Position numbers and translations under genes: made by a program. Positions 1 through 64,000 of a DNA stretch of 64,000 nt are shown piece by piece. The notes below the pieces were generated by a model, which saw only the letters and a list, made by a program, of their open reading frames with translations, had not been told where the DNA came from and ran no database searches. Origin of the DNA: an uncultured Ignavibacteriaceae bacterium. GTDB taxonomy: Bacteria > Bacteroidota > Ignavibacteria > UBA10030. Position 1 is the first letter of the stretch; the number at the start of each line of letters is the position of its first letter. The stretch lies in the NCBI GenBank assembly GCA_964651225.1, contig CAZYYD010000011.1, forward strand, positions 25,160 to 89,159, given 5' to 3'.

Positions 1-1105
1 CGAGATGAACTTCTGGCATTCGTGAAAGCGGAAGGCAAGATTCGATTCGATGAACTGCTCTGTCGGGATTTTGACTTCAAGAGACACTTCGCAGGACCTA
101 AACTGCGCCAGTACTTGAAGCTCGCGGGTGTCTCGAATGTCCTGGAGGCGAAGAAAATGCTGACAAGTTTAGGGGTCCTTTCTGTTCAAGCAGGAAGGAT
201 CTTCATGAACAATACGGGAGTTCTCTTCTTTTCAAAGCATCTGGAGAATCTATACACCCACACGGCGGTGGTCTGCGCACTGTACAAAGGGGTCGAGAAG
301 GTCGATGTCCTGGATAGAAAGGACTTCAATGAGGATGTGGCTTCCAATATTGATGAAGCAATGATCTTTCTAGAACGGCATCTTTCTGTGCGCTATGAAA
401 TCACCGGCGCCCTGCAGAGGAGAGAAGTGCCCGTCCTTCCTTTGGAGGCCTTACGGGAAGCGGTAGTGAACGCGGTTGCACACCGTGATTACTTCGAGCG
501 GGGTGCGAATATTATGGTCGAAATATTTGACGACAGGGTGGAGATCACTAATCCCGGAGGGCTGGCGAAAGGATTTCATAAGGAAGATTTCGGAAAGCGC
601 AGTGTCCTCCGGAACCCTAACATTGCCTCCCTGCTCTATCGCATGAAATACAGCGAGAAAATGGGGACGGGCATAGGACGGATGCGGAAGCTTCTGCGAG
701 AGGCGGGACTTCCGAACCCACTATGTTGATTTTCATAATTTCTTCCGTGTCACTTTCAGATTTTCTAAAAAACCTAACAATGTCATGAGAATCGGTGATC
801 TCCTTGTTGAAGCTCTGAATGAGACTATCCGTGAGGGAATAGATGAGGGAATAAATGAGGGAATAAAAGCGAGATGGATTCAGTATCTTGTCCACTTTTC
901 TCAAGAAAAATACATTACGACCGCCCAGATGAGAGCCTTGGCGCAAGTATCTGCCGCGACGGTCGAACGGGACATAGTGTCTTTGAAAAAACTAAAACTT
1001 GTCAGGCTAGAAGGTGCAAGAAAATCAGGAAAATATGTTCTTGATATAAAGGGGAAGGAGATAATCTGCCCACGAACGAAGAATGGACACAATAAATCTG
1101 ATTGA
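1..1105 (+). pseudogene. AlbA_2/HATPase_c_4-type ATP-binding protein with C-terminal wHTH (family often annotated RecG-like helicase or transcriptional regulator); 5' end off-window, reading frame broken
   Basis: Frame 1 is open from nt 1 to TGA 727-729 and carries the family ATPase-like block (REAVVNAVAHRDY..VEITNPGG..RNPNIASLLYRM..EKMGTGIGRM). The expected continuation (HYVDFHNFFRVTFRFSKK, then wHTH TTAQMRALAQVSAATVERDIVSLKKLKLV) is in frame 2 from nt 719 to 1105. A 1-nt shift near 712-721 therefore splits the gene. Confidence 0.6.
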
Positions 1106-1235
1106 ATGATATCGGGACAGTGATACAGTGTAGGAGTCGATAGGGAAGATGACTCAACTTTCAGATTCAAATGGATACGATTGAGGTCCAAGAGAATGAA
1201 TGTTGCACAGGTGAAAGGCGAAAGGAGTTTAGGCT

Positions 1236-1799
1236 ATGAAAGTGTATCTCGATGGTGCACGGCCGCTGGATGAGAACCATCGGCCCGAGGACGGTTGGGT
1301 GAGGGTGGAAAGTGTGCGGGAATCCATTACTCTGCTCAAGACTGGTTTCGTCATAGAGATAAGCATTAATAACGAACTCGGTGATCCATATACAAAGAAC
1401 GAAGGATATCGGATCTTGCGTTGGTTGGAGGAGCAGGTGATGAGGACCAACTTCAATCCGCCGGAGGTCATGAATGTTCATGCTGCCAGCCCAGCACGGA
1501 TGTCCATGATGCTGGAAAAGATTCAATTGATCAAACGAAAGGTGGACGAGCGTACCTGGCGATTCGAGCACCCGATCCATCATGCCATCCTGGGGTATTC
1601 GTGGGAATTTCCTGCTCCCTTTAGTCAACGGCTGCTGAATCGTATTGCACCCGTTTTGAAAAATGAACTTGGGATGAAAGGACTCGAACTTGACTCCGTC
1701 ACCACCGACCCCATCGAGCAAGACGATATCCTGGCAGAGTCCACGAATATGAAAATCGTTCTGAATATTCAAGCGACAACGTTATGCTGCAGACCTTAG
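1236..1799 (+). CDS. Hypothetical protein with N-terminal receiver-like (phage-associated cpREC-type) domain, degenerate acidic pocket
   Basis: 187-aa ORF with RBS aaaggag at 1221-1227, 8 nt before the ATG. The N-terminal ~100 aa follow the remembered pattern MK.YLD..R....GW..V.S..E.I.LL..G....IS...ELG....GY..L.WLEE......PP...VH...P. The usual DHDLG is INNELG here. It overlaps a 201-aa minus-strand ORF that has no recognisable motifs. Confidence 0.5.
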   Translation: MKVYLDGARPLDENHRPEDGWVRVESVRESITLLKTGFVIEISINNELGDPYTKNEGYRILRWLEEQVMRTNFNPPEVMNVHAASPARMSMMLEKIQLIKRKVDERTWRFEHPIHHAILGYSWEFPAPFSQRLLNRIAPVLKNELGMKGLELDSVTTDPIEQDDILAESTNMKIVLNIQATTLCCRP

Positions 1800-1977
1800 G
1801 GATTACCCAAGGAGTCTCTCTTTGAGAGGTTTCTCTATCACGGAAAAATCGAGGTCGAATCTATGAACCTGGTAGGTAAACACTGTTCATTCTGCAATGG
1901 TAAGATTCATGAATTTAGGAATAGTCAGGCTCATGCCGGTGAAAAAGCTGCGATGATTTGCCCGAAGGAGGTCGATT

Positions 1978-2664
1978 ATGAAAAAGTTGCCCTCGCAAAC
2001 TAAATTGATGAAAACACAATCTACAAAGACGCGTCAAGTTGCTCACAGCCGCTATGCTGAAGTCAGTTCCCTGATTGAATCGGCACGTGATCAGGTAGCG
2101 CAAGCGGTTAATTCAAAGCTTGTGTTGTTGTACTGGCAGATCGGCACATTGATCCGGAAGAACGTCTTGGGTGAAGAGCGAGCTGAATACGGACAACGAA
2201 TCGTCTACACACTGAGTATACAATTGATGCAAAAATATGGATCTGGTTTTTCAGAAAAAAGTCTTCAACGTATGATTCAATTTTCCGAAGTGTTTCCTGA
2301 GCAAAAGATTGTCGCATCACTGATGCGACAATTGAGCTGGACACATTTCTTGGAACTTATACCGTTCAAAGATCCACTTCAACGTGATTTCTATGTCGAG
2401 ATATGCTGTATTGAACGATGGAGCGTACGCACACTGCGAAAAAAAATCTCCGGTATGCTCTATGAACGCACCGCCATTTCCAGGAAACCGGCAAAGCTCA
2501 TTAAACAGGAATTGAAATCTCTCCGGAAGCAAGACACACTGACCCCCGGTCTTGTCTTTCGTGATCCGTACTTTTTAAGCTTTCTCGGACTGAAAGACAC
2601 TTACAGTGAGAAGGATATCGAATCGGCAATTCTCAGAGAAAAAGATGAATTTGCAGAATGTTAG
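1978..2664 (+). pseudogene. DUF1016/YhcG-family protein, N-terminal part only (PD-(D/E)XK nuclease domain missing)
   Basis: The translation shows the typical DUF1016 N-terminus (VNSKLVLLYWQIGTLIRKNVLGEERAEYGQRIV..LS..L...YGSGFSEKSLQRMIQF..QLSWTHFLELIP..DPLQRDFY....ERWSVRTLRKKI..MLYERT...FRDPYFLSFLGL). It stops at ..DIESAILREKDEFAEC*, where full-length members continue with FLLELG.GFAF and the nuclease core. Length is 228 aa versus roughly 340-370 in my memory of the family. Confidence 0.6.
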
Positions 2665-2825
2665 GGATATGTCTCTTTTTAAATGCAGAAGAGGGCTTAA
2701 ATGGGATACCGATATTGTTAGTGTTCTGGATCTTTGAACGTTGGGAAATTGTGAGCAAGTATAATCCAAACTTGACAGTTGTTCAAATATTATGTATGTT
2801 CATAATAAATGAACAGAACAATATT

Positions 2826-3872
2826 ATGAACAATTCTTCTATGAAAACCCATACGAGAAACGAAGCTGATATTCTACATAAGGCTCTTGAGGCTTTCGAG
2901 AGAGGAACTGGTTTTAAAACTAAATATTCAGAAGAACATCAAGTTGTTCTTTCCCCCTATCATAAAGGCATATTGCAGATAGGAGAGTCGAATTCCACTC
3001 AGGTACTGAACGTTGAAATCAAACTCACAATGAATGAATTTGTTCTCGGAAAACTTGTTGCACAAAATCGTCTCAACCCCGAATCGAACATTCTTGTCAC
3101 AAGATACATGCCCCCTTATCTAGCAAAAAGGATGAAGGATCTCCATCTCCAGTTCATTGATACGGCAGGCAATGCGTATGTTAACAGACCGCCACTGCTC
3201 ATCTTCATGTATGGCAACAAAGTTGCACATGTGCAGGATGAAGACACCACAGGAAATCTTTTTGGATCCGCCGGTATCCGCGTCGTGTTTGCACTTCTCT
3301 GTAAGCAGAATATGGAGCAGAGCACATACAGAGACATTGCCGCTGCGGCAGGTGTTGCGTTGGGCACAGTTGCAGGTGTCATGAAGGATCTGGCCCAGCA
3401 ACGGTATCTTCTTGAACTCGCTGATCGAGGAAGAATCTTGGTCAAAAAGGAAGATCTTGCCGATAAATGGATTGACGCATACATCAGTAGGTTTCGCGGT
3501 AGAAGATTGATCGGCAGGTATGCGGCACATCGGGAGCACTTCTGGCGTGACAGTGATTTGGGTCCGCTGACGGCCAAGTGGGGAGGGGAAGTCGCAGCGC
3601 AGAAATTGACTCACTACCTGAAGCCGGAGATTATTACCATCTATACGCATGTACCGGTGGATGGTCTTGTCATGAATCTGAAGCTGAGGAAGGACGACAA
3701 AGGTCCGATTGAACTACGGGAACAGTTTTGGGACTTTGATTTTGAAACAGAGAACAAACATACTGTCCCACCCCTCCTCGTCTATGCTGATCTTATGGCG
3801 GTGGGAGACACGCGAACACTCGAAACAGCAGAAATGGTCCATGAGGAGTTTCTCAAAAAATATTTCCAATAA
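2826..3872 (+). CDS. AbiEi-like (type IV TA) antitoxin / HTH regulator
   Basis: The ORF track gives 2658-3872; the plausible start is ATG 2826 (MNNSSMKTH). There is an internal HTH-like segment STYRDIAAAAGVALGTVAGVMKDLAQQRYL. The C-terminal VPPLLVYADLMAVGDTRTLETAEMV matches my recollection of AbiEi-type antitoxins. The 3' end overlaps the downstream nucleotidyltransferase gene by 32 nt. Confidence 0.55.
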   Translation: MNNSSMKTHTRNEADILHKALEAFERGTGFKTKYSEEHQVVLSPYHKGILQIGESNSTQVLNVEIKLTMNEFVLGKLVAQNRLNPESNILVTRYMPPYLAKRMKDLHLQFIDTAGNAYVNRPPLLIFMYGNKVAHVQDEDTTGNLFGSAGIRVVFALLCKQNMEQSTYRDIAAAAGVALGTVAGVMKDLAQQRYLLELADRGRILVKKEDLADKWIDAYISRFRGRRLIGRYAAHREHFWRDSDLGPLTAKWGGEVAAQKLTHYLKPEIITIYTHVPVDGLVMNLKLRKDDKGPIELREQFWDFDFETENKHTVPPLLVYADLMAVGDTRTLETAEMVHEEFLKKYFQ

Positions 3873-4698
3873 GCTCGATCCCGCAATCGCCAAGGTCCTT
3901 ATTGACTTAGCGGAAATAACTGCCAAGCATGCACTGCCATTCCTTGTCGTGGGTGCAGTAGCAAGAGATATTGTCTTCGGGGCTCTCTATGACATTCCAA
4001 CAACACGGGCAACATTGGATGTTGATCTGGGTCTTCGCATTAATACGTGGGATGATTTCGAGTGTGTCGTGAACGATCTGGTAAACTTGAAATCCTATCA
4101 GAAAGACAGGAAACAGATTCAACGGTTAAACTCCTCTGGGATCATCATCGATATCATCCCATTTGGACCGTTGGAGAACCCGGCCGGTTCGATCAGCTGG
4201 CCGCCTTCCTTCGACATGGTGATGAAGACCGCCGGATTCGACGAGGCATTGCGTACTGCAATCGATGTGCGAATTTCGAACGATCCAGAGGTGCTCGTGA
4301 AGGTGAGCATGCCTGCAGCATTGGCTGTTATGAAGTTATGTGCATGGAAGGACGATTATCCGAAACGGAAGAAAGACGCTCTTGATCTCAGATACCTTCT
4401 TACAAAATATATCAGTGCCGGCAATGATGTGCGTCTTTATTCCTCCGATGAAGACTTGCTTGCCGAACATCTTGACTATGATCTTGCCAGCGCGCGCCTC
4501 CTTGGGAGAGATGTTCAAGACATCTGCACACCGGCAATGCGCAGCACCATGCTCGGAATTCTCGCCGAGGAACTATCAAACAATTCCGCGTTACGACTTC
4601 TGGGCGATATGATGAACTATGATGAGCCGTCGGCGGAATCCGTGTTTCAATTGCTCAAGCAGTTTCAGAGGGGCATAGAAGAAAACCGAAATCAATAG
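3841..4698 (+). CDS. Nucleotidyltransferase, AbiEii/AbiGii (MenT-like) toxin family
   Basis: In-frame ATG at 3841 (MRSFSKNISNKLDP) lies inside ORF 3709-4698. The NTase signature is VVGAVARDIVFG....TRATLDVDLGL (G-x-x-x-R-D ... D-x-D). It is gene-paired with, and overlaps, the upstream HTH gene. Confidence 0.65.
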   Translation: MRSFSKNISNKLDPAIAKVLIDLAEITAKHALPFLVVGAVARDIVFGALYDIPTTRATLDVDLGLRINTWDDFECVVNDLVNLKSYQKDRKQIQRLNSSGIIIDIIPFGPLENPAGSISWPPSFDMVMKTAGFDEALRTAIDVRISNDPEVLVKVSMPAALAVMKLCAWKDDYPKRKKDALDLRYLLTKYISAGNDVRLYSSDEDLLAEHLDYDLASARLLGRDVQDICTPAMRSTMLGILAEELSNNSALRLLGDMMNYDEPSAESVFQLLKQFQRGIEENRNQ

Positions 4699-4892
4699 GA
4701 AGCAAATTCGTCATGCTGGAAACCATGGGAACGCCGGAACGTCATTTTGAGGGGCAGGTCACAACCAGAATGTACTGAAGAAGAGAAGAATAAATGAACT
4801 CAAAACAACAATCGGCTTTCATAAAGTTTATTTAACATCACCTCGCATTCCTCTCTGGGTGCGACTTCTGTATTATCTATTCTCAAACTCCA

Positions 4893-5157
4893 GCAATTTC
4901 TATAGGAACTTCCTAGAGAAGCTGCCGTTCTTCCCTGACATTATCTCAACCATTTACGATATTAAGACAGACGATCGAGTAAGCATTTTCTTTGAGGCAC
5001 AAGAATGAATAAACAACATCAAAAATATAAGGACATGTAATTCATAATGACCATCATCACATGCATCACTATCAATATTTCATCGCAGCAGAGGGCTTCC
5101 AACATGATGTGGACAAGTTCCTCGAACAGATCCCAAGGCTGGAAGGTGAGCATCTCG
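4893..5157 (+). repeat. Decayed cassette-head repeat, copy A (palindrome + spacer + N-terminal coding remnant)
   Basis: Aligns by eye with 5686-5923: it starts with ctataggaacttcctagagaagctgccgttcttccctgacatt. About 140 nt later it has ATG 5061 encoding MHHYQYFIAAEGFQHDVDKFLEQIPRLEGEHL (55-aa ORF ending 5228), which parallels MHLYQYFSIAKGFRYDMDTFLEQIPVQERVHL of copy B. Confidence 0.6.
4900..4918. repeat. Island palindrome copy (ctataggaacttcctagag)
   Basis: AGGAA-N-TTCCT core with extended inverted arms, in an intergenic spacer. Confidence 0.7.
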
Positions 5158-5685
5158 TCATTACAAGATTGTGCAGGCACTGTCTGCACAATTATAATGG
5201 TCGTACGATTTTATTCTCTGGCCGATGAGTTGATAATGGGTTCTCTGAAAATCAATCAATCCAACCCAATTATGATAGACAATACCCTCTATGATGGCGT
5301 AAAAACTAAGGAATTGTAAATAGGCTTGGATAAATAAAGAAATGAAGTCAATAATGCCTTGGAATTTTTCAATAATTGTTTAAAAAAATGGCGGCGGGCG
5401 ATTTGAAAGAATATTCAGTGAAGGATGATAGTTTTTTGCTTCTAGGTTTCCAAGCCGTGCACCATGGCAAGAGGAAAATACAAGAAAAGGATTGTGGCAT
5501 ACCGCCAACACCTCTCTCCTCATGCGGATCATCAACTATTGGTTACTTCCGTCGCTTTCAGTTTCCCCAGGTATATCGTTTACCTTCTTTGCGACAAGCG
5601 GTGGGCGGATCTTTACGAACGGTTCTGAGAGGAAATGAGTGAATTTGCCGCTCACATCCTCCTCGATTTCGTGATAGGCCTTCCA

Positions 5686-5923
5686 AAATTCCATAGGAAC
5701 TTCCTATTGAAGCAGTCGTTCTCCCGTGACATTCTCGCCGCCCTTTACCATATTGATTTAAACAGATCGGGGAGATGAATACCTTGAAACAGAAGCATCT
5801 AGATTGAAATAATCCATAAGGATCGCCATGCATCTCTATCAATATTTTTCCATTGCAAAGGGTTTCCGGTATGATATGGACACCTTCCTCGAACAGATTC
5901 CAGTGCAGGAGCGTGTGCATCTC
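5686..5923 (+). repeat. Cassette-head repeat, copy B
   Basis: ccataggaacttcctattgaagcagtcgttctcccgtgacatt... followed by ATG 5828. It is homologous to 4893-5157 at both nucleotide and translated level. Confidence 0.6.
5691..5709. repeat. Island palindrome copy (ccataggaacttcctattg)
   Basis: Same core, intergenic. Confidence 0.7.
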
Positions 5924-6328
5924 GGGAGTCCTTTTTCGATCCAGCCGGTCTTTTTGAAGCGGAAGAATCTGCATTTCATCTATGGAACGGAAAGGTTCAA
6001 GCTGTTCATTCTGGCGCTCTATTATTCTTTATTGTTTCAAGAGGTCATGCGCAGCTCTTTTCCGGAACATGAAAAGAATATACCTTCATCGTCCATCTTC
6101 CCGGGTTATTGGGGTCCATGCGATTCCTTCTGCAGGGAGAGGCTGCATCCGAAGGCCCTTCTTCCGCAGAAGGGTGATCTGGAAGAAAAGGAGATATATG
6201 CGTACATCACCCAGGCTCAGCCGGATATGCGGTCTCTTTCAGAACGACTGCTCAAAGACTTTCAAATTGACATAGATCATAAAATGTTTTGGAGGAAAAT
6301 GATGGAAGAACTAAGATCTGTCAGGTGA
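5828..6328 (+). CDS. Hypothetical protein (166 aa), paralogous to the truncated ORF at 5061-5228
   Basis: ORF from the track. Its only support is the conserved N-terminus shared with copy A. I recognised no domain and it may itself be decayed. Confidence 0.3.
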   Translation: MHLYQYFSIAKGFRYDMDTFLEQIPVQERVHLGSPFSIQPVFLKRKNLHFIYGTERFKLFILALYYSLLFQEVMRSSFPEHEKNIPSSSIFPGYWGPCDSFCRERLHPKALLPQKGDLEEKEIYAYITQAQPDMRSLSERLLKDFQIDIDHKMFWRKMMEELRSVR

Positions 6329-6526
6329 AATATGATCGCGTTCAAACTATAATAGAAGGGCATCGATTTCTGACTAGAATCAACGAAAAAAAGCCCTTAT
6401 TTCGGCGAAAATCAGGAAATTGTAACCATTTATTGACTTTGAGATCATTTTTACTATCTTAATATAAGCGATTAAACTTAATTAAATAGATTCATTAATT
6501 AAAGATAAGGCATTATGTTTTATTAA

Positions 6527-7693
6527 ATGGTTAGTCCAATAATTGCAATCATGGATATAAAAGATTTCTTCGCCGGAAATTATATACAACAGTATCAATA
6601 CAAAAGCTTCTCACCTTCAAAGATCAACAAGGAGTGGGTGTGGACCGATCCGCAGCTTAACACCCTGCTTTCTGAGGCCAACCTTAAGCTTGGAGCACTG
6701 AACGCATATTCGCTTCAAGTTCCCAATGTAGATCTCTTCAGAGAGATGTACGTTCTGAAGGAGGCCACGACATCAAGCCGTATTGAGGGAACAAGGATAG
6801 AGGTTGAAGAGGCAATACTGAAGGAGAAGGATGTCCGGCCCGAGAAAAAAAACGACTGGCAGGAAGTGCGGAACTATATTGCTGCGATGAATTTTGCGGT
6901 AGAGAAGCTCGTGCAGTTGCCCGTATCGACACGGCTCCTGAAGGAGACCCTTGCGTTTTTACTTCCCGGCTCTTTGGATAGCGAAAGAATTCCCGGGAAA
7001 TACCGGACCAGCCAGAATTGGATCGGAGGGGTCACACTGAAGGATGCAGTCTTCGTGCCTCCGCATCCCGAAGAGGTGAAGGATCTCATGGAGGACCTTG
7101 AACAGTTTCTTCATAATGGAGCCCTTCATGTTCCGCCGTTGATCCGCATCGCACTGGCACATTATCAATTTGAGACCATCCATCCGTTCCTTAATGGAAA
7201 CGGAAGGATGGGGCGGCTCCTTATTACGCTCTATTTGGTCGGGGAGCGTCTGCTGTCGAAACCGACGTTCTATCCGTCTGCGTATCTGGAAAAACACAAA
7301 GGCCTGTATTATGACAATTTAACGACGGCACGAAGATCTAATAATCTGACCCAGTGGGTCAAATATTTCCTTGTGATGATCATCGAGACCTGTGAAGACG
7401 GTGTGAAAACATTCCAGAACATCCTACGGCTGCGCGAGGAGATCGAAGGCCGGCAGATACTTTCTCTCGGAAGAAAGGTCCCGAAAGCGAAAGAATTGAT
7501 GACGCTGTTGTACACAAGTCCCGCGGTCAACGGCGTGGCGGTCTCGAAGGCATTAAAGATCTCCCTCCCGACGGCGAATGCGCTGATAGACGACTTTGTG
7601 GGGCTGGGCATTCTGAAAGAATCAACAGGACTGAAGCGGAACCGGCTCTTTGTGTTTACAGAGTATTTGAATCTTTTTCAGAACAAGGAATAG
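6527..7693 (+). CDS. Fic/DOC family protein with Fic_N region and C-terminal wHTH
   Basis: Fic motif HPFLNGNGRMGR (the HxFx[D/E]GNGRxxR position carries N). N-terminal ..KEATTSSRIEGTRIE.. block. C-terminal wHTH AVSKALKISLPTANALIDDFVGLGILKE. An alternative start is ATG 6551. Confidence 0.85.
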   Translation: MVSPIIAIMDIKDFFAGNYIQQYQYKSFSPSKINKEWVWTDPQLNTLLSEANLKLGALNAYSLQVPNVDLFREMYVLKEATTSSRIEGTRIEVEEAILKEKDVRPEKKNDWQEVRNYIAAMNFAVEKLVQLPVSTRLLKETLAFLLPGSLDSERIPGKYRTSQNWIGGVTLKDAVFVPPHPEEVKDLMEDLEQFLHNGALHVPPLIRIALAHYQFETIHPFLNGNGRMGRLLITLYLVGERLLSKPTFYPSAYLEKHKGLYYDNLTTARRSNNLTQWVKYFLVMIIETCEDGVKTFQNILRLREEIEGRQILSLGRKVPKAKELMTLLYTSPAVNGVAVSKALKISLPTANALIDDFVGLGILKESTGLKRNRLFVFTEYLNLFQNKE

Positions 7694-7780
7694 GAACGAA
7701 GATGTTCCCGGGGTAGGTCAGTTGATGCGTCGGTTTTATCCGACAACAATTTATTCATTTATTGAAAGGAGGGATGGAGT

Positions 7781-8398
7781 ATGGCATTCACGGCATTTGA
7801 AGAACTGAAAATGGAATATCGGGCGCTTCAATTGATTGCAATTCTGGTTGAGTCAAAGCTTAGAAACGAAACCGGCATTTCTGCAGCCCAAATCGTCCAG
7901 GAAATGGAAAAAAGAATAGGAGAAAAATTCTATGGCGACAATATCCATACTTTGATTGAACAAATTGCGGAAACATGGAATTACGGCAACATCAACATTA
8001 CCGTGGAACACATTGAAAGAGCAGGAACGATTCCAGCGGATAGGCGTGTGCCGTTATACAGACTTAGAGATGATTTTACGATTGAGATGTGGAATCAACT
8101 CTTGAGAGTGGCATTCTGTGTAGCCTTCCTCAAGCATGGGTTAATGAAGCCGCTGGAAGCGCAGAACCCGCTCTCTGAGAGAAAAGAAGAAGACTATTTA
8201 CATATGATGAACCTCGTTACAGCATTAGAGAAGAACTCAGAAATACATACAAAGGGCGCGGATACTGGAATTCGAAATCGATTTAAACCTAAGAATATTG
8301 TATTGAAAGTTCCCCCGTTCGTCCAATATGATTCAAGATTTGGGCCTGAAGAAGAACGTTTAGATCTATTGTTAAAAGGGGGCATAGATCTCGTTTAG
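7781..8398 (+). CDS. Hypothetical protein (205 aa), possible N-terminal wHTH
   Basis: RBS-like aaaggaggg lies upstream of the ATG. It sits 88 nt downstream of the Fic gene on the same strand. I recognised no family. Confidence 0.5.
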   Translation: MAFTAFEELKMEYRALQLIAILVESKLRNETGISAAQIVQEMEKRIGEKFYGDNIHTLIEQIAETWNYGNINITVEHIERAGTIPADRRVPLYRLRDDFTIEMWNQLLRVAFCVAFLKHGLMKPLEAQNPLSERKEEDYLHMMNLVTALEKNSEIHTKGADTGIRNRFKPKNIVLKVPPFVQYDSRFGPEEERLDLLLKGGIDLV

Positions 8399-8495
8399 TA
8401 GAATGCGCTCTTCTAACAAACCGTTCTCTTTGACCAAGGCGTACTTATATTGCCAAGTACGCCTTGGTCTTTTCTTGTCAATCCCACCATAATAT

Positions 8496-8514
8496 CTGTA
8501 GGAACTTCCTCTGA
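8496..8514. repeat. Island palindrome copy (ctgtaggaacttcctctga)
   Basis: AGGAACTTCCT core, 160 nt upstream of the Fic remnant start. Confidence 0.65.
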
Positions 8515-8673
8515 GAGGGGCCTATTGGTCTTGCTTAATTTCACAATCCTGAGCATCTTACTCAAGAAGAGATTGGTATGTATCTGATCCATTGTGGCAA
8601 AGGAGGAATTCTCTTATGAATGCACCATTGCATCTCTTTCTAGTTCCATCTACTTGTACTTAACCAATGCTCG

Positions 8674-9083
8674 TTGGACACAATGCCCTTCAAAGCTCAT
8701 GCCCCGTATAATGATCTGCCAAAATTACCTCCAAAGGTAATTCTGGAAACTTCGCGTGTTCTCAAAAAAGTGACGGCTGCCCGGAGTAGCCTTGGAGAAT
8801 TAAAAGGCATAGGAAAACTCTTACCCAGCCAAAGACTCTTGCTGAACACATTGATACTGGAAGAAGCGCGTAACAGCTCCGAGATAGAGAATATCATCAC
8901 TTCTCATGATAGTCTCTATCGGGCGCTTGTATTAGGCTCGAAGAACTTCTTGATCAGCTCGCAAAAACCGGAATTCTGAAGAAGTCTAAGACAGGCAAGG
9001 AGGTTCTTTTTCTCAACAAGAAACTCCTCGATGTATTTTCAAAGAATCCTTATGTCGGTGCTAGAATCCGTGCATTCTACTGA
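8674..9083 (+). pseudogene. Fic family remnant with internal deletion of the catalytic domain
   Basis: Frame A (8674-8979) encodes a Fic_N-type N-terminus (LPKLPPKVILETSRVLKKVTAARSSLGELKG...EEARNSSEIENIITSHDSLYRAL). From about 8937 a different frame encodes the family C-terminal wHTH (LEELLDQLAKTGILKKSKTGKEVLFLNKKLLDVFSK..) up to TGA 9081-9083. The HxFxxGNGR core is absent. Confidence 0.6.
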
Positions 9084-9085
9084 TA

Positions 9086-9162
9086 TGTCGATCGGTTCGA
9101 CACGTTTGCGGCATATGTCGATTGAATCGACACATACATGAAACCTGTCCCACGGCGGGACA
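9086..9162. promoter_or_regulatory. Three phased 17-nt palindromes TGTCNN-N5-NNGACA
   Basis: The three palindromes are tgtcgatcggttcgaca (9086-9102), tgtcgattgaatcgaca (9116-9132) and tgtcccacggcgggaca (9146-9162). Their starts are exactly 30 nt apart and the flanks also match (atatgtcgat...). Confidence 0.55.
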
Positions 9163-9283
9163 CGTTCGAAAAAGATGTGTTCCAGTGCCTTTATCTTCTT
9201 TACTGCTACTGTGTGTAGCGATCAATGCGCCTTTCGCTTGCGTGTGTATATCTTCCTTCTTCCCCCTCCGACCCCGTAAATAT

Positions 9284-9302
9284 CTAGAGGAGTTTCCTAT
9301 AG
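9284..9302. repeat. Island palindrome copy (ctagaggagtttcctatag)
   Basis: Lies about 90 nt upstream of the nuclease operon. It is followed by gaagccgctgcttattgctgactttctc, similar to the tails of the copies at 4900 and 5691. Confidence 0.6.
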
Positions 9303-9390
9303 AAGCCGCTGCTTATTGCTGACTTTCTCGGTCTCATTCAATACCATTAGAGTGTAGACGAAAGAAGTCAAGATGAACAAGGAGCGGGTC

Positions 9391-10233
9391 ATGAAAAAAA
9401 AGAATCCTCAACCGAAAAAATTCAGTTATTATTTCAAGAAAGCGGATGCATTCAACATCCTCTATCCTGTAGAGCATGTGATTGAGATCTCGAACGCATT
9501 CAGACTCATACCCGAAATCATCACGGTCGATCCCCGCCCCGCGGCAGGAGACATCTGGGATATGGGGGAGCGGAAAAACGATCAGGGGGAGATGTGCCGC
9601 GCCTATGTCTTGACGAACCGCGCATTGCAGCGTATTGCCCAGGCCGCCGAGATCACCTTCGATCCACGTCACACGCACCGGACGGATGACGGCAGGAACC
9701 CCCGTCGGGTTGAGTACCAGGCGACAGGCCTGCTTCGCAGGCAGGACGGGCACTGGATGAGCATCACACAGTCAAAGGAAATTGATCTTGACGTGATCGA
9801 GTCAGAGATCAGGACAGAACTCGAGGTGGCTGCGGCCGGCAGCGGTCTCACAATCTCCAGGAACGGCAAGGAGCAGATTCTCAGACCTGACAATCCGGAA
9901 TGCGCCAGAGAAATTGCCCGCCGCATTGCCGTCAGAATGCGGCTGTGGAAAAGGAACAAGGTGACCTTCGCCCTCACCGGTGCCACCAAACGCGTCATTC
10001 GTGCTCTGCTGCTCATCAAGGATTTCTACACGATGGAGGATCTCAAGAAGCCATTTGTCGTTCCCCGCGTCTCTCTCGATATCGACCGTCTTCTGGAAGA
10101 TGGGGAGATCAAGAAGCATTTCACGGCCTCGTTTCTTGAACAGTCCCTGAGCGTCTTCGGTCCGATGTCAGAGCCGGAGCGTTCCCGCGCGGCGATTGGT
10201 CTTGGTGTCCACACGGCGGGAGGGGCTCTATGA
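9391..10233 (+). CDS. Hypothetical protein, candidate Erf/Rad52-like single-strand annealing protein
   Basis: The ORF track gives 9373-10233. The second ATG at 9391 is preceded by aaggag with a 6-nt spacer. The segment FALTGATKRVIRALLLIKDFYTMED resembles the Erf/Rad52-type helix as I recall it from P22 Erf (..QVTGATSSYARKYCLNGLFGIDD). The stop overlaps the next start (ATGA at 10230-10233). Confidence 0.6.
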   Translation: MKKKNPQPKKFSYYFKKADAFNILYPVEHVIEISNAFRLIPEIITVDPRPAAGDIWDMGERKNDQGEMCRAYVLTNRALQRIAQAAEITFDPRHTHRTDDGRNPRRVEYQATGLLRRQDGHWMSITQSKEIDLDVIESEIRTELEVAAAGSGLTISRNGKEQILRPDNPECAREIARRIAVRMRLWKRNKVTFALTGATKRVIRALLLIKDFYTMEDLKKPFVVPRVSLDIDRLLEDGEIKKHFTASFLEQSLSVFGPMSEPERSRAAIGLGVHTAGGAL

Positions 10234-11438
10234 AAATTGTCCATACCGCCGACTGGCACTGGTCGGAACATCGGCTCGATAAATGCCGGCAGAGCGCTGA
10301 GTTCATCCTTGCCCGGCTGGAAGACATTCGGCCCGATCTCCATATCATTGCGGGGGATTACTGGGACAAACGGCAGGTGCTGGCGCGCTCGAGTGCTGCG
10401 CTTCCGGCGATCGAAGCCATGATGCGACTGGCTTCGATCTCGCCGGTGATCGTCATTCTGGGAAATGATGCCCATGATGCGGCTGGAAGTCTGGAGCTCT
10501 TCGGCGATCTTCGAACCGTCTATCCGGTCTATGCTTCGGAGCGTCCGGAAACGATCGCCCTGCGGCTGGGAAAGGATGCGCAGCCATATTTTGAACGCTG
10601 CGCGCCCTTCAGCGATTTGGAAAAAAAATCAGGGGTGCCGCAGGTGCTTGTGCATCTCCTGCCGTATTTCACGAAAAGCCACCTGCTGGCAGAGCGTTCG
10701 GAGATGTCTATCGATGCTTCGAACCTTTACCTCCGGGAATCGCTGAGAAAGATATTCCTGGGCTTTGCGGCTGTCGGAGCCGGCCATGCCTGTCCGCATA
10801 TCCTTGCGGGTCACTGCAGCATCACCGGCGCTCTCATCTCCTCCGGGCAGACGCTGATCGGGCAGGACGTTGAAGTTTCAAAGAATGACCTGGCTCTGGC
10901 ATGCGCTGACTACTATGCTCTCGGCCATATCCATGTGAATCAGGAGATCGCTCCTGGCATGTGGTATGCCGGAAGCACGTATCACAACAATTTCGGAGAG
11001 ACGGAACGGAAGTACTTCAACATCGTGGACTTCGCGCACAAGCGTCTTGCCGTCGAGAGGATCGAAATTCCTTCGCGCCCGCTCTCGCTCCATGAGGTAC
11101 GGCTGGATTCAGCGACTGACACGCTGGTGGATGAGAAAGGAGTCGAGGACTGGTCGGGTGCGGAACTCCGCGTCCGGGTGCATTTGAAAAAGGAACAGGA
11201 ACGATCTGTCGATGACGGTCGGATCCGCCGGAAGTTTCCCGGGGCATGGTCGTACTCGATCGAGCGGATCATCGCTCCCGAGGAGCGGCTTCGTTCGGAG
11301 GGAATCGCGGATGCCCGAAGCCTGAAGGAGAAGCTCCGGGAATGGGCCTTCACGGTCGAACGAGATGTGCCGAACGAGGTCCTGGAGATTGCCGATGAAG
11401 CGGAAGCTGCCGTACGATCCACCATCCAGGAAGGGTAG
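10230..11438 (+). CDS. Mre11/SbcD-like calcineurin-type metallophosphoesterase (nuclease subunit)
   Basis: Ordered phosphoesterase motifs are present: HTADWHW (D-x-H), AGDYWD (GD-x-x-D), GNDAHD (GN-[DH]), AGH and LGHIH (G-H-x-H). At 402 aa it has typical SbcD size. Confidence 0.85.
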   Translation: MKIVHTADWHWSEHRLDKCRQSAEFILARLEDIRPDLHIIAGDYWDKRQVLARSSAALPAIEAMMRLASISPVIVILGNDAHDAAGSLELFGDLRTVYPVYASERPETIALRLGKDAQPYFERCAPFSDLEKKSGVPQVLVHLLPYFTKSHLLAERSEMSIDASNLYLRESLRKIFLGFAAVGAGHACPHILAGHCSITGALISSGQTLIGQDVEVSKNDLALACADYYALGHIHVNQEIAPGMWYAGSTYHNNFGETERKYFNIVDFAHKRLAVERIEIPSRPLSLHEVRLDSATDTLVDEKGVEDWSGAELRVRVHLKKEQERSVDDGRIRRKFPGAWSYSIERIIAPEERLRSEGIADARSLKEKLREWAFTVERDVPNEVLEIADEAEAAVRSTIQEG

Positions 11439-11445
11439 GAAAACA

Positions 11446-13854
11446 ATGAAACCGATATCATTGAAACTGCGCGGAGCTCTTGGGATTCGTGATGGTCTCG
11501 ATCTCGAGGAGATCGAACTTGATCTCACATGCTTTTCGCCGGGACTCATCTGCATTGTCGGACCGAATGGATCGGGGAAAACGACCCTCATGGATAATCT
11601 CCATCCGTTTCTGGAGCTGCCTAGCCGCACGGGGTCGCTCGCGAATCATTTCTTCCTGCGCGACAGCATGCGTGAATTCGTCTTTGCGCTCGGCGGGAGA
11701 ACCTATCGTTCCTGCGTCCTGATCGATGCACAGACCAGGAAGACCGAGGCCTATCTCTACCAGGGCGATACTGTGATGAATGACGGCCGCATCTCATCGT
11801 ACAACGCGAAGGTCGAACAGCTCGTCGGATCATCCGCCCTGTTCTTCAAGAGCATCTTCGCCGCGCAGGGAGCAAGCGGGATTACGCGCATGACGAGCGC
11901 CGAGCGCAAGGAACTGTTCTTTGAGCTCTTGGATCTTCAGATCTATGAGGCCTATGTCCAGTATGCGGGAGGTAAAATCGCAGAGATGGAGAAAGAGTAT
12001 GCCGCCTCCAGAGCCGTTGCCGAACGGGGAAGGAAGGAATTGGACGAGCGCGCACATGTTGAGTCAGAACTGGCGTTCTCGAAGAAGGAAATGGAGAACT
12101 TGACCTCGCTCCTTGCTATGAAGACCGTAGCGGTAAAAGAAATCGAAGCACGGGTACGCGGCATTCAGCGGGAGCTTGAGGAGCAGAACCGCCGGAGGCA
12201 GGAACACGCCCAGCTGAAGACAGAGATCGCCGCCCTGGAAAAGAAGCTCGATCAAGCCTCGGCGCACCACGCCTCGGAAATAAAAGAGCTCACGGATAAA
12301 CAGACCGAAGGTCAGCGGGAGATCACGCGGCTCAGAGGAATCCTCGGGCGCAGCGTTGAGATCAGGAGCCATGTTGAGCATCTGTGCAAATTACGCCTCC
12401 GTCAGGATGAGCTCGCGCAGATGGAAAAAGAGTTTATCGCATGGCAGCAAAGAGAGAGCGAACGGAAATTGAAGATCCAGCAGCAATTGCATCAGCGCAC
12501 GATGGAGCTCGGAGGCCTGAAGCAGGAGGAGGCAAAACTCTTATCAGAAGCACAGCGCCTGAGATCTGCTGCGGAGAGAGAGACGGCCCTGGTCTCCCGC
12601 CGTCTGGCTGATGTGCGAGCGGTGGCCGCCCCTGTGAATGCGGTTCCATGCCGGGAGAGAGAAGGGCTCTTCACCGCCTGCACCCTGCTGCTCAACGCAC
12701 GAAAGGCGCTCGACGACATTCCAGCTCTTGAGGAGAAACTCAGGTCTCTTGAATCACAGGAGTACTATGAAAGCATCGGCGGAGGAGAGGTTAACGCGAA
12801 GCTCAGCGCTCTGCGAGAGACCCAACGGAGATTGACCGAGAGTGTGACTGTTGATGAATCTCTGACGAAGCAAGGGACATCTCTTCCCCCGGTGGGTTAT
12901 GATACAACCATCCACCAGGAGGTGAGAGACAGGATCAAAAAGCTTGAGGCTGATCATTGGGAACAGCTCGCTGTTGAATTGCAGGTAGCCGGTTCGGTCC
13001 TGAAGGAAAAAGAAAACCAGCAGCAAAGCCTCTCTGCTCAAAGAATCGAAAGAGAAACAAGAGGCAACATTCTTCTCGGGGAAATCAAGGCTCAGATCGC
13101 CGAGAAGCGTGACCGGTGCCGGGAGGCGGAGGATTCGAGGGATTACGCACGGCTTGCAGAGCAGTGCAGCAGGGAACTGAAGGAGGCGGAGCGGTCTCTC
13201 GTCGAGCTCCGGAAGCAGGAACTCGGACTCCACGCATGCATTGCTTCAGCAGAGGCTACACTGCAGCGCTTGGAGAAGCTTCAGGAAGAGGTCTCCGGGA
13301 ATGAAGCTAACATCCGAACGCTCATGAAGAGTCTTGAAGAGTGGAAGTTCTTTCAGCGCGCCTGTTCCAAGGAGGGCATTCCCGCCCTGGAATTGGATGC
13401 CGCCGGCCCAGCCGTGAGCCGCATCGCCAATGATCTTCTCGCTTCCTCGTTCGGTGTCCGGTTCCAGATCGCCTTTGAGACCACCCGGCTCTCGAAGGAC
13501 GGGAAGAAGCAGTTGGAGACCTTTGACATCCGGATCATGGGCGAGGCAGGCGAAAAACATATTGAGGATCTCAGCGGGGGAGAACAGGTGTGGATCGAGC
13601 GGGCGATCTCCGAAGCGATCGCCATCTATCTCTCCCGGAAATCGGGGAAGGAATACCTCACCACGTTCCAGGATGAGTCCGACGGGGCTCTCGATCCGGA
13701 GAACAAGCAGAACTACCTTCGGATGCTGCAGGAATCCTTCCGCCTCGGACGCAGAGCGTTTACCTTTGTCATCACGCAGAGTCCCGAGATCTGGCAGCAG
13801 GTCGAGCAGCGGATCCACCTCTCCCGGGAGTCATCGATGGAACTTGTATACTAG
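11446..13854 (+). CDS. Rad50/SbcC/T4 gp46-like SMC-type ATPase (802 aa)
   Basis: ATG 11446 follows agga, 7 nt after the upstream stop. Walker A is GPNGSGKTT. The central region is long, heptad-rich and K/E/R/Q/L-rich. The signature motif is LSGGEQ and Walker B/D-loop is TTFQDESDGALD. Confidence 0.85.
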   Translation: MKPISLKLRGALGIRDGLDLEEIELDLTCFSPGLICIVGPNGSGKTTLMDNLHPFLELPSRTGSLANHFFLRDSMREFVFALGGRTYRSCVLIDAQTRKTEAYLYQGDTVMNDGRISSYNAKVEQLVGSSALFFKSIFAAQGASGITRMTSAERKELFFELLDLQIYEAYVQYAGGKIAEMEKEYAASRAVAERGRKELDERAHVESELAFSKKEMENLTSLLAMKTVAVKEIEARVRGIQRELEEQNRRRQEHAQLKTEIAALEKKLDQASAHHASEIKELTDKQTEGQREITRLRGILGRSVEIRSHVEHLCKLRLRQDELAQMEKEFIAWQQRESERKLKIQQQLHQRTMELGGLKQEEAKLLSEAQRLRSAAERETALVSRRLADVRAVAAPVNAVPCREREGLFTACTLLLNARKALDDIPALEEKLRSLESQEYYESIGGGEVNAKLSALRETQRRLTESVTVDESLTKQGTSLPPVGYDTTIHQEVRDRIKKLEADHWEQLAVELQVAGSVLKEKENQQQSLSAQRIERETRGNILLGEIKAQIAEKRDRCREAEDSRDYARLAEQCSRELKEAERSLVELRKQELGLHACIASAEATLQRLEKLQEEVSGNEANIRTLMKSLEEWKFFQRACSKEGIPALELDAAGPAVSRIANDLLASSFGVRFQIAFETTRLSKDGKKQLETFDIRIMGEAGEKHIEDLSGGEQVWIERAISEAIAIYLSRKSGKEYLTTFQDESDGALDPENKQNYLRMLQESFRLGRRAFTFVITQSPEIWQQVEQRIHLSRESSMELVY

Positions 13855-13864
13855 GAGAGAGTCT

Positions 13865-14260
13865 ATGAAACAGAACGAAGAACTCATTGCAGAGCTCGAC
13901 GCCCTTCGGGCGATCCATGGCGAGAGCGCATTTGAACGTGCAGTCCAGATGATACGGTGCCGCAAGCTGACACTGTTCTCCCGGCCGCCGCGGAAGAAAT
14001 TCCCCTGGGCGAAATACCGGAAGCTCTATCAGCTGCAGCAGGGAATGTGCCCCTACTGCAATACGCCGCTCTTTCTGAAGAAGGGGGAGGTCGAGATCGA
14101 TCACCGGGACCCCAACCGTCCGGACTTTAATGCGGAAACCAACCTGCAGCTTCTGCACAAGCGCTGCAACCGGAAGAAGTCCGCCCGCTCGATTCCCGCA
14201 GAGGCAAAATCACACAATACGACATACATCCATCTGCTCACGGGGAAGGGTGACACATGA
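13865..14260 (+). CDS. HNH endonuclease (131 aa)
   Basis: ATG 13865 follows aggagag. The HNH layout is CPYCNTPL...EIDHRDP...NLQLLHKRCNRKK (C-x-x-C ... D-H ... N ... H-x-x-C-N). Confidence 0.8.
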   Translation: MKQNEELIAELDALRAIHGESAFERAVQMIRCRKLTLFSRPPRKKFPWAKYRKLYQLQQGMCPYCNTPLFLKKGEVEIDHRDPNRPDFNAETNLQLLHKRCNRKKSARSIPAEAKSHNTTYIHLLTGKGDT

Positions 14261-14353
14261 TCGAATGGAGAAGGAATACGTCTTTTCGACCGCCATCTTA
14301 GAGGAATTTGCTTATTATATACAAAAGTATATATTTATATACAATAGTATATA
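14231..14353 (+). repeat. Direct repeat DR1 (3' end of HNH gene plus operator pair)
   Basis: catctgctcacggggaagggtgacacatgatcgaatggagaaggaa...tatatacaaaagtatata.. aligns with 16515-16637 (catctgctcatggggaagggtgattcgtgatcgaatggaggaggaa...tatatacaaaagtatata..). Confidence 0.75.
14316..14353. promoter_or_regulatory. Two tandem inverted repeats TATATAC-N4-GTATATA (candidate operators)
   Basis: The repeats are tatatacaaaagtatata (14316-14333) and tatatacaatagtatata (14336-14353). Their starts are 20 nt apart and they lie 42 nt upstream of the wHTH-NTase gene. The same pair recurs at 16600-16637. Confidence 0.55.
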
Positions 14354-14394
14354 ATGACGTTCGTTCTAAGAACATATCCTGAAAGGATCTTCCG

Positions 14395-15006
14395 ATGGTC
14401 ATTTATCGTGTACTCGATGAAGTGTTTCGGTCCTGGTCTAGTACGGCGGTGTTACGTGCACTGCTGGATACAACAACGGGTTGTACGGGGAATGAAACAG
14501 CCCGCCGTTCCGGGATGCATCCGAGGTCGGCTCTCAAAGCGCTAACCTCGCTTGAAGAACTCGGCCTTGTTCGTCGCCAGCGCGGAGGAAGGGACCATCT
14601 CTTTACCCTCAATCGCAGTCATTATTTGGTCCAGAATGTTGTGGAACGAATATTTATGGCAGAACAGAACTATTATAATGAAATCATCGAGATGCTGGCA
14701 TCTCTCTTGGACCGCTCTGTGCTCAATGCTACTATATTTGGAAGTGTTGCCAAGCACACTGCAACACGGCTGTCTGATCTTGATCTTTGCTGTATTGTAA
14801 AAACAGAAAAACTCAAAGACTCCCCGCGCATTCTTCTGAATACCGAGGCTCAAAAGCTCTACCAGTCATTTGGTATTAAGGTTGCTCCCATTGTCTTCAC
14901 GCTCGAGGAAGCAAAGAAAAAATCTAAGTCGATGCTCGTCCGGGATATGCTTGACCATGGGATATTCGTTACGGGCAGGAAAATGAAAGATCTTCTCAAT
15001 GACTAG
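14395..15006 (+). CDS. wHTH (MarR/ArsR-like) fused to a minimal nucleotidyltransferase domain
   Basis: N-terminal wHTH VLRALLDTTTGCTGNETARRSGMHPRSALKALTSLEELGLVRRQRGGRDHLF. NTase motif IFGSVAKHTATRLSDLDLCCIV (G-S-x9-12-D-x-D). Confidence 0.75.
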   Translation: MVIYRVLDEVFRSWSSTAVLRALLDTTTGCTGNETARRSGMHPRSALKALTSLEELGLVRRQRGGRDHLFTLNRSHYLVQNVVERIFMAEQNYYNEIIEMLASLLDRSVLNATIFGSVAKHTATRLSDLDLCCIVKTEKLKDSPRILLNTEAQKLYQSFGIKVAPIVFTLEEAKKKSKSMLVRDMLDHGIFVTGRKMKDLLND

Positions 15007-15109
15007 ACAGCTATGAATATTGCATCTGTTCCAATCTGCGCTTTGACTGATGACAAATCATTAAAATAATAAACTGAGAATTATATCTCTGAACTGCCCG
15101 CGATAAGTT

Positions 15110-16330
15110 TTACATCATCCCCACCGGCACCGCCTGTACGGACTCCGTAATCGGCAGCCGCTGCGAAACAAGTGACACGACACAGCCAGGTCCGATAGGC
15201 AACTTTAACGTGTCCAGCGCTCTGAAATGACGAACCGCATCTTTTCCCGGGTTGGTAGACTTCTTGATCTCTATCGGATAGATAATCCCGTCTTGATGGA
15301 TCAGCAGATCAACTTCTTTAGTGTCTTTATCGCGATAATAATAGAGAGATGCTCTTTTACCGTTGTGCCACCAGCTTTTTATGACTTCGGAAACAATCCA
15401 TGTTTCGAGAAGCGCCCCGGACATCGCTCCCGCTTCCAGTGTTGCAGCGCTCGACCATTCGGTCAACCAGGCGGCGAGGCCGGTATCGAGAAAATAGAGC
15501 TTGGGTGTTTTCACCAGTCTTTTTGTAACATTCGTATGATACGGTTCGAGAAGATATGCAATGCCGGAGTTCTCGAGGATGGAAAGCCATCTTTTCCCGG
15601 TTGCCTGATTGATATTGCTGTCACGGCAAAGGTCTTGCATATTCAGCATTTGACCTGTGCGGGCTGCGCTTGCCCGAAGAAATCGCAGGAAGGCACTTTC
15701 GTTACCCACATTGGCAAGATCCCGTACATCCCGTTGCAGATATGTTTGCACATAGGAACTGTAAAAAAGATACCGATCTGTAAAAGTCTTCTGATAGAGA
15801 GAGGGGAATGATCCAAGCCAGATTTTCTTGTAAAGAGTGGCAAGCGTGAGTGTTTTTGACTTTTCCCGCGAACGAAGAAGTGCTGGGGTCGGCAGAAATG
15901 GTCCGGCCGATGCATTGTTTCCCAATTCACGTTGTGAAAAACCGAGTAGTCGAACAACTGCAACCCGGCCGGCAAGAGTTTCAGAAATCCCTTTCATCAG
16001 ATGAAACTGTTGAGAACCGGTCAGCCAAAACCGACCTGCGGTTCGATCGCTGTCAACGGACATTTTGATATAGGAAAGAAGTTCAGGTGCATAGTGGATC
16101 TCATCGATCAGCAACGGCGTAGGAAATCGCTGGAGGAACAACGCTGGATCCGTTTTCGCCAGTGAACGGATCATGGGATCATCCAACGTGACATACGTTC
16201 TCCCTTTTTCTGCGAGATGTCGTAGAAAAGTAGTCTTCCCGATCTGCCGTGGTCCAGTCACCAGCATCACGGGAAATTGCCGAGAAGCCGACTGAAAATA
16301 CTTCTCGAGAGTTCTTGCTCTGTATTTCAT
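15110..16330 (-). CDS. AAA+ ATPase of the AAA_14/DUF4143 type
   Basis: Walker A VTGPRQIGKTT, Walker B LLIDEIHY, and the typical 400-aa architecture with a C-terminal DUF4143-like region (..YYYRDKDTKEVDLLI..). Confidence 0.85.
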   Translation of the reverse strand: MKYRARTLEKYFQSASRQFPVMLVTGPRQIGKTTFLRHLAEKGRTYVTLDDPMIRSLAKTDPALFLQRFPTPLLIDEIHYAPELLSYIKMSVDSDRTAGRFWLTGSQQFHLMKGISETLAGRVAVVRLLGFSQRELGNNASAGPFLPTPALLRSREKSKTLTLATLYKKIWLGSFPSLYQKTFTDRYLFYSSYVQTYLQRDVRDLANVGNESAFLRFLRASAARTGQMLNMQDLCRDSNINQATGKRWLSILENSGIAYLLEPYHTNVTKRLVKTPKLYFLDTGLAAWLTEWSSAATLEAGAMSGALLETWIVSEVIKSWWHNGKRASLYYYRDKDTKEVDLLIHQDGIIYPIEIKKSTNPGKDAVRHFRALDTLKLPIGPGCVVSLVSQRLPITESVQAVPVGMM

Positions 16331-16514
16331 GGTTCGTCCATTATGTTAGTCTTATAACAATATAGCCGATTTATTGAAATAGTCAAATGGAATATCATAC
16401 AGCTTCCCGGATTGTAGAGGATGAAGTCATGAATCTTTCGGAGGGACAAGCAAGAATGTGATTTCCATTATGGTGGGAGATCCACGTGGAGCAATCGTTC
16501 ATACAACGTACGTT

Positions 16515-16637
16515 CATCTGCTCATGGGGAAGGGTGATTCGTGATCGAATGGAGGAGGAAAACGCATGTTCGACCTGCATTTTGAAGGAATGTGTTGATT
16601 ATATACAAAAGTATATATGTATATACTTAAGTCTATA
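16515..16637 (+). repeat. Direct repeat DR2 (orphan copy of the HNH 3' end plus operator pair)
   Basis: See DR1. Here no intact ORF precedes the copy. It lies 185-300 nt upstream of the start of the minus-strand ATPase gene. Confidence 0.75.
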
Positions 16638-16915
16638 AAGACATTTTTTCCCCCTCTCGAATGAAATCCTAAGTTTCAAGGATGTGAGTTTGTCCCTCTT
16701 CATGCATAAATGTCCCATGTATATCAAAACTTGTAGAGAGTACCTTGGAAATCATCTTTCTCATAAGGATCCAAGATATTTTTACTTTCGAATAAAACCC
16801 TGAACAGAATATTCTTTTGTTCATAAGGACAAGGATCTTAACCCCTGTTCATTCAGATTGCCTTCCATTCCCGATTCCTCTCTCGTTTTATTCTGCGAAC
16901 GAACTCAGAATTATT

Positions 16916-16933
16916 CAAAGGAATTTCCTATAG
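16916..16933. repeat. Island palindrome copy (caaaggaatttcctatag)
   Basis: AGGAATTTCCT core in the 1-kb AT-rich spacer. A half-copy, tctataggaaatc, is at 17151-17163. Confidence 0.6.
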
Positions 16934-17355
16934 AAATGCTAAAATCGAGCAGTTTTTTTTAAAAAAAAAGCTATCTATTATATAGAGAGGCCCATTCTTC
17001 TGGGTCGGAAAGGAGTTGTATGAAATCAATATTGAGTGGTTTGGAAAAAATATCAAGGAGATCATGGTTAACGGCATCAATATTCACTACAGAAGGTTTC
17101 TATACAACCATCAGATCGGAGTTGGTTTTCTCTAAAACCGTAAATATAAATCTATAGGAAATCTTTTCTTGTACAAAAATCTGGTTGTCGTGAGGGGTCA
17201 AAATTCCTAAATATTATATATAGAGCACATATGCAACGAGGAAAGGAGGTATAAGTTGCGCAATATTCGAAATGTTTCAAAGAAGTCACAAGGATTTCAA
17301 GACGATCATGGAAACATGAATCAATTATTAAACCAAAATAAAAGGAGATACAAAT

Positions 17356-17721
17356 ATGGGTAGAAAAAAGGTCTATGACACGCAAATGCCCGATCAGGAG
17401 CTTTTCCGTGAAGCAAACAAATACATGAAGGAATCAGTCGATGCGCAATCGGTGATTGCCGAAGTCATTCGCGCCTATAAACAGGGCAGGATCAGCCGCG
17501 AGGAGTATAAGCAGGCATCAATGAATTGGATGTTGGGTCTCGAAGACCGGGACAGTCGAGCCTCAGAACTGACTAGAATATTCTATGCCCGCATCAAGCT
17601 GGCCGAAAAGAACAAGAAGGAGCTTCTTCAGAAACTCTCCGGAAAACAGTCCGGGGATGGAGAAGAATTCCAATCACAAACAATAAAAAATAAAGGAGCT
17701 ATATATGAAAATTCTCGATGA
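17356..17721 (+). CDS. Hypothetical protein (121 aa)
   Basis: RBS aaaggag lies 8 nt upstream of the ATG. The 3' end overlaps the next gene by 17 nt. Confidence 0.5.
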   Translation: MGRKKVYDTQMPDQELFREANKYMKESVDAQSVIAEVIRAYKQGRISREEYKQASMNWMLGLEDRDSRASELTRIFYARIKLAEKNKKELLQKLSGKQSGDGEEFQSQTIKNKGAIYENSR

Positions 17722-18811
17722 GTATGAAGAACACAATGGTGCACAGACCGAGGGCGTTGAAGAACCAGGGCCTTCGCGCCGGACGCTGGCCAACCGGAAG
17801 AACGCACAGAAATCCACCGGGCCCAAAACCGAAGAGGGAAAGGAGGCAATAAAAAATAACGCCCGGACGCATGGGATCTTTGCAAAGACCATTCTTCTCG
17901 ATGGGGACGTCGGGAAGGAGGACGCGGAGGAATATGATCAATATCTTGACGATCTCTATGAACAGTATCCGCCGCAAAACGGATGCCAACGCAGGTTTAT
18001 CGAAGGGATTGCGATAAAATATTGGCAGCTCTTGCGGACAAATCAGTATGCTCAGGTCCTCCGGAAGTCCCGGGAGTCCAGCGTCCGGTATGACCTTGTG
18101 AAAAAGGAGGCTGAGCGAATATGGTCGCTCCTGGAGCAGTTGCCGAAGAAAGAGGCCAGGAAAGAACTGATGAACAGCTATGAGGGCGTTCAAAAGATGC
18201 TCGACATCCTGCTTGATGCTCAGGAGAAATTTTCTGGACCTGAAACACTTTCGGATGATCGAATGACACTGGTCGCACACATTTTAGGGGAGGACCGATT
18301 TGAGTGGATGTTATCGCTTTGCAAATATGCTGCAGAGGGAGACATGGAAGAGGACGATGCTTCTGCTCTCGGGCAGAGTGGGACCTCTCGGAAAACGCGT
18401 GCGGAGATATTTGTCAACATTCTCATGGGGAAGACCCCCCTCTCAGAGAGTAAGATCGACGATCCTGCGAATCCAGTCTTAGCCCCTGGAGATGAGAAAC
18501 CTCCCACACCTCCTGAACCAACGGCACCGCACTCAAGCATTAATAGGGATCTGTTCGATAAGATTGATGAAGCACAAATTGGAACCGAACGTGCGCTCAA
18601 AACAAAAATTCGAAACCTTCGGAAAAGACTCAGCAAGCTGGAAAAGAAAGAAATACGTCTTTCGTATCCGGACATGATATGGTGCCAAATGCTGGAGGAT
18701 GGAGAACTGGAAAAAATCAGCCGTTATCAAACGACGATTGAGCGTAGTATTGAAAGAGATATCACGAGGTTAGAAAAGATGCAAAGTTCTCGCAGGGGTG
18801 ATGCGGCGTAA
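17705..18811 (+). CDS. Hypothetical protein (368 aa) with N-terminal NRKNAQKSTGPKTEEGKEAIKNNARTHGI motif, Pro-rich linker and C-terminal coiled coil
   Basis: RBS aaaggag at 17693-17699. I recall seeing the N-terminal motif (N..NA.KSTGP.T.EGK..S..NA..HG) in uncharacterised proteins of several phyla. Its function is unknown. Confidence 0.6.
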   Translation: MKILDEYEEHNGAQTEGVEEPGPSRRTLANRKNAQKSTGPKTEEGKEAIKNNARTHGIFAKTILLDGDVGKEDAEEYDQYLDDLYEQYPPQNGCQRRFIEGIAIKYWQLLRTNQYAQVLRKSRESSVRYDLVKKEAERIWSLLEQLPKKEARKELMNSYEGVQKMLDILLDAQEKFSGPETLSDDRMTLVAHILGEDRFEWMLSLCKYAAEGDMEEDDASALGQSGTSRKTRAEIFVNILMGKTPLSESKIDDPANPVLAPGDEKPPTPPEPTAPHSSINRDLFDKIDEAQIGTERALKTKIRNLRKRLSKLEKKEIRLSYPDMIWCQMLEDGELEKISRYQTTIERSIERDITRLEKMQSSRRGDAA

Positions 18812-19588
18812 CCCCCTGTCGCGCATGAATCGTCGGTGAAGAGGTTGTTTTTGCAAAACAAGCCATGCGACTTTCTGGCAGTCCCCGCAGAAGGAACCCT
18901 GACAAAAAGGGTTGCAGCGAGTCTATCGAATATTTCTTTGAATGCGAATTTCATGAAAGGCGATTGATGGGAGTCTTGCAGAACCGTTTACGTTGGAACC
19001 AGTGGAGGCGGTGTCCTCTTTCGTTCGTAAGAAAGAGAGAGGGCTTCGCCATAAATCCTCAGACAGATCTTTGACAATTGAGAAGTGCTTCTGAAATCAA
19101 CCCTTTTTATTCTGAGGTCAACAAGGAGAAGATATCCAGAAGTTCACAGCAAACACGTGGAGCAATGGCGGACTCTTCGCCCCATACGTGCAAGAGGCAG
19201 AAATATCCGCCGCTGCGGAAGAATCTGTTGGTTGCACAAAAGAGGATGCAGCAGCATTCTATGAGGATATGCAACGTCGTGGATTACGGCAGCGGTGCAT
19301 CGCTGATAAACTCCGGAACATTTCGAGTATTTCGCAGGGTATGCGGAACGGGATGTTCTCGAGCAACAAGAGTACTATGAATTTCTGAAAAGGAATCCTG
19401 AGGCACAGGAAATTGCGAATGCCATTCTCACCACAGTATCCTTTGAGTAAAATGCAGGTGAATGGTATTTCATCTCTTGTTCACCAATATTGATAGTGCA
19501 AAATTGAAAACTACCATTGACATTCTGCTAGAAATACACAATTATTGCATATCGCGATACGGAATATACAATAATCAGGGATATTATA

Positions 19589-20116
19589 ATGAAAATGCCA
19601 TCTATGAGGCCACAAGATGTAGCGGTTTTACTGAAATTAACAACTCAGCAGAGTAGCGAATGGCGTACAACTGATCTCGCAGCACAACTTTTTATAAGTC
19701 AATCTGAAATATCTCAGTCGTTATATAGAAATAGGCTTGCAGGATTACTGGACGATTCGCAAAAAAAGGTTCAACGAAAATCCCTCTATGAATTTCTTCT
19801 CTATGGAATTAAATATGTCTTTCCACAGAGGCCCGGTGCAATGGTTAGGGGAATGCCCACAGCGCATTCAGCACTCCCTCTGTCGAAGTTCATGAGATCA
19901 TCAAGTACCATTTATGTTTGGCCGGATGAGAATGGTTCTATTCGAGGGGAAGCCATTGAACCTCTCTATCCATCAATTCCTAAGGCTGCAAAAATTGATA
20001 GTTCGTTCTATAAACTTATTGCTCTTGTGGATGCCATCAGAGTGGGGAAAGCAAGAGAATTTCAAATTGCTGCGTCGGAACTTAAGGATAGGATCATGGT
20101 TCATGGAAAACAATAA
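19589..20116 (+). CDS. Hypothetical HTH-like protein, probable antitoxin-type partner of the downstream nucleotidyltransferase
   Basis: N-terminal HTH-like RPQDVAVLLKLTTQQSSEWRTTDLAAQLFISQSEISQSLYRNRLAGLL. It overlaps the next gene start (20103) by 14 nt. Confidence 0.5.
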   Translation: MKMPSMRPQDVAVLLKLTTQQSSEWRTTDLAAQLFISQSEISQSLYRNRLAGLLDDSQKKVQRKSLYEFLLYGIKYVFPQRPGAMVRGMPTAHSALPLSKFMRSSSTIYVWPDENGSIRGEAIEPLYPSIPKAAKIDSSFYKLIALVDAIRVGKAREFQIAASELKDRIMVHGKQ

Positions 20117-20729
20117 TCTTGCGATGCTAAAAATTGTTGCAGAAGCTCTTGGTGATCTCCTCGAGAGGGTGGTGTTTGTTGGAGGATCAACAACCGAACT
20201 CTAGGCTGATAACCCTGCTGCTCCAGAGCCGCGTTCGACACAAGATGTCGACTGTATCATAGAGGTCGCAACGTATCTTGCCTATCATGAATTGGAAATA
20301 ATCTTGCAGTCGAAGGGTTTTATTCATGACCAGACTGATAAGGCACCGCTTTGCCGTTGGAACTATCACGGGACCATTGTCGATGTCATGCCGTTGAATG
20401 ATAATATTCTTGGTTTTACAAATGAATGGTATTCTCAAGCTCTGAAGTATCCTACCACGCATAATATTGATGCGACAGTAAAAGTTAAAATATTAAGCGT
20501 GCCATATTTCTGTGCAACAAAGTTGAGCGCTCTCATAAGTCGTGGAATGGTTGATCTCCGAACGAGCAAAGATTGGGAGGACATAGCTTTTGTCCTCAAC
20601 AATCGTTCTTCAGTAATTCAAGATATTATTGCGGGAGATAGCGAAGTCGTTCAATATATATGTCACACTTTCTCCCATCCCCTTTCGATTGATATTATTG
20701 AGGAAGCGATTTTATCTGTTTTGGATTAG
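20103..20729 (+). pseudogene. Nucleotidyltransferase (AbiEii/MenT-like) interrupted by an in-frame TAG
   Basis: ATG 20103 (MENNNLAMLKIVAEALGDLLERVVFVGGSTTEL) runs into TAG at 20202-20204. The same frame continues ADNPAAPEPRSTQDVDCIIEV... to 20729, giving a G-G...R-x-T-x-D-V-D NTase motif that straddles the stop. Relatives have an aromatic residue there, which would be TAY to TAG. Confidence 0.6.
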
Positions 20730-21077
20730 GGAGAGCTTTCTGGTACAAAGGACAAAGTAGTGAGAATAATCGAGAACAGCATAGCCGTTACAAGAGATGG
20801 CAAAAACGGTTCACGCATCACGAGGGGCATAGAACGCTTCAGAAGTTATTGTCATCCGATAAAATGGAAGTCCATTTAACGCACAATTCAAATTGAGAAA
20901 CCGCGATTCGAGATTCTTCGGTCTTCTCTAATGGCAGTTGAAGCTATATTGTGATTTGAAGAAGGAAGAGAATATTCTTTGAAGGAATCTCTCGCAAAAA
21001 TAGAAAAAGCCTTTGTTCAACAAACATTGAAAGAATATGAAGGTTATTATTTTGTATTCTCATCAAGCAAAATAGTT

Positions 21078-22373
21078 TTAAAAATTCAATCTATGCGTTT
21101 TAGTTATCTTTTCTATCATAGATTCCGGAACTTTATTTATTTCAGCTATCATTGGCCACTCTTTGACTGCTGTAATGACATCCTGAATAATTTTATTTGC
21201 GTTTTTAATGCCAAACTGTTTAGCAGGTTCTAAAAGATCATCGATGGTAAAATTATCTCTTTTACCATTGACAGTCATTTGATGCTGATTCGTCCAGGGA
21301 CCAGTAGAATTATATGCCCATATGACATCAAAAGCAGGTGAGAGTCTCCATTTGCCATGGCGTTCCATTAAAAAAGCAATATTTTTTGTATGATCATCTT
21401 GGTTGCGAGCCACGATGTTAAAAATCATACGTCTATACATTTCTTCTAATGGCTTATATCCTAAATGTAACTGGTGTATTACATTGAGTGCCTGTTCATA
21501 GCCAAAGGCACCAGCCATGTTAAAGTCATAATGTGCAATAGCGCAAAGTGATTGCATATGAATCTTTCCACCATGAGAATCTCTATCGAACCGCTTTGTT
21601 AAAAAATGTGCACGTCCATTCTCTTCAAAGAGAGCGCATTCCATGATCTGTATGTCCGCTTTTTGTGCCATTTGATAATAGGAATATTCAATTCGGCCAA
21701 ACCCTTGTGCATTGCCCAACTGCTGATCGTTCACACCATCAAATTTCATAATCCAAGGTTCAAATCCCGGAGGCGGGAGGACTTGTCCAGAACGTACTTC
21801 ATGAGTATCTCTATTCCATGCAATAATTGCCTTCGCACGTGCGCCACCTGCTGATGTGCCTATGCGGATAATAGTTTCTATCGCTTTGTCTTTTTCTTCT
21901 AAATTGACGAGTAAATCCATCCGATTATCTAACACCTGTTGTGCCAACCGAATCATATCTTCGATTTTAATCGGCACTGATTTTATTTCTTCTCTTCGAA
22001 GTGCAGGCTTATATTCTAATGCACCCATCCCGCGAGATCCAATGTAGCAGAGTCGTTCAACGGGAGAAAAATCATTTTCGGGTCGGTTATGACGAGCGAG
22101 CCATGCGTTGATGAGAACATTGCCAAATCTGTCCGGTAATGAATCAGCGAGCATCCCGGGTAATCCGTAAAATGTTTTCTTGTTTAATTCTGGGAATGAA
22201 AATAATTGTGGCTTTCTCTCCATCTTAATCGGAGAGATCTCAATGGTATCGTTTAAAAATTCTGAAGTGTACTCAAAGGTAGATAATTCTCTGTCTATGT
22301 CCCACGCAACAGCACCTATTTCTCTTCCCCAAAGAAGGACTTTTGCTACGGTTACTTTTCTTATCTTTGCCAT
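21078..22373 (-). CDS. hipA: HipA-family serine/threonine kinase toxin
   Basis: 431 aa with the HipA N-terminal coupling region (..RLCYIGSRGMGALEYKP..), GTSAGGARAKAIIAW, and the catalytic DDHTKNIAFLM. Confidence 0.9.
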   Translation of the reverse strand: MAKIRKVTVAKVLLWGREIGAVAWDIDRELSTFEYTSEFLNDTIEISPIKMERKPQLFSFPELNKKTFYGLPGMLADSLPDRFGNVLINAWLARHNRPENDFSPVERLCYIGSRGMGALEYKPALRREEIKSVPIKIEDMIRLAQQVLDNRMDLLVNLEEKDKAIETIIRIGTSAGGARAKAIIAWNRDTHEVRSGQVLPPPGFEPWIMKFDGVNDQQLGNAQGFGRIEYSYYQMAQKADIQIMECALFEENGRAHFLTKRFDRDSHGGKIHMQSLCAIAHYDFNMAGAFGYEQALNVIHQLHLGYKPLEEMYRRMIFNIVARNQDDHTKNIAFLMERHGKWRLSPAFDVIWAYNSTGPWTNQHQMTVNGKRDNFTIDDLLEPAKQFGIKNANKIIQDVITAVKEWPMIAEINKVPESMIEKITKTHRLNF

Positions 22374-22375
22374 TT

Positions 22376-22705
22376 CTATTTTCCTTTCTCAGTTGGTCGC
22401 CCTCGTCGACCTGATGCTTCCCGTCTTTGTTGTCCTGTGAACTTTGCAAGCTGTACAGGACTTACCCCTGGTTCTGGAAGAAATAAATCCAGTTGGTCGA
22501 TCTTTCCTAGAACGCGAAGTATTTTAATCATGTTACCAAGCGTGCATCCTTTTCCATTTTCTAAACGTGTCAGAACAATTCGATCCATACCAGCACGTTG
22601 TGCGATTTCAAATTGAGTCATATTTTGATTTAGTCGTTCCTTCTTAATTCTCTCTCCCAGTAAATCGAGGATTGCTGAATCATTCATTTCGTCAAAGTTT
22701 TTCAT
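22376..22705 (-). CDS. hipB: HipB-like XRE-family HTH antitoxin
   Basis: XRE HTH LNQNMTQFEIAQRAGMDRIVLTRLENGKGCTLGNMIKILRVLG. It ends 2 nt before the hipA start. Confidence 0.8.
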   Translation of the reverse strand: MKNFDEMNDSAILDLLGERIKKERLNQNMTQFEIAQRAGMDRIVLTRLENGKGCTLGNMIKILRVLGKIDQLDLFLPEPGVSPVQLAKFTGQQRREASGRRGRPTEKGK

Positions 22706-22764
22706 TTTTCCTCTTTGAATTTAATCAAATATATTACAAATAAATTCATTTGTCAAGCTGATAC

Positions 22765-22826
22765 GCTGTATATATACAGCACAATAATGGTTTATGATAT
22801 AATATGCTGTATTAATACAGCATATT
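22765..22826. promoter_or_regulatory. hipBA candidate operators: 16-nt and 26-nt perfect palindromes
   Basis: The palindromes are gctgtatatatacagc (22765-22780) and aatatgctgtattaatacagcatatt (22801-22826). They lie 60-120 nt upstream of the hipB start on the minus strand. Confidence 0.6.
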
Positions 22827-22908
22827 AATAAGCTAAGGATTGTACACATATCAGACCTTCTTGGGCATAATTTATTAAATTCGGAGGGACACTTATGAGG
22901 CCAAGATC

Positions 22909-23100
22909 ATGAGTAAGCGATGGAATATTCCGTACAAGAAGGTTGTCCTTGAGTACGCAGAACTGTACGGCAGAGATGTTAAATCGTATAGATCGTTTGG
23001 AATATCAAGATCTACCTTCTATCAGTGAAGAAAGTCCTTCCGGGAACATGGCACAGTGGGACTGATCCCTAAGAAACCGATTGCTCTACATCATCCCAAT
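22909..23100 (+). mobile_element. IS481/IS3-like transposase N-terminal HTH remnant with in-frame TGA
   Basis: ATG 22909 gives MSKRWNIPYKKVVLEYAELYGRDVKSYRSFGISRSTFYQ, then TGA (23026-23028), then RKSFREHGTVGLIPKKPIALHHPNQ. This matches the ..GISRSTFYRW.KRF.E.G..GL..K.R.P.. pattern of IS HTH domains, with the W codon now TGA. No catalytic DDE region follows. Confidence 0.45.
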
Positions 23101-23884
23101 CAACAAAATACTTACATTGAGTTTGGGCCCACGATGGGGGCAAGTACCCCCTCTCCCATGGACACTTTTTTTGGAAGAGTCGTAAATGGAAATTTTAGAA
23201 ATTGCACAAGACGTCAATAGAACCTAGAGTAGGATCAAGAAAGGCATCCATAAGGGGGTCGATTTTACGAAACGAACCCAATTCGAAGATGGAAAACGGA
23301 CTTTTCAGCAGGAAAATGGGGATTATCAGGAATATCTCTGTCGCAGAATCACTTACACCTCATCTAAATTTATGTATGTTTGGGTGACAATTGAGAACAT
23401 TCGCATTCGAATGATTGTGCTCTATAGCCTTTTTGGGAAGGACATTGATCTCAACCGGTTCACGTTTTAAATTCTCAACCATTTCATTGGAAACTTGATA
23501 GTACTTCTGGTAACGGCCCCTTTTCTTCTAGGGTGAATTTAGGAGAAGGTATCAAGAAGTCTATGGAATGGCATTACATGAACTCCCGAACATGCTCCTC
23601 AATATCCGTACGTTTGCTTCTGCAGGCAGATAATGACACGAATCACGGAGATCTCCTGATTTTTTCTTAAATTAAAAGTGTTATGTACAACCATCGATAT
23701 ATCTTGATGTATCAAGCAGATTCAGTCAGACACTTGTCGACGGCTCGGCGATCGACCTCTCGATGGTCTCTAGCTTGCCAGCAAAGAACAGCAACGATGC
23801 GATATCTGTTTCGAATCAGATGTTCATCTGTGACGAACGTGTATGGAACAAAGTCTTGAAACTTACTCTCAGGCGGCAGCAAGC

Positions 23885-25435
23885 ATGAACATTCGTTTTC
23901 CATATCGCATAATGCTTTTCGTTGCAGTGCTTCTACTTAGTGCTACAGCACCGGCGCAGGTGGTCAATATAAATCATCCCGGAAGCGGACCCTATTCCAC
24001 GATCTCGTCCGCTATCAGCAATCTAGCAACGGTGAATGGCGATACGCTCACTGCTTCCGCCGGAGCGTATACGGAAAATGTCAGCATCACGAAAAAGCTG
24101 ACGCTGATCGGCGCAGGTGTAGCCACGATAATCAATCCTCCCGCAGGGATCGGTATCACCATTACTTCGGACTCCGTCAAAATTACGAATCTCAAAGTCG
24201 CGAACGTACCGAGGTGGGGGATCTACGCTTCGGGAAGAAAAGGATTGACGCTGACGAACGTTATCTGCGAAGGAGACAGCGTTGGCGCGGAACTGAACAG
24301 TATCACAGGACTGACGGTGACATCAAGCGTCTTCTCACGCAATAATGATCATGGATTCTATTCTTCCAGCGGGCAGAATTTTTCGTTCACCAACTGTGTC
24401 TTTAACGCAAACGGGAAAACCATCGGCACTGGATCAGGATTGATGCTGAGAAATCTCAAAGGTTCCTCGACATTTACGAATACCACCGTGGACAGTAATA
24501 AATATCATGGCATGGAGATCAGATCCGGGTGCGCTAATGTGACGATCAACGGGGGGGAATTCAACTCCAACGGTTCAAATCCTAATCCTGGTTATGATGG
24601 CGGTGGTATTTATCTAGGCGAATACGCCGGTGTTGCTATCAGCAATGTGATCATCAACGGCCCTCTCGTTGCCAGCAACAACTCGACAGCCGGAATTTTT
24701 GCCGATGCGCAAAGTGTTGCCGCGGATTCGATCAATACATTGATCGTTGGACAGTCCGGTAGCGTACTCTTAACAAGCAACGGCATTACCCGGGGCACGG
24801 GAATCCTGCTCTGGGGAAATGTCAGGAATGCCTCAATCACCGCAATTTTTTCGAAGGGAGCAATCTCCAATTCGGCCGGCATTGTCATCGTCGGAAAATC
24901 TGACGGGTCGTTATCTCCGGCGAATATTTCCATCATCAGCAGTAAGTTTAGCGCAGGCTACGCACGCCTGACTCCCGCGATTTCGCTCGCCGACCAACAG
25001 CCGCCGAATTACTTTGGCACCGGCGCGGTGACAGCGACCGGCACCCTTTGGCCCGCGCTGGTAGATGTCGATACGCTCATCTACGATAAGGCCGATGATT
25101 CCCGTCTCGGGGTTGTCACTCACACAGGCGATATCCTTGCTGTAGGAAAAGAGATCGAACGTACCCTCCCTAAAAGTTTTGTGTTACAGCAAAATTTTCC
25201 AAATCCGTTTAATCCGTCGACAGTCATTAGCTATCAGCTGTCAGCCGAAAGCAGAGTGCTGATTGTCGTTTATGATCTTCTCGGCCGCGAGGTGGCAGTG
25301 CTGGTGAATGAAAAGAAAAATGCAGGGAGCTACAGTGTACAGTTTCATGGTTCAGGTTTGCAAAGCGGAGTCTATTTTTATCGGTTGTCCGTAGGTCCAT
25401 TCACAGAGACAAAAAAACTCGTTCTCTTAAAGTAG
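23885..25435 (+). CDS. Secreted right-handed beta-helix repeat protein with T9SS C-terminal sorting domain
   Basis: ATG 23885 gives the signal peptide MNIRFPYRIMLFVAVLLLSATAPAQ. It has repeated beta-helix rungs (ITKKLTLIGAG..; NVICEGDSVGAEL..; SVFSRNNDHGFYS..). The C-terminus is FPNPFNPSTVISYQL...GVYFYRL....KKLVLLK. Confidence 0.85.
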   Translation: MNIRFPYRIMLFVAVLLLSATAPAQVVNINHPGSGPYSTISSAISNLATVNGDTLTASAGAYTENVSITKKLTLIGAGVATIINPPAGIGITITSDSVKITNLKVANVPRWGIYASGRKGLTLTNVICEGDSVGAELNSITGLTVTSSVFSRNNDHGFYSSSGQNFSFTNCVFNANGKTIGTGSGLMLRNLKGSSTFTNTTVDSNKYHGMEIRSGCANVTINGGEFNSNGSNPNPGYDGGGIYLGEYAGVAISNVIINGPLVASNNSTAGIFADAQSVAADSINTLIVGQSGSVLLTSNGITRGTGILLWGNVRNASITAIFSKGAISNSAGIVIVGKSDGSLSPANISIISSKFSAGYARLTPAISLADQQPPNYFGTGAVTATGTLWPALVDVDTLIYDKADDSRLGVVTHTGDILAVGKEIERTLPKSFVLQQNFPNPFNPSTVISYQLSAESRVLIVVYDLLGREVAVLVNEKKNAGSYSVQFHGSGLQSGVYFYRLSVGPFTETKKLVLLK

Positions 25436-25440
25436 GATTG

Positions 25441-27321
25441 ATGAAGCTTCGGTTTTTATATCGCAGAATTCTTTTTGCTGCATTACTTTTGCAGACAGTC
25501 ATGGCACTGGCGCAGGTGAGCAATGTGAATCATCCGGGAAGCGGACCGTATTCCACTATTTCCTCTGCTATCAATAATGCGGCAACGGTTCCTGGTGACA
25601 CATTAACTATCGCTGCCGGAACGTATTCAGAGAATGTCAGCATAACAAAAAAGCTGACGCTGATTGGAGCGGGAACATCTACTCTTATCAATCCTTCCTC
25701 AGGGATCGGTATCACTCTCTCGTCCGACTCGGTCAAAATTGCCAATCTCAGAGTTGCTAACGTACCAAGGTGGGGGATCTATGCCTCCGGAAGAAAAGGA
25801 TTGATGCTGACGAACGTTGTCTGCGAAGGAGACAGCGTTGGCGCGGAACTGAACAGTATCACAGGACTGACGGTGACATCAAGCGTCTTCTCACGCAATA
25901 ATCATCATGGATTCTATTCGTCCAGCGGACAAAATTTTACGTTCACAGACTGCGTGTTCAACGAAAACGGAAAAACGATTGGAGACGGATCAGGACTGAA
26001 GTTCTACAATCTGAAGGGTTCTTCGACATTTGCGAACTCAACCGTGGACAGTAATCGATATCACGGAATGGAGATCAGGTCTGGCTGCGTCCATGTGACG
26101 GTCAATGGTGGTGAATTCAAGAAAAACGGTTCGAGTTCAACGGCTGGATCCGACGGCGGAGGTATTTATATCGGATCGTACGGAGGCACTACAATAGGTA
26201 GTGTGATCATCAACGGACCTCTCATAGCCAGCAACAATGCAACAGCCGGTATCTATGCGGATGCGCATTCGAGTACTGCCGATTCTATCAACGACCTCAC
26301 TATTGGTCAGACCGATGTAATATCATTGACGAGCAATGGTATTTCCGAGGGGGCTGGAATACTTTTCTGGGGGAATATCCGAAACGCCAGTGTGACAGCA
26401 AATTTTTCTAAAGGAACGATTTCAACCTCGGCGGGTATCATCATCGTCGGAAGCAATTCTCTCGGCTCATCTTCCCCCGCGAATGTCTCTATAACCGGAA
26501 GTATATTTAATGCCGGTTATGCGCCAACGACTCCTGCCATTTCTTTGGCAGATGCCCAGCCCACACCGAACTACATCGGTATCAATGGAGTCACCGCTGC
26601 AGGCAACACATTTGTCGGGGTACTCAGCTCTGACATCGACGCGCAGGTCATCTACGACTCTCTTGACAAATCAACACTCGGTCGAGTGACACACACAAAC
26701 GACAATCCGCTTCCCGTGGAGCTTGTATCGTTTGGAGCGACGGTTGCAGGGCAGAACGTCCACCTTGTCTGGTCAACGGCAATGGAGGTAAATAATTATG
26801 GATTTGAAGTGGAGAAAAGAGCAGTTAGCAGCGAGCAGTCAGTAGCAAGCAATTGGTTGAAGGTCGGCATGGTGCAGGGTGCAGGGACGAGCACTATTCT
26901 GAGGAACTATTTTTTTGAGGATGGCGTTACACGTGCAGGCCGTTATGCATATCGTTTAAAGCAAATTGATAACGACGGAGCGTTTAAATATTCGCAAGAA
27001 ATGGAGCTGGAAATTGGCGTACCACACAATTTTAGGCTGTTTCAAAATCATCCCAACCCATTTAATCCAACGACAATTATTAGTTACGAGTTACCAGTTA
27101 CAAGTAACGTTTCTCTAACAATTTTTGACCTCCTTGGTCGGGAAGTTGCGATGCTTGTTGATGGAATGAAAGAAGCAGGATATTATACTGCAGTGTTTTC
27201 CACTTCAGGCGGCAATGGGTCACCGTTCGCGAGCGGTTTGTACTTTGCACGCTTTATTGCACAGCCCGCCGATGGGGGAAAATATTTTGAAGACGTGACA
27301 AAAATGATGTTTACAAAATGA
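25441..27321 (+). CDS. Secreted beta-helix repeat protein (tandem paralog) with FN3-like pre-CTD module and T9SS sorting domain
   Basis: ATG 25441 is right after the TTG used by the ORF track. The N-terminal ~330 aa are collinear with the upstream gene. It has an extra module PVELVSFGATVAGQNVHLVWST..NNYGFEVEKR...GRYAYRLKQIDNDGAFKYS. The CTD is HPNPFNPTTIISYEL...GLYFARF. Confidence 0.85.
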   Translation: MKLRFLYRRILFAALLLQTVMALAQVSNVNHPGSGPYSTISSAINNAATVPGDTLTIAAGTYSENVSITKKLTLIGAGTSTLINPSSGIGITLSSDSVKIANLRVANVPRWGIYASGRKGLMLTNVVCEGDSVGAELNSITGLTVTSSVFSRNNHHGFYSSSGQNFTFTDCVFNENGKTIGDGSGLKFYNLKGSSTFANSTVDSNRYHGMEIRSGCVHVTVNGGEFKKNGSSSTAGSDGGGIYIGSYGGTTIGSVIINGPLIASNNATAGIYADAHSSTADSINDLTIGQTDVISLTSNGISEGAGILFWGNIRNASVTANFSKGTISTSAGIIIVGSNSLGSSSPANVSITGSIFNAGYAPTTPAISLADAQPTPNYIGINGVTAAGNTFVGVLSSDIDAQVIYDSLDKSTLGRVTHTNDNPLPVELVSFGATVAGQNVHLVWSTAMEVNNYGFEVEKRAVSSEQSVASNWLKVGMVQGAGTSTILRNYFFEDGVTRAGRYAYRLKQIDNDGAFKYSQEMELEIGVPHNFRLFQNHPNPFNPTTIISYELPVTSNVSLTIFDLLGREVAMLVDGMKEAGYYTAVFSTSGGNGSPFASGLYFARFIAQPADGGKYFEDVTKMMFTK

Positions 27322-27616
27322 AAATAATTCCAAATTTTTCTTTGAGAATGGCCAATTTTCTGGTGTGATTCTAATCACCAAAACAACAAATAATCTCTTT
27401 GTTGGAAAAAACACTTGCATTTTACGTGGAGAAGAGATAGTTTCTAATGTATGCACCGAGGAAGGTGATTCTATGGGAATATGCGTTGTGCCTGTACTTC
27501 AACTCTAATAGGGGAGGCTGCTTCATCAATCGTTTAATCGTCATAGTATACATTTCTTCTCGTACACAAAAAAAAATAAAACATAATTTATTCACTTCCT
27601 TCACAGGAGGAAACAA

Positions 27617-30600
27617 ATGAAAAAGACAACACAATTTGTCGTACAAATTCTTCTGCTTGCTCTTCTCACAAGTTCCATGGCGTGGGCACAAGCTGTTGGC
27701 GATTATGGTTCTTTAGGAACAGGCAATTGGGGAACAACTGGAGCAAATTGGGTAGTTTGCGTGACACCAGGCACTTGGGTTGGTGCAACAGCAGCGGGAG
27801 CTGCACCGACTTCGGCAGTCAATGTTTGGATTCGCACCGGACATAGCGTGACGGTCGAAGCTTCTCCAAAGAATTGTGCTAATTTGACGATCGAAACAGG
27901 GGCTGTATTGTATTCTCAGCAAACCACAACAACGAATCGATATGTTCGTGTGTACGGTTCAACGATTACAACGAATGGTACATTTGGCGACGTGGCGGAC
28001 GGTCTGGGCATAGAGCCTTATGCGAGTGTTACACTTACTGGCACGGGCACATTGAGGCCATGCAGAGTCAGGCCCGGCGCAAATCTTTCAAATGCTACGA
28101 TCACGATAGACCAGGATATGACACTGACGTATACCGGATCTTCTGGTACTGGCGGATCTGGTTTATACACATTCAATTCAGGTACAACGGATAATATCAG
28201 TGTAATCGTGCATTCAGGAAAGACGGTTACCGCAGTACCAAATTGTAACATTGCTACGAGTTCATCGACTGCAACGGATGGCGCTGCGAGTTCTACATTT
28301 ACTATTGATGGTACTCTGACGCTCCAAGGCGGGATTTTATCCCTTCGTATTGCCTCTGGAAAAACCTGTAACCTTACAGTGAATGGCACAGTTGATATAG
28401 GTAAAGACCTAATTCCGACTGGAACAACTGGTGTTGCAAGCACAATTGTTGTGAATGGCGGTGGAGAATTAAAGCTTACCGGATCCTCCCGGACCGCATT
28501 CTTTGATAATGCGTCGCAAACAGTGACCGGTGCAGGGACATTTACACTTGGCAGCGGTAACGCCATTACGATCGGTGCTGCTGCAGGTCTTGATCCCACC
28601 AATGGACCGATCAGAACAACTACACGCAATTTTAGTACCGGTGCAGACTATTCTTATGTGGGCACTGCTGCTCAAGCTACAGGTAGTGACCTTCCAGCAT
28701 CAGTGAACAATCTCACAGTGATCAATGCGGCAGGAGTAACTTTATCTCAAGCATTAAACGTAACTGGCACGCTCACACTCACAAGCGGCAATTTTACTCT
28801 CGATGGCAAAACACTCACACTCGGTGGTGCTCTGCCTGTCAATGTCGCTAATTTGATGGTAGGCAGTCCATCAACATTGACTGTATCTGTTCCAGGTACT
28901 TATGCGACTATTGGTGAAGCAATTGCTGCGACTTCACCTCAGGCAAGTGGTATCAATCTTGCTGCACAGAACTTTGCTGAGAATGTAGTTGTTAACAGAA
29001 AACTAACATTATCAGGCGTGGGAGCAACCTCTATTATCAATCCGAGTTCCGGTATCGGGGTTAAAGTAACTGCAAATGATGTAACGTTGCAGAGCTTTAA
29101 AGTCACTGGGACTGGAAATCATGGCATCTATGCGGGGAACGTTTCTAACCTGACGATCACGAGTGTCGAGGCGAGCTCAAACACCCTGTCTGGCGTCGCT
29201 CTTCAAGGTGTGACGGGCACATCGGTTTTGACAAATATTACTGCAACGAATAATAGCAAACATGGTCTTGAGATTGGAAAAAATTCATCAGCCGTTCAGG
29301 TATCCGGCGGAACGTTCACCGGTAATGGTACTGCAGGCGATCTGAGTACAGGTGGCGGTATTATCCTTTATGCAGATGCGGGCACAACAACCACCGGAAT
29401 ATCAATTTTTGGAACAGTGAATGCAAGTACCAATAAAACAGCAGGAATTTATCTCTACTGCGACGCTACAGGTCATATCAATAATACAACGATTGGCGCT
29501 ACGGGAACAATCACGTTGGATGACAACGGTACAGATGGGGGCGGCGGAGCGGCGGTAGTCGTTTCTGGTCCGTGCGACAATACGCAAATCAAAGCGAATT
29601 CAACTCGATCCGTGGCATGGCAGACAGCTGGACTCGTCGTGGTCGGCACGGATGCAAATGGTGCCAATTCGCCAACAAATACCACCGCTGCCAACTGTAA
29701 TTTGAGCGGCTTCAGTACGACCTCTCCTGCTGGAACGATGAAAGTTTCAAACGGAACGCAGACACGGATCAGTGTGAATGATGTGGATGCGACGAGCGGA
29801 AATTTGATCAACGGTGTAGCGACTGGTTTTGATGTCGAAGATATTTTGAAACATAAGGTGGACAGTCTGGCATTAGGTCTCTTCAAAGGGCCCGGTACAG
29901 AATTGTTTGTGACACCCAACAGCGGTTCTATTCAACGGGCCGTCGATATGGCAAGTTCGTACACGGTGACACAAATCAATGTGCAAGACGGTACCTATGC
30001 TGAAAATGTTGTTGTTAATAAGGCGCTGGTACTGAATGGACAAGGTGCGAATACTATTATTAAGCCAAGTTCCGGAACGGCAGTCGATGTGACGATTGCA
30101 GGTGTGACGTTACAAAATCTTAATATTTATCTCACTGCTCCTTTTACACCAACGGTGGCACCGACCTCTACAAATAATATCTTTACATTCCCTGTAAAGG
30201 TAAAGGTGTTTATGCAAGGTCCATATAGCGGTGGGACGATGTCCACAGCTCTTGCAGACGCAAATCTTATTCCGACAAGCCAACCGTATACCGTGGCTCC
30301 ATTTAGCTATGCAGGGAGTGAGACTGCAGTCGATGCCGGTTTCTTTGCTCGCCAAAGTATAACTGACTGGGTTCTGGTTGAGCTTCGGTCCACGTCTAAC
30401 GGTGCAGCAGTTGACCGCCGTACAGCATTCTTGAAAAACGATGGAACTGTGCTGGGCGCGGATAGTGCAGAGGGTGTTACATTTAGCGTCGCCACTGCTG
30501 GTGATTATTATATTGTTGTGAACCACCGAAATCATTTAGCAGTGATGAGTGCTGCTTCAGTGACATTACCCAATGCCTCGGCATATGATTTCACCACGGC

Positions 30601-30850
30601 TCTAGACCAGGCATTTGGAACAACAACTCCAATGGCTGATTTGACAGGAGCCTTTGGAATGTGGTCTGGCGATACAGATGGAAACGGAGTTATTGCTTTG
30701 GCTGATAAAAATAATACCTGGAATGATAGAAACCAGACAAATGTATATCAGGGAACTGATACTGATCTTAATGGTGTTGTTGCATTAGCTGATAGAAATA
30801 ATACCTGGAACAATAGAAATAAGGTCGGTCAGGTTCCAGCATCCTTATAG
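27617..30850 (+). CDS. Large secreted beta-helix/adhesin-like protein (1077 aa) ending in a dockerin-like double Ca-binding repeat
   Basis: RBS aggagg. Signal peptide MKKTTQFVVQILLLALLTSSMAWAQ. The central rungs are similar to the two upstream paralogs (NRKLTLSGVGATSIINPSSGIGVKV..). The C-terminus is GDTDGNGVIALADKNNTWNDRNQ / TDTDLNGVVALADRNNTWNNRNK (D-x-D-x-N-G-x-x-x-x-x-D twice). There is no T9SS CTD. Confidence 0.85.
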   Translation: MKKTTQFVVQILLLALLTSSMAWAQAVGDYGSLGTGNWGTTGANWVVCVTPGTWVGATAAGAAPTSAVNVWIRTGHSVTVEASPKNCANLTIETGAVLYSQQTTTTNRYVRVYGSTITTNGTFGDVADGLGIEPYASVTLTGTGTLRPCRVRPGANLSNATITIDQDMTLTYTGSSGTGGSGLYTFNSGTTDNISVIVHSGKTVTAVPNCNIATSSSTATDGAASSTFTIDGTLTLQGGILSLRIASGKTCNLTVNGTVDIGKDLIPTGTTGVASTIVVNGGGELKLTGSSRTAFFDNASQTVTGAGTFTLGSGNAITIGAAAGLDPTNGPIRTTTRNFSTGADYSYVGTAAQATGSDLPASVNNLTVINAAGVTLSQALNVTGTLTLTSGNFTLDGKTLTLGGALPVNVANLMVGSPSTLTVSVPGTYATIGEAIAATSPQASGINLAAQNFAENVVVNRKLTLSGVGATSIINPSSGIGVKVTANDVTLQSFKVTGTGNHGIYAGNVSNLTITSVEASSNTLSGVALQGVTGTSVLTNITATNNSKHGLEIGKNSSAVQVSGGTFTGNGTAGDLSTGGGIILYADAGTTTTGISIFGTVNASTNKTAGIYLYCDATGHINNTTIGATGTITLDDNGTDGGGGAAVVVSGPCDNTQIKANSTRSVAWQTAGLVVVGTDANGANSPTNTTAANCNLSGFSTTSPAGTMKVSNGTQTRISVNDVDATSGNLINGVATGFDVEDILKHKVDSLALGLFKGPGTELFVTPNSGSIQRAVDMASSYTVTQINVQDGTYAENVVVNKALVLNGQGANTIIKPSSGTAVDVTIAGVTLQNLNIYLTAPFTPTVAPTSTNNIFTFPVKVKVFMQGPYSGGTMSTALADANLIPTSQPYTVAPFSYAGSETAVDAGFFARQSITDWVLVELRSTSNGAAVDRRTAFLKNDGTVLGADSAEGVTFSVATAGDYYIVVNHRNHLAVMSAASVTLPNASAYDFTTALDQAFGTTTPMADLTGAFGMWSGDTDGNGVIALADKNNTWNDRNQTNVYQGTDTDLNGVVALADRNNTWNNRNKVGQVPASL

Positions 30851-30895
30851 TATTTTAAATAAATATACAAACATCAATTATTTGAGGAGAGTCCA

Positions 30896-32077
30896 ATGAA
30901 GAAGATGATTCTGGTTGTAATGGTCCTTGCGGCATTTTGCTGGAATCTTGCCGCGGCCCAAACTGTTGAATTGCGGGTTGAAAATCAATCCATTAGCGGT
31001 ACGGTATATTCATTCGATATTTATATGAGAGCAACAGTAGGCACTGTTTATTGGTTCGGTGCCGATCTTGTCTTAACATTTAATAACGCGAATTTTACTT
31101 CGCCAGTGTGTGCGAGGGCAGCAGTAACAGGAAACTGGGTGCTGGATAACACTCTTGGTGATGGTACTACTTCGTTAGGTGGAACCGTATCAGCTTCGTA
31201 TCGAGGGGCTACCTCTCCTGCTGCGATCACCGGAAATGAAATCATTATAAATGTTAATTCGCCTTCTTTTGTTGATCAAGATGAATTTGATGCGAATGTT
31301 GCAGTTATTGATGCGGCAATGTCTCACAAGATTGGCCGATACACCATATCCGGTATATCGAATGCTGCGGGAACCATGGGCCTTGCGTGGAAGACATCTG
31401 GTGGTGGAGTAGTTACAGCAATATCAACATGTGCAAATACAAGTCCATGGGCTGCCAGCACGGTAACACTTGATGTCTCTCCACTAATTCCTGATGTTCT
31501 TTTACCCGTCGAACTTACATCCTTCACTGCCTCGGCTAATCGTCTGACTGCCCAGCTTGCTTGGACAACAGCGACCGAAAAGAACAACTTCGGATTCGAT
31601 GTTGAACGCAGGATAATGGGAAGTGATGCATCAGCGTGGACGAAGGTTGGGTTTGTAACCGGTTCAGGCACAAAATCCACACCGACAGAGTATACTTACA
31701 CGGATAGAAGTGTAACCGCCGGCCGGTATGCGTATAGAATCAAGCAGATCGACAATGACGGCACATTTAAATATGCGCAAGCAGCAGAAGTTGAAGTTGG
31801 TCTTGCTGCAAAAGTGCTGACACTGACCGATGCTTATCCGAATCCATTCAACCCCGCAACGTTAATCGAGTTTACACTTCCGCAAGATGGCCGTGCGACC
31901 TTGAAGGTCTATAACACCATCGGTCAGGAAGTAGCGAATCTCTTTGACGGTGAGGCGGCAGCCGGACGGATCATCCAGGCCAGGTTTGACGCAAAAAGTC
32001 TTGCCTCGGGTATCTATTTTGCACGCCTCGAGTTCGATGGCAAATCGATGCTCAGGAAAATGCTCTTGATGAAATAA
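30896..32077 (+). CDS. Secreted protein: N-terminal cohesin-like beta-sandwich (tentative), FN3-like pre-CTD module, T9SS sorting domain
   Basis: RBS gaggag. Signal peptide MKKMILVVMVLAAFCWNLAAAQ. The N-terminal VELRVENQSISGTVYSFDIYMRAT...GADLVLTFNNANF is reminiscent of cohesin modules. It then has PVELTSFTASANRLTAQLAWTT..NNFGFDVERR...GRYAYRIKQIDNDGTFKY and the CTD YPNPFNPATLIEFTL...GIYFARL. Confidence 0.85.
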   Translation: MKKMILVVMVLAAFCWNLAAAQTVELRVENQSISGTVYSFDIYMRATVGTVYWFGADLVLTFNNANFTSPVCARAAVTGNWVLDNTLGDGTTSLGGTVSASYRGATSPAAITGNEIIINVNSPSFVDQDEFDANVAVIDAAMSHKIGRYTISGISNAAGTMGLAWKTSGGGVVTAISTCANTSPWAASTVTLDVSPLIPDVLLPVELTSFTASANRLTAQLAWTTATEKNNFGFDVERRIMGSDASAWTKVGFVTGSGTKSTPTEYTYTDRSVTAGRYAYRIKQIDNDGTFKYAQAAEVEVGLAAKVLTLTDAYPNPFNPATLIEFTLPQDGRATLKVYNTIGQEVANLFDGEAAAGRIIQARFDAKSLASGIYFARLEFDGKSMLRKMLLMK

Positions 32078-32106
32078 TACCACTCTTGAGAGCTGTTTGA
32101 AATGGC

Positions 32107-32146
32107 AACGCTCCTCTGCTGCAGAAGCAGGGGAGCGTTTTATTTT
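32107..32146 (+). terminator. Rho-independent terminator
   Basis: aacgctcctctgct gcaga agcaggggagcgtt forms a 14-bp stem (one G-U pair), followed by ttattttg. It sits between convergent genes. Confidence 0.7.
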
Positions 32147-32197
32147 GTATCCTACGGCTACAATTTAAAGTGTTCTTGAAGAATTTCAGTGCTACCT

Positions 32198-32719
32198 CTA
32201 TGCCATTGTCCAATCATTTCTTCGTGAGAGAAAATCTCCAATCGTTTTCGGCTTCACCAGGGCACCGATGGACGATCGCTCAAAGAGCATGATCGATTGA
32301 AGACTGGTCAGGGGATTGGGAAACGTAATACTTACAGTGTTGTTATTGTTCGAAAATGTATAGACTCCCGGCACTATGACCGTCGTATCGGTGGATCCTG
32401 ACTTATAGGTAATATCCGCCTTGAGATTGCCGGATCCCGCTTCGATAATCGTGAGTGAAAGATTTGCCGTCAATCCGTCCCCCGGTTTTGCATACTGCAA
32501 TGTGCCGGCAGTGTCCACGGTCAAGGTCGAAGAATTCCCGTCCGCGCGTACTTCAAATCCGATCATATCCGCGCTGGAATACCAGACACCGACAAAAGCG
32601 GGATCGATGGGGGAATGATTCGGACCCGTCTCATCTTTTTTGCAGGCATTGAAAACGAAGAGCAACACGAAGAAGCACGGTAAAACGGATGGAATAATTC
32701 TCGGGATTTTTAGTGCCAT
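32198..32719 (-). CDS. Hypothetical lipoprotein (173 aa)
   Basis: Signal peptide with lipobox LLFVFNAC. I recognised no domain. Confidence 0.65.
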   Translation of the reverse strand: MALKIPRIIPSVLPCFFVLLFVFNACKKDETGPNHSPIDPAFVGVWYSSADMIGFEVRADGNSSTLTVDTAGTLQYAKPGDGLTANLSLTIIEAGSGNLKADITYKSGSTDTTVIVPGVYTFSNNNNTVSITFPNPLTSLQSIMLFERSSIGALVKPKTIGDFLSRRNDWTMA

Positions 32720-32863
32720 GCCGCTGAGATCTCTGTCTATGGATTATTTCCAAGATTCTGCAATAAGTATAGTGCATTGACCTCAATTAATCAAGGCAGC
32801 AGAAGAGTAAGAAGTGTGAGAGTATTCTCCTCTCCTTGCAAGTTGTCAATCGAAGGAAAGTAC

Positions 32864-32914
32864 TTGACACTCTTGGATGGATACTGTATATTCTTACAGT
32901 GTATATCCATACAG
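32864..32914 (+). promoter_or_regulatory. lexA promoter with two abutting SOS boxes
   Basis: The promoter is TTGACA (32864-32869), a 17-nt spacer, then TATATT (32887-32892). Box 1 is CTGTATATTCTTACAG (32884-32899, CTGT-N8-ACAG) and overlaps the -10. Box 2 is GTGTATATCCATACAG (32899-32914, one mismatch). Confidence 0.65.
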
Positions 32915-32942
32915 CAAGTTCAGGAAAAAGGAAAGGTGACCT

Positions 32943-33590
32943 ATGGGAATGGAGTCTCTGACAGAATCGCAGCAGAAGATAGTGAACATCCTCCGGGAAT
33001 TTATCGCGGAACACTCCTATCCGCCCTCGCTCCAGGAACTCTCCGACATTTTACAAGTGAATATCAACGCTGTGAGAGACCGGCTGAAGGTGTTAAGCAG
33101 GAAAGGAGTGATTCGCATGACTCCGAACGTATCGCGAGGCCTTGAATTGCTCGATCGACGACCCTCCGGAATTCCCATCTATGGCTATGTTCCTGCCGGT
33201 CATCCCTTTATGTCCCAGGAGAATATTGTCGATACCTTTGAGACCCGGAAGTATCTCTCTGCTTCGGAGAATGTCTTTGGCCTCTATGTCCGCGGCGACA
33301 GTATGAAGGATGCCAACCTTGAGACCGATGATCTCATTTTTGTTGATCCGAACGAAGAACCGCGCAACGGCAGGATGGTGGTCGCCCTGGTCGAGGGAGA
33401 ACCGACAGTGAAATGGTACCGCAAAGAAGGAGAGACAATTACCCTGGTCCCGGCTAACAAAAAATTCAAAACGATCATTGTCAGTAAACAGGATGAACAA
33501 TTTAAGATTGTGGGCGTTGTTATTGCGCTGATGCGGTCGTTCGATAAGAAGAGGATCGATAAAGCGATGAAGCTTCGAAAGGCTTCTTAG
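32943..33590 (+). CDS. lexA: LexA repressor (S24 peptidase)
   Basis: N-terminal wHTH (SLQELSDILQVNINAVRDRLKVLSRKGVI). Cleavage-site-like VPAG. Catalytic Ser in VRGDSMKDA and Lys in EPTVKWY. Confidence 0.9.
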   Translation: MGMESLTESQQKIVNILREFIAEHSYPPSLQELSDILQVNINAVRDRLKVLSRKGVIRMTPNVSRGLELLDRRPSGIPIYGYVPAGHPFMSQENIVDTFETRKYLSASENVFGLYVRGDSMKDANLETDDLIFVDPNEEPRNGRMVVALVEGEPTVKWYRKEGETITLVPANKKFKTIIVSKQDEQFKIVGVVIALMRSFDKKRIDKAMKLRKAS

Positions 33591-33806
33591 GCCTGTTATT
33601 TTACCGACTCAATCGAGCTGTTGGGGAGCCATCATCCACCCATCAAAAACGCTCTTTCCAGGTCTCTTTTTTCCTCCATATTCGTTATATTAACTCTCCA
33701 AAGTGTCACACTGATCACGGCACAGATTTCTCAGATGCTACTTGAAATATCAATCGGATGTATCGATATTATAATATAAGGCTATTCTGAAACGGAGGGA
33801 TTTCCC

Positions 33807-36452
33807 ATGAAGATTCACAATATCATTAGTGTAGTACTCTTGCTTTTTATCGGATGTGCGTCCTACAAAGAACTCGTACCCACGCCCGAGCTCATTTCGT
33901 CAGAAGGAACATTCAATCCTATATTGAACAAGGATGAGAACTTCAAGCTGAAGAAAGACGATCTCTATTTTATCAAATTTCCGCGGCCCATGGGGAATGA
34001 GTACTATCTTCTGTTGATGGGACCATCCAAGCCGCTTATTCATTCGTATGTAAAAAATCTCTTTGATGCTGAGGCTGAATCTGTGGTGGTCCGTTCCTTT
34101 GGATTCACCGAAGGAGGAGTAGAGCTGATCCAGAGTCAGAATATCAGGAACGACAGTCTGCTGATCTATCCGATCGATTCCATGTCTGCGTATTATTCCT
34201 GGATGATTGATTCAGTACGGGAAGATACAGAATTGAAGATGAGCTACCGGTATGTCCAGCAATGGCGGTATGCCTTTGAACGGGACTATGCCAGACTCCA
34301 TGCAATCTGGTCAAACAATGTGATCGACCGAACAGTCTACAACGCTCTCAATGCGGAGTATCAGACCGATGTTATCGATTGCGATAAATCGGTCGCTGCT
34401 CTTTTGCCTAAGAAGGAGAATCTGCAGGCCATGAGAGGGGATCTGCGGAAAGTTGAAAAGGTCTTTCCTCCGGATATCAAACAAAGCACCGATACAGCTT
34501 ATCAGACGTATGTTTCATTTTGTGCCGACGTGGATGATGAGATGACAGTCCAGAATACTTATCTCGCAGTGTTGACAGCACTGAAAAAAGAGAAGGAGAC
34601 ACGGGGGGATATTGTCGCATTTTTAAAAGCCGGACCTGACTTCTCGAAATTTATGGCCGCTGCAAAATCGTATCCGGCACGCATCACAAAAAAAATGAAT
34701 AGAGTCCTCTCATCTCGGTTCGGCGAAATTCTTCCATTCTATGATGCCGAATTAAAGAAGACGGATCTCAACGCTATCGGTCCATATCCAGAACTCGAAA
34801 ATGTTTCCGGCCTGTATCAAGCCTGTGGTGTTGTGATGCCGGTTGATCTCAACAATCTCATCCTGTTTGTTCGGAAATTTGTCAGCGAGCGGGATGATTT
34901 CCGAGTTGTTGAAAGCAATCTGGTGAATCTCGATGCTATGGCTGAGAATATTTCCGATCGTCCCTCGAATTCTTTCTACCGCACCGTGACTGCAGTTCTT
35001 GAACAAACGCAGAAAGTTATGCCGGAGTCTGAAGCACGGCGCGTTGAGAAGTACGGAAAATATAAGTGTGCGACGACACTGGATCAAAAGATTACCAATG
35101 CCACAAAGTTCATCGACAATCTATCGGAAGAAATTCGAAGCCTGCGGCTTTTTGACACGAAGATGACCGAGATCTCCAATGCATTCAGACAAACTGTAAC
35201 ATGGCCGGCAGATTCATTCTATGTCGTGATCCTCGGAAACCTCAACGAGGTCAAGAGCAATCTCCCCAAGGCGATCCCTGCCCGCATCGATTCGTACAGC
35301 GACAATAAGATCTCACTGTGGGCAAATAAACGCATCGCCACTGCAGGAAAAGAAGTGAATGACCAGATCGCGCGCTATCAAAAAGCAGGACAGCTCGTAC
35401 CGCAAATTAATGCTTTCCGGGCCCAGGGGACATACCGCCCCATCATTCGGCTGTTGAATGCGAATCGAACCATGGGATTTCTCCTGGCCCAATATCCGGA
35501 TGTCGATTCGCTTTCCCTGGAAACCCAGGGACGAAGGATCGCGAGCTTCTTGGATCAGAGTGCATGGGCCTCAGCTGAATCGAGGCTGGACGATCTCTTG
35601 AAGGATAACGATTACCTGAACCTGGAAGCCATTGCGCCCAAAAAGGACCAAATCGTCAAGCAGTACGAATTGGAACTGTTCCAGAAAGTCAATACGGCAT
35701 CACGCACTGCTGCAGATACGTTTGTGAAGACTCATGAGACAACCCTGAAAAATATCTCCGGTCTGTATAAGGATTCCGCCTTTATTCCGGTGTACAAACT
35801 GACGTTTACGTCCACCAACCAGAAGGATGTTCAGCAGCGGCGCAAACAGATTGAAGACTATTTGACAGAGATGAAGAACATCCGATTCCCGGAGACAGCC
35901 ATTAAGGCTCTCTTTAAAGAGTTAACAAAGAACAGCCGGGATCTCGGTGTGGAAAAAGCACGGGCTATCGTAGATCATGGAAAGCTCTATAAAGGATCCA
36001 ACAGGCAGGTGAGAGGACTTGTCGAGGAATGCGATCCGACGGTAGCGAAATCGATTTCAAAACCGAGTGAATATAGAAAACTTTTTGTCCTGCCTACCAC
36101 CAGCAATAGAAAAGGGGACAACGAGTATCTCTTAAGGCTGAAGTTAGATATTCCCTCTGAAGCGGAGTTTCCCGTGTTCGACGTGAATATCATGGTGCCG
36201 TCGGAACTTATCCGCCAGGCGGCAGACAACGCATGGTATGACGAAATTACTATCAATAAGAAACAGATCAAGAATGAGGGGCGGTTCCATATTACCGCAC
36301 CGACCTCTGACAATAATTATGAATCACAAATCACTCCTGTGCAATTGGACAAGACCACGACCAATATCCTTGAGATCAAGCTCCGATATGCGGGGTCGAG
36401 GGTTTTTGAAGTGAGCGTTATGGCGCAGAAGCCGATTCTTCGAAAGAACTAA
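33807..36452 (+). CDS. Large hypothetical lipoprotein (881 aa), first gene of the ABC locus
   Basis: RBS ggaggg. Lipobox LLLFIGC. I recognised no domain. It is on the same strand as, and 31 nt upstream of, the SBP gene. Confidence 0.75.
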   Translation: MKIHNIISVVLLLFIGCASYKELVPTPELISSEGTFNPILNKDENFKLKKDDLYFIKFPRPMGNEYYLLLMGPSKPLIHSYVKNLFDAEAESVVVRSFGFTEGGVELIQSQNIRNDSLLIYPIDSMSAYYSWMIDSVREDTELKMSYRYVQQWRYAFERDYARLHAIWSNNVIDRTVYNALNAEYQTDVIDCDKSVAALLPKKENLQAMRGDLRKVEKVFPPDIKQSTDTAYQTYVSFCADVDDEMTVQNTYLAVLTALKKEKETRGDIVAFLKAGPDFSKFMAAAKSYPARITKKMNRVLSSRFGEILPFYDAELKKTDLNAIGPYPELENVSGLYQACGVVMPVDLNNLILFVRKFVSERDDFRVVESNLVNLDAMAENISDRPSNSFYRTVTAVLEQTQKVMPESEARRVEKYGKYKCATTLDQKITNATKFIDNLSEEIRSLRLFDTKMTEISNAFRQTVTWPADSFYVVILGNLNEVKSNLPKAIPARIDSYSDNKISLWANKRIATAGKEVNDQIARYQKAGQLVPQINAFRAQGTYRPIIRLLNANRTMGFLLAQYPDVDSLSLETQGRRIASFLDQSAWASAESRLDDLLKDNDYLNLEAIAPKKDQIVKQYELELFQKVNTASRTAADTFVKTHETTLKNISGLYKDSAFIPVYKLTFTSTNQKDVQQRRKQIEDYLTEMKNIRFPETAIKALFKELTKNSRDLGVEKARAIVDHGKLYKGSNRQVRGLVEECDPTVAKSISKPSEYRKLFVLPTTSNRKGDNEYLLRLKLDIPSEAEFPVFDVNIMVPSELIRQAADNAWYDEITINKKQIKNEGRFHITAPTSDNNYESQITPVQLDKTTTNILEIKLRYAGSRVFEVSVMAQKPILRKN

Positions 36453-36483
36453 TTCTTCCATTGCTGAGAGAAGGAATGAACAT

Positions 36484-38214
36484 ATGAAGAAAAAATATCT
36501 CATCATCGGAGCAGTTGTGCTCGTCATCGGAGGCGTTCTTGTGTATCTCCTCTGGCGCCCGAATCTTCAGGATCAGATTGTTCTGCCGTACATCGCGCAC
36601 CAGAAACCGACCCTTGATCCGCACTTGCCCAGTACGAACCAGCTTTCGGATAAGCTCGATGAGGTCGAATTTGACGGTCTCTTCAATGTGGTCGCGACTC
36701 CCGGTGGAGTTGTGTATGAAGATGGACTGGGGGAATTTGTCAACATCGATCAGAACGATGTCGTTACAATCCGATTGAAAACCAAGAAGCGCTGGCACGA
36801 TAGTTACCAGGCAACCGTCGATGGGTCGAAAATCGATATTACGAAAACCCATGACCATTTCTTTTCGGCAAGCGATCTCAACTTCACGTTAAAACGTATC
36901 CAGAATCTCGGAAGTCTCTCTCCTGATTACATTCTTGTTTCCCAGGCTCTGAAGACCTTTGACTTTGACGGCCCGGATGAGAAGGGGGAGGTGCGCTTCA
37001 GTTTCAAAGGAGACAGGATTTGGAAAGATGCCGATATCAAAGAGGTGTTTTCCTTCAAAATTCTTCCCGGCAATTCGGAAATGAATGCCATGAACTATTA
37101 TGTCGGAACGGCTCCGTATATGGGCATCCCGCAAAAGAGCGGTGTTCCGAATTTCCATAAAACACCGGAAGGAGGGGCGATCATGACAAACGTGATTCTT
37201 GCCCCGTTCATCGATAATAGTACCTTTACGACCGAACTCAAAAACGGCACGATCAATACCTTGCTGGAGACACCGTTCGGAAGTCTTTCGCCGATCCTCA
37301 GCGATACCTTGAAGTATTTCACCAAGTCCAATATCAGCACAACGTTCTTTGCCATTCTGTTCAATACGGAGAGGCTTTCCCTCGAGCAGCGGAAAGAAGT
37401 GCGGAGGCTTATCAAGAATACCGCTGTGGTTGAGCGATTCTTTAAGATGAACTCCCCCCAGCAGCGAAACATTATGGATTACAAGGGAAACAGGAACAAT
37501 TACATGGATTATGTGAATAACAGCGTATTCCCTTCGTCATCCTATTACGTGGAAGAACAGATTGTCGTACCTGTTCTCGATGATACCGCGGCGAATCTCT
37601 CTCTTCTGCCGAATGTTGTGAATATCAAGACGTGTGTGAATTATGGTTTCCGGGAGGAATACGGGGAACTCATTGACATTCTGAACGACCCCACGTTGAC
37701 AAAGCAGAAAATCAAGGCAACGGCCGCGTCCAATGAAGAGATCCAGGCGAGAGATTATGACGCCCTGCTTGTTGCCATCACCGGATACCGGAGTAATTTT
37801 CTCTTCGATCTGTACAATATCTTCTTGCGTGTTCCGGACTTTGAGACCTACAGGATCAATCTCATTACCGAACCGGATCGCAAGGGAGGGCTGGCGATCA
37901 ATCCACATTCCTGGCAGCCGCATAATAATTACTTCAGCTTGAACGCTCTTGCACAGCATCCGGATAGTGCAGCCTTGAATACCCTCCTGCACTACATTTA
38001 TGGGTTTATGTCCACGCGCGAGATCGGCGATAAACAGGCATATGCGGAACGTATCGATCTGCTGGAGCGGGAACTATGCCTGGGGACATGGCTCTTCTCG
38101 CTGCCATCGCTGGCGTATTTCAGTACACAATTGGACAGCACGAGTGTACAACTCTATGGCGTGGCTTCACAATTGTCCACAGTCAAGAAATGGAAAGAAG
38201 CGCCCCGGAAGTGA
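36484..38214 (+). CDS. ABC transporter substrate-binding protein, family 5 (Opp/Dpp-like), membrane-anchored by an N-terminal TM helix
   Basis: N-terminal MKKKYLIIGAVVLVIGGVLVYLLW has no lipobox. The family-5-like stretch is ..HQKPTLDPHLPSTNQLSDKLDEVEFDGLF... Its size (576 aa) fits, and it lies next to Opp-type permeases. Confidence 0.7.
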   Translation: MKKKYLIIGAVVLVIGGVLVYLLWRPNLQDQIVLPYIAHQKPTLDPHLPSTNQLSDKLDEVEFDGLFNVVATPGGVVYEDGLGEFVNIDQNDVVTIRLKTKKRWHDSYQATVDGSKIDITKTHDHFFSASDLNFTLKRIQNLGSLSPDYILVSQALKTFDFDGPDEKGEVRFSFKGDRIWKDADIKEVFSFKILPGNSEMNAMNYYVGTAPYMGIPQKSGVPNFHKTPEGGAIMTNVILAPFIDNSTFTTELKNGTINTLLETPFGSLSPILSDTLKYFTKSNISTTFFAILFNTERLSLEQRKEVRRLIKNTAVVERFFKMNSPQQRNIMDYKGNRNNYMDYVNNSVFPSSSYYVEEQIVVPVLDDTAANLSLLPNVVNIKTCVNYGFREEYGELIDILNDPTLTKQKIKATAASNEEIQARDYDALLVAITGYRSNFLFDLYNIFLRVPDFETYRINLITEPDRKGGLAINPHSWQPHNNYFSLNALAQHPDSAALNTLLHYIYGFMSTREIGDKQAYAERIDLLERELCLGTWLFSLPSLAYFSTQLDSTSVQLYGVASQLSTVKKWKEAPRK

Positions 38215-39113
38215 TCTTGAGTTCTATAGTGAAATTTCGCCTCAGGCTGGTTCTGGTTCTCTTCCCGCTGATCCCGAATTTCGTGCCATGGGCGTTCTCC
38301 CAGCATTCTGCGGCACCGGAGTATCTCATTATCCAGAACGTTGATCAACTTCTCGTCTATAACAAGTATCAGCAAAAAACCTCACCCAGGGAACGGCGCG
38401 TCTTCGTTCCGTTCGTTCCCATCAGGATTCTCGATGCGGAAGGCACGTTGAATGATAATTATACACCGTGCATGCGCGTGGAAGTGCAGGGTGTTCCCTT
38501 TTACCTCATCAAGAATGACAAATCGACATTGATGGGGGCAAGCAAATTCGGCTTTCATGAAGTATACAACAACGTCACCCTTCTACAAGACACTCTCCAG
38601 CTTGTCGAAAATCCAGGAGCCATCCTGATATCTCCGGACCGCACCCATCAAGCGCCGGTGACGAGGGGAAAATCGATTGCGAGGTATTTCCATGATGGCG
38701 GCCTGACCTATGTTCGAGTACTCGGTGGTTGGCCGAATTACGGGTGGATCCGATTCTCTGAACAAGCGAAAGCAACTGTGAGGCACGAGGAGAAGAGGAG
38801 CGTTGTATCGGATCAGGCAATTTCACCTGCCGTTCTTCAACGGATTGACAGGAAATTCTTTGAAGCGAATTCTGCACTTTCGAAGCTGTTTCAATATTTC
38901 AACAAACAGAGGAGGCAGAAGAAAGCGATACCTCAATGGCATTTCGTCTCCTCTGACCGTACTCTTGCGTATAAGCTTGAACCAGAGAGCTATGCTCTAT
39001 CATTTTCCGAGAGCGATCAGTATCTCACGAGAGATCTGGAAAATATTCTCCTCGGCACTCCCTATGCGGTTTTCTACACACCGGGGAGAATAAACATTCG
39101 CAGGAAATACTAA
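38190..39113 (+). CDS. Hypothetical exported protein (about 307 aa)
   Basis: In-frame ATG 38190 (MERSAPEVILSSIVKFRLRLVLVLFPLIPNFVPWAFS) lies inside ORF 38076-39113. It overlaps the SBP gene end by 25 nt. A GTG at 38211 is an alternative start. I recognised no domain. Confidence 0.6.
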   Translation: MERSAPEVILSSIVKFRLRLVLVLFPLIPNFVPWAFSQHSAAPEYLIIQNVDQLLVYNKYQQKTSPRERRVFVPFVPIRILDAEGTLNDNYTPCMRVEVQGVPFYLIKNDKSTLMGASKFGFHEVYNNVTLLQDTLQLVENPGAILISPDRTHQAPVTRGKSIARYFHDGGLTYVRVLGGWPNYGWIRFSEQAKATVRHEEKRSVVSDQAISPAVLQRIDRKFFEANSALSKLFQYFNKQRRQKKAIPQWHFVSSDRTLAYKLEPESYALSFSESDQYLTRDLENILLGTPYAVFYTPGRINIRRKY

Positions 39114-39150
39114 CGGGCATGTCTCTCTGGATGTTCCTTACAGCTGAGTA

Positions 39151-40290
39151 TTGCAGGTGAAACAAAAACTCATCGACCATGTGCTGAGTATTCTGGTTAT
39201 CGCGGCGGTTTTTATTCTCCTCCTCGCCGTTATAGACACCGAAGGAACGGACAACCAGCGAACCAATGAGGCATTCATTGATTCCCTGGTACAGCAGCAG
39301 GCAATCGATATCGGCAATCCTTACCATCGATCTCTTCTGAAAGAAACACTCTCCCTGTTCTCTCCGAATGAACGATCCAGGAATGATTCACTTCTTCAAG
39401 CTCTCGAATCCTATCGGCAGGCACAATTTACGAAGACGGTCCATAAATCAGGAGGAAACAGACAGGGCCTTTCGTGGGATACATTGTATGATCTGGCAGG
39501 AATGTACTATTCGTTTATCCTGGTCTATCTGGTTGTTATGGCTGCGAGTTATTATGCAGCGCAGACATGGGCTGTCTTTAGCTTTGTGAAACGAAAACAA
39601 CAGGCATCGTCGTATCTCGAAAAATTCGTTTCTCACTCTTTGTCGGTTGTTGCCTCTCTACGGAATCATGAGTATCCCTGGGGGGATGCCGGCCGCTGTG
39701 TCCTTTTTCTTTTCCTGGCTGTCCTCAAGGGATTGCTGGCGCTCATTCTTTTCGCTCCGGCGTACGTAATTGCCTATTCGATGAAATCGACATTTGAAAC
39801 CGGCGGATATATATTTATGGTCCTCCTCGGAGTCGTTTCGAACGGACTTCTTATGAATGCAGCGTATCAGTTTTATACGTTCCTCGTTCATGAAAGCAGG
39901 AAAGGGTACGTCGAAACCGCGATCGTTAAGGGATTGAAAAACTCATATTCCTGGAACACTCCTGACGGGATATCGTTCCGGTCACTCCTGAAATGGAAGA
40001 AAACATTTCCTGCACATGTGTTTCATCATATTTATGAAAATGCCCGATTACAATACATCCCGACCATGAAGCAGCACGCCTCGTTTCTTATTACCGGCCT
40101 TATTATTATTGAAATGGCGCTCAATATTCAAGGGCATTTATGTTACGAACTTCTCCAAAATATTCTCTACAAACGCTTTGATGCCATCCTTTTAATTATT
40201 TTCGGAATATTTATGGTTGTCAAGGCAACTGAAGTCCTTGTGGACTTCTGGTTCTACACTGAATCCCAGAAGTATGAAAATGAATCATAA
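39151..40290 (+). CDS. ABC transporter permease, OppB/DppB-like (divergent, extended)
   Basis: Multiple TM segments. YVETAIVKGL parallels the OppB YVRTARAKGL motif. The C-terminal ..IIIEMALNIQGHLCYELLQNILYKRFDAILLIIFGIFMVVKATEVLVDFWFY parallels ..TETVFSWPGLG..L..AI..RDYP.... The start is TTG 39151 or GTG 39157. Confidence 0.7.
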   Translation: MQVKQKLIDHVLSILVIAAVFILLLAVIDTEGTDNQRTNEAFIDSLVQQQAIDIGNPYHRSLLKETLSLFSPNERSRNDSLLQALESYRQAQFTKTVHKSGGNRQGLSWDTLYDLAGMYYSFILVYLVVMAASYYAAQTWAVFSFVKRKQQASSYLEKFVSHSLSVVASLRNHEYPWGDAGRCVLFLFLAVLKGLLALILFAPAYVIAYSMKSTFETGGYIFMVLLGVVSNGLLMNAAYQFYTFLVHESRKGYVETAIVKGLKNSYSWNTPDGISFRSLLKWKKTFPAHVFHHIYENARLQYIPTMKQHASFLITGLIIIEMALNIQGHLCYELLQNILYKRFDAILLIIFGIFMVVKATEVLVDFWFYTESQKYENES

Positions 40291-41173
40291 CCGACCGGAA
40301 TGGTATATTGCACGCTCCTTACGCGTGCTCATCGGACAGCGGAAAGACCTCCGATGGGTGGTGCTCTGGCTTGGCGGACTGTCAGGAGTATGGTTATGGG
40401 ATACATTCTTTCTGAATCCGCTTGCCTATGAGCTGATACGCTCTGCCATAGCCAACACGTTCTATGGGGCCTTAGCAGCAGTAGCTTTATCGCTGTCCAT
40501 CGGGTGGGCGCTCGGTATAGCGCTGCACTTCCTGGAGGAGAGAAAGTCGAGGGGACCGCATCTTGCGTTGATCTTTATGATGAGTCTTCTCCGATCAATC
40601 CCTCAGATAGTGGGGCTGCTGATAGGATATATCCTGCTGACATGGATGATCGGTCAGGGAATTCTCCAGTCTCACGCCAGTCAAATCCTCTGGATGGCGT
40701 TCGTCATCAGTCTTTTTTGTTCATTGGAAGTGATCGATCTTGTCACTGAACGGATCGCGTATTTTCGTACGTTAGACTACTTCCATGCTATGCTCTGCTG
40801 CGGGATGAAGGAGAGTAGAATCATAAACGTGGATATTCTCTGGAAAAGCAGCCGTTCCCATTTCCTTCACAAACTTGTCTCACTTTTTGGGGTAGCGATC
40901 CTCCTGCAATGCAGTATAGATTTTATCGTTTCTGTGGGACTTTCCAGCGACGTGAGCCTGAGCAATTTCCCCGTGACGCTCGGGAGCCTGCTGGCAAAAC
41001 TCGACAGTAAACAGGATATCCTTGCCATGGGGTCGATGGTGCTGGATATCTCGTACCTTCCGCGGATCCTCTTCCAGCATCTGCAGGGTGTCACGGTTGC
41101 ATTTGTCCTCGTTTTCACGCTGGTGTGTATTTATCAGATAGCTGATGGACTTATGAAATACTATGATCTGTAA
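40274..41173 (+). CDS. ABC transporter permease, OppC/DppC-like
   Basis: ATG 40274 (MKMNHNRPEW) overlaps the upstream stop by 17 nt. It has six or so hydrophobic segments and sits between a permease and an ATPase. Confidence 0.7.
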   Translation: MKMNHNRPEWYIARSLRVLIGQRKDLRWVVLWLGGLSGVWLWDTFFLNPLAYELIRSAIANTFYGALAAVALSLSIGWALGIALHFLEERKSRGPHLALIFMMSLLRSIPQIVGLLIGYILLTWMIGQGILQSHASQILWMAFVISLFCSLEVIDLVTERIAYFRTLDYFHAMLCCGMKESRIINVDILWKSSRSHFLHKLVSLFGVAILLQCSIDFIVSVGLSSDVSLSNFPVTLGSLLAKLDSKQDILAMGSMVLDISYLPRILFQHLQGVTVAFVLVFTLVCIYQIADGLMKYYDL

Positions 41174-41179
41174 TCCGTC

Positions 41180-42715
41180 ATGAGTGTGCTTTCTTACGAT
41201 ATTAGTATCAGTAAACATAACCGGAGCCTGGTTCAGATAGAGAATTTTCGTCTCGAAGAGAACCATATCACATTTCTCTTTGGCGAGTCAGGGATCGGAA
41301 AATCACTTATTGCAAAAGCAGTGTATGGTCTTCTTCCTCCGGAGGAATTACAAATCTCTCTGAACGGGGAACCCTATGTTGAGTATTGTGAACGAAACCA
41401 CACACAGGAGATCCAGAGAAACAGCTTCTTTGTGTTCCAAGAGCCTTCCACACATTTAGATCCGCTCCTGACTCTCGGTGCGCAAGTAGAGGAGGGAACC
41501 CTGCCGCAGAAGCTTCGTGCGAGCGGCATTCTTGAGCGGCTGTGGAATACCTCCGACCAGGAACTTCTCGATAAGATACTGGGTGTGTATCCAAAACCGT
41601 ATCGCCCAAGCGGCGGGGAAAAGCAGCGCTTCCTGCTCGTCATGGCATTTCTCAAGATCGATCTCCTCTTAGAACAGATGGATGATCATGCACGGACGAT
41701 GTTTGTTTTTGATGAGCCGAGTGGAAGTCTGGACAATCATTTTCGTGACGTCTTTCTTTCCTTCCTTTTGGAAAAATTCGAGAAAAGAAAATTTACAACT
41801 CTCTTAATCACCCATGACTATTCTATCATTAGTGCGGTGAGAAAGGCCGATCCGAATATTCTCAAGGATATCTCCTACAAGGAATTATCCCTCGGGCGGA
41901 AGGGGCTTACCCTGACCGATTTCATGCCGGACAACTATCTAAAGTGGCTGCATGGGCAGAAGCCCTTACGTATGTTTTTCGAAGCTCCTTTGTCTCCCCA
42001 GCCGCTGCTGCGGGTAGCAAGCGGTATGGAGGTCTTTGGACGAAGACTTGTTCTTACGAATATGCGCGCATGGAACAAGCAGTCTGCTCTTGAAATCCAT
42101 CCGTATTCCATGGTGTATCTCAAAGCGCCCAGCGGAGTGGGAAAGACCACATTTGCAAAAGCAATTATGGGGCTTCTTCCTGCACGGAACCTGCGCGTGG
42201 CACTCAAGAATCTCACCCTGACCGAACAGACTCCCAGGAACATATGGCGAACCCGTGTGTGGGGAAAACGCATGACGATCACCTTCCAGCATGCGGATGA
42301 GGCCTTAAACCAGCAATCGACCGTCCGGGGGACATTATCCGGTCTTCCAAGACATACCATGACGGAACAGGAAATTCTCCAGCTCATGGCCGAAGTGTTT
42401 GACTGTGAGATCGATGACAGATTCCTGAGGACTAAAGTGAGATATTTGAGCGGTGGACAGAAACAAAAGTTGAATCTGATACGAAGTCTGGTGCTCGATA
42501 CCAACATCCTTATTCTCGACGAGCCGTTCAATGGATTGGATTTTCGCAGCATCGTACAAGTACTTGACATTCTGAAAGAACGGCAGAAGGCAGGCAAAGG
42601 AATACTGCTTATTTCGCATAATGAAGAAATCTTTGATGCGGTTGTGAATCCCGAGCAAGTCTATTATATTTCAGCAGTGCCGATCTCACAAGAGAAGAAG
42701 ACCGCGAGTGTGTAA
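41180..42715 (+). CDS. Fused double ABC ATPase (DppD-DppF-like in one polypeptide)
   Basis: Domain 1 has GESGIGKS, PSGGEKQR, FVFDEPSGSLD and ITHD. Domain 2 has APSGVGKTT, LSGGQKQK, ILILDEPFNGLD and ISHN. Confidence 0.85.
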   Translation: MSVLSYDISISKHNRSLVQIENFRLEENHITFLFGESGIGKSLIAKAVYGLLPPEELQISLNGEPYVEYCERNHTQEIQRNSFFVFQEPSTHLDPLLTLGAQVEEGTLPQKLRASGILERLWNTSDQELLDKILGVYPKPYRPSGGEKQRFLLVMAFLKIDLLLEQMDDHARTMFVFDEPSGSLDNHFRDVFLSFLLEKFEKRKFTTLLITHDYSIISAVRKADPNILKDISYKELSLGRKGLTLTDFMPDNYLKWLHGQKPLRMFFEAPLSPQPLLRVASGMEVFGRRLVLTNMRAWNKQSALEIHPYSMVYLKAPSGVGKTTFAKAIMGLLPARNLRVALKNLTLTEQTPRNIWRTRVWGKRMTITFQHADEALNQQSTVRGTLSGLPRHTMTEQEILQLMAEVFDCEIDDRFLRTKVRYLSGGQKQKLNLIRSLVLDTNILILDEPFNGLDFRSIVQVLDILKERQKAGKGILLISHNEEIFDAVVNPEQVYYISAVPISQEKKTASV

Positions 42716-42809
42716 TTCCACGGCTGATATAGTCGGGTCGAAACGTTCTTCGAAGTGAGGCAGAGAGAAAAAAGAGAATTGTTCATTCTCACAAGAAAGG
42801 AGTGTGCAT

Positions 42810-43106
42810 ATGAAAGCCGGCATCTTATTTACTGGCTCCGGACCGATTCTTCTGCTCACGACATACGATTCCTTCTCGAATCCCAATCTGGTGAAAAAAT
42901 TGGGCTCGAAAGGGATTAAGAAATTCATCGCCTATGAGGTTCCGGAGAGCCTGGCGAAGGAGAAGTACGGCCACCACTACGATTTGATCATGGACGATCT
43001 CCATCAGGAGGATGACCTGCGTGTACTGGACTACGACGGACATCACATCCTGAACCTTTTCCCCTTTAAGGCATTTGGTCAGGAGACGAAGTACGAAGGT
43101 TCCTGA
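42810..43106 (+). CDS. Small conserved hypothetical protein (98 aa)
   Basis: aaaggag lies 7-8 nt before ATG 42810; the track starts at GTG 42804. The sequence is MKAGILFTGSGPILLLTTYDS.... I cannot name a family. Confidence 0.55.
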   Translation: MKAGILFTGSGPILLLTTYDSFSNPNLVKKLGSKGIKKFIAYEVPESLAKEKYGHHYDLIMDDLHQEDDLRVLDYDGHHILNLFPFKAFGQETKYEGS

Positions 43107-43219
43107 GAGGAGCAAGCGTACGACCAGCGATGCAAAGGATTCGAGGAGATCATGAGGTGGAACTCTTCACCTTATGGACGCAGAGTAAGAAACAGCAACA
43201 AGAGAGGGATCTCCTCAGT

Positions 43220-45418
43220 CTATTTTGAATGGAGAACGAACACACCGTTCCAGTCTTCTGCCGGTGGAGTAATTTGATAGAGTTTCATCCGCTCGATATA
43301 CAGCCGGGAGACAGGATCGTTGGAGATTTGCTGCATCGCGTGTTCCATATAGGCGATCCCTTCATCCCACCGGCGTTCCTGATATGCTTTCAATCCTTCA
43401 CCGTAAATTTCGAGGAAGTACTTCATGGTGTCACTGAGGGGTTTATCGGCGATGCTGAGTAATTCATAAATACGGACAAATTCTGATTTACCGACCACCT
43501 GAACGCGGTCGACCTCGCGGACATGGACTCGTTTGCCTGCCTTCTGATATGTTGATTCAGAAATTAAAATACCCGTTCCATATTGTTTGTTCACCCCTTC
43601 GAGACGGGAGGCAAGATTGACGGGATCGCCCATCGCTGTATAATTGAGCTTCTGTTCGGAACCCATATTCCCGACGACACACATTCCTGTGTTGACGCCG
43701 ACGCGCTGGCGGACCTCGCCGCCGGCCATTTTTTGAAGTTTCGGTTGGATTCGTTCCAGCTGTGCCTGCATTTCCAGTGCAGCGGAACAGGCATGGAACG
43801 CTGTATCGGTGTCGGGGAGCGGGGCACCCCAAAATGCCATGATCGCATCACCGATAAATTTATCCACCGTGCCCCCCTTTTTCAGGATCACATCGGTCAT
43901 TTCGGTGAGGTACACATTCATCAGTTTCACTAGTGTCTCTTCACTCACCCGCTCGGAAAAAGTCGAAAAGTTCTTCACATCGGAGAAGAGAATGCTGATC
44001 TCGCGCCGTTCACCACCGAGTTTTACCAGTCCGGGATTGTTGATGAGAATCTCGACGACCGTGCTGTCGACATAACGGCCGAACATATCCGTGATCATCT
44101 TGCGCTGACGCCCTTCTGTAGCCGCACGGTATGCAACGGTAGACACATAGCATATGAGAAAGGCGGTAAGCGGCTCGACAACGTTAAAAAGCACATGCGC
44201 AGAGGTGAATGCGACGATCGCAAATGTTAAGTACAGAACAAATGCAAGGATCCATGTCAGAACACCGACTCTAATGTGGCGCGTTTGTGCCACGAAGCCA
44301 ATGAGAAGTGTGACGAGAACGAGAAGGAAGAATTGGATCCACCATGGTGCAGGCGTAAGGAAGGAATTCGTCACTACCATATCGTAGACATTGGCATGCG
44401 TGAGAAATCCCGCTGCGGTCTCGTCAACCGGCGTTGCGTAGTAATCACCCACCGAACGGATCGTCGGCCCAATGATACAGACCTTCCCTTTGAACTGTTC
44501 AAAGAATTTCTCATTCCGTTGTTTAGCAGCTTCCAGGATGTCATAGAAGGAAACCGATGGAAGGTTCTCGCTTTTCCCGATATAATTGATGAATACCTCT
44601 CCCCACAGACCGGTATGGATCGTCAGCGGACCTGCCGTGACGATCGTTCCGCTTTCCGTGTCTTCAAATTTTACTTGTGCCGGATCGATATTCAAGACAT
44701 TGAGCGCTAGTGCAAACCCAATGGCGGGATATAGCCGCCCCGCATATTCGATGTACAACGGCATGGACCGGATCACACCATCCAGCGTATCGGGAATGAG
44801 CAGCGCATGACCAACTCCTTTGGAAACATCGGCCAGCTCCTGGAAAGGATAGTCGTTGATAAAGGGGGCGCGAAGGAAATGATTCTGCCGGGGTGCAGGG
44901 ATTCCGAATCTTCCGATGATATGATGTGCTGTGCTGTCGACATCGCGCCGGCTGACTTGTTCACGTTCAGTCCTGGAAGGAATGAACGGCCCGATCACCT
45001 GATAAATATTTTTTGCCGTTGAAAGATATTGGAGAAGAAGAGCGTTTTCAGTGCTGTCGATATCCTGCCGGTAGGGAAGAAGGACATCCAGTGCAACCGC
45101 GCGTGCTCCTGAATTGCTCAGGAGTGTCATCACCGCACCGTATTGATCACGCGGAATGGGCCAGCCGAGTTGTTTGTCGGTATAGTCGTCGATCTTGATC
45201 ATCACGACGCTTTGGGAATTTTCCCGGACACCGCGTATCCGCATCAGCATATCAAAACTGCGCCGTTCAAGTGCGGCAAAAAAATTTGTTCCAAGGGTTT
45301 TCGAGACGAACGCGGCATTGAAGAGCAGTTCAACAAAAATAATTGTGATGACTGCTATAAAAACGCCGATGAACTGCTTCCAGGAGGATTTTTTTTCTTG
45401 CGCGGACATCATATGCAT
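43220..45418 (-). CDS. CHASE2 sensor domain-containing class III adenylate/guanylate cyclase
   Basis: An N-terminal TM helix is followed by a ~330-aa periplasmic CHASE2-like region and 3 TM helices. The cyclase core is ISILFSDVKNFSTFSE...VDKFIGDAIMAFWGAP...VGVNTGMCVVGNMGSEQKLNYTAMGDPVNLASRLEG. Confidence 0.9.
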   Translation of the reverse strand: MHMMSAQEKKSSWKQFIGVFIAVITIIFVELLFNAAFVSKTLGTNFFAALERRSFDMLMRIRGVRENSQSVVMIKIDDYTDKQLGWPIPRDQYGAVMTLLSNSGARAVALDVLLPYRQDIDSTENALLLQYLSTAKNIYQVIGPFIPSRTEREQVSRRDVDSTAHHIIGRFGIPAPRQNHFLRAPFINDYPFQELADVSKGVGHALLIPDTLDGVIRSMPLYIEYAGRLYPAIGFALALNVLNIDPAQVKFEDTESGTIVTAGPLTIHTGLWGEVFINYIGKSENLPSVSFYDILEAAKQRNEKFFEQFKGKVCIIGPTIRSVGDYYATPVDETAAGFLTHANVYDMVVTNSFLTPAPWWIQFFLLVLVTLLIGFVAQTRHIRVGVLTWILAFVLYLTFAIVAFTSAHVLFNVVEPLTAFLICYVSTVAYRAATEGRQRKMITDMFGRYVDSTVVEILINNPGLVKLGGERREISILFSDVKNFSTFSERVSEETLVKLMNVYLTEMTDVILKKGGTVDKFIGDAIMAFWGAPLPDTDTAFHACSAALEMQAQLERIQPKLQKMAGGEVRQRVGVNTGMCVVGNMGSEQKLNYTAMGDPVNLASRLEGVNKQYGTGILISESTYQKAGKRVHVREVDRVQVVGKSEFVRIYELLSIADKPLSDTMKYFLEIYGEGLKAYQERRWDEGIAYMEHAMQQISNDPVSRLYIERMKLYQITPPAEDWNGVFVLHSK

Positions 45419-45583
45419 CTTCCTCGATGTCGTGGGATAAAGGGATGGTCGGCAAAACTGGAGCTAATCTAACAAGGTGGAAGACCAAATGCAAGGAGAG
45501 GAAGTCCTTTGGTTATTAATTGGACTAATTTGATATTCCTTGTCGAAAATGCTGATTATTGAGAATAAAGCAGGATTTGCGGC

Positions 45584-45612
45584 TTGACTTAGGCGGAAAT
45601 TCTTGCTATGAT
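45584..45612 (+). promoter_or_regulatory. Sigma70-type promoter for the thioredoxin-like gene
   Basis: TTGACT (45584-45589), a 17-nt spacer, then TATGAT (45607-45612), 34 nt upstream of ATG 45646. Confidence 0.5.
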
Positions 45613-45645
45613 TTCGCTACAAAATACTTCATCACGGGGATAGCT

Positions 45646-46242
45646 ATGCATATCATCAGAGCTTCCATCGTTTCATTTCTCATTTTCCTTTCTTTCTTCC
45701 AGTTCAGCAACGCTCTCAATGCAAAACCTCTCAGGCCGGACTCTCTCAAGATAGGCGAAGAAGGCCCTCCTTTTGTCATGCGCAACCTCATTTCGGATGA
45801 CGGAGTGTACTTGCGTGATTTCACAGGAAAAACACTTCGTGAACCCTGGAAAAAGAAGGAGCGGCACATCGTTGTTCTGAGTTTCTGGGCCACATGGTGC
45901 CAGCCTTGTAAAAACGAAATTCCTCTTTTAAAGAAACTTTCAGAGGAATTTAAGGACCAGCCGGTGAAGTTCTTCCTCGTCAATACGATGGAAAAGCCTG
46001 AACAGACGGAAGATTCTGTGCGGGAAACCTATAAATCCCGCAGGTATACTCTCACCTGTTTAGTCGATCCGGCCATGCGTTACGCCGGGCTCTACACAGT
46101 TCGCAGTCTTCCTATGCTCGTCGTCATAGATAAATATGGGATTGTGCGCAAAATCAATCGCGGTTATCATGAAAATTTCCAAATTGAATTGGATAAATTG
46201 CTCCAGGAACTCTTGAAGGAAGACGAGACGATAAAGAAGTAG
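45646..46242 (+). CDS. TlpA/ResA-like thiol:disulfide oxidoreductase (exported thioredoxin fold)
   Basis: ATG 45646 gives the signal peptide MHIIRASIVSFLIFLSFFQFSNALNA. The active site is FWATWCQPCKNEIP (C-x-x-C). Confidence 0.85.
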   Translation: MHIIRASIVSFLIFLSFFQFSNALNAKPLRPDSLKIGEEGPPFVMRNLISDDGVYLRDFTGKTLREPWKKKERHIVVLSFWATWCQPCKNEIPLLKKLSEEFKDQPVKFFLVNTMEKPEQTEDSVRETYKSRRYTLTCLVDPAMRYAGLYTVRSLPMLVVIDKYGIVRKINRGYHENFQIELDKLLQELLKEDETIKK

Positions 46243-46300
46243 CATTTGAGTATATTTTCCTTCACGCGTATCCATCGACCAATGCAGAACGGGGTGTTTG

Positions 46301-46801
46301 ATGGTGCATCGGCTACTATGGTTTGTATGCTGTACGATTCTTTTTGTTTCCTGCGGTACGACTGAGAAAATTCCTCCCAAGCCTTCCATCCTTTGCGGTA
46401 TCATGTCTTTTGAATCACGTGCAGGAATGAAGACCGGTGAAGCAGAAAGCGTCGCAGACATGTTTGCGACCGTGCTGCAAAAGAGCGGCCGATTCACGGT
46501 CGTGGAAAGAAAGCAATTGAATGCAGTTCTTCAGGAGCAGGGATTTCAATCTGCACAAGGGGGAGAAGACGCTGCCAGAGCCGGGAAAATATTGGCTATA
46601 AAGAAAATGTTTTCAGGTTCTCTCGGCAAGCTGGGGGATGCATATATTTTCAACCTCAAGATGATCGACGTGGAATCATCGCGCGTCGATCTTGCTGTTT
46701 CACGGACATACGATGACGATCTCGAAGATATTGGCGAGAAATTCTTGCCGGATGTTGTTCATGAAATACTCCAGACTCTCGACGGTTCGCCGAGGCCATA
46801 A
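46301..46801 (+). CDS. Lipoprotein with CsgG/LpoB-like (COG1462-type) module
   Basis: Lipobox ILFVSC. The module is IMSFESRAG...ESVADMFATVLQKSGRFTVVERKQLNAVLQEQGFQ......GKILAIKKMFSGSLGKLGDAYIFNLKMIDVESSRV, which fits the CsgG-family N-terminal pattern as I recall it. Confidence 0.65.
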   Translation: MVHRLLWFVCCTILFVSCGTTEKIPPKPSILCGIMSFESRAGMKTGEAESVADMFATVLQKSGRFTVVERKQLNAVLQEQGFQSAQGGEDAARAGKILAIKKMFSGSLGKLGDAYIFNLKMIDVESSRVDLAVSRTYDDDLEDIGEKFLPDVVHEILQTLDGSPRP

Positions 46802-46966
46802 GCCGGGAGAGTGCCCCATTCTCCAATGGGGAGCAGGTTCAACTATAGTTTGAATTGTGATCGTCGAACGATGAGAACAGAATGCTCACTCCAATTCGGG
46901 AAACCGAATAACCACACGAAACCATTTCGCAACTTTTCAAAGATATCAGATTGAGGAGAAAGACTC

Positions 46967-47659
46967 ATGCGTACCTTCCTTTGTCCATCACTGATTCGAT
47001 TCGTCCTCGGGATCTATGGTTTATTTCTTGCTGCCCCCGCGGCACTCAGCCAGCAGCAAAAGGGGCAGCAGGCCGTCAAGAAAATAAATGTTGCCGTCAT
47101 GGATTTTAATGCACGCGGCGGCATCACCGCAGAAGAAGCAGCAACATTATCCGATGTCTTTCAAAGCAGATTGTCCCAGTTCAAAGAGCTGACCTTAGTT
47201 GACCGCAATCGGATCAAAGCGATCCTCCAGGAACAGGGATTCCAGCAGTCGGAAGCATGCTCGCAGGTTGAGTGTTTGGTGGAAGCTGGAAAAATCCTGA
47301 AGGTCGAAAAAATGTTCGCTGGCAGCATCGGAAAAGTAGGCAAGATCTTTAACGTGAATGTCCAGTTGATCGACGTCCAGACATCTCAAATTCTCCAAAC
47401 GATGAGCAAGCAGCACAGCGACGATATTGAAGAGTTGGTGTCGGATATTGTTCCGACGATGGCAGATGATCTCGGGGGTGAATTAACCGGCAATACTGAG
47501 CTTGTGCAGTCGCGCAGGGGGAGCTCTACATGGTTGTGGTATGTCCTGGGGGGTGTGGCTGTGGCCGGAGGTGCTGCGGCTGCGGTGTTATCGAGTAGTA
47601 AAAACAATCCTCCCTCGTCTACGACGACACCGTTGCCAGATTCACCGGCATTTCCATGA
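46967..47659 (+). CDS. Paralogous CsgG/LpoB-like module protein with C-terminal TM helix and S/T/P-rich tail
   Basis: Signal peptide. The module is INVAVMDFNARGG...LSDVFQSRLSQFKELTLVDRNRIKAILQEQGFQQSEACSQVECLVEAGKILKVEKMFAGSIGKVGKIFNVNVQLIDVQTSQI, followed by WLWYVLGGVAVAGGAAAAVL. Confidence 0.65.
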   Translation: MRTFLCPSLIRFVLGIYGLFLAAPAALSQQQKGQQAVKKINVAVMDFNARGGITAEEAATLSDVFQSRLSQFKELTLVDRNRIKAILQEQGFQQSEACSQVECLVEAGKILKVEKMFAGSIGKVGKIFNVNVQLIDVQTSQILQTMSKQHSDDIEELVSDIVPTMADDLGGELTGNTELVQSRRGSSTWLWYVLGGVAVAGGAAAAVLSSSKNNPPSSTTTPLPDSPAFP

Positions 47660-47743
47660 ATGGTAGAGCTCAGGATTCCGAAGTTAGAAATTAGGCGATA
47701 GATGATAGAGAGATAGTAAAAGCAGTAAAACGGATTTAGAAAG

Positions 47744-50700
47744 ATGATGGGAAAACTTATGCTACAATCCGATTCAGACCCGTTCAATTCCAATAACTAT
47801 TTCCAGTCTGTTAAGACGCCGGGCAACCTTGTCAAAGTTTACCTGGGTCAACCTAAGAGAACTTTGACAAGGTTCTCTTGGTCACCATCCGAAGTCAACC
47901 ATTCCCACCACTTAAGCGACTTACCTCGCTCCACTCGTCAGAGCGGGTCGGAGAGGTTTGCATTACTCCTTTTGCTCCTCCTCTTGTTCTCAGGTGTTGC
48001 TCTTGGTCAAATTCCCACAATCACAGACTTCAATCCTAAATCAGGTCCGGTCGGCACAATAGTTACTATTTCAGGTACCAACTTTGATCCGATAAATACC
48101 AATAATGTTGTTTACTTTGGGGCCGTCAAAGGGAGCGTGACCTCGGGAACCAGCACCGGTCTTACAGTCACAGTACCGTCGGGGGCGACTTTCGAACCAA
48201 TCACTGTAACGAATATAATCACAGGTTTGACTGCATATTCAGCAAAGCCGTTTGCAATTATGTTTCCGAGCATCGGGATACTCGATGCCGGTTCGTTCTC
48301 TCCCAAGCTGGATTTTGGAGCTGCCAATTCTCCTCATGATATCAAAATGGGAGATATCGACGGGGACGGCAAGTCCGACCTCGCTCTAGCATGTTCAGGG
48401 AGCAACGCTGTTTCAGTCGTGCGGAACACGAGCAGCGATGGGATATTATCCTTCGCTGCCAATGCGGATTTCGCTGCAATGGCCTCTCCGCAAGGGGTCG
48501 CCATCAGTGACATTGACGGAGACGGCAAGCTGGATCTGGCGGTGGTGAACTGGAATGGAGCTTCGGTATCCCTATTTCGAAGCTTGAGCTCTCCCGGGAC
48601 TATTTCATTTGCCGGAAGGATTGATAGTAGCACAGTCGGCAGACCAGAACGAATCGCTGTAGGTGATTTGGACCGTGACGGAAAACCGGATCTGGTTATC
48701 GGTAACGGAAACGGCCAATTGTCCATTTTCCGCAACACCAGCAGTGTTGGGAATATTTCCTTTGCTGTAAGGATCGACATACCCATAACGAACGGACCGA
48801 CCGATGTTGCCGTAGCTGATATTGATGGTGATGGGAATCCGGATATCATTGAAACCAACTACGGAAGCAATACCGTTGCTGTCTTGCGGAATATCAGCAC
48901 GTTGGGAAATCTCTCATTTGAGTCCCCTGTAAGTTTTGTCACTGCAGGTTATCCAGGAAAGGTCGCAGTCACAGATCTCGACGGCGACGATAAGAACGAT
49001 ATTGCCGTGAGCACACAATTGGGGAAGATCTCCATTCTACGCAATACGTCGAGCGGCACGACGATTTCGTTCGCTGCGAAGACGGATATCACTACCACTA
49101 GCGAACCGCATGCAATTGCCGCGGGAGATTTGGATGGGGATGGAAAACCCGACATCGTTATCACGTTTGCCGGTGATGTCAGTACGATCGTTGCTTACTT
49201 GAATTCATGTACTCCGGGGAATATTTCGTTCAAGTCACCGGCCAATTACATAGGCGGCTGGTGGGAGGATGCCGTTGCCATCGGCGACCTTAATGGAGAT
49301 GGAAAACCGGACATAGCCGCAGCAAATATGGGCGGAAACAACGGATCAGCTCTTCGGAACCGGATACCAGTTGATAATCAGCACGCCGGTCTCGTCGCGT
49401 TCTATCCCTTCTCCGGCAATACAGCCGACAGCTCCGGTGACGGCAACCACGGGACCAACAATGGCGCAACACTCACCGCAGATCGGTTTGCGAAGCCGGC
49501 TATGGCATACGACTTCGATGGAACGAGTGCTAGCATAACATGCGGCAATCCTGCATCATTGAATATCAATTCTGCGATCTCCATGAGTGCGTGGATCAGA
49601 CCGCGCTCGTTAGCGACTAGCAGAATCGTTTCCAAAGGGGGCGCAAACGCCGGATACGAATTGCTTGTGAGCAATCCCAATGTTGTTCTTGCGTTGAATC
49701 AGAATAACCTCAGCACTGTTGACATATCCTCATATCTCAATCAGTGGCTATACATTGTCGGTACATGGGATGGATCGGCGACAAGAATCTATGTCAATGG
49801 TGTTTTACGATCAACCGTTGCGTATGCAACGCAGATCGTTAATTCCTCAAACGAACTTGTCATCGGGCAGGATGCCTCGCTCTCGCCGGAATATTTTAAT
49901 GGTGCCATCGACGATATTCGGATATACAATCGCGCACTTCGTTCAGGAGAAATTGATACACTCTATCATGCAGGAGGGTGGGCGCTTCCTCCACCAACAA
50001 TTACCGACTTCTCACCCAAATCGGGTTCCGCTGGGACAACAATAACCATCACTGGCACGAACTTTAATCCAATATCGATACAGAATGTCGTTTATTTCGG
50101 CGCTGTCAAGGGGAGTGTGACATCAGGAACAAGCACAGGAATTACTGTTACGGTTCCAACCGGTGCCACATATGCTCCGATCACGGTGACGGATACGACG
50201 ACGAAGCTGACAGCTTTCTCGACAAAACCGTTTATACCTAAATTCACTTCTATTCAGCAAATTGATTCGACTTCATTTGCCGCTAAAATGGATTTTGGAT
50301 TGGCAAACGGTACTTATGATGTCGCTTTTGGTGATATCAATGGAGATGGAAAACCAGAACTCTTAACAACAAATTTCGGAAACGCCACATTCTCGGTTCT
50401 CACAAATACGAGTAGCGGCAACTCTCTTTCCTTCGCGGCGGGAGCAAATTTCCCTTCGGCTGGAAATCCACAGTGTGTAACACTCGGTGATATCGATGGT
50501 GATGGAAATTTGGATGTAATCACCGCAAATTACGGTGTCTCCATATCGCGAAATACGACAACAACTGTCACCCCATCGTTCGCTGCTAAATTGGATCTGA
50601 CCGGGGGAAGCAACGCAACCAGTGTCGCGATTGGCGATATTGATGGAGATGGCAGACCAGATCTGGCTGTGGGTAACTATACTTCTGCTGATGTGGTTTC

Positions 50701-53700
50701 AGTGCTTCAAAATACAAGTATTGGAGGAGTTATCTCGTTTGCTCCGAAGATTGATTTCACAACAGGAACATCTTCCAAAGCGATAGTTCTCGGTGATATT
50801 GATGGGGATGGTAAACCTGACCTTGTCGTCACGAATGACGATTTGGCTAGTATTTCGGTTTTACGGAACACGAGTACGAATGGAGTCATTTCTTTTGCAT
50901 CCAATGTAGATATTTCTACTCGAACATGGCCGGGAAAAGTTGTCTTGAGTGATGTCGACGGTGACGGCAAATTGGATGTCTTTGCAGGGTGCAGTGGTTA
51001 TGTCTCTGTATTGCGGAATACGAGTACGACGGGTGCAGTATCTTTTGCGGTAACTATTGACTATGCGGTTGGAAATGGCAGTGTCAAACTTGCTGCTGGC
51101 GATCTTGACGGAGATGGGAAACCTGATATTGCAGCAACAGCATATAATAATAATAGGATTTCTGTTTTCCGGAATATCAGCAGTATTGGCAATGTATCTT
51201 TTGAGGTAAAAGTGACTTATCCGGCAGGAAGCCTACCTATGGGTGTTGCGATTTGTGATGCGAATGGTGATGGAATGCCCGACATCGCGACGGGATACAT
51301 TTCTGAAAATGTCGTTTCAGTTTTCCGCAATCAAATTCCGGAGAATATTCCACCCGCAGCACCAACGGGGCTTGTTGCTTTTAAAGGTAACGGCAAAGTC
51401 ACGCTGAAATGGAACAAAAACACTGAGGCCGATATGCTGCGCTATCGGATTTATCGCAGCACTGCACCAAATCCCACGGCAAAGATCGATTCAACAACGG
51501 GTGGTATCAATGATACCAGCAAAGTCATAAGCGGTCTTGTGAATGGTACCCTGTATTACTTCCGTGTCACCGCTGTCGATACCGGGGGTATGGTGAGTGG
51601 ATATTCCAACAACGCGAGCGCCGCGCCTGGTGTGATATCACTCTGTGTATCAACAACAGGAAATGATGGAAACCTTGGTACGCCTGCCGCTCCGTTTCGT
51701 AACATCCAGACAGCACTCATAAAAGCAGGCTCTGGCGATACAGTCAAAGTAGCTGCCGGCAGCTACAATGAAACTCTGGTCCCCTCTGCCCAGGTTACAC
51801 TTAAGGGGGGATATTCATTAACCTTCACTGAATCCAGCCGGGACCTCATTGCACAGAAAACAACGCTTGGGTCTGCTGGAGGGGAGATCATTCGCGACAA
51901 TCAAAGCTCGACGATCGATGGGTTTGTGTTCGACGGGACGAATGTGCCGAGCAACTACAATGCCATTACGATCAGTGGCGGATACGCGACGATCACGCAC
52001 AACGTCCTTACAAAATCGCATAACAGCGGATGCATTGTGGTGCGGATCAATTCGGGTGCGGGGGCGTTGGTACAGAATAATACAATAGTGCAGAACGCCC
52101 TTTCCGGCGGCGGCGTTTCAGTGATCGGCATTTCTATCGTGTCGAGTGCCAATCCATCAACGCTTGTCCAAAACAACATCATTACAACCACCGGTATTGG
52201 AATCGTCAATGATCTGAGTTCATCGATCGCAGACTATAATTGCATCGACATCGGCGGCGGATACGGTTACCATGGAACATATACAGCGCCCGGCCCGCAT
52301 GACATCAGTTCATCTCCGAAACTTGTCTATCCGGCCGGAGGAGACTACAGGCTGAAGGGAGGCTCTCCCTGCATCGACGCTGGAAATCCAACGGATCCGA
52401 TTGGTGAAGAACCGATCCCAAACGGCAACAGGATTGACATCGGTGCATACGGCGGAACAAAGAATACGACGAAGAGCGGATGGAATCCCGTCACTTGTGT
52501 TTCCACCAACGGCAGCGATGCGAATGACGGCTCCGCCGCATCTCCATACCTTACCATCCAGTACGCTCTGATGCACGCACTGGGCGATACGATCAAAGTG
52601 GCGACCGGAACATATGCCGAAGGGTTGACCACGTTCTCGCCGGGAATTCTTCGCGGCGGTTATCCGGAATCGTTCGATGAGAAATCGCGCAATATTCACC
52701 AGTACCGAACCACGATTCAGGCGGTCGGTTCCACCATGTGGAACGATGCGTTTGGCGTCGACGTGGACGGATTCTATTTTGACGGCATGTCAACCCTTGC
52801 GAATGTAGGTCTTGAACTTTGGAAACCGGTGACGATTTCTCATAACGTCATTCTCAATGTGTTGACAGGAGCGTTTGTCGGCGGCATCAAGGTTCACGCA
52901 AGTGCAACCGTCGTGAATAACGTACTCTATCATTGCGCTTATGGCTTTTGGTTGGAAAGTGAAGCGATCGGAGGATCATTCAAAAACAACATTATTGCCA
53001 ATAGCACTTCGTACGGCGTGTTCAACGCGGCAGCAGATGGATTATTGACGTACAATTGCTACTACAACAACTCGCTGGGAAATTATAGTCTCGGGGCGCC
53101 GTATAGGGCAAGCGGTATCGGAGAAATCACCGCAAATCCACTTTTCCGTGCTCCGGCTTCGCTCGATTTTCGATTGCAATCAAATTCGCCGTGCATCAAT
53201 GCTGGCGATCCGGATGTATCATACAACGATCCCGATGGTTCGCGCTCTGATATGGGAGTATTCTACTATGATTCCCCGCCAGCCGCACCTCAGAATTTGA
53301 CTGCAACAGCAGGTGAGGGCTCTATAACACTCAACTGGACTCAGAATACAGAACCGGATCTCTTGCGATATAGAATATTCGGGGGCACTTCTCCGAATCC
53401 AACTACTCAAATTGACTCGACATTGAATGGAGCGGTTACATCACGAAATTATAGCGGTTTGCAGGTTGGTGTGACAAGATACTATCGCTTGAAAGCAGTC
53501 GATAATACATTGAACGAAAGCATTTATTCGAATGAAGTAAACGCTACACCCATTCCATCACCACTTCAGGTCGATTCACTGGCTCTTGTGGCTTTATATA
53601 ACAGCACGAACGGATTGAACTGGACGAACAAAACAAACTGGCTGACAGGAGCGGTGTCGACATGGTTTGGAATAACGGTTTCCAATGGGCGCGTCACGAA

Positions 53701-56700
53701 CGTCTATTTGAATATCAACAATCTCGTGGGGAGTATACCTTCGGAAATCGGAAATCTTGATTCTCTCAGGTACCTTCAATTGGCCCAGAACCAGCTGACT
53801 GGACCGATCCCCCAGGAAATATGGGGACTCACAGGTCTCACCCGTCTGGACTTGGGATGGAATGCTCTTTCTGGAACCCTTCCCGCTGAAGTGGGTAATC
53901 TTGCAAGGCTCCTGGAGTTGAAATTGGAGTACAATCAATTCACCGGAGAGCTGCCGCTAGAGCTATACACGTTGAGTCAATTGAATATCCTTGACCTTGC
54001 GGGCAACAGCTTCACAGGTTCGATTCATGCCAATATTGGAAATCTGACATCTCTTGAAAATGCGTATCTCAACCTTAATCAGCTGACAGGTTCGATTCCC
54101 TCGTCACTCAGCTACCTCACGAAGCTCCAGGAGTTATTACTCAACGGTAATTCCTTGTCCGGCGCAGTTCCGATCGAGCTTTGGTCAATGACACAACTCC
54201 GCACCCTGAATCTTAGTAGTAATCAGCTGAATGGTGTACTACCTCAGGAAATCGGCCGCATGGATAGTCTTTCTATTATGTATGTGGGAAACAACCAGTT
54301 CAGCGGGGGAGTCCCGGATTCGATCGTACGGCTGCAAAAACTCAGAGTTCTGGATATACAGAACAATCATTTCGATCGACTGCCGAACCTAGGCTCTCTT
54401 CCAAACTTAACGGATCTGAACGTCTCTGGCAACAACCTCACGTTCGCCGACCTTGAGCCGAATGCTGGGGTTGCGTCGAACGCCTTCACCTATATTCCTC
54501 AGGACAGTGTAGGGACGGAACGTACAGAAGATGTTCTTGTAGGGTGTACAGTCACGTTGACAACATCTGTCGGTGGGACGGCGAACCAATATCAGTGGAT
54601 GAAGGACAACGTAGATATCCCGACAGCGACGGGACCCACGCTTATCTTCCCTTCAGTCACATCGGCTCAAGACGGAAAGTATATCTGTAAAGTATCGAAT
54701 ACAATCATCACCGGACTGATGCTCTACACGAGGCCCGTCACCCTCTCTGTTCATCCAAATCTCCCGGGGGAATACCTCGCCGATGCCAACACCGTCCTTC
54801 TCATGCATATGAACGAAACCAGCGGCTCAACGGTGAGCGATGCGAGCAGCTTCGGCAATAACGGCCAGGCAACCGGAACAACAATTGTGGATGGAAGGTT
54901 TGGAAAAGCGAGAAGCTATGGTGGAAGTGACGGAATATCGATCGCATCCAATGCAAGTTTGAATCCAAGCTCAGGTATGACAGTTGAAGCGTGGGCATAT
55001 TTAGCGGGCGGTACAGGAAACGATCGCTGGATCGTTGAGAAGGACGATGGGAATTCTGCGCGACAATTTCTCTTGTCCGCAAGTGATGTGAACAGATTCC
55101 GCGCGCACATCGGCACTATCGTCAGTCTCAGAAGCTTCGATGGCAATACCGTTATTCAATTGAATCGATGGTACCACGTTGCTATGACCTACGACAATTC
55201 CATCCTCAAACTCTACGTGAACGGACTGCTGGATGGTTCGATAACTCCCAATGAACAGATGATTTCAACTACCCAGCCGGTTACAATTGGTGGTGGGGGA
55301 ATTCTGCCCTTCAGTGGTCTCATCGACGAAGTGCGCATTTCGAATGTCATCCGCTCGCCGCAGGGGTTCAATCTCCAGCTTCCGCCAGTGAATCTTGCAG
55401 CAACGCCAAGCGGTTCGACGGTGAATCTCAATTGGCAAAACGGCGGCGGGGCAGTACCATTAATGCGGTACAAGATTTATCGCGGTACTGATTCAACTAC
55501 TGTGTCGATGGTCGATTCGACTACTGCAACTTCCAAATCAAATACGCCTGGCAGCATCGGAACGTACTATTATAGAATCTCCGCGGTTGACTCGACCGGA
55601 TTTGAGGGCGCAATGAGTTATGCAGCGAAGGCAACAGTGACAGGGGTCAATACCGCTCCGGCCGCTCCACAAAACCTCACCGCCACCGCCGGCAATGGAC
55701 AAGTGACACTTAAGTGGAGCAAGAACATAGAAGCCGATTTCCTGAAATACCGCGTGTATATGGGCACAGACTCGGTTACTGTTTCACTCAAAGACTCAAC
55801 TTCTGCCTCTATCTCTGATACTTTAAAAACAATCACGGGTCTTACCAACGGCACAAAATATTATTTCCGCGTGTCGGCATTGGATGACGCGAGGTTGGAG
55901 AGCGGAAAGAGTTATGCGGTAGGTGCAACACCGAGCGTCAATAACTTGATTACCTTCCAGGTAAAAATGAACATTGCCATGCAGAAGGGGCGATTCGATC
56001 CTGCTTCGGATACTGTCATCGTTCGCGGCACATTTAATTCATGGGTATCGAATACTGACCGGTTGTCAGATCCGAATGCGGACAGTATTTATACCGGTAC
56101 AATCAATGTTGGGACTGCAGATCCGCCGTTCTATAAATTTGTTATACGACGTAATAGTAATGATGATTGGGAAGGACATATCGACAACCGGATATATACT
56201 CCGACAGGAAGTCCGCAAACTCTTCCACCAGTCTATTTTGATGATGATTCAATCTATATACCTTCACTCTTTGGAGAGTACCGATCCGATGCCAACACTG
56301 TCCTTCTTATGCACATGAACGAAACCAGTGGCTCGACCGTGAGCGATGCGAGCAGCTTTAGCAACAATGGGATAGCAACCGGGACGTCGATTGTGGATGG
56401 AAAATTTGCGAAAGCACGAAGTTTTAATGGTACAAGCGATTTTATTAGTATTCCTGATGCCGATATTTTCACTCTTTCTACGAATCCGTTTACCATTGAA
56501 ACATGGGCAATATTTTTATCTACTCCACCTCAGTGCGCATTAATGGGGCACGACGACGGACCCGGTGCTCAAAATAAATGGATACTCCTTGCGGGCCAGA
56601 GCCTCAGTTTTCATGTCTATTCTACTACCGTCCAGTCTCAATTACTGTTTAATATGCCATGGGCCCCAACAATAGGAAGATGGTATCATATAGCTGTTTC

Positions 56701-59700
56701 GAGGTCCGGGAATACTTTCAGCCTTTATGTCGATGGAACAGTAGTATCGACTGATTCCCGTGATATCGATATCCCTAATCCGACTGCAAGTCTCACTCTT
56801 GGCAATGCTGAAGGTGAATTCTTTTTCAATGGTATGCTCGACGAAGTCCGCATATCCAATGTTGCCCGATCACCACAGGAGTTCAACCTCCAGCTTCCGC
56901 CGGTCAATCTTATCGCCATTCCAAACGGTACAATCGTTAGCCTCAGCTGGGAAAACGGGGGCGGTGCAGTGCCGTTAATGAAATATAGAATTTATCGTGG
57001 CACTGATTCCATGACTGTATCGATGGTCGACTCAACTGCTGCAACTTCAAAGGCAAACACGGTTGGGAGTGCCGGCACATACTATTATAGGATTTCCGCT
57101 GTCGACTCCACAGGATTTGAAGGGGAAAAGAGTTGGGCGGTCGAAGTAACTATTGCCAATGATCCGTCTCTCGTCGCATTCTATCCCTTTAATGGAAATA
57201 CACAGGATGAAAGTGGCAACGGCAATCATGGCATCAACAACGGTGCAACATTAACGACGGATCGGTTTGGGAACGCAGGGAAGGCCTATGAGTTTAATGG
57301 ATCGAATAACTGGATCAACTGCGGGAGCTCACTCTCGCTGGACATCAATAATCCATTTCAAACAATCAGCGTATGGATAAAACCGCATTCACTCGTAAAC
57401 GGCAAAATCATTTCGAAAACCAGTGGAATGAATGGGTACGAAGTTGATGTGGAAAATTCAAAAGCGCGGTTCATTTTAAATGGAGTCGCGTATATCCAAG
57501 ACATTGATATTTCGTTTTTCCTTGATCAATGGGTCTATCTTGCCGCGAGAGCTGATGGTGTGAACGCGCAGCTCTACATCAATGGTGTTCTCCAGAATTC
57601 ACAAGGATTCGGCGGCCCAATCAACAGCACTCCGAATTCCATGTTCCTTGGACAATCGTCAAACACAAACGACACGTATTTTAACGGCATTATTGATGAC
57701 ATTCGCATCTACAAACGCGCTCTGACTGAAGAGGAAATTCAAGCGCTGTACCTTGAAGGCGGATGGAACGGTGTCCGTCCTCCTACAGCACCGGTTAATC
57801 TCTTCGCCTCTGCCGGCAATGCAGAGGTAACGCTCAATTGGAATAAGAACACCGAATCGGATTTCCTCAGGTACCGCATTTACCAAGGGACCTCATCTCC
57901 TGCAAGCACGCTCATCGACTCAACGACATCGGGATCTAGCGACACAACGAAAATTATAACCAGTCTTACCAATGGAACTACCTACTTCTTCCGCATCACT
58001 GCCGTGAATACTTCACAGATGGAAAGCGGTTACAGCAACGAGGCAAGTGCAACGCCTACCAGCGGACCAATTCTTTCTGTCAATCCGACCTCCCTTGCAT
58101 TTGGCACTGTAGACGTGGGAACACTTTCGCCGGAAAAGACTTACTCGCTCTTTGGTGCAAATCTTACTCCGGCAAGCGGCAATATCGCGGTGACAGCTCC
58201 TTCCGGCTTCGAAGTGTCGCTCTCGAGCGGTGCCGGTTTCGCATCGTCGATGAACGTCCCCTATGCTTCAGGAATCTTGAATACGACGACTTATGTCCGT
58301 TTCAACCCGACGGCGGCAACAACATACAGCGGCAATATTAGCAATGCAGGGGGCGGCGCTGCAACGAAGACACTGTCGGTTTCGGGAACCGGCAATTTAT
58401 CTATAGCGGCACCAACCACTTTGACCGCCACCGTTATGTCTTCATCGCGCATCGATCTTTCGTGGATAGATAACTCAACAAACGAAGATAAGTTCAAGAT
58501 CGAACGGAAGATCGGCGATGCCGGAACGTACTCGGATTTAGCGGAAGTAGGAGCAAGTATTGTTACGTACTCCAATATAGAACTCACGGATGGGACACGT
58601 TACGTCTATCGTGTTAAGGCGTTCAGCACTACACTCGGCAGTTCGGCCTACTCGAATGAATCCGGTGCGAATACACCGTTGAATGCGCCCACGAATCTTG
58701 CCGCGACTGCCGCATCCGCCGCACAGGTGCAGTTGTCGTGGCAGGATAATTCCGGAAATGAATCGAATTACGAGGTGGAGCGAAGCGCACCCAATAGCAA
58801 TAGCGGCTTTACGAATATCGCAACTATAGCTGAAAACCTTCAAGCCTATCAGGATGCTACGGTAAGTTCCTCGACAACGTACTGGTACCGTGTGCGTGCA
58901 ACAAACAGCATTGCCGGTGTATCGGCCTATTCAAATGCAGATTCAGCACAGGTACCGGCTCCCGCTGATATCACACCGCCGGCAGCCCCCATCAACCTTG
59001 CAGTAAATCCTGCGGGATGGACAAAGACCGCTTCGTGGTTATTGAGCTGGACAAATCCGACTGATCCTTCCGATATTGCGAAAGCCTGGTACACCGTTGA
59101 TGCACTTCCGACGATATCAAATCCTGGAACCTCTGTTTCGGTATCTGGATTGGGAAGCACTCCATCGATACAGGTTACTCAACCGGTCAGTTTGGCACAA
59201 GGTCCACATACAGTCTATCTCTATTTGGAGGATGGCGCACCGAATCAAAACAAAGATCCGAATAACGCTGTATCGGTCGTGGTATGGTACGACAGCCAAT
59301 CGCCGTTGATTACTCACGACTTCAATATAATACCGGAAGTGACGGTGGACGTTAATGGAAATGCTACCCCAAGCATCAGTATTGCCGCATCGGCAAGTGA
59401 TAATAGCGGATCGGGAGTACAGTCGATGGTGCTGGAATATCGGCGCGTAGGGGAATCGGCAACGAGCAGCGCTGCCTATGTCGCTCCGTATAGTGTGAGT
59501 AGTGCAAGACAGATTCCTTCACCGACATTTGTCTCGAGTCAAAAGGCGATTGGTGTCGATTATCGCATTGCAGCAACTGATTCCGCCGGTAATACTTCCT
59601 CGACAATCTGGTACTCGATTTCGGTCCGGAATGCACCATCTATTGTCATTACCACTCCAACACCGCTTCCGGCTGCATCAAGTTATCCCAGTACGGAATT

Positions 59701-61069
59701 GGTGAAGGCGTATCGCCTGTTCTCTGTGCCGTACGATCTTGATAACAAAACGCCAAGTTTCATTGTCTCCAGTCTCGGCAATCACAATGCCAACGGAGTC
59801 GACTATTATAATTGGCGCCTGCAGCGCTATGTCGGTGCTTCGAAACAGGACTTTAAAGATTTTGAAAGCGATGCATCGGCGTTTGCACCGGGGAAAGGAT
59901 TCTTCCTTATCGTCCGCGATCCGCAGAAGACCATTACCGTCGGTTCCAACAAAGTTGTGCGCGCGGAAGTCATGAATAATACCGGTATCCAATTGAGTGA
60001 TGGATGGAACCTTGTTGGCACCCCGCTCAATATTACGATTCCTTTCGACAGTCTCGCCTTCGTCGGTGGCACTTATATGGCGCGTGCCTCCTTCAGCGGG
60101 GACGGGCCGCATAGCGGCTGGTGGATGCCAGGTGACACGAAAACAGATCAACCATGGAATACGCTCAAGCCATGGGAAGGACTTGCCATCAAAGTCAATG
60201 GCGTTTCGACATTGAAGTTTAAGATGCAGGGTCCGCAGTTCAGTATTTACAACACAGACAAGAAGGAGGTCACGGGAAAATCCATTCTGGCCAAGCAAGC
60301 AGCAGATGCAAAAGAACAGCCCGCATGGATGATCTCCGTCGATGCCTATCGTTTTGATATCGGTATGTGCGCCATCGGAAATGGTGTTGGTATGGCGCGC
60401 GATGCATCCGAAGGGACAGATCGATTTGATTCCTTCATGCCCCCCTTCATCGGCGATCGGAATGTTGCATTGTATTTCATGAATCCTGATGGCGCGATGA
60501 TGCGCGATATCCGTCCACTCAGTGCAGAGGGAAGCATTTGGGACATGCGTGTTGTGACAGGCGATGCGGGAGCCAAAGTGAAGCTGCAATTTAATGAAGC
60601 AGTAAAGATTTCTGATCTGACGTTTGATGCATATCTTCTCGACCTGGATCGTACGACCGCCCATAACCTCAGGGAAACATCATCCTTGGATATCAACTCC
60701 GGCAGCGGCACACGAAACTTCCGCCTCATTGTAGGGAAGAAGGCTTTCATTGAACAAAATAATGCAGGAATCGAGCTAGCTCCATCCGCAATGAAATTAT
60801 TTGCCAATTATCCGAATCCGTTCAATCCGGAAACGAGCATCCGGTACACGATCCCCAATACAGCATCGATGTACGCAGTCACCCTGAGGATTTTTAACAT
60901 GCTCGGCCAGGAGATTGAAACACTCGTGCAGCAGCACCAGCGAGCAGGGTATTATGAAGTGCTCTGGGATGCACGCAGACAGAGTTCCGGCGTATATTTC
61001 TATGAGCTTTCGATTTGGGATGGTTCGAAGAAGTACTCTGATATGAAGAAAATGATACTTGTCAAATAA
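47744..61069 (+). CDS. Giant multidomain T9SS-secreted surface protein (4,441 aa as tracked; true start uncertain)
   Basis: Uninterrupted 13.3-kb ORF. By eye it contains 2x [IPT/TIG + FG-GAP/VCBS propeller + LamG], several FN3 domains (..LRYRIYRS..YYFRVTAVD), two beta-helix regions, about 14 plant-type LRRs, an Ig-like domain, 3 further LamG domains and a CBM-like beta-sandwich. It ends in the T9SS CTD YPNPFNPETSIRYTI...GVYFYEL....KKMILVK. Confidence 0.9.
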   Translation: MMGKLMLQSDSDPFNSNNYFQSVKTPGNLVKVYLGQPKRTLTRFSWSPSEVNHSHHLSDLPRSTRQSGSERFALLLLLLLLFSGVALGQIPTITDFNPKSGPVGTIVTISGTNFDPINTNNVVYFGAVKGSVTSGTSTGLTVTVPSGATFEPITVTNIITGLTAYSAKPFAIMFPSIGILDAGSFSPKLDFGAANSPHDIKMGDIDGDGKSDLALACSGSNAVSVVRNTSSDGILSFAANADFAAMASPQGVAISDIDGDGKLDLAVVNWNGASVSLFRSLSSPGTISFAGRIDSSTVGRPERIAVGDLDRDGKPDLVIGNGNGQLSIFRNTSSVGNISFAVRIDIPITNGPTDVAVADIDGDGNPDIIETNYGSNTVAVLRNISTLGNLSFESPVSFVTAGYPGKVAVTDLDGDDKNDIAVSTQLGKISILRNTSSGTTISFAAKTDITTTSEPHAIAAGDLDGDGKPDIVITFAGDVSTIVAYLNSCTPGNISFKSPANYIGGWWEDAVAIGDLNGDGKPDIAAANMGGNNGSALRNRIPVDNQHAGLVAFYPFSGNTADSSGDGNHGTNNGATLTADRFAKPAMAYDFDGTSASITCGNPASLNINSAISMSAWIRPRSLATSRIVSKGGANAGYELLVSNPNVVLALNQNNLSTVDISSYLNQWLYIVGTWDGSATRIYVNGVLRSTVAYATQIVNSSNELVIGQDASLSPEYFNGAIDDIRIYNRALRSGEIDTLYHAGGWALPPPTITDFSPKSGSAGTTITITGTNFNPISIQNVVYFGAVKGSVTSGTSTGITVTVPTGATYAPITVTDTTTKLTAFSTKPFIPKFTSIQQIDSTSFAAKMDFGLANGTYDVAFGDINGDGKPELLTTNFGNATFSVLTNTSSGNSLSFAAGANFPSAGNPQCVTLGDIDGDGNLDVITANYGVSISRNTTTTVTPSFAAKLDLTGGSNATSVAIGDIDGDGRPDLAVGNYTSADVVSVLQNTSIGGVISFAPKIDFTTGTSSKAIVLGDIDGDGKPDLVVTNDDLASISVLRNTSTNGVISFASNVDISTRTWPGKVVLSDVDGDGKLDVFAGCSGYVSVLRNTSTTGAVSFAVTIDYAVGNGSVKLAAGDLDGDGKPDIAATAYNNNRISVFRNISSIGNVSFEVKVTYPAGSLPMGVAICDANGDGMPDIATGYISENVVSVFRNQIPENIPPAAPTGLVAFKGNGKVTLKWNKNTEADMLRYRIYRSTAPNPTAKIDSTTGGINDTSKVISGLVNGTLYYFRVTAVDTGGMVSGYSNNASAAPGVISLCVSTTGNDGNLGTPAAPFRNIQTALIKAGSGDTVKVAAGSYNETLVPSAQVTLKGGYSLTFTESSRDLIAQKTTLGSAGGEIIRDNQSSTIDGFVFDGTNVPSNYNAITISGGYATITHNVLTKSHNSGCIVVRINSGAGALVQNNTIVQNALSGGGVSVIGISIVSSANPSTLVQNNIITTTGIGIVNDLSSSIADYNCIDIGGGYGYHGTYTAPGPHDISSSPKLVYPAGGDYRLKGGSPCIDAGNPTDPIGEEPIPNGNRIDIGAYGGTKNTTKSGWNPVTCVSTNGSDANDGSAASPYLTIQYALMHALGDTIKVATGTYAEGLTTFSPGILRGGYPESFDEKSRNIHQYRTTIQAVGSTMWNDAFGVDVDGFYFDGMSTLANVGLELWKPVTISHNVILNVLTGAFVGGIKVHASATVVNNVLYHCAYGFWLESEAIGGSFKNNIIANSTSYGVFNAAADGLLTYNCYYNNSLGNYSLGAPYRASGIGEITANPLFRAPASLDFRLQSNSPCINAGDPDVSYNDPDGSRSDMGVFYYDSPPAAPQNLTATAGEGSITLNWTQNTEPDLLRYRIFGGTSPNPTTQIDSTLNGAVTSRNYSGLQVGVTRYYRLKAVDNTLNESIYSNEVNATPIPSPLQVDSLALVALYNSTNGLNWTNKTNWLTGAVSTWFGITVSNGRVTNVYLNINNLVGSIPSEIGNLDSLRYLQLAQNQLTGPIPQEIWGLTGLTRLDLGWNALSGTLPAEVGNLARLLELKLEYNQFTGELPLELYTLSQLNILDLAGNSFTGSIHANIGNLTSLENAYLNLNQLTGSIPSSLSYLTKLQELLLNGNSLSGAVPIELWSMTQLRTLNLSSNQLNGVLPQEIGRMDSLSIMYVGNNQFSGGVPDSIVRLQKLRVLDIQNNHFDRLPNLGSLPNLTDLNVSGNNLTFADLEPNAGVASNAFTYIPQDSVGTERTEDVLVGCTVTLTTSVGGTANQYQWMKDNVDIPTATGPTLIFPSVTSAQDGKYICKVSNTIITGLMLYTRPVTLSVHPNLPGEYLADANTVLLMHMNETSGSTVSDASSFGNNGQATGTTIVDGRFGKARSYGGSDGISIASNASLNPSSGMTVEAWAYLAGGTGNDRWIVEKDDGNSARQFLLSASDVNRFRAHIGTIVSLRSFDGNTVIQLNRWYHVAMTYDNSILKLYVNGLLDGSITPNEQMISTTQPVTIGGGGILPFSGLIDEVRISNVIRSPQGFNLQLPPVNLAATPSGSTVNLNWQNGGGAVPLMRYKIYRGTDSTTVSMVDSTTATSKSNTPGSIGTYYYRISAVDSTGFEGAMSYAAKATVTGVNTAPAAPQNLTATAGNGQVTLKWSKNIEADFLKYRVYMGTDSVTVSLKDSTSASISDTLKTITGLTNGTKYYFRVSALDDARLESGKSYAVGATPSVNNLITFQVKMNIAMQKGRFDPASDTVIVRGTFNSWVSNTDRLSDPNADSIYTGTINVGTADPPFYKFVIRRNSNDDWEGHIDNRIYTPTGSPQTLPPVYFDDDSIYIPSLFGEYRSDANTVLLMHMNETSGSTVSDASSFSNNGIATGTSIVDGKFAKARSFNGTSDFISIPDADIFTLSTNPFTIETWAIFLSTPPQCALMGHDDGPGAQNKWILLAGQSLSFHVYSTTVQSQLLFNMPWAPTIGRWYHIAVSRSGNTFSLYVDGTVVSTDSRDIDIPNPTASLTLGNAEGEFFFNGMLDEVRISNVARSPQEFNLQLPPVNLIAIPNGTIVSLSWENGGGAVPLMKYRIYRGTDSMTVSMVDSTAATSKANTVGSAGTYYYRISAVDSTGFEGEKSWAVEVTIANDPSLVAFYPFNGNTQDESGNGNHGINNGATLTTDRFGNAGKAYEFNGSNNWINCGSSLSLDINNPFQTISVWIKPHSLVNGKIISKTSGMNGYEVDVENSKARFILNGVAYIQDIDISFFLDQWVYLAARADGVNAQLYINGVLQNSQGFGGPINSTPNSMFLGQSSNTNDTYFNGIIDDIRIYKRALTEEEIQALYLEGGWNGVRPPTAPVNLFASAGNAEVTLNWNKNTESDFLRYRIYQGTSSPASTLIDSTTSGSSDTTKIITSLTNGTTYFFRITAVNTSQMESGYSNEASATPTSGPILSVNPTSLAFGTVDVGTLSPEKTYSLFGANLTPASGNIAVTAPSGFEVSLSSGAGFASSMNVPYASGILNTTTYVRFNPTAATTYSGNISNAGGGAATKTLSVSGTGNLSIAAPTTLTATVMSSSRIDLSWIDNSTNEDKFKIERKIGDAGTYSDLAEVGASIVTYSNIELTDGTRYVYRVKAFSTTLGSSAYSNESGANTPLNAPTNLAATAASAAQVQLSWQDNSGNESNYEVERSAPNSNSGFTNIATIAENLQAYQDATVSSSTTYWYRVRATNSIAGVSAYSNADSAQVPAPADITPPAAPINLAVNPAGWTKTASWLLSWTNPTDPSDIAKAWYTVDALPTISNPGTSVSVSGLGSTPSIQVTQPVSLAQGPHTVYLYLEDGAPNQNKDPNNAVSVVVWYDSQSPLITHDFNIIPEVTVDVNGNATPSISIAASASDNSGSGVQSMVLEYRRVGESATSSAAYVAPYSVSSARQIPSPTFVSSQKAIGVDYRIAATDSAGNTSSTIWYSISVRNAPSIVITTPTPLPAASSYPSTELVKAYRLFSVPYDLDNKTPSFIVSSLGNHNANGVDYYNWRLQRYVGASKQDFKDFESDASAFAPGKGFFLIVRDPQKTITVGSNKVVRAEVMNNTGIQLSDGWNLVGTPLNITIPFDSLAFVGGTYMARASFSGDGPHSGWWMPGDTKTDQPWNTLKPWEGLAIKVNGVSTLKFKMQGPQFSIYNTDKKEVTGKSILAKQAADAKEQPAWMISVDAYRFDIGMCAIGNGVGMARDASEGTDRFDSFMPPFIGDRNVALYFMNPDGAMMRDIRPLSAEGSIWDMRVVTGDAGAKVKLQFNEAVKISDLTFDAYLLDLDRTTAHNLRETSSLDINSGSGTRNFRLIVGKKAFIEQNNAGIELAPSAMKLFANYPNPFNPETSIRYTIPNTASMYAVTLRIFNMLGQEIETLVQQHQRAGYYEVLWDARRQSSGVYFYELSIWDGSKKYSDMKKMILVK
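47825..47874 (+). promoter_or_regulatory. Perfect 15-bp inverted repeat (RNA hairpin candidate) in the 5' region of the giant ORF
   Basis: aaccttgtcaaagtt (47825-47839), a 20-nt loop, then aactttgacaaggtt (47860-47874), which is the exact reverse complement. Confidence 0.6.
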
Positions 61070-61136
61070 AAAATAATTCAGAGTAATCCCATAGTTGTTG
61101 GGTGTGGAAATTGATAAACCAGATCGTCAAAGAAAG

Positions 61137-64000: not shown

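What the first reader, a model, noticed from the sequence alone, without database searches (positions are those of the whole stretch)
1822..17167. Recurrent palindrome CTATAGGAAnTTCCTATAG marks the intergenic spacers of the accessory island
The AGGAA-N-TTCCT core occurs at 4900-4918, 5691-5709, 8496-8514 and 16916-16933. A near copy (AGGAGTTTCCT) is at 9284-9302, and weaker relatives are at 1822-1840 (ttgagaggtttctctatca), 14297-14315 (cttagaggaatttgcttat) and 17151-17167. Every copy is intergenic, downstream of one + strand gene and 90-200 nt upstream of the next. I did not find the core in the remaining 47 kb. A motif with 10 fixed positions is expected about 0.1 times by chance in 128 kb of two-strand sequence. 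The copies at 4900, 5691 and 9284 also share about 45 nt to the right (gaagc.gc.g.t.t..c.tgac.tt.tc....catt.a). The one-site-per-gene-module layout resembles cassette boundaries (attC-like logic) or a shared operator placed in front of each module.
Basis: seen in the sequence. Interest (0 to 1): 0.62.

Follow-up and report, generated by a model that had tools for sequence, protein, structure and literature searches.

The report
Shared operator palindrome in defence island
A 23-base palindrome recurs in front of several toxin-antitoxin and defence-like gene modules of an uncultured lake bacterium, always at the same distance from a weak promoter. It is most likely the docking site of one regulatory protein that controls these modules together, and not a gene-cassette recombination site.

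Summary
**Observation.** It holds. The core AGGAANTTCCT occurs 4 times in the window (0.08 expected), and there is one near copy. The full element is a 23-bp palindrome, TTCTATAGGAA-N-TTCCTATAGAA. A sixth, perfect copy lies 3.1 kb upstream of the window on the same contig. All six fall within 20 kb of the 86.5 kb I could read. The three "weaker relatives" score at background level.

**Position.** In five copies, and in an orthologous copy in a related organism, a -10-like hexamer starts exactly 49 nt from the dyad centre. Weak -35 boxes lie 17 nt upstream of it, so the centre sits at about -61.

**Conservation.**
- The palindrome is far better conserved than its flanks (0.76 against about 0.3 pairwise identity).
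- It does not keep hairpin pairing.
- It survives at the orthologous promoter in a relative whose proteins are 43-73% identical.
- In that relative its core also overlaps the transposase promoter of an IS256-family element.

**Against a cassette site.** There is no recombinase, no attC-like fold, and no strain junction at the sites. More distant relatives of the same operons lack the palindrome.

**Verdict.** This is a shared transcription-factor site inside a portable promoter (confidence about 0.6). The regulator is not identified. It is a new member of a known kind and of moderate interest.

The parts
4898..4920 (.). Palindrome copy TTCTATAGGAACTTCCTAGAGAA (21/22), dyad centre 4909
4935..4963 (+). 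Inferred promoter CTGACA-17-GATATT. The -10 starts 49 nt from the dyad centre. It drives a decayed paralogue of the 166-aa gene (ATG 5061).
   Evidence: repeat D3
5689..5711 (.). Palindrome copy TTCCATAGGAACTTCCTATTGAA (20/22), centre 5700
5726..5754 (+). Inferred promoter GTGACA-17-CATATT in front of the 166-aa gene (5828-6328)
8494..8516 (.). Palindrome copy ATCTGTAGGAACTTCCTCTGAGA (16/22). The core is perfect and the outer arms are decayed. Centre 8505. It lies upstream of a Fic_N gene remnant (8674-8979).
8531..8559 (+). Weak promoter-like boxes TTGCTT-17-CATCTT at the same offset as in the other copies
9282..9304 (.). Palindrome copy ATCTAGAGGAGTTTCCTATAGAA (19/22), centre 9293
9319..9347 (+). 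Inferred promoter CTGACT-17-TACCAT in front of the four-gene operon: 286 aa, Metallophos/SbcD-like, SMC_N/SbcC-like and HNH (9373-14260)
16913..16935 (.). Palindrome copy ATTCAAAGGAATTTCCTATAGAA (18/22), centre 16924. It is followed by a T/A tract and TATTAT at +52, and has no -35 box.
17150..17172 (.). Probable decayed tandem copy. The left half TCTATAGGAA is kept (12/22). It is supported only by the duplicated flank 17200-17225, which matches 16964-16989.
   Evidence: (D13)
4843..4864 (+). Weak terminator-like hairpin 34 nt before the 4898 copy
8432..8469 (+). Strong intrinsic-terminator-like hairpin (15 pairs plus a T run). It ends the Fic/205-aa unit 25 nt before the 8494 copy.
1..1799 (+). 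3' part of the operon that starts behind the perfect palindrome copy upstream of the window. The operon holds an M28-like 255-aa gene, AAA, cREC_REC, a split AlbA_2/HATPase_c_4 gene, a wHTH gene and cREC_REC.

Best explanation
The element is a 23-bp two-fold symmetric DNA site, with half-site TTCCTATAGAA. A dimeric sequence-specific DNA-binding protein most likely recognises it. It forms the upstream part of a small portable promoter of about 75 nt, laid out as follows:
- the palindrome
- a 14-nt gap
- a weak -35 box, (C/G)TGAC(A/C/T)
- a 17-nt spacer
- a weak -10 box, TACCAT, GATATT or CATATT

This geometry puts the dyad centre at about -61 from the inferred transcription start. That is the position used by class I activators and by the recognition site of LysR-type regulators.

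Copies of this promoter stand in front of at least four unrelated defence-like or toxin-antitoxin-like transcription units inside one 20-kb sub-island:
- the operon M28-like peptidase / AAA / cREC
- the 166-aa gene and its decayed paralogue
- a Fic remnant
- the operon 286-aa / SbcD-like / SbcC-like / HNH

One regulator could therefore switch these units together. Where the same core overlaps a core promoter, as in the IS256-family transposase promoter of the related organism, the same protein would repress.

Shown:
- the sites and their clustering
- the fixed spacing
- sequence conservation without conserved pairing
- conservation at the orthologous promoter

Inferred:
- that a protein binds the site
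- the transcription start
- the sign of regulation
- the identity of the regulator, which is unknown
For: 1. **Enrichment and clustering.** Six sites score 16-22 of 22 and all lie within 20.1 kb. None lies in the other 66 kb of the contig, where the background maximum is 15.
2. **Fixed geometry.** A -10-like hexamer with A at position 2 and T at position 6 starts exactly 49 nt from the dyad centre in the copy upstream of the window and in the copies centred at 4909, 5700, 9293 and 8505. The same holds in the orthologous promoter of the relative L221, although the sequence in between has diverged.
3. **Promoter type.** The organism uses canonical sigma70 promoters. Its lexA promoter is TTGACA-17-TATATT with a CTGT-N8-ACAG box. 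The palindrome-linked boxes are weak versions of this, as expected for factor-dependent promoters.
4. **Conservation of the site.** Pairwise identity anchored on the dyad is 0.76 in the palindrome and 0.28-0.36 in all flanking blocks. Half-site positions 1-7 and 9-10 are nearly invariant in 16 half-sites.
5. **No selection for pairing.** The two arms decay independently, without compensatory changes. Only the perfect or near-perfect copies fold better than shuffles as single strands. So it is the sequence that is selected.
6. **Conservation across organisms.** In L221, whose proteins are 43-73% identical, the palindrome (20/22) is the longest conserved block upstream of the orthologous M28-like operon.
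7. **Independent context.** The 17-nt perfect palindrome GATAGGAACTTCCTATC lies inside an IS256-family element of that relative. It overlaps the spacer and -10 region behind TTGACC and is identical in 8 insertion contexts.
8. **Expression.** In four metatranscriptomes the palindrome-driven genes are nearly silent, whereas the neighbouring Fic/205-aa unit is expressed. The most upstream RNA piece of the M28 operon starts 17 nt after the inferred start site.
9. **Motif type.** TAGGAA-N-TTCCTA fits the LTTR box T-N11-A, and -61 is close to the usual position of about -65 (PMC8407307). BrxR R-BOXes are a precedent for 11-bp inverted-repeat operators repeated within a defence island (PMC9122601).
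Against: - No cognate regulator gene was found. No site lies in front of an evident transcription-factor gene.
- The 166-aa protein is under palindrome control in both organisms. It gives a confident all-alpha model with no DNA-binding match.
- Four of the promoter copies share ancestry, as their flanks align (D2, A1). Part of the constant spacing may therefore be inherited rather than selected.
- The copy at 16924 lacks the -35 box, and its best -10 hexamer is 3 nt out of register.
- RNA contigs run through the copies at 4898 and 8494 and end 6-36 nt behind them. This could point to an RNA-level role.
- The RNA data are assembled contigs at depth 2-14. They have no strand information and no mapped 5' ends.
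- The rest of the genome could not be scanned.
Confidence: 0.6

Rival explanations
1. The palindrome is a site-specific recombination or cassette-boundary site with attC-, dif- or FRT-like logic. A recombinase would cut at the palindrome and so insert, excise or shuffle promoter-bearing gene modules.
For: - Modules of different G+C lie behind the sites: 57% for 10-14 kb against 44-47% around it.
- Gene remnants abut the sites.
- Module order differs between the window and relative L221. The 166-aa gene is the last gene of the palindrome operon there, but has its own palindrome here.
- 12 nt of the palindrome are identical to the FRT arm GTATAGGAACTTC (my own knowledge of FRT).
Against: - No tyrosine or serine recombinase gene is in the 86.5 kb.
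- The layout is 11-1-11 and the centre is the best conserved part. Xer, Cre and Flp sites have a variable 6-8 bp spacer, and serine recombinases need a central dinucleotide.
- There is one site per unit, not two flanking sites.
- There is no attC-sized fold, and the degenerate copies do not fold.
- Four DNA runs show no joints or loose ends at the sites.
- In L221 only one module carries the site.
- Homologous operons travel without it.
- The fixed 49-nt offset to the -10 has no meaning for recombination.
Confidence: 0.1
2. The palindrome is a relic of duplication. One promoter region was copied several times inside the island, and the palindrome has no function of its own.
For: - The copies at 4898, 5689 and 9282 and the upstream copy share 45-69 nt of flank (D2; A1).
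- The 4898 and 5689 units are a tandem duplication that includes the first 33 codons (D3).
- The 16913 and 17150 units also look tandem (D13).
Against: - The palindrome is much better conserved than the co-duplicated flanks: 0.76 against about 0.3.
- The copies at 8494 and 16913 keep the core while their flanks are unalignable.
- The site is kept at the orthologous promoter of an organism whose proteins are only 43-73% identical.
- The same 15-17-nt palindrome occurs in an unrelated IS with no flank similarity.
Confidence: 0.12
3. The palindrome acts at the RNA level or as a hairpin. It would be a 3'-end stabiliser, terminator or processing hairpin of the upstream transcript, similar to a REP element.
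For: - RNA contigs 4717-4935 and 4754-4926 cover the 4898 copy and end 6-15 nt behind it.
- Contigs of the Fic unit read through the terminator and end at 8545-8552, behind the 8494 copy.
- The perfect copy folds at -10.2 kcal/mol, z = -3.8.
- Each copy lies downstream of a + strand gene.
Against: - There are no compensatory changes. The arms decay independently, and four of six copies fold no better than shuffles.
- The best conserved bases are the central AGGAA-N-TTCCT. These would form the loop and closing pairs.
- No T run follows the palindrome.
- There is no Rfam match.
- The copies cluster in 20 kb instead of being dispersed.
- There is no RNA over the copies at 5689, 9282 or upstream of the window.
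Confidence: 0.08
4. The right half GGAACTT is the -35 box of an alternative (ECF-type) sigma factor promoter. The symmetry would be incidental or would give bidirectional firing.
For: - GGAACTT equals the -35 consensus of RpoE-type sigma factors (my own knowledge).
- A semi-conserved TTCT/ATCT lies 16 nt downstream in three to four copies.
- Defence and stress modules are plausible ECF targets.
Against: - This does not explain why both arms are conserved out to position 11.
- It does not explain the fixed offset to sigma70-like boxes in the ortholog, where the putative ECF -10 is not kept.
- No RNA contig starts about 30 nt behind a dyad centre.
Confidence: 0.08

Closest known systems
BrxR / CapW-type (WYL-domain) regulators and their R-BOX operators in phage-defence islands (PMC9122601)
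   Same: Both are 11-bp inverted repeats bound (here: presumed bound) by a dimeric regulator. Both occur more than once inside one defence island, in front of different defence operons, so that the island is switched as a unit.
   Different: - R-BOX is 11-5-11 and lies downstream of, or over, the promoter, so it represses. Here the layout is 11-1-11 and the centre is at about -61.
- No WYL gene was found in the 86.5 kb. A WYL regulator does accompany the homologous AAA module in the distant relative L235.
- There are six copies here instead of two.
LysR-type regulator recognition site (LTTR box T-N11-A, near -65) (PMC8407307)
   Same: TAGGAA-N-TTCCTA is a dyad of the form T-N11-A. ATAG-N7-CTAT is the half-motif I recall for OxyR. 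The centre at -61 is close to the usual -65. The weak core promoter fits a need for activation.
   Different: - There is no divergently transcribed LTTR gene.
- No second (activation) site was recognised beyond shared ancestry of the flank.
- LTTR boxes usually conserve the outer bases rather than the centre.
KorA/KorB global operators of IncP-1 plasmids (from my own knowledge)
   Same: In both cases one palindromic operator is repeated at many promoters of an accessory element. It sits at different distances from the core promoters and gives coordinate control of otherwise unrelated modules.
   Different: This is a chromosomal island and not a plasmid. No regulator gene was identified in the element, and the sequence is unrelated.
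Integron attC sites / CALIN arrays
   Same: Both are a recurrent imperfect palindrome between successive same-strand gene units in an accessory region rich in toxin-antitoxin genes.
   Different: - attC is 57-141 bp with R''/L''/L'/R' boxes and a conserved folded single strand. It lies 3' of mostly promoterless cassettes.
- Here the site is 23 bp and its fold is not conserved. It lies 5' of each unit and is fused to a promoter.
- No IntI gene is present.
FRT site of the yeast 2-micron Flp recombinase
   Same: 12 consecutive bases (TATAGGAACTTC) are identical to the FRT arm.
   Different: The arms face each other head to head with a 1-bp centre, instead of flanking an 8-bp spacer. No Flp-like gene is present. 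The resemblance is best taken as coincidence.

Membership tests
Integron attC / CALIN | Imperfect inverted repeats R''-L''...L'-R' of 57-141 bp that fold as a single strand with extrahelical bases | tested here: not met
   83-nt stretches around each copy were folded as ssDNA. Only the 23-bp palindrome pairs, and 4 of 6 copies fold no better than shuffles.
Integron attC / CALIN | IntI tyrosine recombinase with attI and Pc next to the array (complete integron) | tested here: not met
   No integrase or recombinase domain is among the called genes and long ORFs of the 86.5 kb. The rest of the genome could not be searched.
Integron attC / CALIN | Site at the 3' end of each, mostly promoterless, cassette; gene content varies at the sites | tested here: not met
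   The site is fused to a promoter 5' of each unit. There are no variant junctions at the sites in 4 DNA runs. The closest relative has the site at only one module.
Xer/dif-like module sites (pdif) and other tyrosine-recombinase core sites | Two 11-13-bp binding arms around a 6-8-bp, poorly conserved crossover spacer | tested here: not met
   The layout is 11-1-11. The central AGGAA-N-TTCCT is the most conserved part.
FRT / Flp | 13-bp arms inverted around an 8-bp asymmetric spacer, and a Flp-family recombinase | tested here: not met
   There is a 12-nt identity to one arm, but the opposite arm arrangement and no spacer. No such gene was found.
LTTR recognition site | Dyad containing T-N11-A, centred near -65 of the regulated promoter | tested here: met
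   TAGGAA-N-TTCCTA has the form T-N11-A. The dyad centre is 49 nt before the -10, which is about -61. The definition is from PMC8407307. The motif is loose, so this is weak evidence.
LTTR recognition site | A cognate LysR-family regulator, usually divergently transcribed, that binds the site | tested here: not met
   No LysR-family gene was found among the long ORFs and called genes scanned in the 86.5 kb. The lookups covered the longer ORFs and were not exhaustive. Binding is not testable here.
Defence-island operator of BrxR/CapW type | Inverted repeats of about 10-11 bp at promoters of defence operons | tested here: met
   11-bp arms are repeated at the promoters of the M28/AAA/cREC, 166-aa, Fic-remnant and SbcCD-like/HNH units.
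Defence-island operator of BrxR/CapW type | An adjacent WYL-domain wHTH regulator gene | tested here: not met
   No WYL domain was found in the scanned proteins of the contig. A WYL gene occurs only in the distant relative L235, which lacks the palindrome.
REP / BIME / MITE-like dispersed palindromes | Many copies dispersed genome-wide, pairing conserved, mostly 3' of genes | tested here: inconclusive
   In 86.5 kb the copies are clustered, not dispersed, and pairing is not conserved. The rest of the genome could not be scanned.

The most novel reading that the evidence does not exclude
The palindrome plus weak promoter may be a portable 'wiring' cassette of an Ignavibacteria-like lineage. Newly acquired defence and toxin modules would be placed behind copies of it, and even an IS transposase promoter would carry its core. 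A single, still unidentified, lineage-specific regulator would then turn a whole set of unrelated immune and abortive-infection modules on or off together. That would amount to an island-wide inducible immune regulon built by promoter propagation, not by operon fusion or a linked WYL-type regulator.
Probability: 0.25. Interest if true: 0.65.

Novelty: new member of a known kind. Interest (0 to 1): 0.38.

Why it matters
How defence islands are regulated as units is poorly known. The documented cases, the WYL regulators BrxR and CapW, involve one or two operators next to the regulator gene. This island has six copies of one operator-like site at a fixed position in front of at least four unrelated modules. 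An orthologous copy, and a copy in an IS promoter, occur in a second organism.

If one factor binds all of them, three things follow:
- It would be a simple natural example of coordinate control of heterogeneous defence and toxin modules.
- It would give a handle, the 23-bp site, for fishing out the regulator and its signal in an uncultured Ignavibacteria-like lineage.
- It would show that a promoter-operator unit can spread within an island.

If it is only an ordinary local operator family, the result still removes the integron-like reading.

Tried and rejected
2. **Pattern scan of genome contigs.** TAGGAANTTCCTATAGAA gave 38 single, unrelated hits. The window's own genome is not in that collection.
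3. **Pattern scan of viral contigs.** It gave 43 single hits, which is chance level.
4. **Pattern scan of metagenome contigs.**
   - The one multi-copy family found (L104, L137, L146, L158, L219) lies on eukaryote-like DNA. L137 carries EMP70 and LTR-retrotransposon RT/integrase genes. I rejected it as unrelated.
5. **Relatives of the 286-aa/SbcCD-like operon** (L095, L098, L099) and **of the AAA gene** (L233-L236). None has the palindrome or an analogous recurrent palindrome.
6. **The 166-aa protein as candidate regulator.** It belongs to a rare family. The model is confident but has no DNA-binding or any PDB match, so this is unsupported.
7. **LexA as the binding factor.** Rejected, because the organism's LexA box is CTGT-N8-ACAG.
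8. **Rfam scan of the island.** No hits.
9. **Literature search for the motif.** It returned only FRT primers and unrelated sequences.
10. **Walking to the 3' end of the contig.** This failed because the 849-aa product is not on record.
11. **Strain-level junctions.** None was seen at the sites, but depth was only 2-10x.

Full report
**1. Check of the observation**

- The core AGGAANTTCCT occurs four times in the 64-kb window, at 4904, 5695, 8500 and 16919. Shuffles give 0.08 expected.
- A fifth copy at 9284 has one core mismatch.
- Read with their flanks, the copies are versions of a 23-bp perfect palindrome, TTCTATAGGAA-N-TTCCTATAGAA.
- The window comes from a 99.9-kb lake-water metagenome contig (ena ERZ27248961 k141_366941). 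I walked upstream on it with the look-up of encoding contigs. This showed a sixth copy that is a perfect 22/22 match (25 nt with the flanking G/C). It lies 3,135 nt before the window start and 113 nt (dyad centre to ATG) before a 255-aa M28-peptidase-like gene.
- In the 86.5 kb of this contig that I could assemble, the six sites score 16-22 of 22. The best other 23-mer scores 15.
- All six sites lie within 20.1 kb. None lies in the other 66 kb, which holds further toxin-antitoxin modules (HigBA, VapBC, HipBA, PemK) and core genes.
Only the one at 17150 has support from a duplicated flank (D13).

**2. Setting**

- The region is a toxin-antitoxin and defence-like island. It holds:
  - AbiEi/AbiEii
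  - Fic
  - a four-gene operon of a 286-aa gene, a Metallophos (SbcD-like) gene, an SMC_N (SbcC-like) gene and an HNH gene
  - an HTH-nucleotidyltransferase
  - DUF4143 ATPases
  - a PDC-M21A-like gene
  - HipA
  - upstream, an operon of M28-like, AAA (IetA-like), cREC_REC and AlbA_2/HATPase_c_4 genes
  
- T9SS sorting domains, and the names sources give to AAA homologues (Ignavibacteriales, Ignavibacteria), point to an Ignavibacteria-like member of the FCB group.
- The lexA gene (32943-33590) has a textbook promoter, TTGACA-17-TATATT, overlapped by CTGT-N8-ACAG. Sigma70-type -35/-10 reasoning is therefore legitimate for this organism.

**3. Anatomy**

- To the right of the palindrome, four copies share 45-69 nt (D2; A1).
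- Anchoring on the dyad centre gives the same layout in the upstream copy and in the copies centred at 4909, 5700, 9293 and 8505:
  - a 14-nt gap
  - a weak -35 box (GTGACC, CTGACA, GTGACA, CTGACT or TTGCTT)
  - a 17-nt spacer
  - a -10-like hexamer (TACCAT, GATATT, CATATT, TACCAT or CATCTT) that starts exactly 49 nt from the centre
- With the -10 at -12 to -7, the dyad centre is at about -61.
- The copy at 16924 differs. It has a T/A tract instead of a -35 box, and TATTAT at +52.
- Terminator-like hairpins precede the copies at 4898 and 8494. A typical unit therefore reads: terminator, palindrome, weak promoter, gene or genes.

**4. What is conserved**

- Pairwise identity anchored on the dyad is 0.76 inside the palindrome and 0.28-0.36 in every flanking 23-nt block.
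- In 16 half-sites, positions 1-7 and 9-10 (TTCCTAT.GA) are nearly invariant.
- The two arms decay independently, with no compensatory changes.
- Folded as single strands, only the perfect and near-perfect copies beat shuffles. Four of six do not.
- The sequence, especially the centre, is therefore constrained, and base pairing is not. This points to recognition of double-stranded DNA by a symmetric protein. It argues against attC-like folded substrates and RNA hairpins.
- No Rfam family matches.

**5. Relatives**

- *Distant homologues of the SbcCD-like/HNH operon* (44-62% identity; L095, L098, L099) have no palindrome. Two of them instead carry a divergently transcribed S24-peptidase (LexA/CI-type) repressor gene.
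- *Distant homologues of the AAA gene* (L233-L236) also lack the palindrome. One sits next to a WYL regulator.
- *The closest relative found* is contig L221/L223 from the same study.
  - Its proteins are 58% (M28-like), 73% (AAA), 56% (Fic), 55% (166-aa) and 43% (205-aa) identical to those of the window organism.
  - It has TTCTATAGGAATCTCATATAGAA (20/22) at the orthologous place upstream of the M28-like operon.
  - That site is the longest conserved block of the intergenic region. A TATTAT hexamer again starts exactly 49 nt from the centre.
  - Module order differs. There the 166-aa gene is the last gene of the palindrome-driven operon, and Fic/208-aa lies just upstream without a palindrome. 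In the window the 166-aa gene has its own palindrome-promoter, plus a decayed tandem duplicate.
- *An IS256-family element in the same relative* carries the perfect 17-nt palindrome GATAGGAACTTCCTATC.
  - The element has a Transposase_mut gene and recognisable terminal inverted repeats. I saw it in eight contigs with several different flanks.
  - Fifteen nt of the palindrome are identical to the 5700 copy.
  - It lies between a TTGACC box and the ribosome-binding site, overlapping the spacer and -10 region.
  - No flank similarity accompanies it. The shared feature is the site itself, so a trans-acting factor in this lineage probably recognises it.

**6. Expression and population data**

*RNA.* These data are Logan contigs at low depth and carry no strand information, so they are weak evidence.
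- In four lake metatranscriptomes the Fic/205-aa unit (6553-8552) is the only clearly expressed part. The palindrome-driven genes are nearly silent.
- For the M28 operon there is no RNA upstream of L008 position 9967. That is 17 nt behind the inferred start site.
- RNA pieces also cover the copies at 4898 and 8494 and end 6-36 nt behind them. I keep this as evidence for the RNA-level rival.

*DNA.*
- Four DNA runs show no joints or divergent contig ends at any palindrome.
- Loose ends occur only inside conserved domains and at 5926.

**7. Explanation**

- The best-supported reading is a binding site for a dimeric DNA-binding protein, built into a small portable promoter.
- The geometry (centre at -61, weak -35 and -10 boxes) is that of class I activation or of an LTTR recognition site. 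The inner 13 bp, TAGGAA-N-TTCCTA, fit the loose LTTR box T-N11-A (PMC8407307).
- The same factor would repress where the site overlaps a core promoter, as in the IS.
- A pure repressor acting from -61 is also possible. The near-silence in situ fits either an absent activating signal or repression.
- Copies of the promoter evidently spread within the island. There are tandem duplications at 4898/5689 and at 16913/17150. A copy is also fused to the relocated 166-aa gene and to the SbcCD-like operon, whose relatives use a local S24 repressor instead.
- The regulator is not identified. The only DNA-binding candidate inside a palindrome-driven operon is the AlbA_2/HATPase_c_4 gene with its wHTH tail. 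That gene is split into 360-aa and 106-aa parts in every contig seen.

**8. Comparison with known systems**

- The closest functional precedent is the BrxR/CapW class. BrxR binds 11-bp inverted repeats (11-5-11) at two places in the pEFER defence island (PMC9122601).
- This island differs in four ways:
  - a 1-bp centre
  - an upstream position
  - six copies
  - no linked WYL gene
- The KorA/KorB operators of IncP-1 plasmids are a similar logic on a plasmid (from my own knowledge).
- Membership in attC, dif or FRT classes fails on tested features: length, spacer, fold and recombinase.
- The 12-nt identity to the FRT arm is noted as a coincidence.

**9. Verdict**

- The cassette or attC reading is not supported.
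- The shared-operator reading is supported by anatomy and by comparative data, but not by any binding or transcription-start experiment. The regulator is unknown.
- It is a new member of a known kind: a lineage-specific operator family with a small regulon in a defence island.
- Interest is moderate. It lies in the coordinate wiring of unrelated defence modules and in the reuse of the site in an IS promoter.

Noticed in passing
L223 5172-6510 (also L224-L230): An IS256-family insertion sequence in the related organism, seen in 8 contigs with several different flanks. It has terminal inverted repeats GAGTTACCTTTAAAAGTTGTGTAAA / TTTTACACAACTATTGACTATGTCTC. The palindrome core lies inside its transposase promoter.
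   Followed up: partly
window 5828-6328; L221 12894-13394: The 166-aa protein belongs to a very rare family, with 13 representatives in 1.8 billion proteins. It has invariant G-x-C-x3-C and nearly invariant H-P motifs. The AlphaFold model is confident (pLDDT 89.6, all-alpha) and has no PDB match at E <= 0.001.
   Followed up: partly
window 9373-14260; L098 9075-14893; L099 5719-11549; L233 1100-8170: The four-gene operon (286 aa / SbcD-like / SbcC-like / HNH) is conserved in a few metagenomic relatives. Two of them have a divergently transcribed S24-peptidase repressor gene next to it. In L233 an SbcD/SbcC-like pair is followed, in the same gene row, by a cREC_REC + AAA pair. The two palindrome-driven modules of the window may therefore be functionally linked.
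   Followed up: partly
window 5924-5926: A DNA contig of run X3 matches from 5926 onward but has unrelated sequence before it. That is exactly where the tandem repeat D3 (5060-5157 / 5827-5924) ends. The 5' 33 codons of the 166-aa gene may be a recombinant head, and another variant exists in the population.
   Followed up: no
window 1-1105; L008 12659-14117: The AlbA_2/HATPase_c_4 gene and its wHTH tail are called as two ORFs (360 + 106 aa) in all contigs from different samples. The split is a fixed feature of the population and not an assembly error.
   Followed up: partly
window 8432-8552: RNA contigs of the Fic/205-aa unit run through a strong terminator-like hairpin (15 pairs plus a T run, 8432-8469). 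They end 76-83 nt later, behind the palindrome and a second small hairpin (8517-8532).
   Followed up: partly
window 32780-32942: The lexA promoter is TTGACA-17-TATATT, overlapped by an E. coli-type LexA box CTGT-N8-ACAG. This shows canonical sigma70 promoters, Shine-Dalgarno sites and a gamma-proteobacterial-type SOS box in an FCB-group organism.
   Followed up: partly
L104, L137 (608 and 5110), L146, L158, L219: A repeat family in other metagenomes carries TTCTACAGGAA(C/G)TTCCT(A/G)TAGAA with more than 100 nt of conserved flanks. L137 also encodes EMP70 and LTR-retrotransposon RT/integrase, so this is a eukaryotic dispersed repeat that happens to contain a similar palindrome.
   Followed up: partly
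L061, L075, L081, L087, L088, L091, L093 (Lachnospiraceae MAGs): The search pattern also hits a conserved sequence ...CTTCGCGAACTCGTGCATGAACGTAGGAATTTCCTATAGAA in many Lachnospiraceae genomes. It looks like the conserved end of a gene, followed by a terminator, and is unrelated to the island element.
   Followed up: no
window 14217-14366 and 16501-16650: A 150-nt direct repeat (80% identical) brackets the HTH-nucleotidyltransferase and the DUF4143 ATPase genes. It contains TATATAC-N4-GTATATA dyads, which form a second, different operator-like motif of the island.
   Followed up: no
window 4898-4920 and other copies: 12 consecutive bases of the palindrome (TATAGGAACTTC) are identical to the arm of the yeast FRT site. 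The arm arrangement differs and no Flp-like gene is present, so I take this as coincidence.
   Followed up: partly

What the first reader, a model, noticed from the sequence alone, without database searches (positions are those of the whole stretch)
9373..14260. Orphan four-gene nuclease operon (Erf/Rad52-like candidate + Mre11/SbcD-like + Rad50/SbcC-gp46-like + HNH) embedded in a TA/defence island
Four + strand genes are packed for coupled translation: an ATGA start/stop overlap at 10230-10233, then 7-nt and 10-nt gaps, each followed by an AGGA-type RBS. The middle two genes carry complete Mre11/SbcD phosphoesterase motifs and Rad50/SbcC-type Walker A, coiled-coil, signature and Walker B features. 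The ATPase is short (802 aa), closer to phage gp46-type than to cellular SbcC (>1000 aa). The last gene is a clear HNH nuclease. The first has only one recognisable segment (LTGATKRVIRALLLIKDFYTMED), which resembles the Erf/Rad52 annealing-protein helix. No capsid, terminase, integrase or replication genes occur anywhere in the 64 kb. The neighbours on both sides are AbiE-like, Fic, HTH-NTase, DUF4143 ATPase and HipBA genes, a typical defence-island context. ATPase+HNH is the logic of Septu (PtuAB), but I know of no named system that adds an Mre11-like subunit and an SSAP-like protein. The operon could be (a) an undescribed anti-phage or anti-plasmid nuclease system, or (b) a stranded phage recombination module.
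Basis: partly seen in the sequence, partly recalled or inferred. Interest (0 to 1): 0.78.

Follow-up and report, generated by a model that had tools for sequence, protein, structure and literature searches.

The report
Phage-derived annealase–SbcCD–HNH gene cassette
The four genes are a real, rare, horizontally transferred cassette that descends from a recombination module common in temperate phages, with an added HNH nuclease and no phage around it; whether it now serves defence or recombination has not been tested.

Summary
Four + strand genes are packed exactly as described: X 9391-10233, SbcD-like 10230-11438, SbcC/Rad50-like 11446-13854 and HNH 13865-14260. Catalytic motifs are intact. 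The genes form a sharp 56% GC island in a 44-45% GC chromosome.

The same four-gene order recurs in every sufficiently long related locus, about 15 independent loci from Ignavibacteriales or Bacteroidota MAGs and metagenomes. It forms three clades that are congruent across X, SbcD and SbcC. None of these loci has phage structural genes nearby. All lie among toxin-antitoxin genes. PADLOC gives no system match.

The cassette is not an orphan. X belongs to a large uncharacterised family (phrog_13782, no Pfam, about 1,900 clusters at 50% identity). In IMG/VR viral contigs an X homolog is followed by SbcD and SbcC in 33 of 33 informative loci. In the annotated example it sits between the integrase/CI genes and the replisome-organizer/DnaC genes, which is the recombination slot of temperate phages.

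The fold of X points weakly but consistently to Rad52/Redβ/Erf annealases. The cassette lineage lost X's C-terminal tail and gained a co-inherited HNH.

Verdict: a new variant of a phage annealase-plus-nuclease recombination module. A defence role is possible (about 0.3) but unshown. Interest is moderate.

The parts
9038..9067 (+). Promoter-like site (TTCAAA, 18-nt spacer, TG-TAGAAT) upstream of the cassette.
   Evidence: This is a consensus scan only. It is a weak inference.
9086..9162 (.). Three 17-bp palindromes at 30-bp phasing, a possible operator array between the Fic remnant and gene X. They are TGTCGAtcggtTCGACA, TGTCGAttgaaTCGACA and TGTCCCacggcGGGACA.
   Evidence: Seen in the sequence and as repeat family D6. 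The two perfect sites are the only perfect matches in the 64 kb. The regulator is unknown, and the sites are not conserved in relatives.
9391..10233 (+). Gene X, 280 aa (an alternative ATG at 9373 would give 286 aa). It is a short-form member of the uncharacterised phrog_13782 family and a probable Rad52/Redβ-type ssDNA-annealing or ssDNA-binding protein.
   Evidence: phrog_13782 at 2e-24, with no Pfam, NCBIfam or PADLOC hit. The AF2 model has pLDDT 83.5. RAD52 is the top Foldseek hit in the PDB, and Bet/Rad52/Erf are the top hits in BFVD. The family always lies next to SbcCD.
10230..11438 (+). SbcD/Mre11-like metallophosphoesterase nuclease, 402 aa. Its start overlaps the X stop codon (ATGA).
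   Evidence: Metallophos is above its cut-off, sbcd TIGR00619 scores 1e-13 and phrog_100 scores 5e-15. Phosphoesterase motifs are invariant in 11 loci.
11446..13854 (+). SbcC/Rad50-like ABC ATPase with a coiled coil, 802 aa. It has Walker A GPNGSGKT, the signature LSGGE and Walker B ..FQDE. The coiled-coil apex carries an invariant C-x9-C instead of CxxC.
   Evidence: phrog_77 at 1.5e-44 and Rad50 PRK03918 at 1e-17. Conservation is shown.
13865..14260 (+). HNH endonuclease, 131 aa, with a conserved about 55-aa helical N-terminal extension. It is an integral, co-inherited fourth component.
   Evidence: PF01844 is above its cut-off. The gene is present, with conserved motifs, in all 11 loci examined that extend past the end of SbcC. 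Its clades largely match those of the other three genes.
9450..14260 (.). GC island of about 56-57% in a chromosome of 44-47% GC. It marks recent horizontal acquisition of exactly these four genes.
   Evidence: Composition profiles. Core 56.4% against flanks of 43.8% and 45.1%.

Best explanation
This is a self-contained four-gene DNA-break-processing and recombination cassette of phage origin.

**Origin (shown).** X, SbcD and SbcC are descendants of a three-gene module that temperate phages carry in their recombination slot, between the lysogeny-control genes and the replication genes. The lineage in this window has shortened X by removing its C-terminal tail. It has acquired a dedicated HNH nuclease. 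It now moves between FCB-group bacteria as a 4.9-kb unit that lands in toxin-antitoxin-rich islands. In some genomes it has a CI/LexA-type S24 repressor in front, in others an AAA ATPase plus a cREC receiver, and here neither.

**Mechanism (inferred from family knowledge).**
1. The SbcC dimer clamps DNA ends or hairpins in an ATP-dependent way.
2. It licenses SbcD to cut and resect.
3. The HNH subunit supplies an extra nick or double-strand cut that creates or enlarges the entry site.
4. X, translationally coupled to SbcD, coats the exposed single strand and anneals it to a complementary strand, as Redβ does after λ Exo.

**Role (undecided).** The evidence does not settle whether this activity serves recombination and repair of the host or a mobile element, or destruction of invading DNA.
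For: **Shown in the sequence and by comparison.**
- Operon structure and intact catalytic motifs.
- The order X-SbcD-SbcC-HNH is kept in every related locus long enough to show it.
- The X, SbcD and SbcC similarity matrices give the same three clades, and the HNH matrix largely agrees, so the genes are inherited as a unit.
- The GC island shows transfer of exactly these genes.

**Phage ancestry.**
- The X family has 1,906 representative clusters at E<=1e-3, and 42 of 42 sampled members hit phrog_13782.
- In 36 IMG/VR loci, all 33 with downstream sequence have SbcD and SbcC (often fused, about 1,281 aa) right after X.
- The annotated example reads integrase, CI-like repressor..., X, small ORF, SbcD-SbcC, DnaD-like replisome organizer, DnaC-like loader.
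- In one phage an OB-fold SSB follows SbcC.
- The nearest long-form relative, P0018, lies in a contig of about 56 kb that looks like a phage genome.
- The S24 repressor of type-A cassette loci resembles the repressor that sits upstream of X in phage contig L032.

**X as an ssDNA protein.**
- Foldseek top hits are RAD52 (probability 0.91) and Bet/Rad52/Erf-annotated viral proteins (probability 1.0).
- At least 22 of 163 family members end in the SSB tail motif DDDIPF.
- hhalign pairs the conserved helix of X with Redβ 143-176, the segment holding Redβ's W..HP..M...KA......R......G.Y..DE pattern as read from the alignment.
Against: - No biochemical or genetic data exist for any member.
- The annealase assignment is not statistically secure. 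The best Foldseek E-values are 2e-3 and 8e-3, and TM-scores are at most 0.47. A trimmed core model scored worse (E 0.085). No Pfam SSAP family is hit by 42 members. hhalign against a Redβ profile gives a probability of 0.3.
- The cassette lineage itself was not found in IMG/VR, in GenBank phages or in plasmids. Its flanks lack phage hallmark genes. A plain 'phage recombination' role therefore has no phage to serve here.
- The role of HNH is pure inference.
- Island context and variable regulatory front-ends are what one also sees for defence systems.
Confidence: 0.55

Rival explanations
1. The cassette is a previously undescribed anti-phage or anti-plasmid system recruited from phage recombination genes. 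The SbcCD-like clamp senses foreign DNA ends, hairpins or replication intermediates. X senses or holds ssDNA. HNH, with SbcD, is the effector that destroys the invader or the host chromosome.
For: - Every cassette locus lies among toxin-antitoxin or defence-type genes: AbiE, Fic/Doc, HipA, BrnT, HicAB, RelB/YafQ, MazE, DUF4143 and cREC.
- No phage structural genes are listed in a PHROGs census of 137 flanking ORFs.
- The cassette is patchy and rare and shows clear horizontal transfer.
- One MAG holds two divergent copies.
- The front-ends are interchangeable: an S24 repressor, which could make it SOS-inducible, or AAA plus a cREC receiver.
- There are precedents for Rad50/SMC-like ATPases with nuclease effectors, namely Lamassu and Septu (PMC12663957, PMC10586767).
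Against: - The evidence is neighbourhood only, and these genomes are very rich in TA genes.
- No PADLOC model matches at system level.
- The homologous triad has a clear non-defence role by position in phages.
- No sensor or abortive-infection toxin is evident beyond the nucleases.
Confidence: 0.3
2. The cassette is the recombination and replication-restart module of a small integrated mobile element, such as a satellite or a cryptic prophage core. The other genes of that element (CI-like repressor, terminase-large-like ATPase, unknown proteins) are present in type-A loci and have been lost in this window.
For: - Type-A loci carry, directly upstream, a divergent S24 CI/LexA-like repressor with a conserved promoter-operator region. 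They also carry a 299-aa unknown protein and a protein of about 740 aa with weak terminase-large similarity: phrog_17415 at 3.8e-5 and a precomputed PF27249 hit.
- The repressor resembles one in a phage contig that carries X.
- HNH nucleases next to terminases assist cos cleavage in HK97-like phages (my own knowledge).
Against: - No integrase, capsid, portal or att repeats were found.
- The upstream sets are swapped between clades, so they are not a fixed element. L023 has a clade-B core with a type-A front-end.
- The window and L026 have the four genes only.
- The terminase similarity is weak, and no PDB relative was found by sequence.
Confidence: 0.12
3. The genes are a decaying, functionless remnant of a prophage.
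For: The ancestry is phage. A pseudogenised Fic gene lies next door.
Against: - All four ORFs are intact, with invariant catalytic residues, in about 15 loci that have diverged to 41-75% identity in three clades.
- Translational coupling is preserved.
- Only L006 shows a truncated X gene call.
Confidence: 0.03

Closest known systems
Phage SSAP-plus-exonuclease recombination modules (λ Red Exo/Bet, Rac RecE/RecT)
   Same: An annealase-like protein is encoded next to, and translationally coupled with, a nuclease that resects DNA ends. In phage relatives the module occupies the same genome slot, between immunity and replication genes.
   Different: The nuclease partner is an ATP-driven SbcCD/Mre11-Rad50-type complex, not a λ Exo/RecE-type exonuclease. 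X has no detectable sequence relation to RecT/Redβ, Erf or Sak Pfam families. An HNH gene is added. The cassette lies outside any phage.
Phage SbcCD homologs (T4 gp46/gp47, T5 D12/D13; PHROGs 77 and 100)
   Same: A short Rad50-like ATPase of about 800 aa pairs with an Mre11-like phosphoesterase. The best profile matches are phrog_77 (1.5e-44) and phrog_100.
   Different: Those work with RecA-like (UvsX) or other partners in virulent phages. Here the complex is paired with X and HNH, and the coiled-coil apex has C-x9-C rather than CxxC.
Septu (PtuA ABC ATPase + PtuB HNH)
   Same: It follows the same logic of an ABC ATPase plus an HNH nuclease encoded side by side.
   Different: PtuA and PtuB models score only about 20 bits. 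Septu has no Mre11-like or annealase-like subunit, and the cassette ATPase is Rad50/SbcC-type with a long coiled coil.
Lamassu (LmuB SMC/Rad50-like + LmuC + LmuA effector)
   Same: A Rad50-related coiled-coil ATPase is thought to sense DNA ends and control a nuclease (PMC12663957).
   Different: LmuB models score at most 19 bits, and there is no LmuA or LmuC. An SbcD partner is retained here.
Staphylococcal phage Sak(DUF1071)-SSB-HNHc_6-rep modules
   Same: An SSAP and an HNH nuclease co-occur in a recombination module (PMC8093625).
   Different: The SSAP family and the HNH family are both different, those modules have no SbcCD, and they lie inside phage genomes.
Cellular SbcCD (E. coli)
   Same: Same superfamilies and motif sets.
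   Different: The cassette proteins fall far below the equivalog cut-offs: sbcc 39.7 against 478.5 bits, sbcd 51.5 against 77.65 bits. The ATPase is about 250 aa shorter.

Membership tests
SbcD/Mre11 calcineurin-like phosphoesterases (superfamily) | A Metallophos domain above the Pfam gathering score, with the phosphoesterase motifs D-x-H, GD, GN(H/D), H and GH-x-H. | tested here: met
   PF00149 scores 34.8 bits against a cut-off of 21.5. The motifs are present and invariant in 11 loci.
Cellular SbcD / SbcC equivalogs (NCBIfam TIGR00619, TIGR00618, PRK10966) | A score above the curated cut-off. | tested here: not met
   The scores are 51.5 against 77.65 bits, 39.7 against 478.5 bits and 53.3 against 450 bits.
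Phage SbcC-like / SbcD-like (phrog_77 / phrog_100) | A significant full-length profile match. | tested here: met
   phrog_77 scores 1.5e-44 over residues 1-791. phrog_100 scores 4.6e-15, with its best stretch covering only residues 141-285.
Rad50/SbcC zinc hook | A CxxC motif at the coiled-coil apex. | tested here: not met
   There is no CxxC. An invariant C-x9-C lies at residues 402/412. Whether it binds zinc was not testable.
HNH endonucleases (PF01844) | An HNH domain above the gathering score, with the Cys-pair, D-H, N and HxxC residues. | tested here: met
   The score is 30.6 bits against a cut-off of 21.4. The motifs CPxC...EIDHxDPN...NLQLxHxxCN are conserved in all 11 cassette HNH proteins examined.
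Rad52/Redβ/Erf SSAP superfamily | Sequence-profile membership (Pfam RecT, ERF, Rad52_Rad22, DUF1071). | tested here: not met
   None of 42 family members hits any SSAP Pfam family at E<=1. hhalign against a Redβ profile gives a probability of 0.3.
Rad52/Redβ/Erf SSAP superfamily | The Rad52-type fold: a β-hairpin and sheet packed on a long helix. | tested here: inconclusive
   Top Foldseek hits are RAD52 (E 8e-3, probability 0.91) and Bet/Rad52/Erf (E 2e-3, probability 1.0), but TM-scores are 0.2-0.47 and no hit has E<=1e-3. The trimmed core still finds RAD52 first, at E 0.085.
Rad52/Redβ/Erf SSAP superfamily | ssDNA binding, annealing activity and ring or filament oligomers. | not testable with these tools
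   This needs biochemistry or an oligomer structure prediction.
Septu (PtuAB) | PtuA and PtuB profile matches at family level in a two-gene architecture. | tested here: not met
   The best PtuA hit is 8.5e-5 (20 bits) and the best PtuB hit is 8.3e-5 (20 bits). The architecture has four genes.
Lamassu | LmuB together with LmuC and an LmuA effector. | tested here: not met
   LmuB scores 7e-5 (19 bits) on the P-loop only, and there are no LmuA or LmuC hits.
MADS (mad1-8) | Multiple mad components, including a methyltransferase. | tested here: not met
   Only partial mad3 (45 bits) and mad8 (26 bits) hits on the ATPase. No other component is present.
Temperate-phage X-SbcCD recombination module (phrog_13782 + phrog_100 + phrog_77) | An X homolog immediately upstream of SbcD and SbcC on the same strand. 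| tested here: met
   The window shows this arrangement, as do 33 of 33 informative viral loci.
Temperate-phage X-SbcCD recombination module (phrog_13782 + phrog_100 + phrog_77) | Location inside a phage genome next to lysogeny and replication genes. | tested here: not met
   None were found in the window or listed in the census of the flanks of 9 cassette loci. The cassette lineage is absent from IMG/VR and GenBank phages.

The most novel reading that the evidence does not exclude
Two novel readings remain open.

- **Domesticated immune nuclease.** The short-X + SbcD + SbcC + HNH cassette could be a new class of defence system, built from a phage's own recombination machinery. It would be a Mre11-Rad50-type end sensor with an annealase-derived ssDNA subunit and an HNH effector. 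In different genomes it would be regulated by an SOS-cleavable repressor or by an AAA/cREC signalling pair.
- **New recombinase family.** Independently, phrog_13782 would be a new, very large annealase family. Its obligate partner would be an SbcCD-type nuclease rather than a λ Exo/RecE-type exonuclease, making it a third architecture of phage recombination system with possible use in recombineering.
Probability: 0.3. Interest if true: 0.75.

Novelty: new variant of a known kind. Interest (0 to 1): 0.5.

Why it matters
- **If X is an annealase.** Temperate phages would then widely use an SSAP paired with a Mre11-Rad50-type nuclease. I found this pairing in neither Pfam, PHROGs annotations nor the SSAP surveys I read (PMC2896510, PMC8093625). 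That would add a large family (about 1,900 clusters at 50% identity) to the recombinase repertoire and to the pool of recombineering candidates.
- **The cassette lineage.** It shows a phage recombination module being cut down to four genes, given an HNH nuclease and spread among bacterial TA/defence islands. This is a concrete case for asking how DNA-repair machinery becomes either immunity or a selfish cassette, a question already raised for Lamassu and Rad50 (PMC12663957).
- **If it is only a recombination module.** The finding is then ordinary apart from the uncharacterised family.

Tried and rejected
**Searches of annotated collections.**
- tblastn of X and of two long-form homologs against GenBank phages gave no match.
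- Megablast of the operon and tblastn of X against PLSDB plasmids gave no match.
- Single-protein scans of IMG/VR with P0070 and P0020 found nothing, because exact-word patterns are too strict. The 42-sequence alignment was too diverse to scan with. A 19-sequence sub-alignment worked.

**Attempts to place X by sequence or structure.**
- A profile of X against PDB sequences gave only a chance FtsH hit at E 0.73.
- hhalign of the X family against λ Bet alone, and against a 22-sequence Bet profile, gave a probability of 0.3. This is not significant, although the aligned helix is the expected one.
- A model of the trimmed core of X (residues 78-240), meant to sharpen Foldseek, gave weaker E-values.

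**Attempts to find cassette boundaries or an empty site.**
- Exact-protein look-ups of both flanking genes returned only contigs that carry the cassette or break inside it.
- No direct repeats or att-like sites flank the cassette.

**Other checks.**
- Rfam on 7500-15500 found nothing at E<=0.1.
- An apparent X-SbcD fusion in L065 turned out to be a high-GC read-through ORF artefact of my own ORF caller.
- The 740-aa type-A protein has no PDB sequence relative, and the name MJ0330 does not occur in the literature library.
- Leptospira phage LE1 gp76 may be a very distant X homolog, but hhalign gives a probability of only 6%.

**Readings rejected.** I rejected Septu, Lamassu and MADS membership, and the dead-remnant reading. 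The reasons are in the membership test and the rival explanations.


Full report
**1. The observation**

The four + strand ORFs are present.
- an ATGA stop/start overlap at 10230-10233;
- a 7-nt gap before ATG 11446;
- a 10-nt gap before ATG 13865;
- a purine-rich Shine-Dalgarno sequence before each start.

For the first gene, ATG 9391 is the better start. AAGGAG lies 6 nt upstream, it matches the public gene call P0001 (280 aa), and it matches homolog N-termini.

Profile searches confirm the middle and last genes. The second gene is an Mre11/SbcD-type metallophosphoesterase. The third is an 802-aa Rad50/SbcC-type ABC ATPase whose best match is the phage family phrog_77 (1.5e-44), far better than cellular sbcC (39.7 bits against a cut-off of 478.5). 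The fourth is a PF01844 HNH nuclease. The first protein hits nothing in Pfam, NCBIfam or PADLOC. It does hit phrog_13782, 'unknown function', at 2e-24.

The four genes coincide with a sharply bounded GC island: 56.4% against 43.8% and 45.1% in the flanks. The neighbours are AbiEi/AbiEii, Fic, a Fic remnant, an HTH-nucleotidyltransferase, a DUF4143 ATPase and HipA/HTH. The rest of the window encodes T9SS-sorted β-helix proteins, a CHASE2 cyclase and a 4,441-aa protein. That is a chromosome of an FCB-group bacterium, with no phage genes among the ORFs I annotated.

**2. The block is a conserved unit**

A search of 5.8 billion proteins found only 15 close relatives of X. A scan of 185,579 species genomes found three loci: one in an Ignavibacteriales MAG and two in one Bacteroidota MAG. 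JGI metagenomes gave 16 loci.

In every locus long enough to show it, the order X, SbcD (about 400 aa), SbcC (about 802 aa), HNH (about 130 aa) is kept. Identity to the window is 41-62% for X, 50-64% for SbcD, 42-47% for SbcC and 43-75% for HNH.

Pairwise identity matrices for X, SbcD and SbcC give the same three clades, and the HNH matrix largely agrees. Catalytic motifs are invariant. The genes are therefore under selection and inherited together. HNH is an integral subunit, not a sporadic homing gene.

In the other loci the cassette GC (52-56%) is close to that of its flanks (50-54%). In the window it is about 12 points higher. This argues for recent import of exactly these four genes from such a donor. 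I found no flanking repeats and no empty-site allele.

**3. Surroundings of the cassette**

A PHROGs census of 137 flanking ORFs from nine loci listed no capsid, portal, tail, terminase or integrase family. The commonest family was a transcriptional repressor, with eight members. The census output shows only the 25 commonest of 42 matched families. Flanks are dominated by toxin-antitoxin and related genes: Fic/Doc, MazE, BrnT, HicAB, RelB/YafQ, AbiE, HigB-like, DUF4143 and HipA.

Directly upstream there are three arrangements:
- **Type A.** A protein of about 740 aa with weak terminase-large similarity, a small ORF, a 299-aa unknown protein and a divergent S24 CI/LexA-type repressor. The promoter-operator and leader region is conserved.
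- **Type B.** An AAA ATPase, a cREC receiver-domain protein and a 189-aa unknown protein on the same strand.
- **Type C.** Nothing. This is the arrangement in the window and in its closest relative L026.

L023 combines a clade-B core with a type-A front-end, so the front-ends are exchangeable.

**4. Where the genes come from**

A sensitive profile search shows that X belongs to a large family. There are 1,906 representative clusters at E<=1e-3, and typical members are 350-400 aa. All 42 sampled members hit phrog_13782 and none hits any Pfam family for that region.

A scan of IMG/VR with a sub-alignment recovered 36 viral loci. In all 33 that extend downstream, X is followed within one small ORF by SbcD-like and SbcC-like genes, often fused into a protein of about 1,281 aa.

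Gene clustering and PHROGs annotation show the context. The annotated example reads integrase, CI-like repressor, small early genes, X, small ORF, SbcD-SbcC, DnaD-like replisome organizer, DnaC-like loader. That is the recombination slot of temperate phages. In one phage an OB-fold SSB ending in DDDVPF follows SbcC.

The closest long-form relative of the window's X (P0018) sits in a contig of about 56 kb that looks like a phage genome. There the order is X, SbcD, a small ORF, SbcC, a small ORF, then an HNH_3-type nuclease.

The S24 repressor of type-A loci resembles the repressor upstream of X in phage contig L032. The best GenBank phage match to the ATPase is Leptospira phage LE1. Its layout is CI(-) ... 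hypothetical gp76, metallophosphoesterase, SMC ATPase, ParB, helicase, which is similar. The relation of gp76 to X is only hinted at.

The cassette HNH family was not detected in the 36 viral loci.

**5. What X is**

The AlphaFold2 model is confident (pLDDT 83.5, pTM 0.73). Against the PDB the best match is human RAD52, which takes most of the top 11 places (E 8e-3, probability 0.91). Against BFVD the best matches are annotated Bet, Rad52 homolog, phage recombination protein and Erf (E 2e-3 to 2e-2, probabilities up to 1.0).

TM-scores are low (0.2-0.47) and no E-value reaches 1e-3. A trimmed core model still finds RAD52 first, but only at E 0.085. hhalign against Redβ is not significant. It does align the most conserved helix of X (W..NK...A.TGA..RVIR.LL....Y..E[ED]L) with Redβ 143-176 (W..HP..M...KA......R......G.Y..DE).

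Independent hints point to ssDNA biology:
- X holds a fixed place beside a resecting nuclease and, at times, an SSB.
- X and SbcD are translationally coupled.
- At least 22 of 163 family members end in the SSB C-terminal tip motif (DDDIPF or EDLPF).

The cassette lineage lacks that tail. I rate 'Rad52-superfamily annealase or ssDNA-binding protein' at roughly 0.6.

**6. Mechanism**

These things are shown: the gene content, the coupling, the co-inheritance, the phage ancestry and the horizontal mobility.

The rest is inferred from what is established for SbcCD/Mre11-Rad50 and for λ Red-type systems. An ATP-driven clamp on DNA ends or hairpins licenses the phosphoesterase to cut and resect. HNH adds a nick or break. 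X loads on the exposed strand and anneals it.

The biological purpose is open. I give about 0.55 to a recombination and break-processing machine of phage origin whose beneficiary is undecided. I give about 0.3 to the specific claim that it has become a defence system, about 0.12 to it being part of a small mobile element, and about 0.03 to a dead remnant.

**7. Comparison with known systems**

It works most like λ Red or RecET, an annealase plus a resection nuclease, but with a T4 gp46/47-type nuclease in place of the exonuclease. It shares the ABC-ATPase-plus-HNH logic of Septu and the Rad50-like sensor logic of Lamassu. It fails their membership tests.

Literature searches found no description of an SSAP-SbcD-SbcC-HNH system. 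Known partial parallels are Sak-SSB-HNH-rep modules and sak4 with sbcC in Firmicutes phages.

**8. Verdict**

It should be re-labelled as a rare, mobile, HNH-augmented offshoot of a widespread but uncharacterised temperate-phage recombination module, not an orphan system. Novelty is 'new variant of a known kind'. Interest is moderate (0.5). The score is carried mainly by the size and anonymity of the X family and by the clean example of a phage recombination module moving into defence islands.

Noticed in passing
window 9086-9162 (with a promoter-like site at 9038-9067): Three 17-bp palindromes lie at exact 30-bp spacing: TGTCGAtcggtTCGACA, TGTCGAttgaaTCGACA and TGTCCCacggcGGGACA. They sit between the Fic remnant and gene X. 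The two perfect sites are unique in the 64 kb. This looks like an operator array, but no regulator was identified and the sites are not conserved in related loci.
   Followed up: partly
window 8674-9082: A Fic gene remnant. A Fic_N segment lies in one frame, and a C-terminal winged-helix-like tail (LEELLDQLAKTGILKKSKTGKEVLFLNKKLLDVFSK) lies in another. The central Fic domain is missing. A perfect 15-bp stem terminator lies just upstream at 8432-8469.
   Followed up: partly
window 14314-14355: Two adjacent TATATAC-N3/4-GTATATA palindromes lie in the AT-rich spacer in front of the HTH-nucleotidyltransferase gene (14395-15006). They are probably its operator.
   Followed up: no
window 1236-1799; L007 3255-3584, L009 8904-9221, L016 1357-1824: A cREC_REC (PF20274) receiver-domain protein is encoded 8 kb upstream of the cassette in the window. 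A shorter protein with the same domain, preceded by an AAA ATPase, sits upstream of the cassette in type-B loci, separated from X only by a 189-aa unknown ORF.
   Followed up: partly
L001 9738-10000, L002 6382-6627, L012 3466-3710, L017 9789-10000, L023 9801-10000: Type-A loci share a conserved 5' region between the S24 repressor and X. It holds a TTGACA/TATTATATT promoter bracketed by a TACTC...GAGTA inverted repeat and an AAATATgcGAAAAT..TCAATTCCAA box. A variable GC-rich stretch plus a T-run follows, and then an invariant TTTTTCGCGGAACGAAC box about 55 nt before the start codon. This could be an operator plus an attenuator or leader. It is absent from the window.
   Followed up: partly
proteins P0024, P0026, P0077, P0078, P0093-P0097, P0104 and others (long-form X homologs): At least 22 of 163 family members end in the bacterial SSB C-terminal tip motif (DDDIPF, DDDVPF or EDLPF). 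Others end in Cys-rich zinc-ribbon-like tails. The cassette lineage has neither.
   Followed up: partly
window 12649-12681 (SbcC-like residues 402-412): The coiled-coil apex carries an invariant C-x9-C pair instead of the canonical Rad50/SbcC CxxC zinc hook.
   Followed up: no
L002/L008 (JBEKOB010000081.1) and L009 (JBEKOB010000082.1): One Bacteroidota MAG (SPRUCE 430) carries two divergent cassettes, 43-51% identical in X, SbcD and SbcC. One has the S24-repressor front-end and the other has the AAA/cREC front-end. A binning error cannot be excluded.
   Followed up: partly
L001 5511-7697, L012 3-1640, L023 5568-7823 (fragmented in L006 5448-7397): A protein of about 740 aa recurs upstream of type-A cassettes. 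It has Walker-type motifs, a precomputed PF27249 (MJ0330_N) hit and weak similarity to terminase large subunits (phrog_17415, 3.8e-5). It is followed by a conserved 299-aa coiled-coil protein of unknown function.
   Followed up: partly
L086 (Leptospira phage LE1, NC_048892.1 60507-72687): LE1 encodes a hypothetical protein (gp76, 317 aa) whose stop overlaps the start of a metallophosphoesterase-SMC ATPase pair, downstream of a divergent CI repressor. This is the same layout as the X-SbcCD module. gp76 aligns to the X profile over 196 columns, but without significance.
   Followed up: partly
window 47744-61069: A single 4,441-aa ORF. It was not analysed.
   Followed up: no
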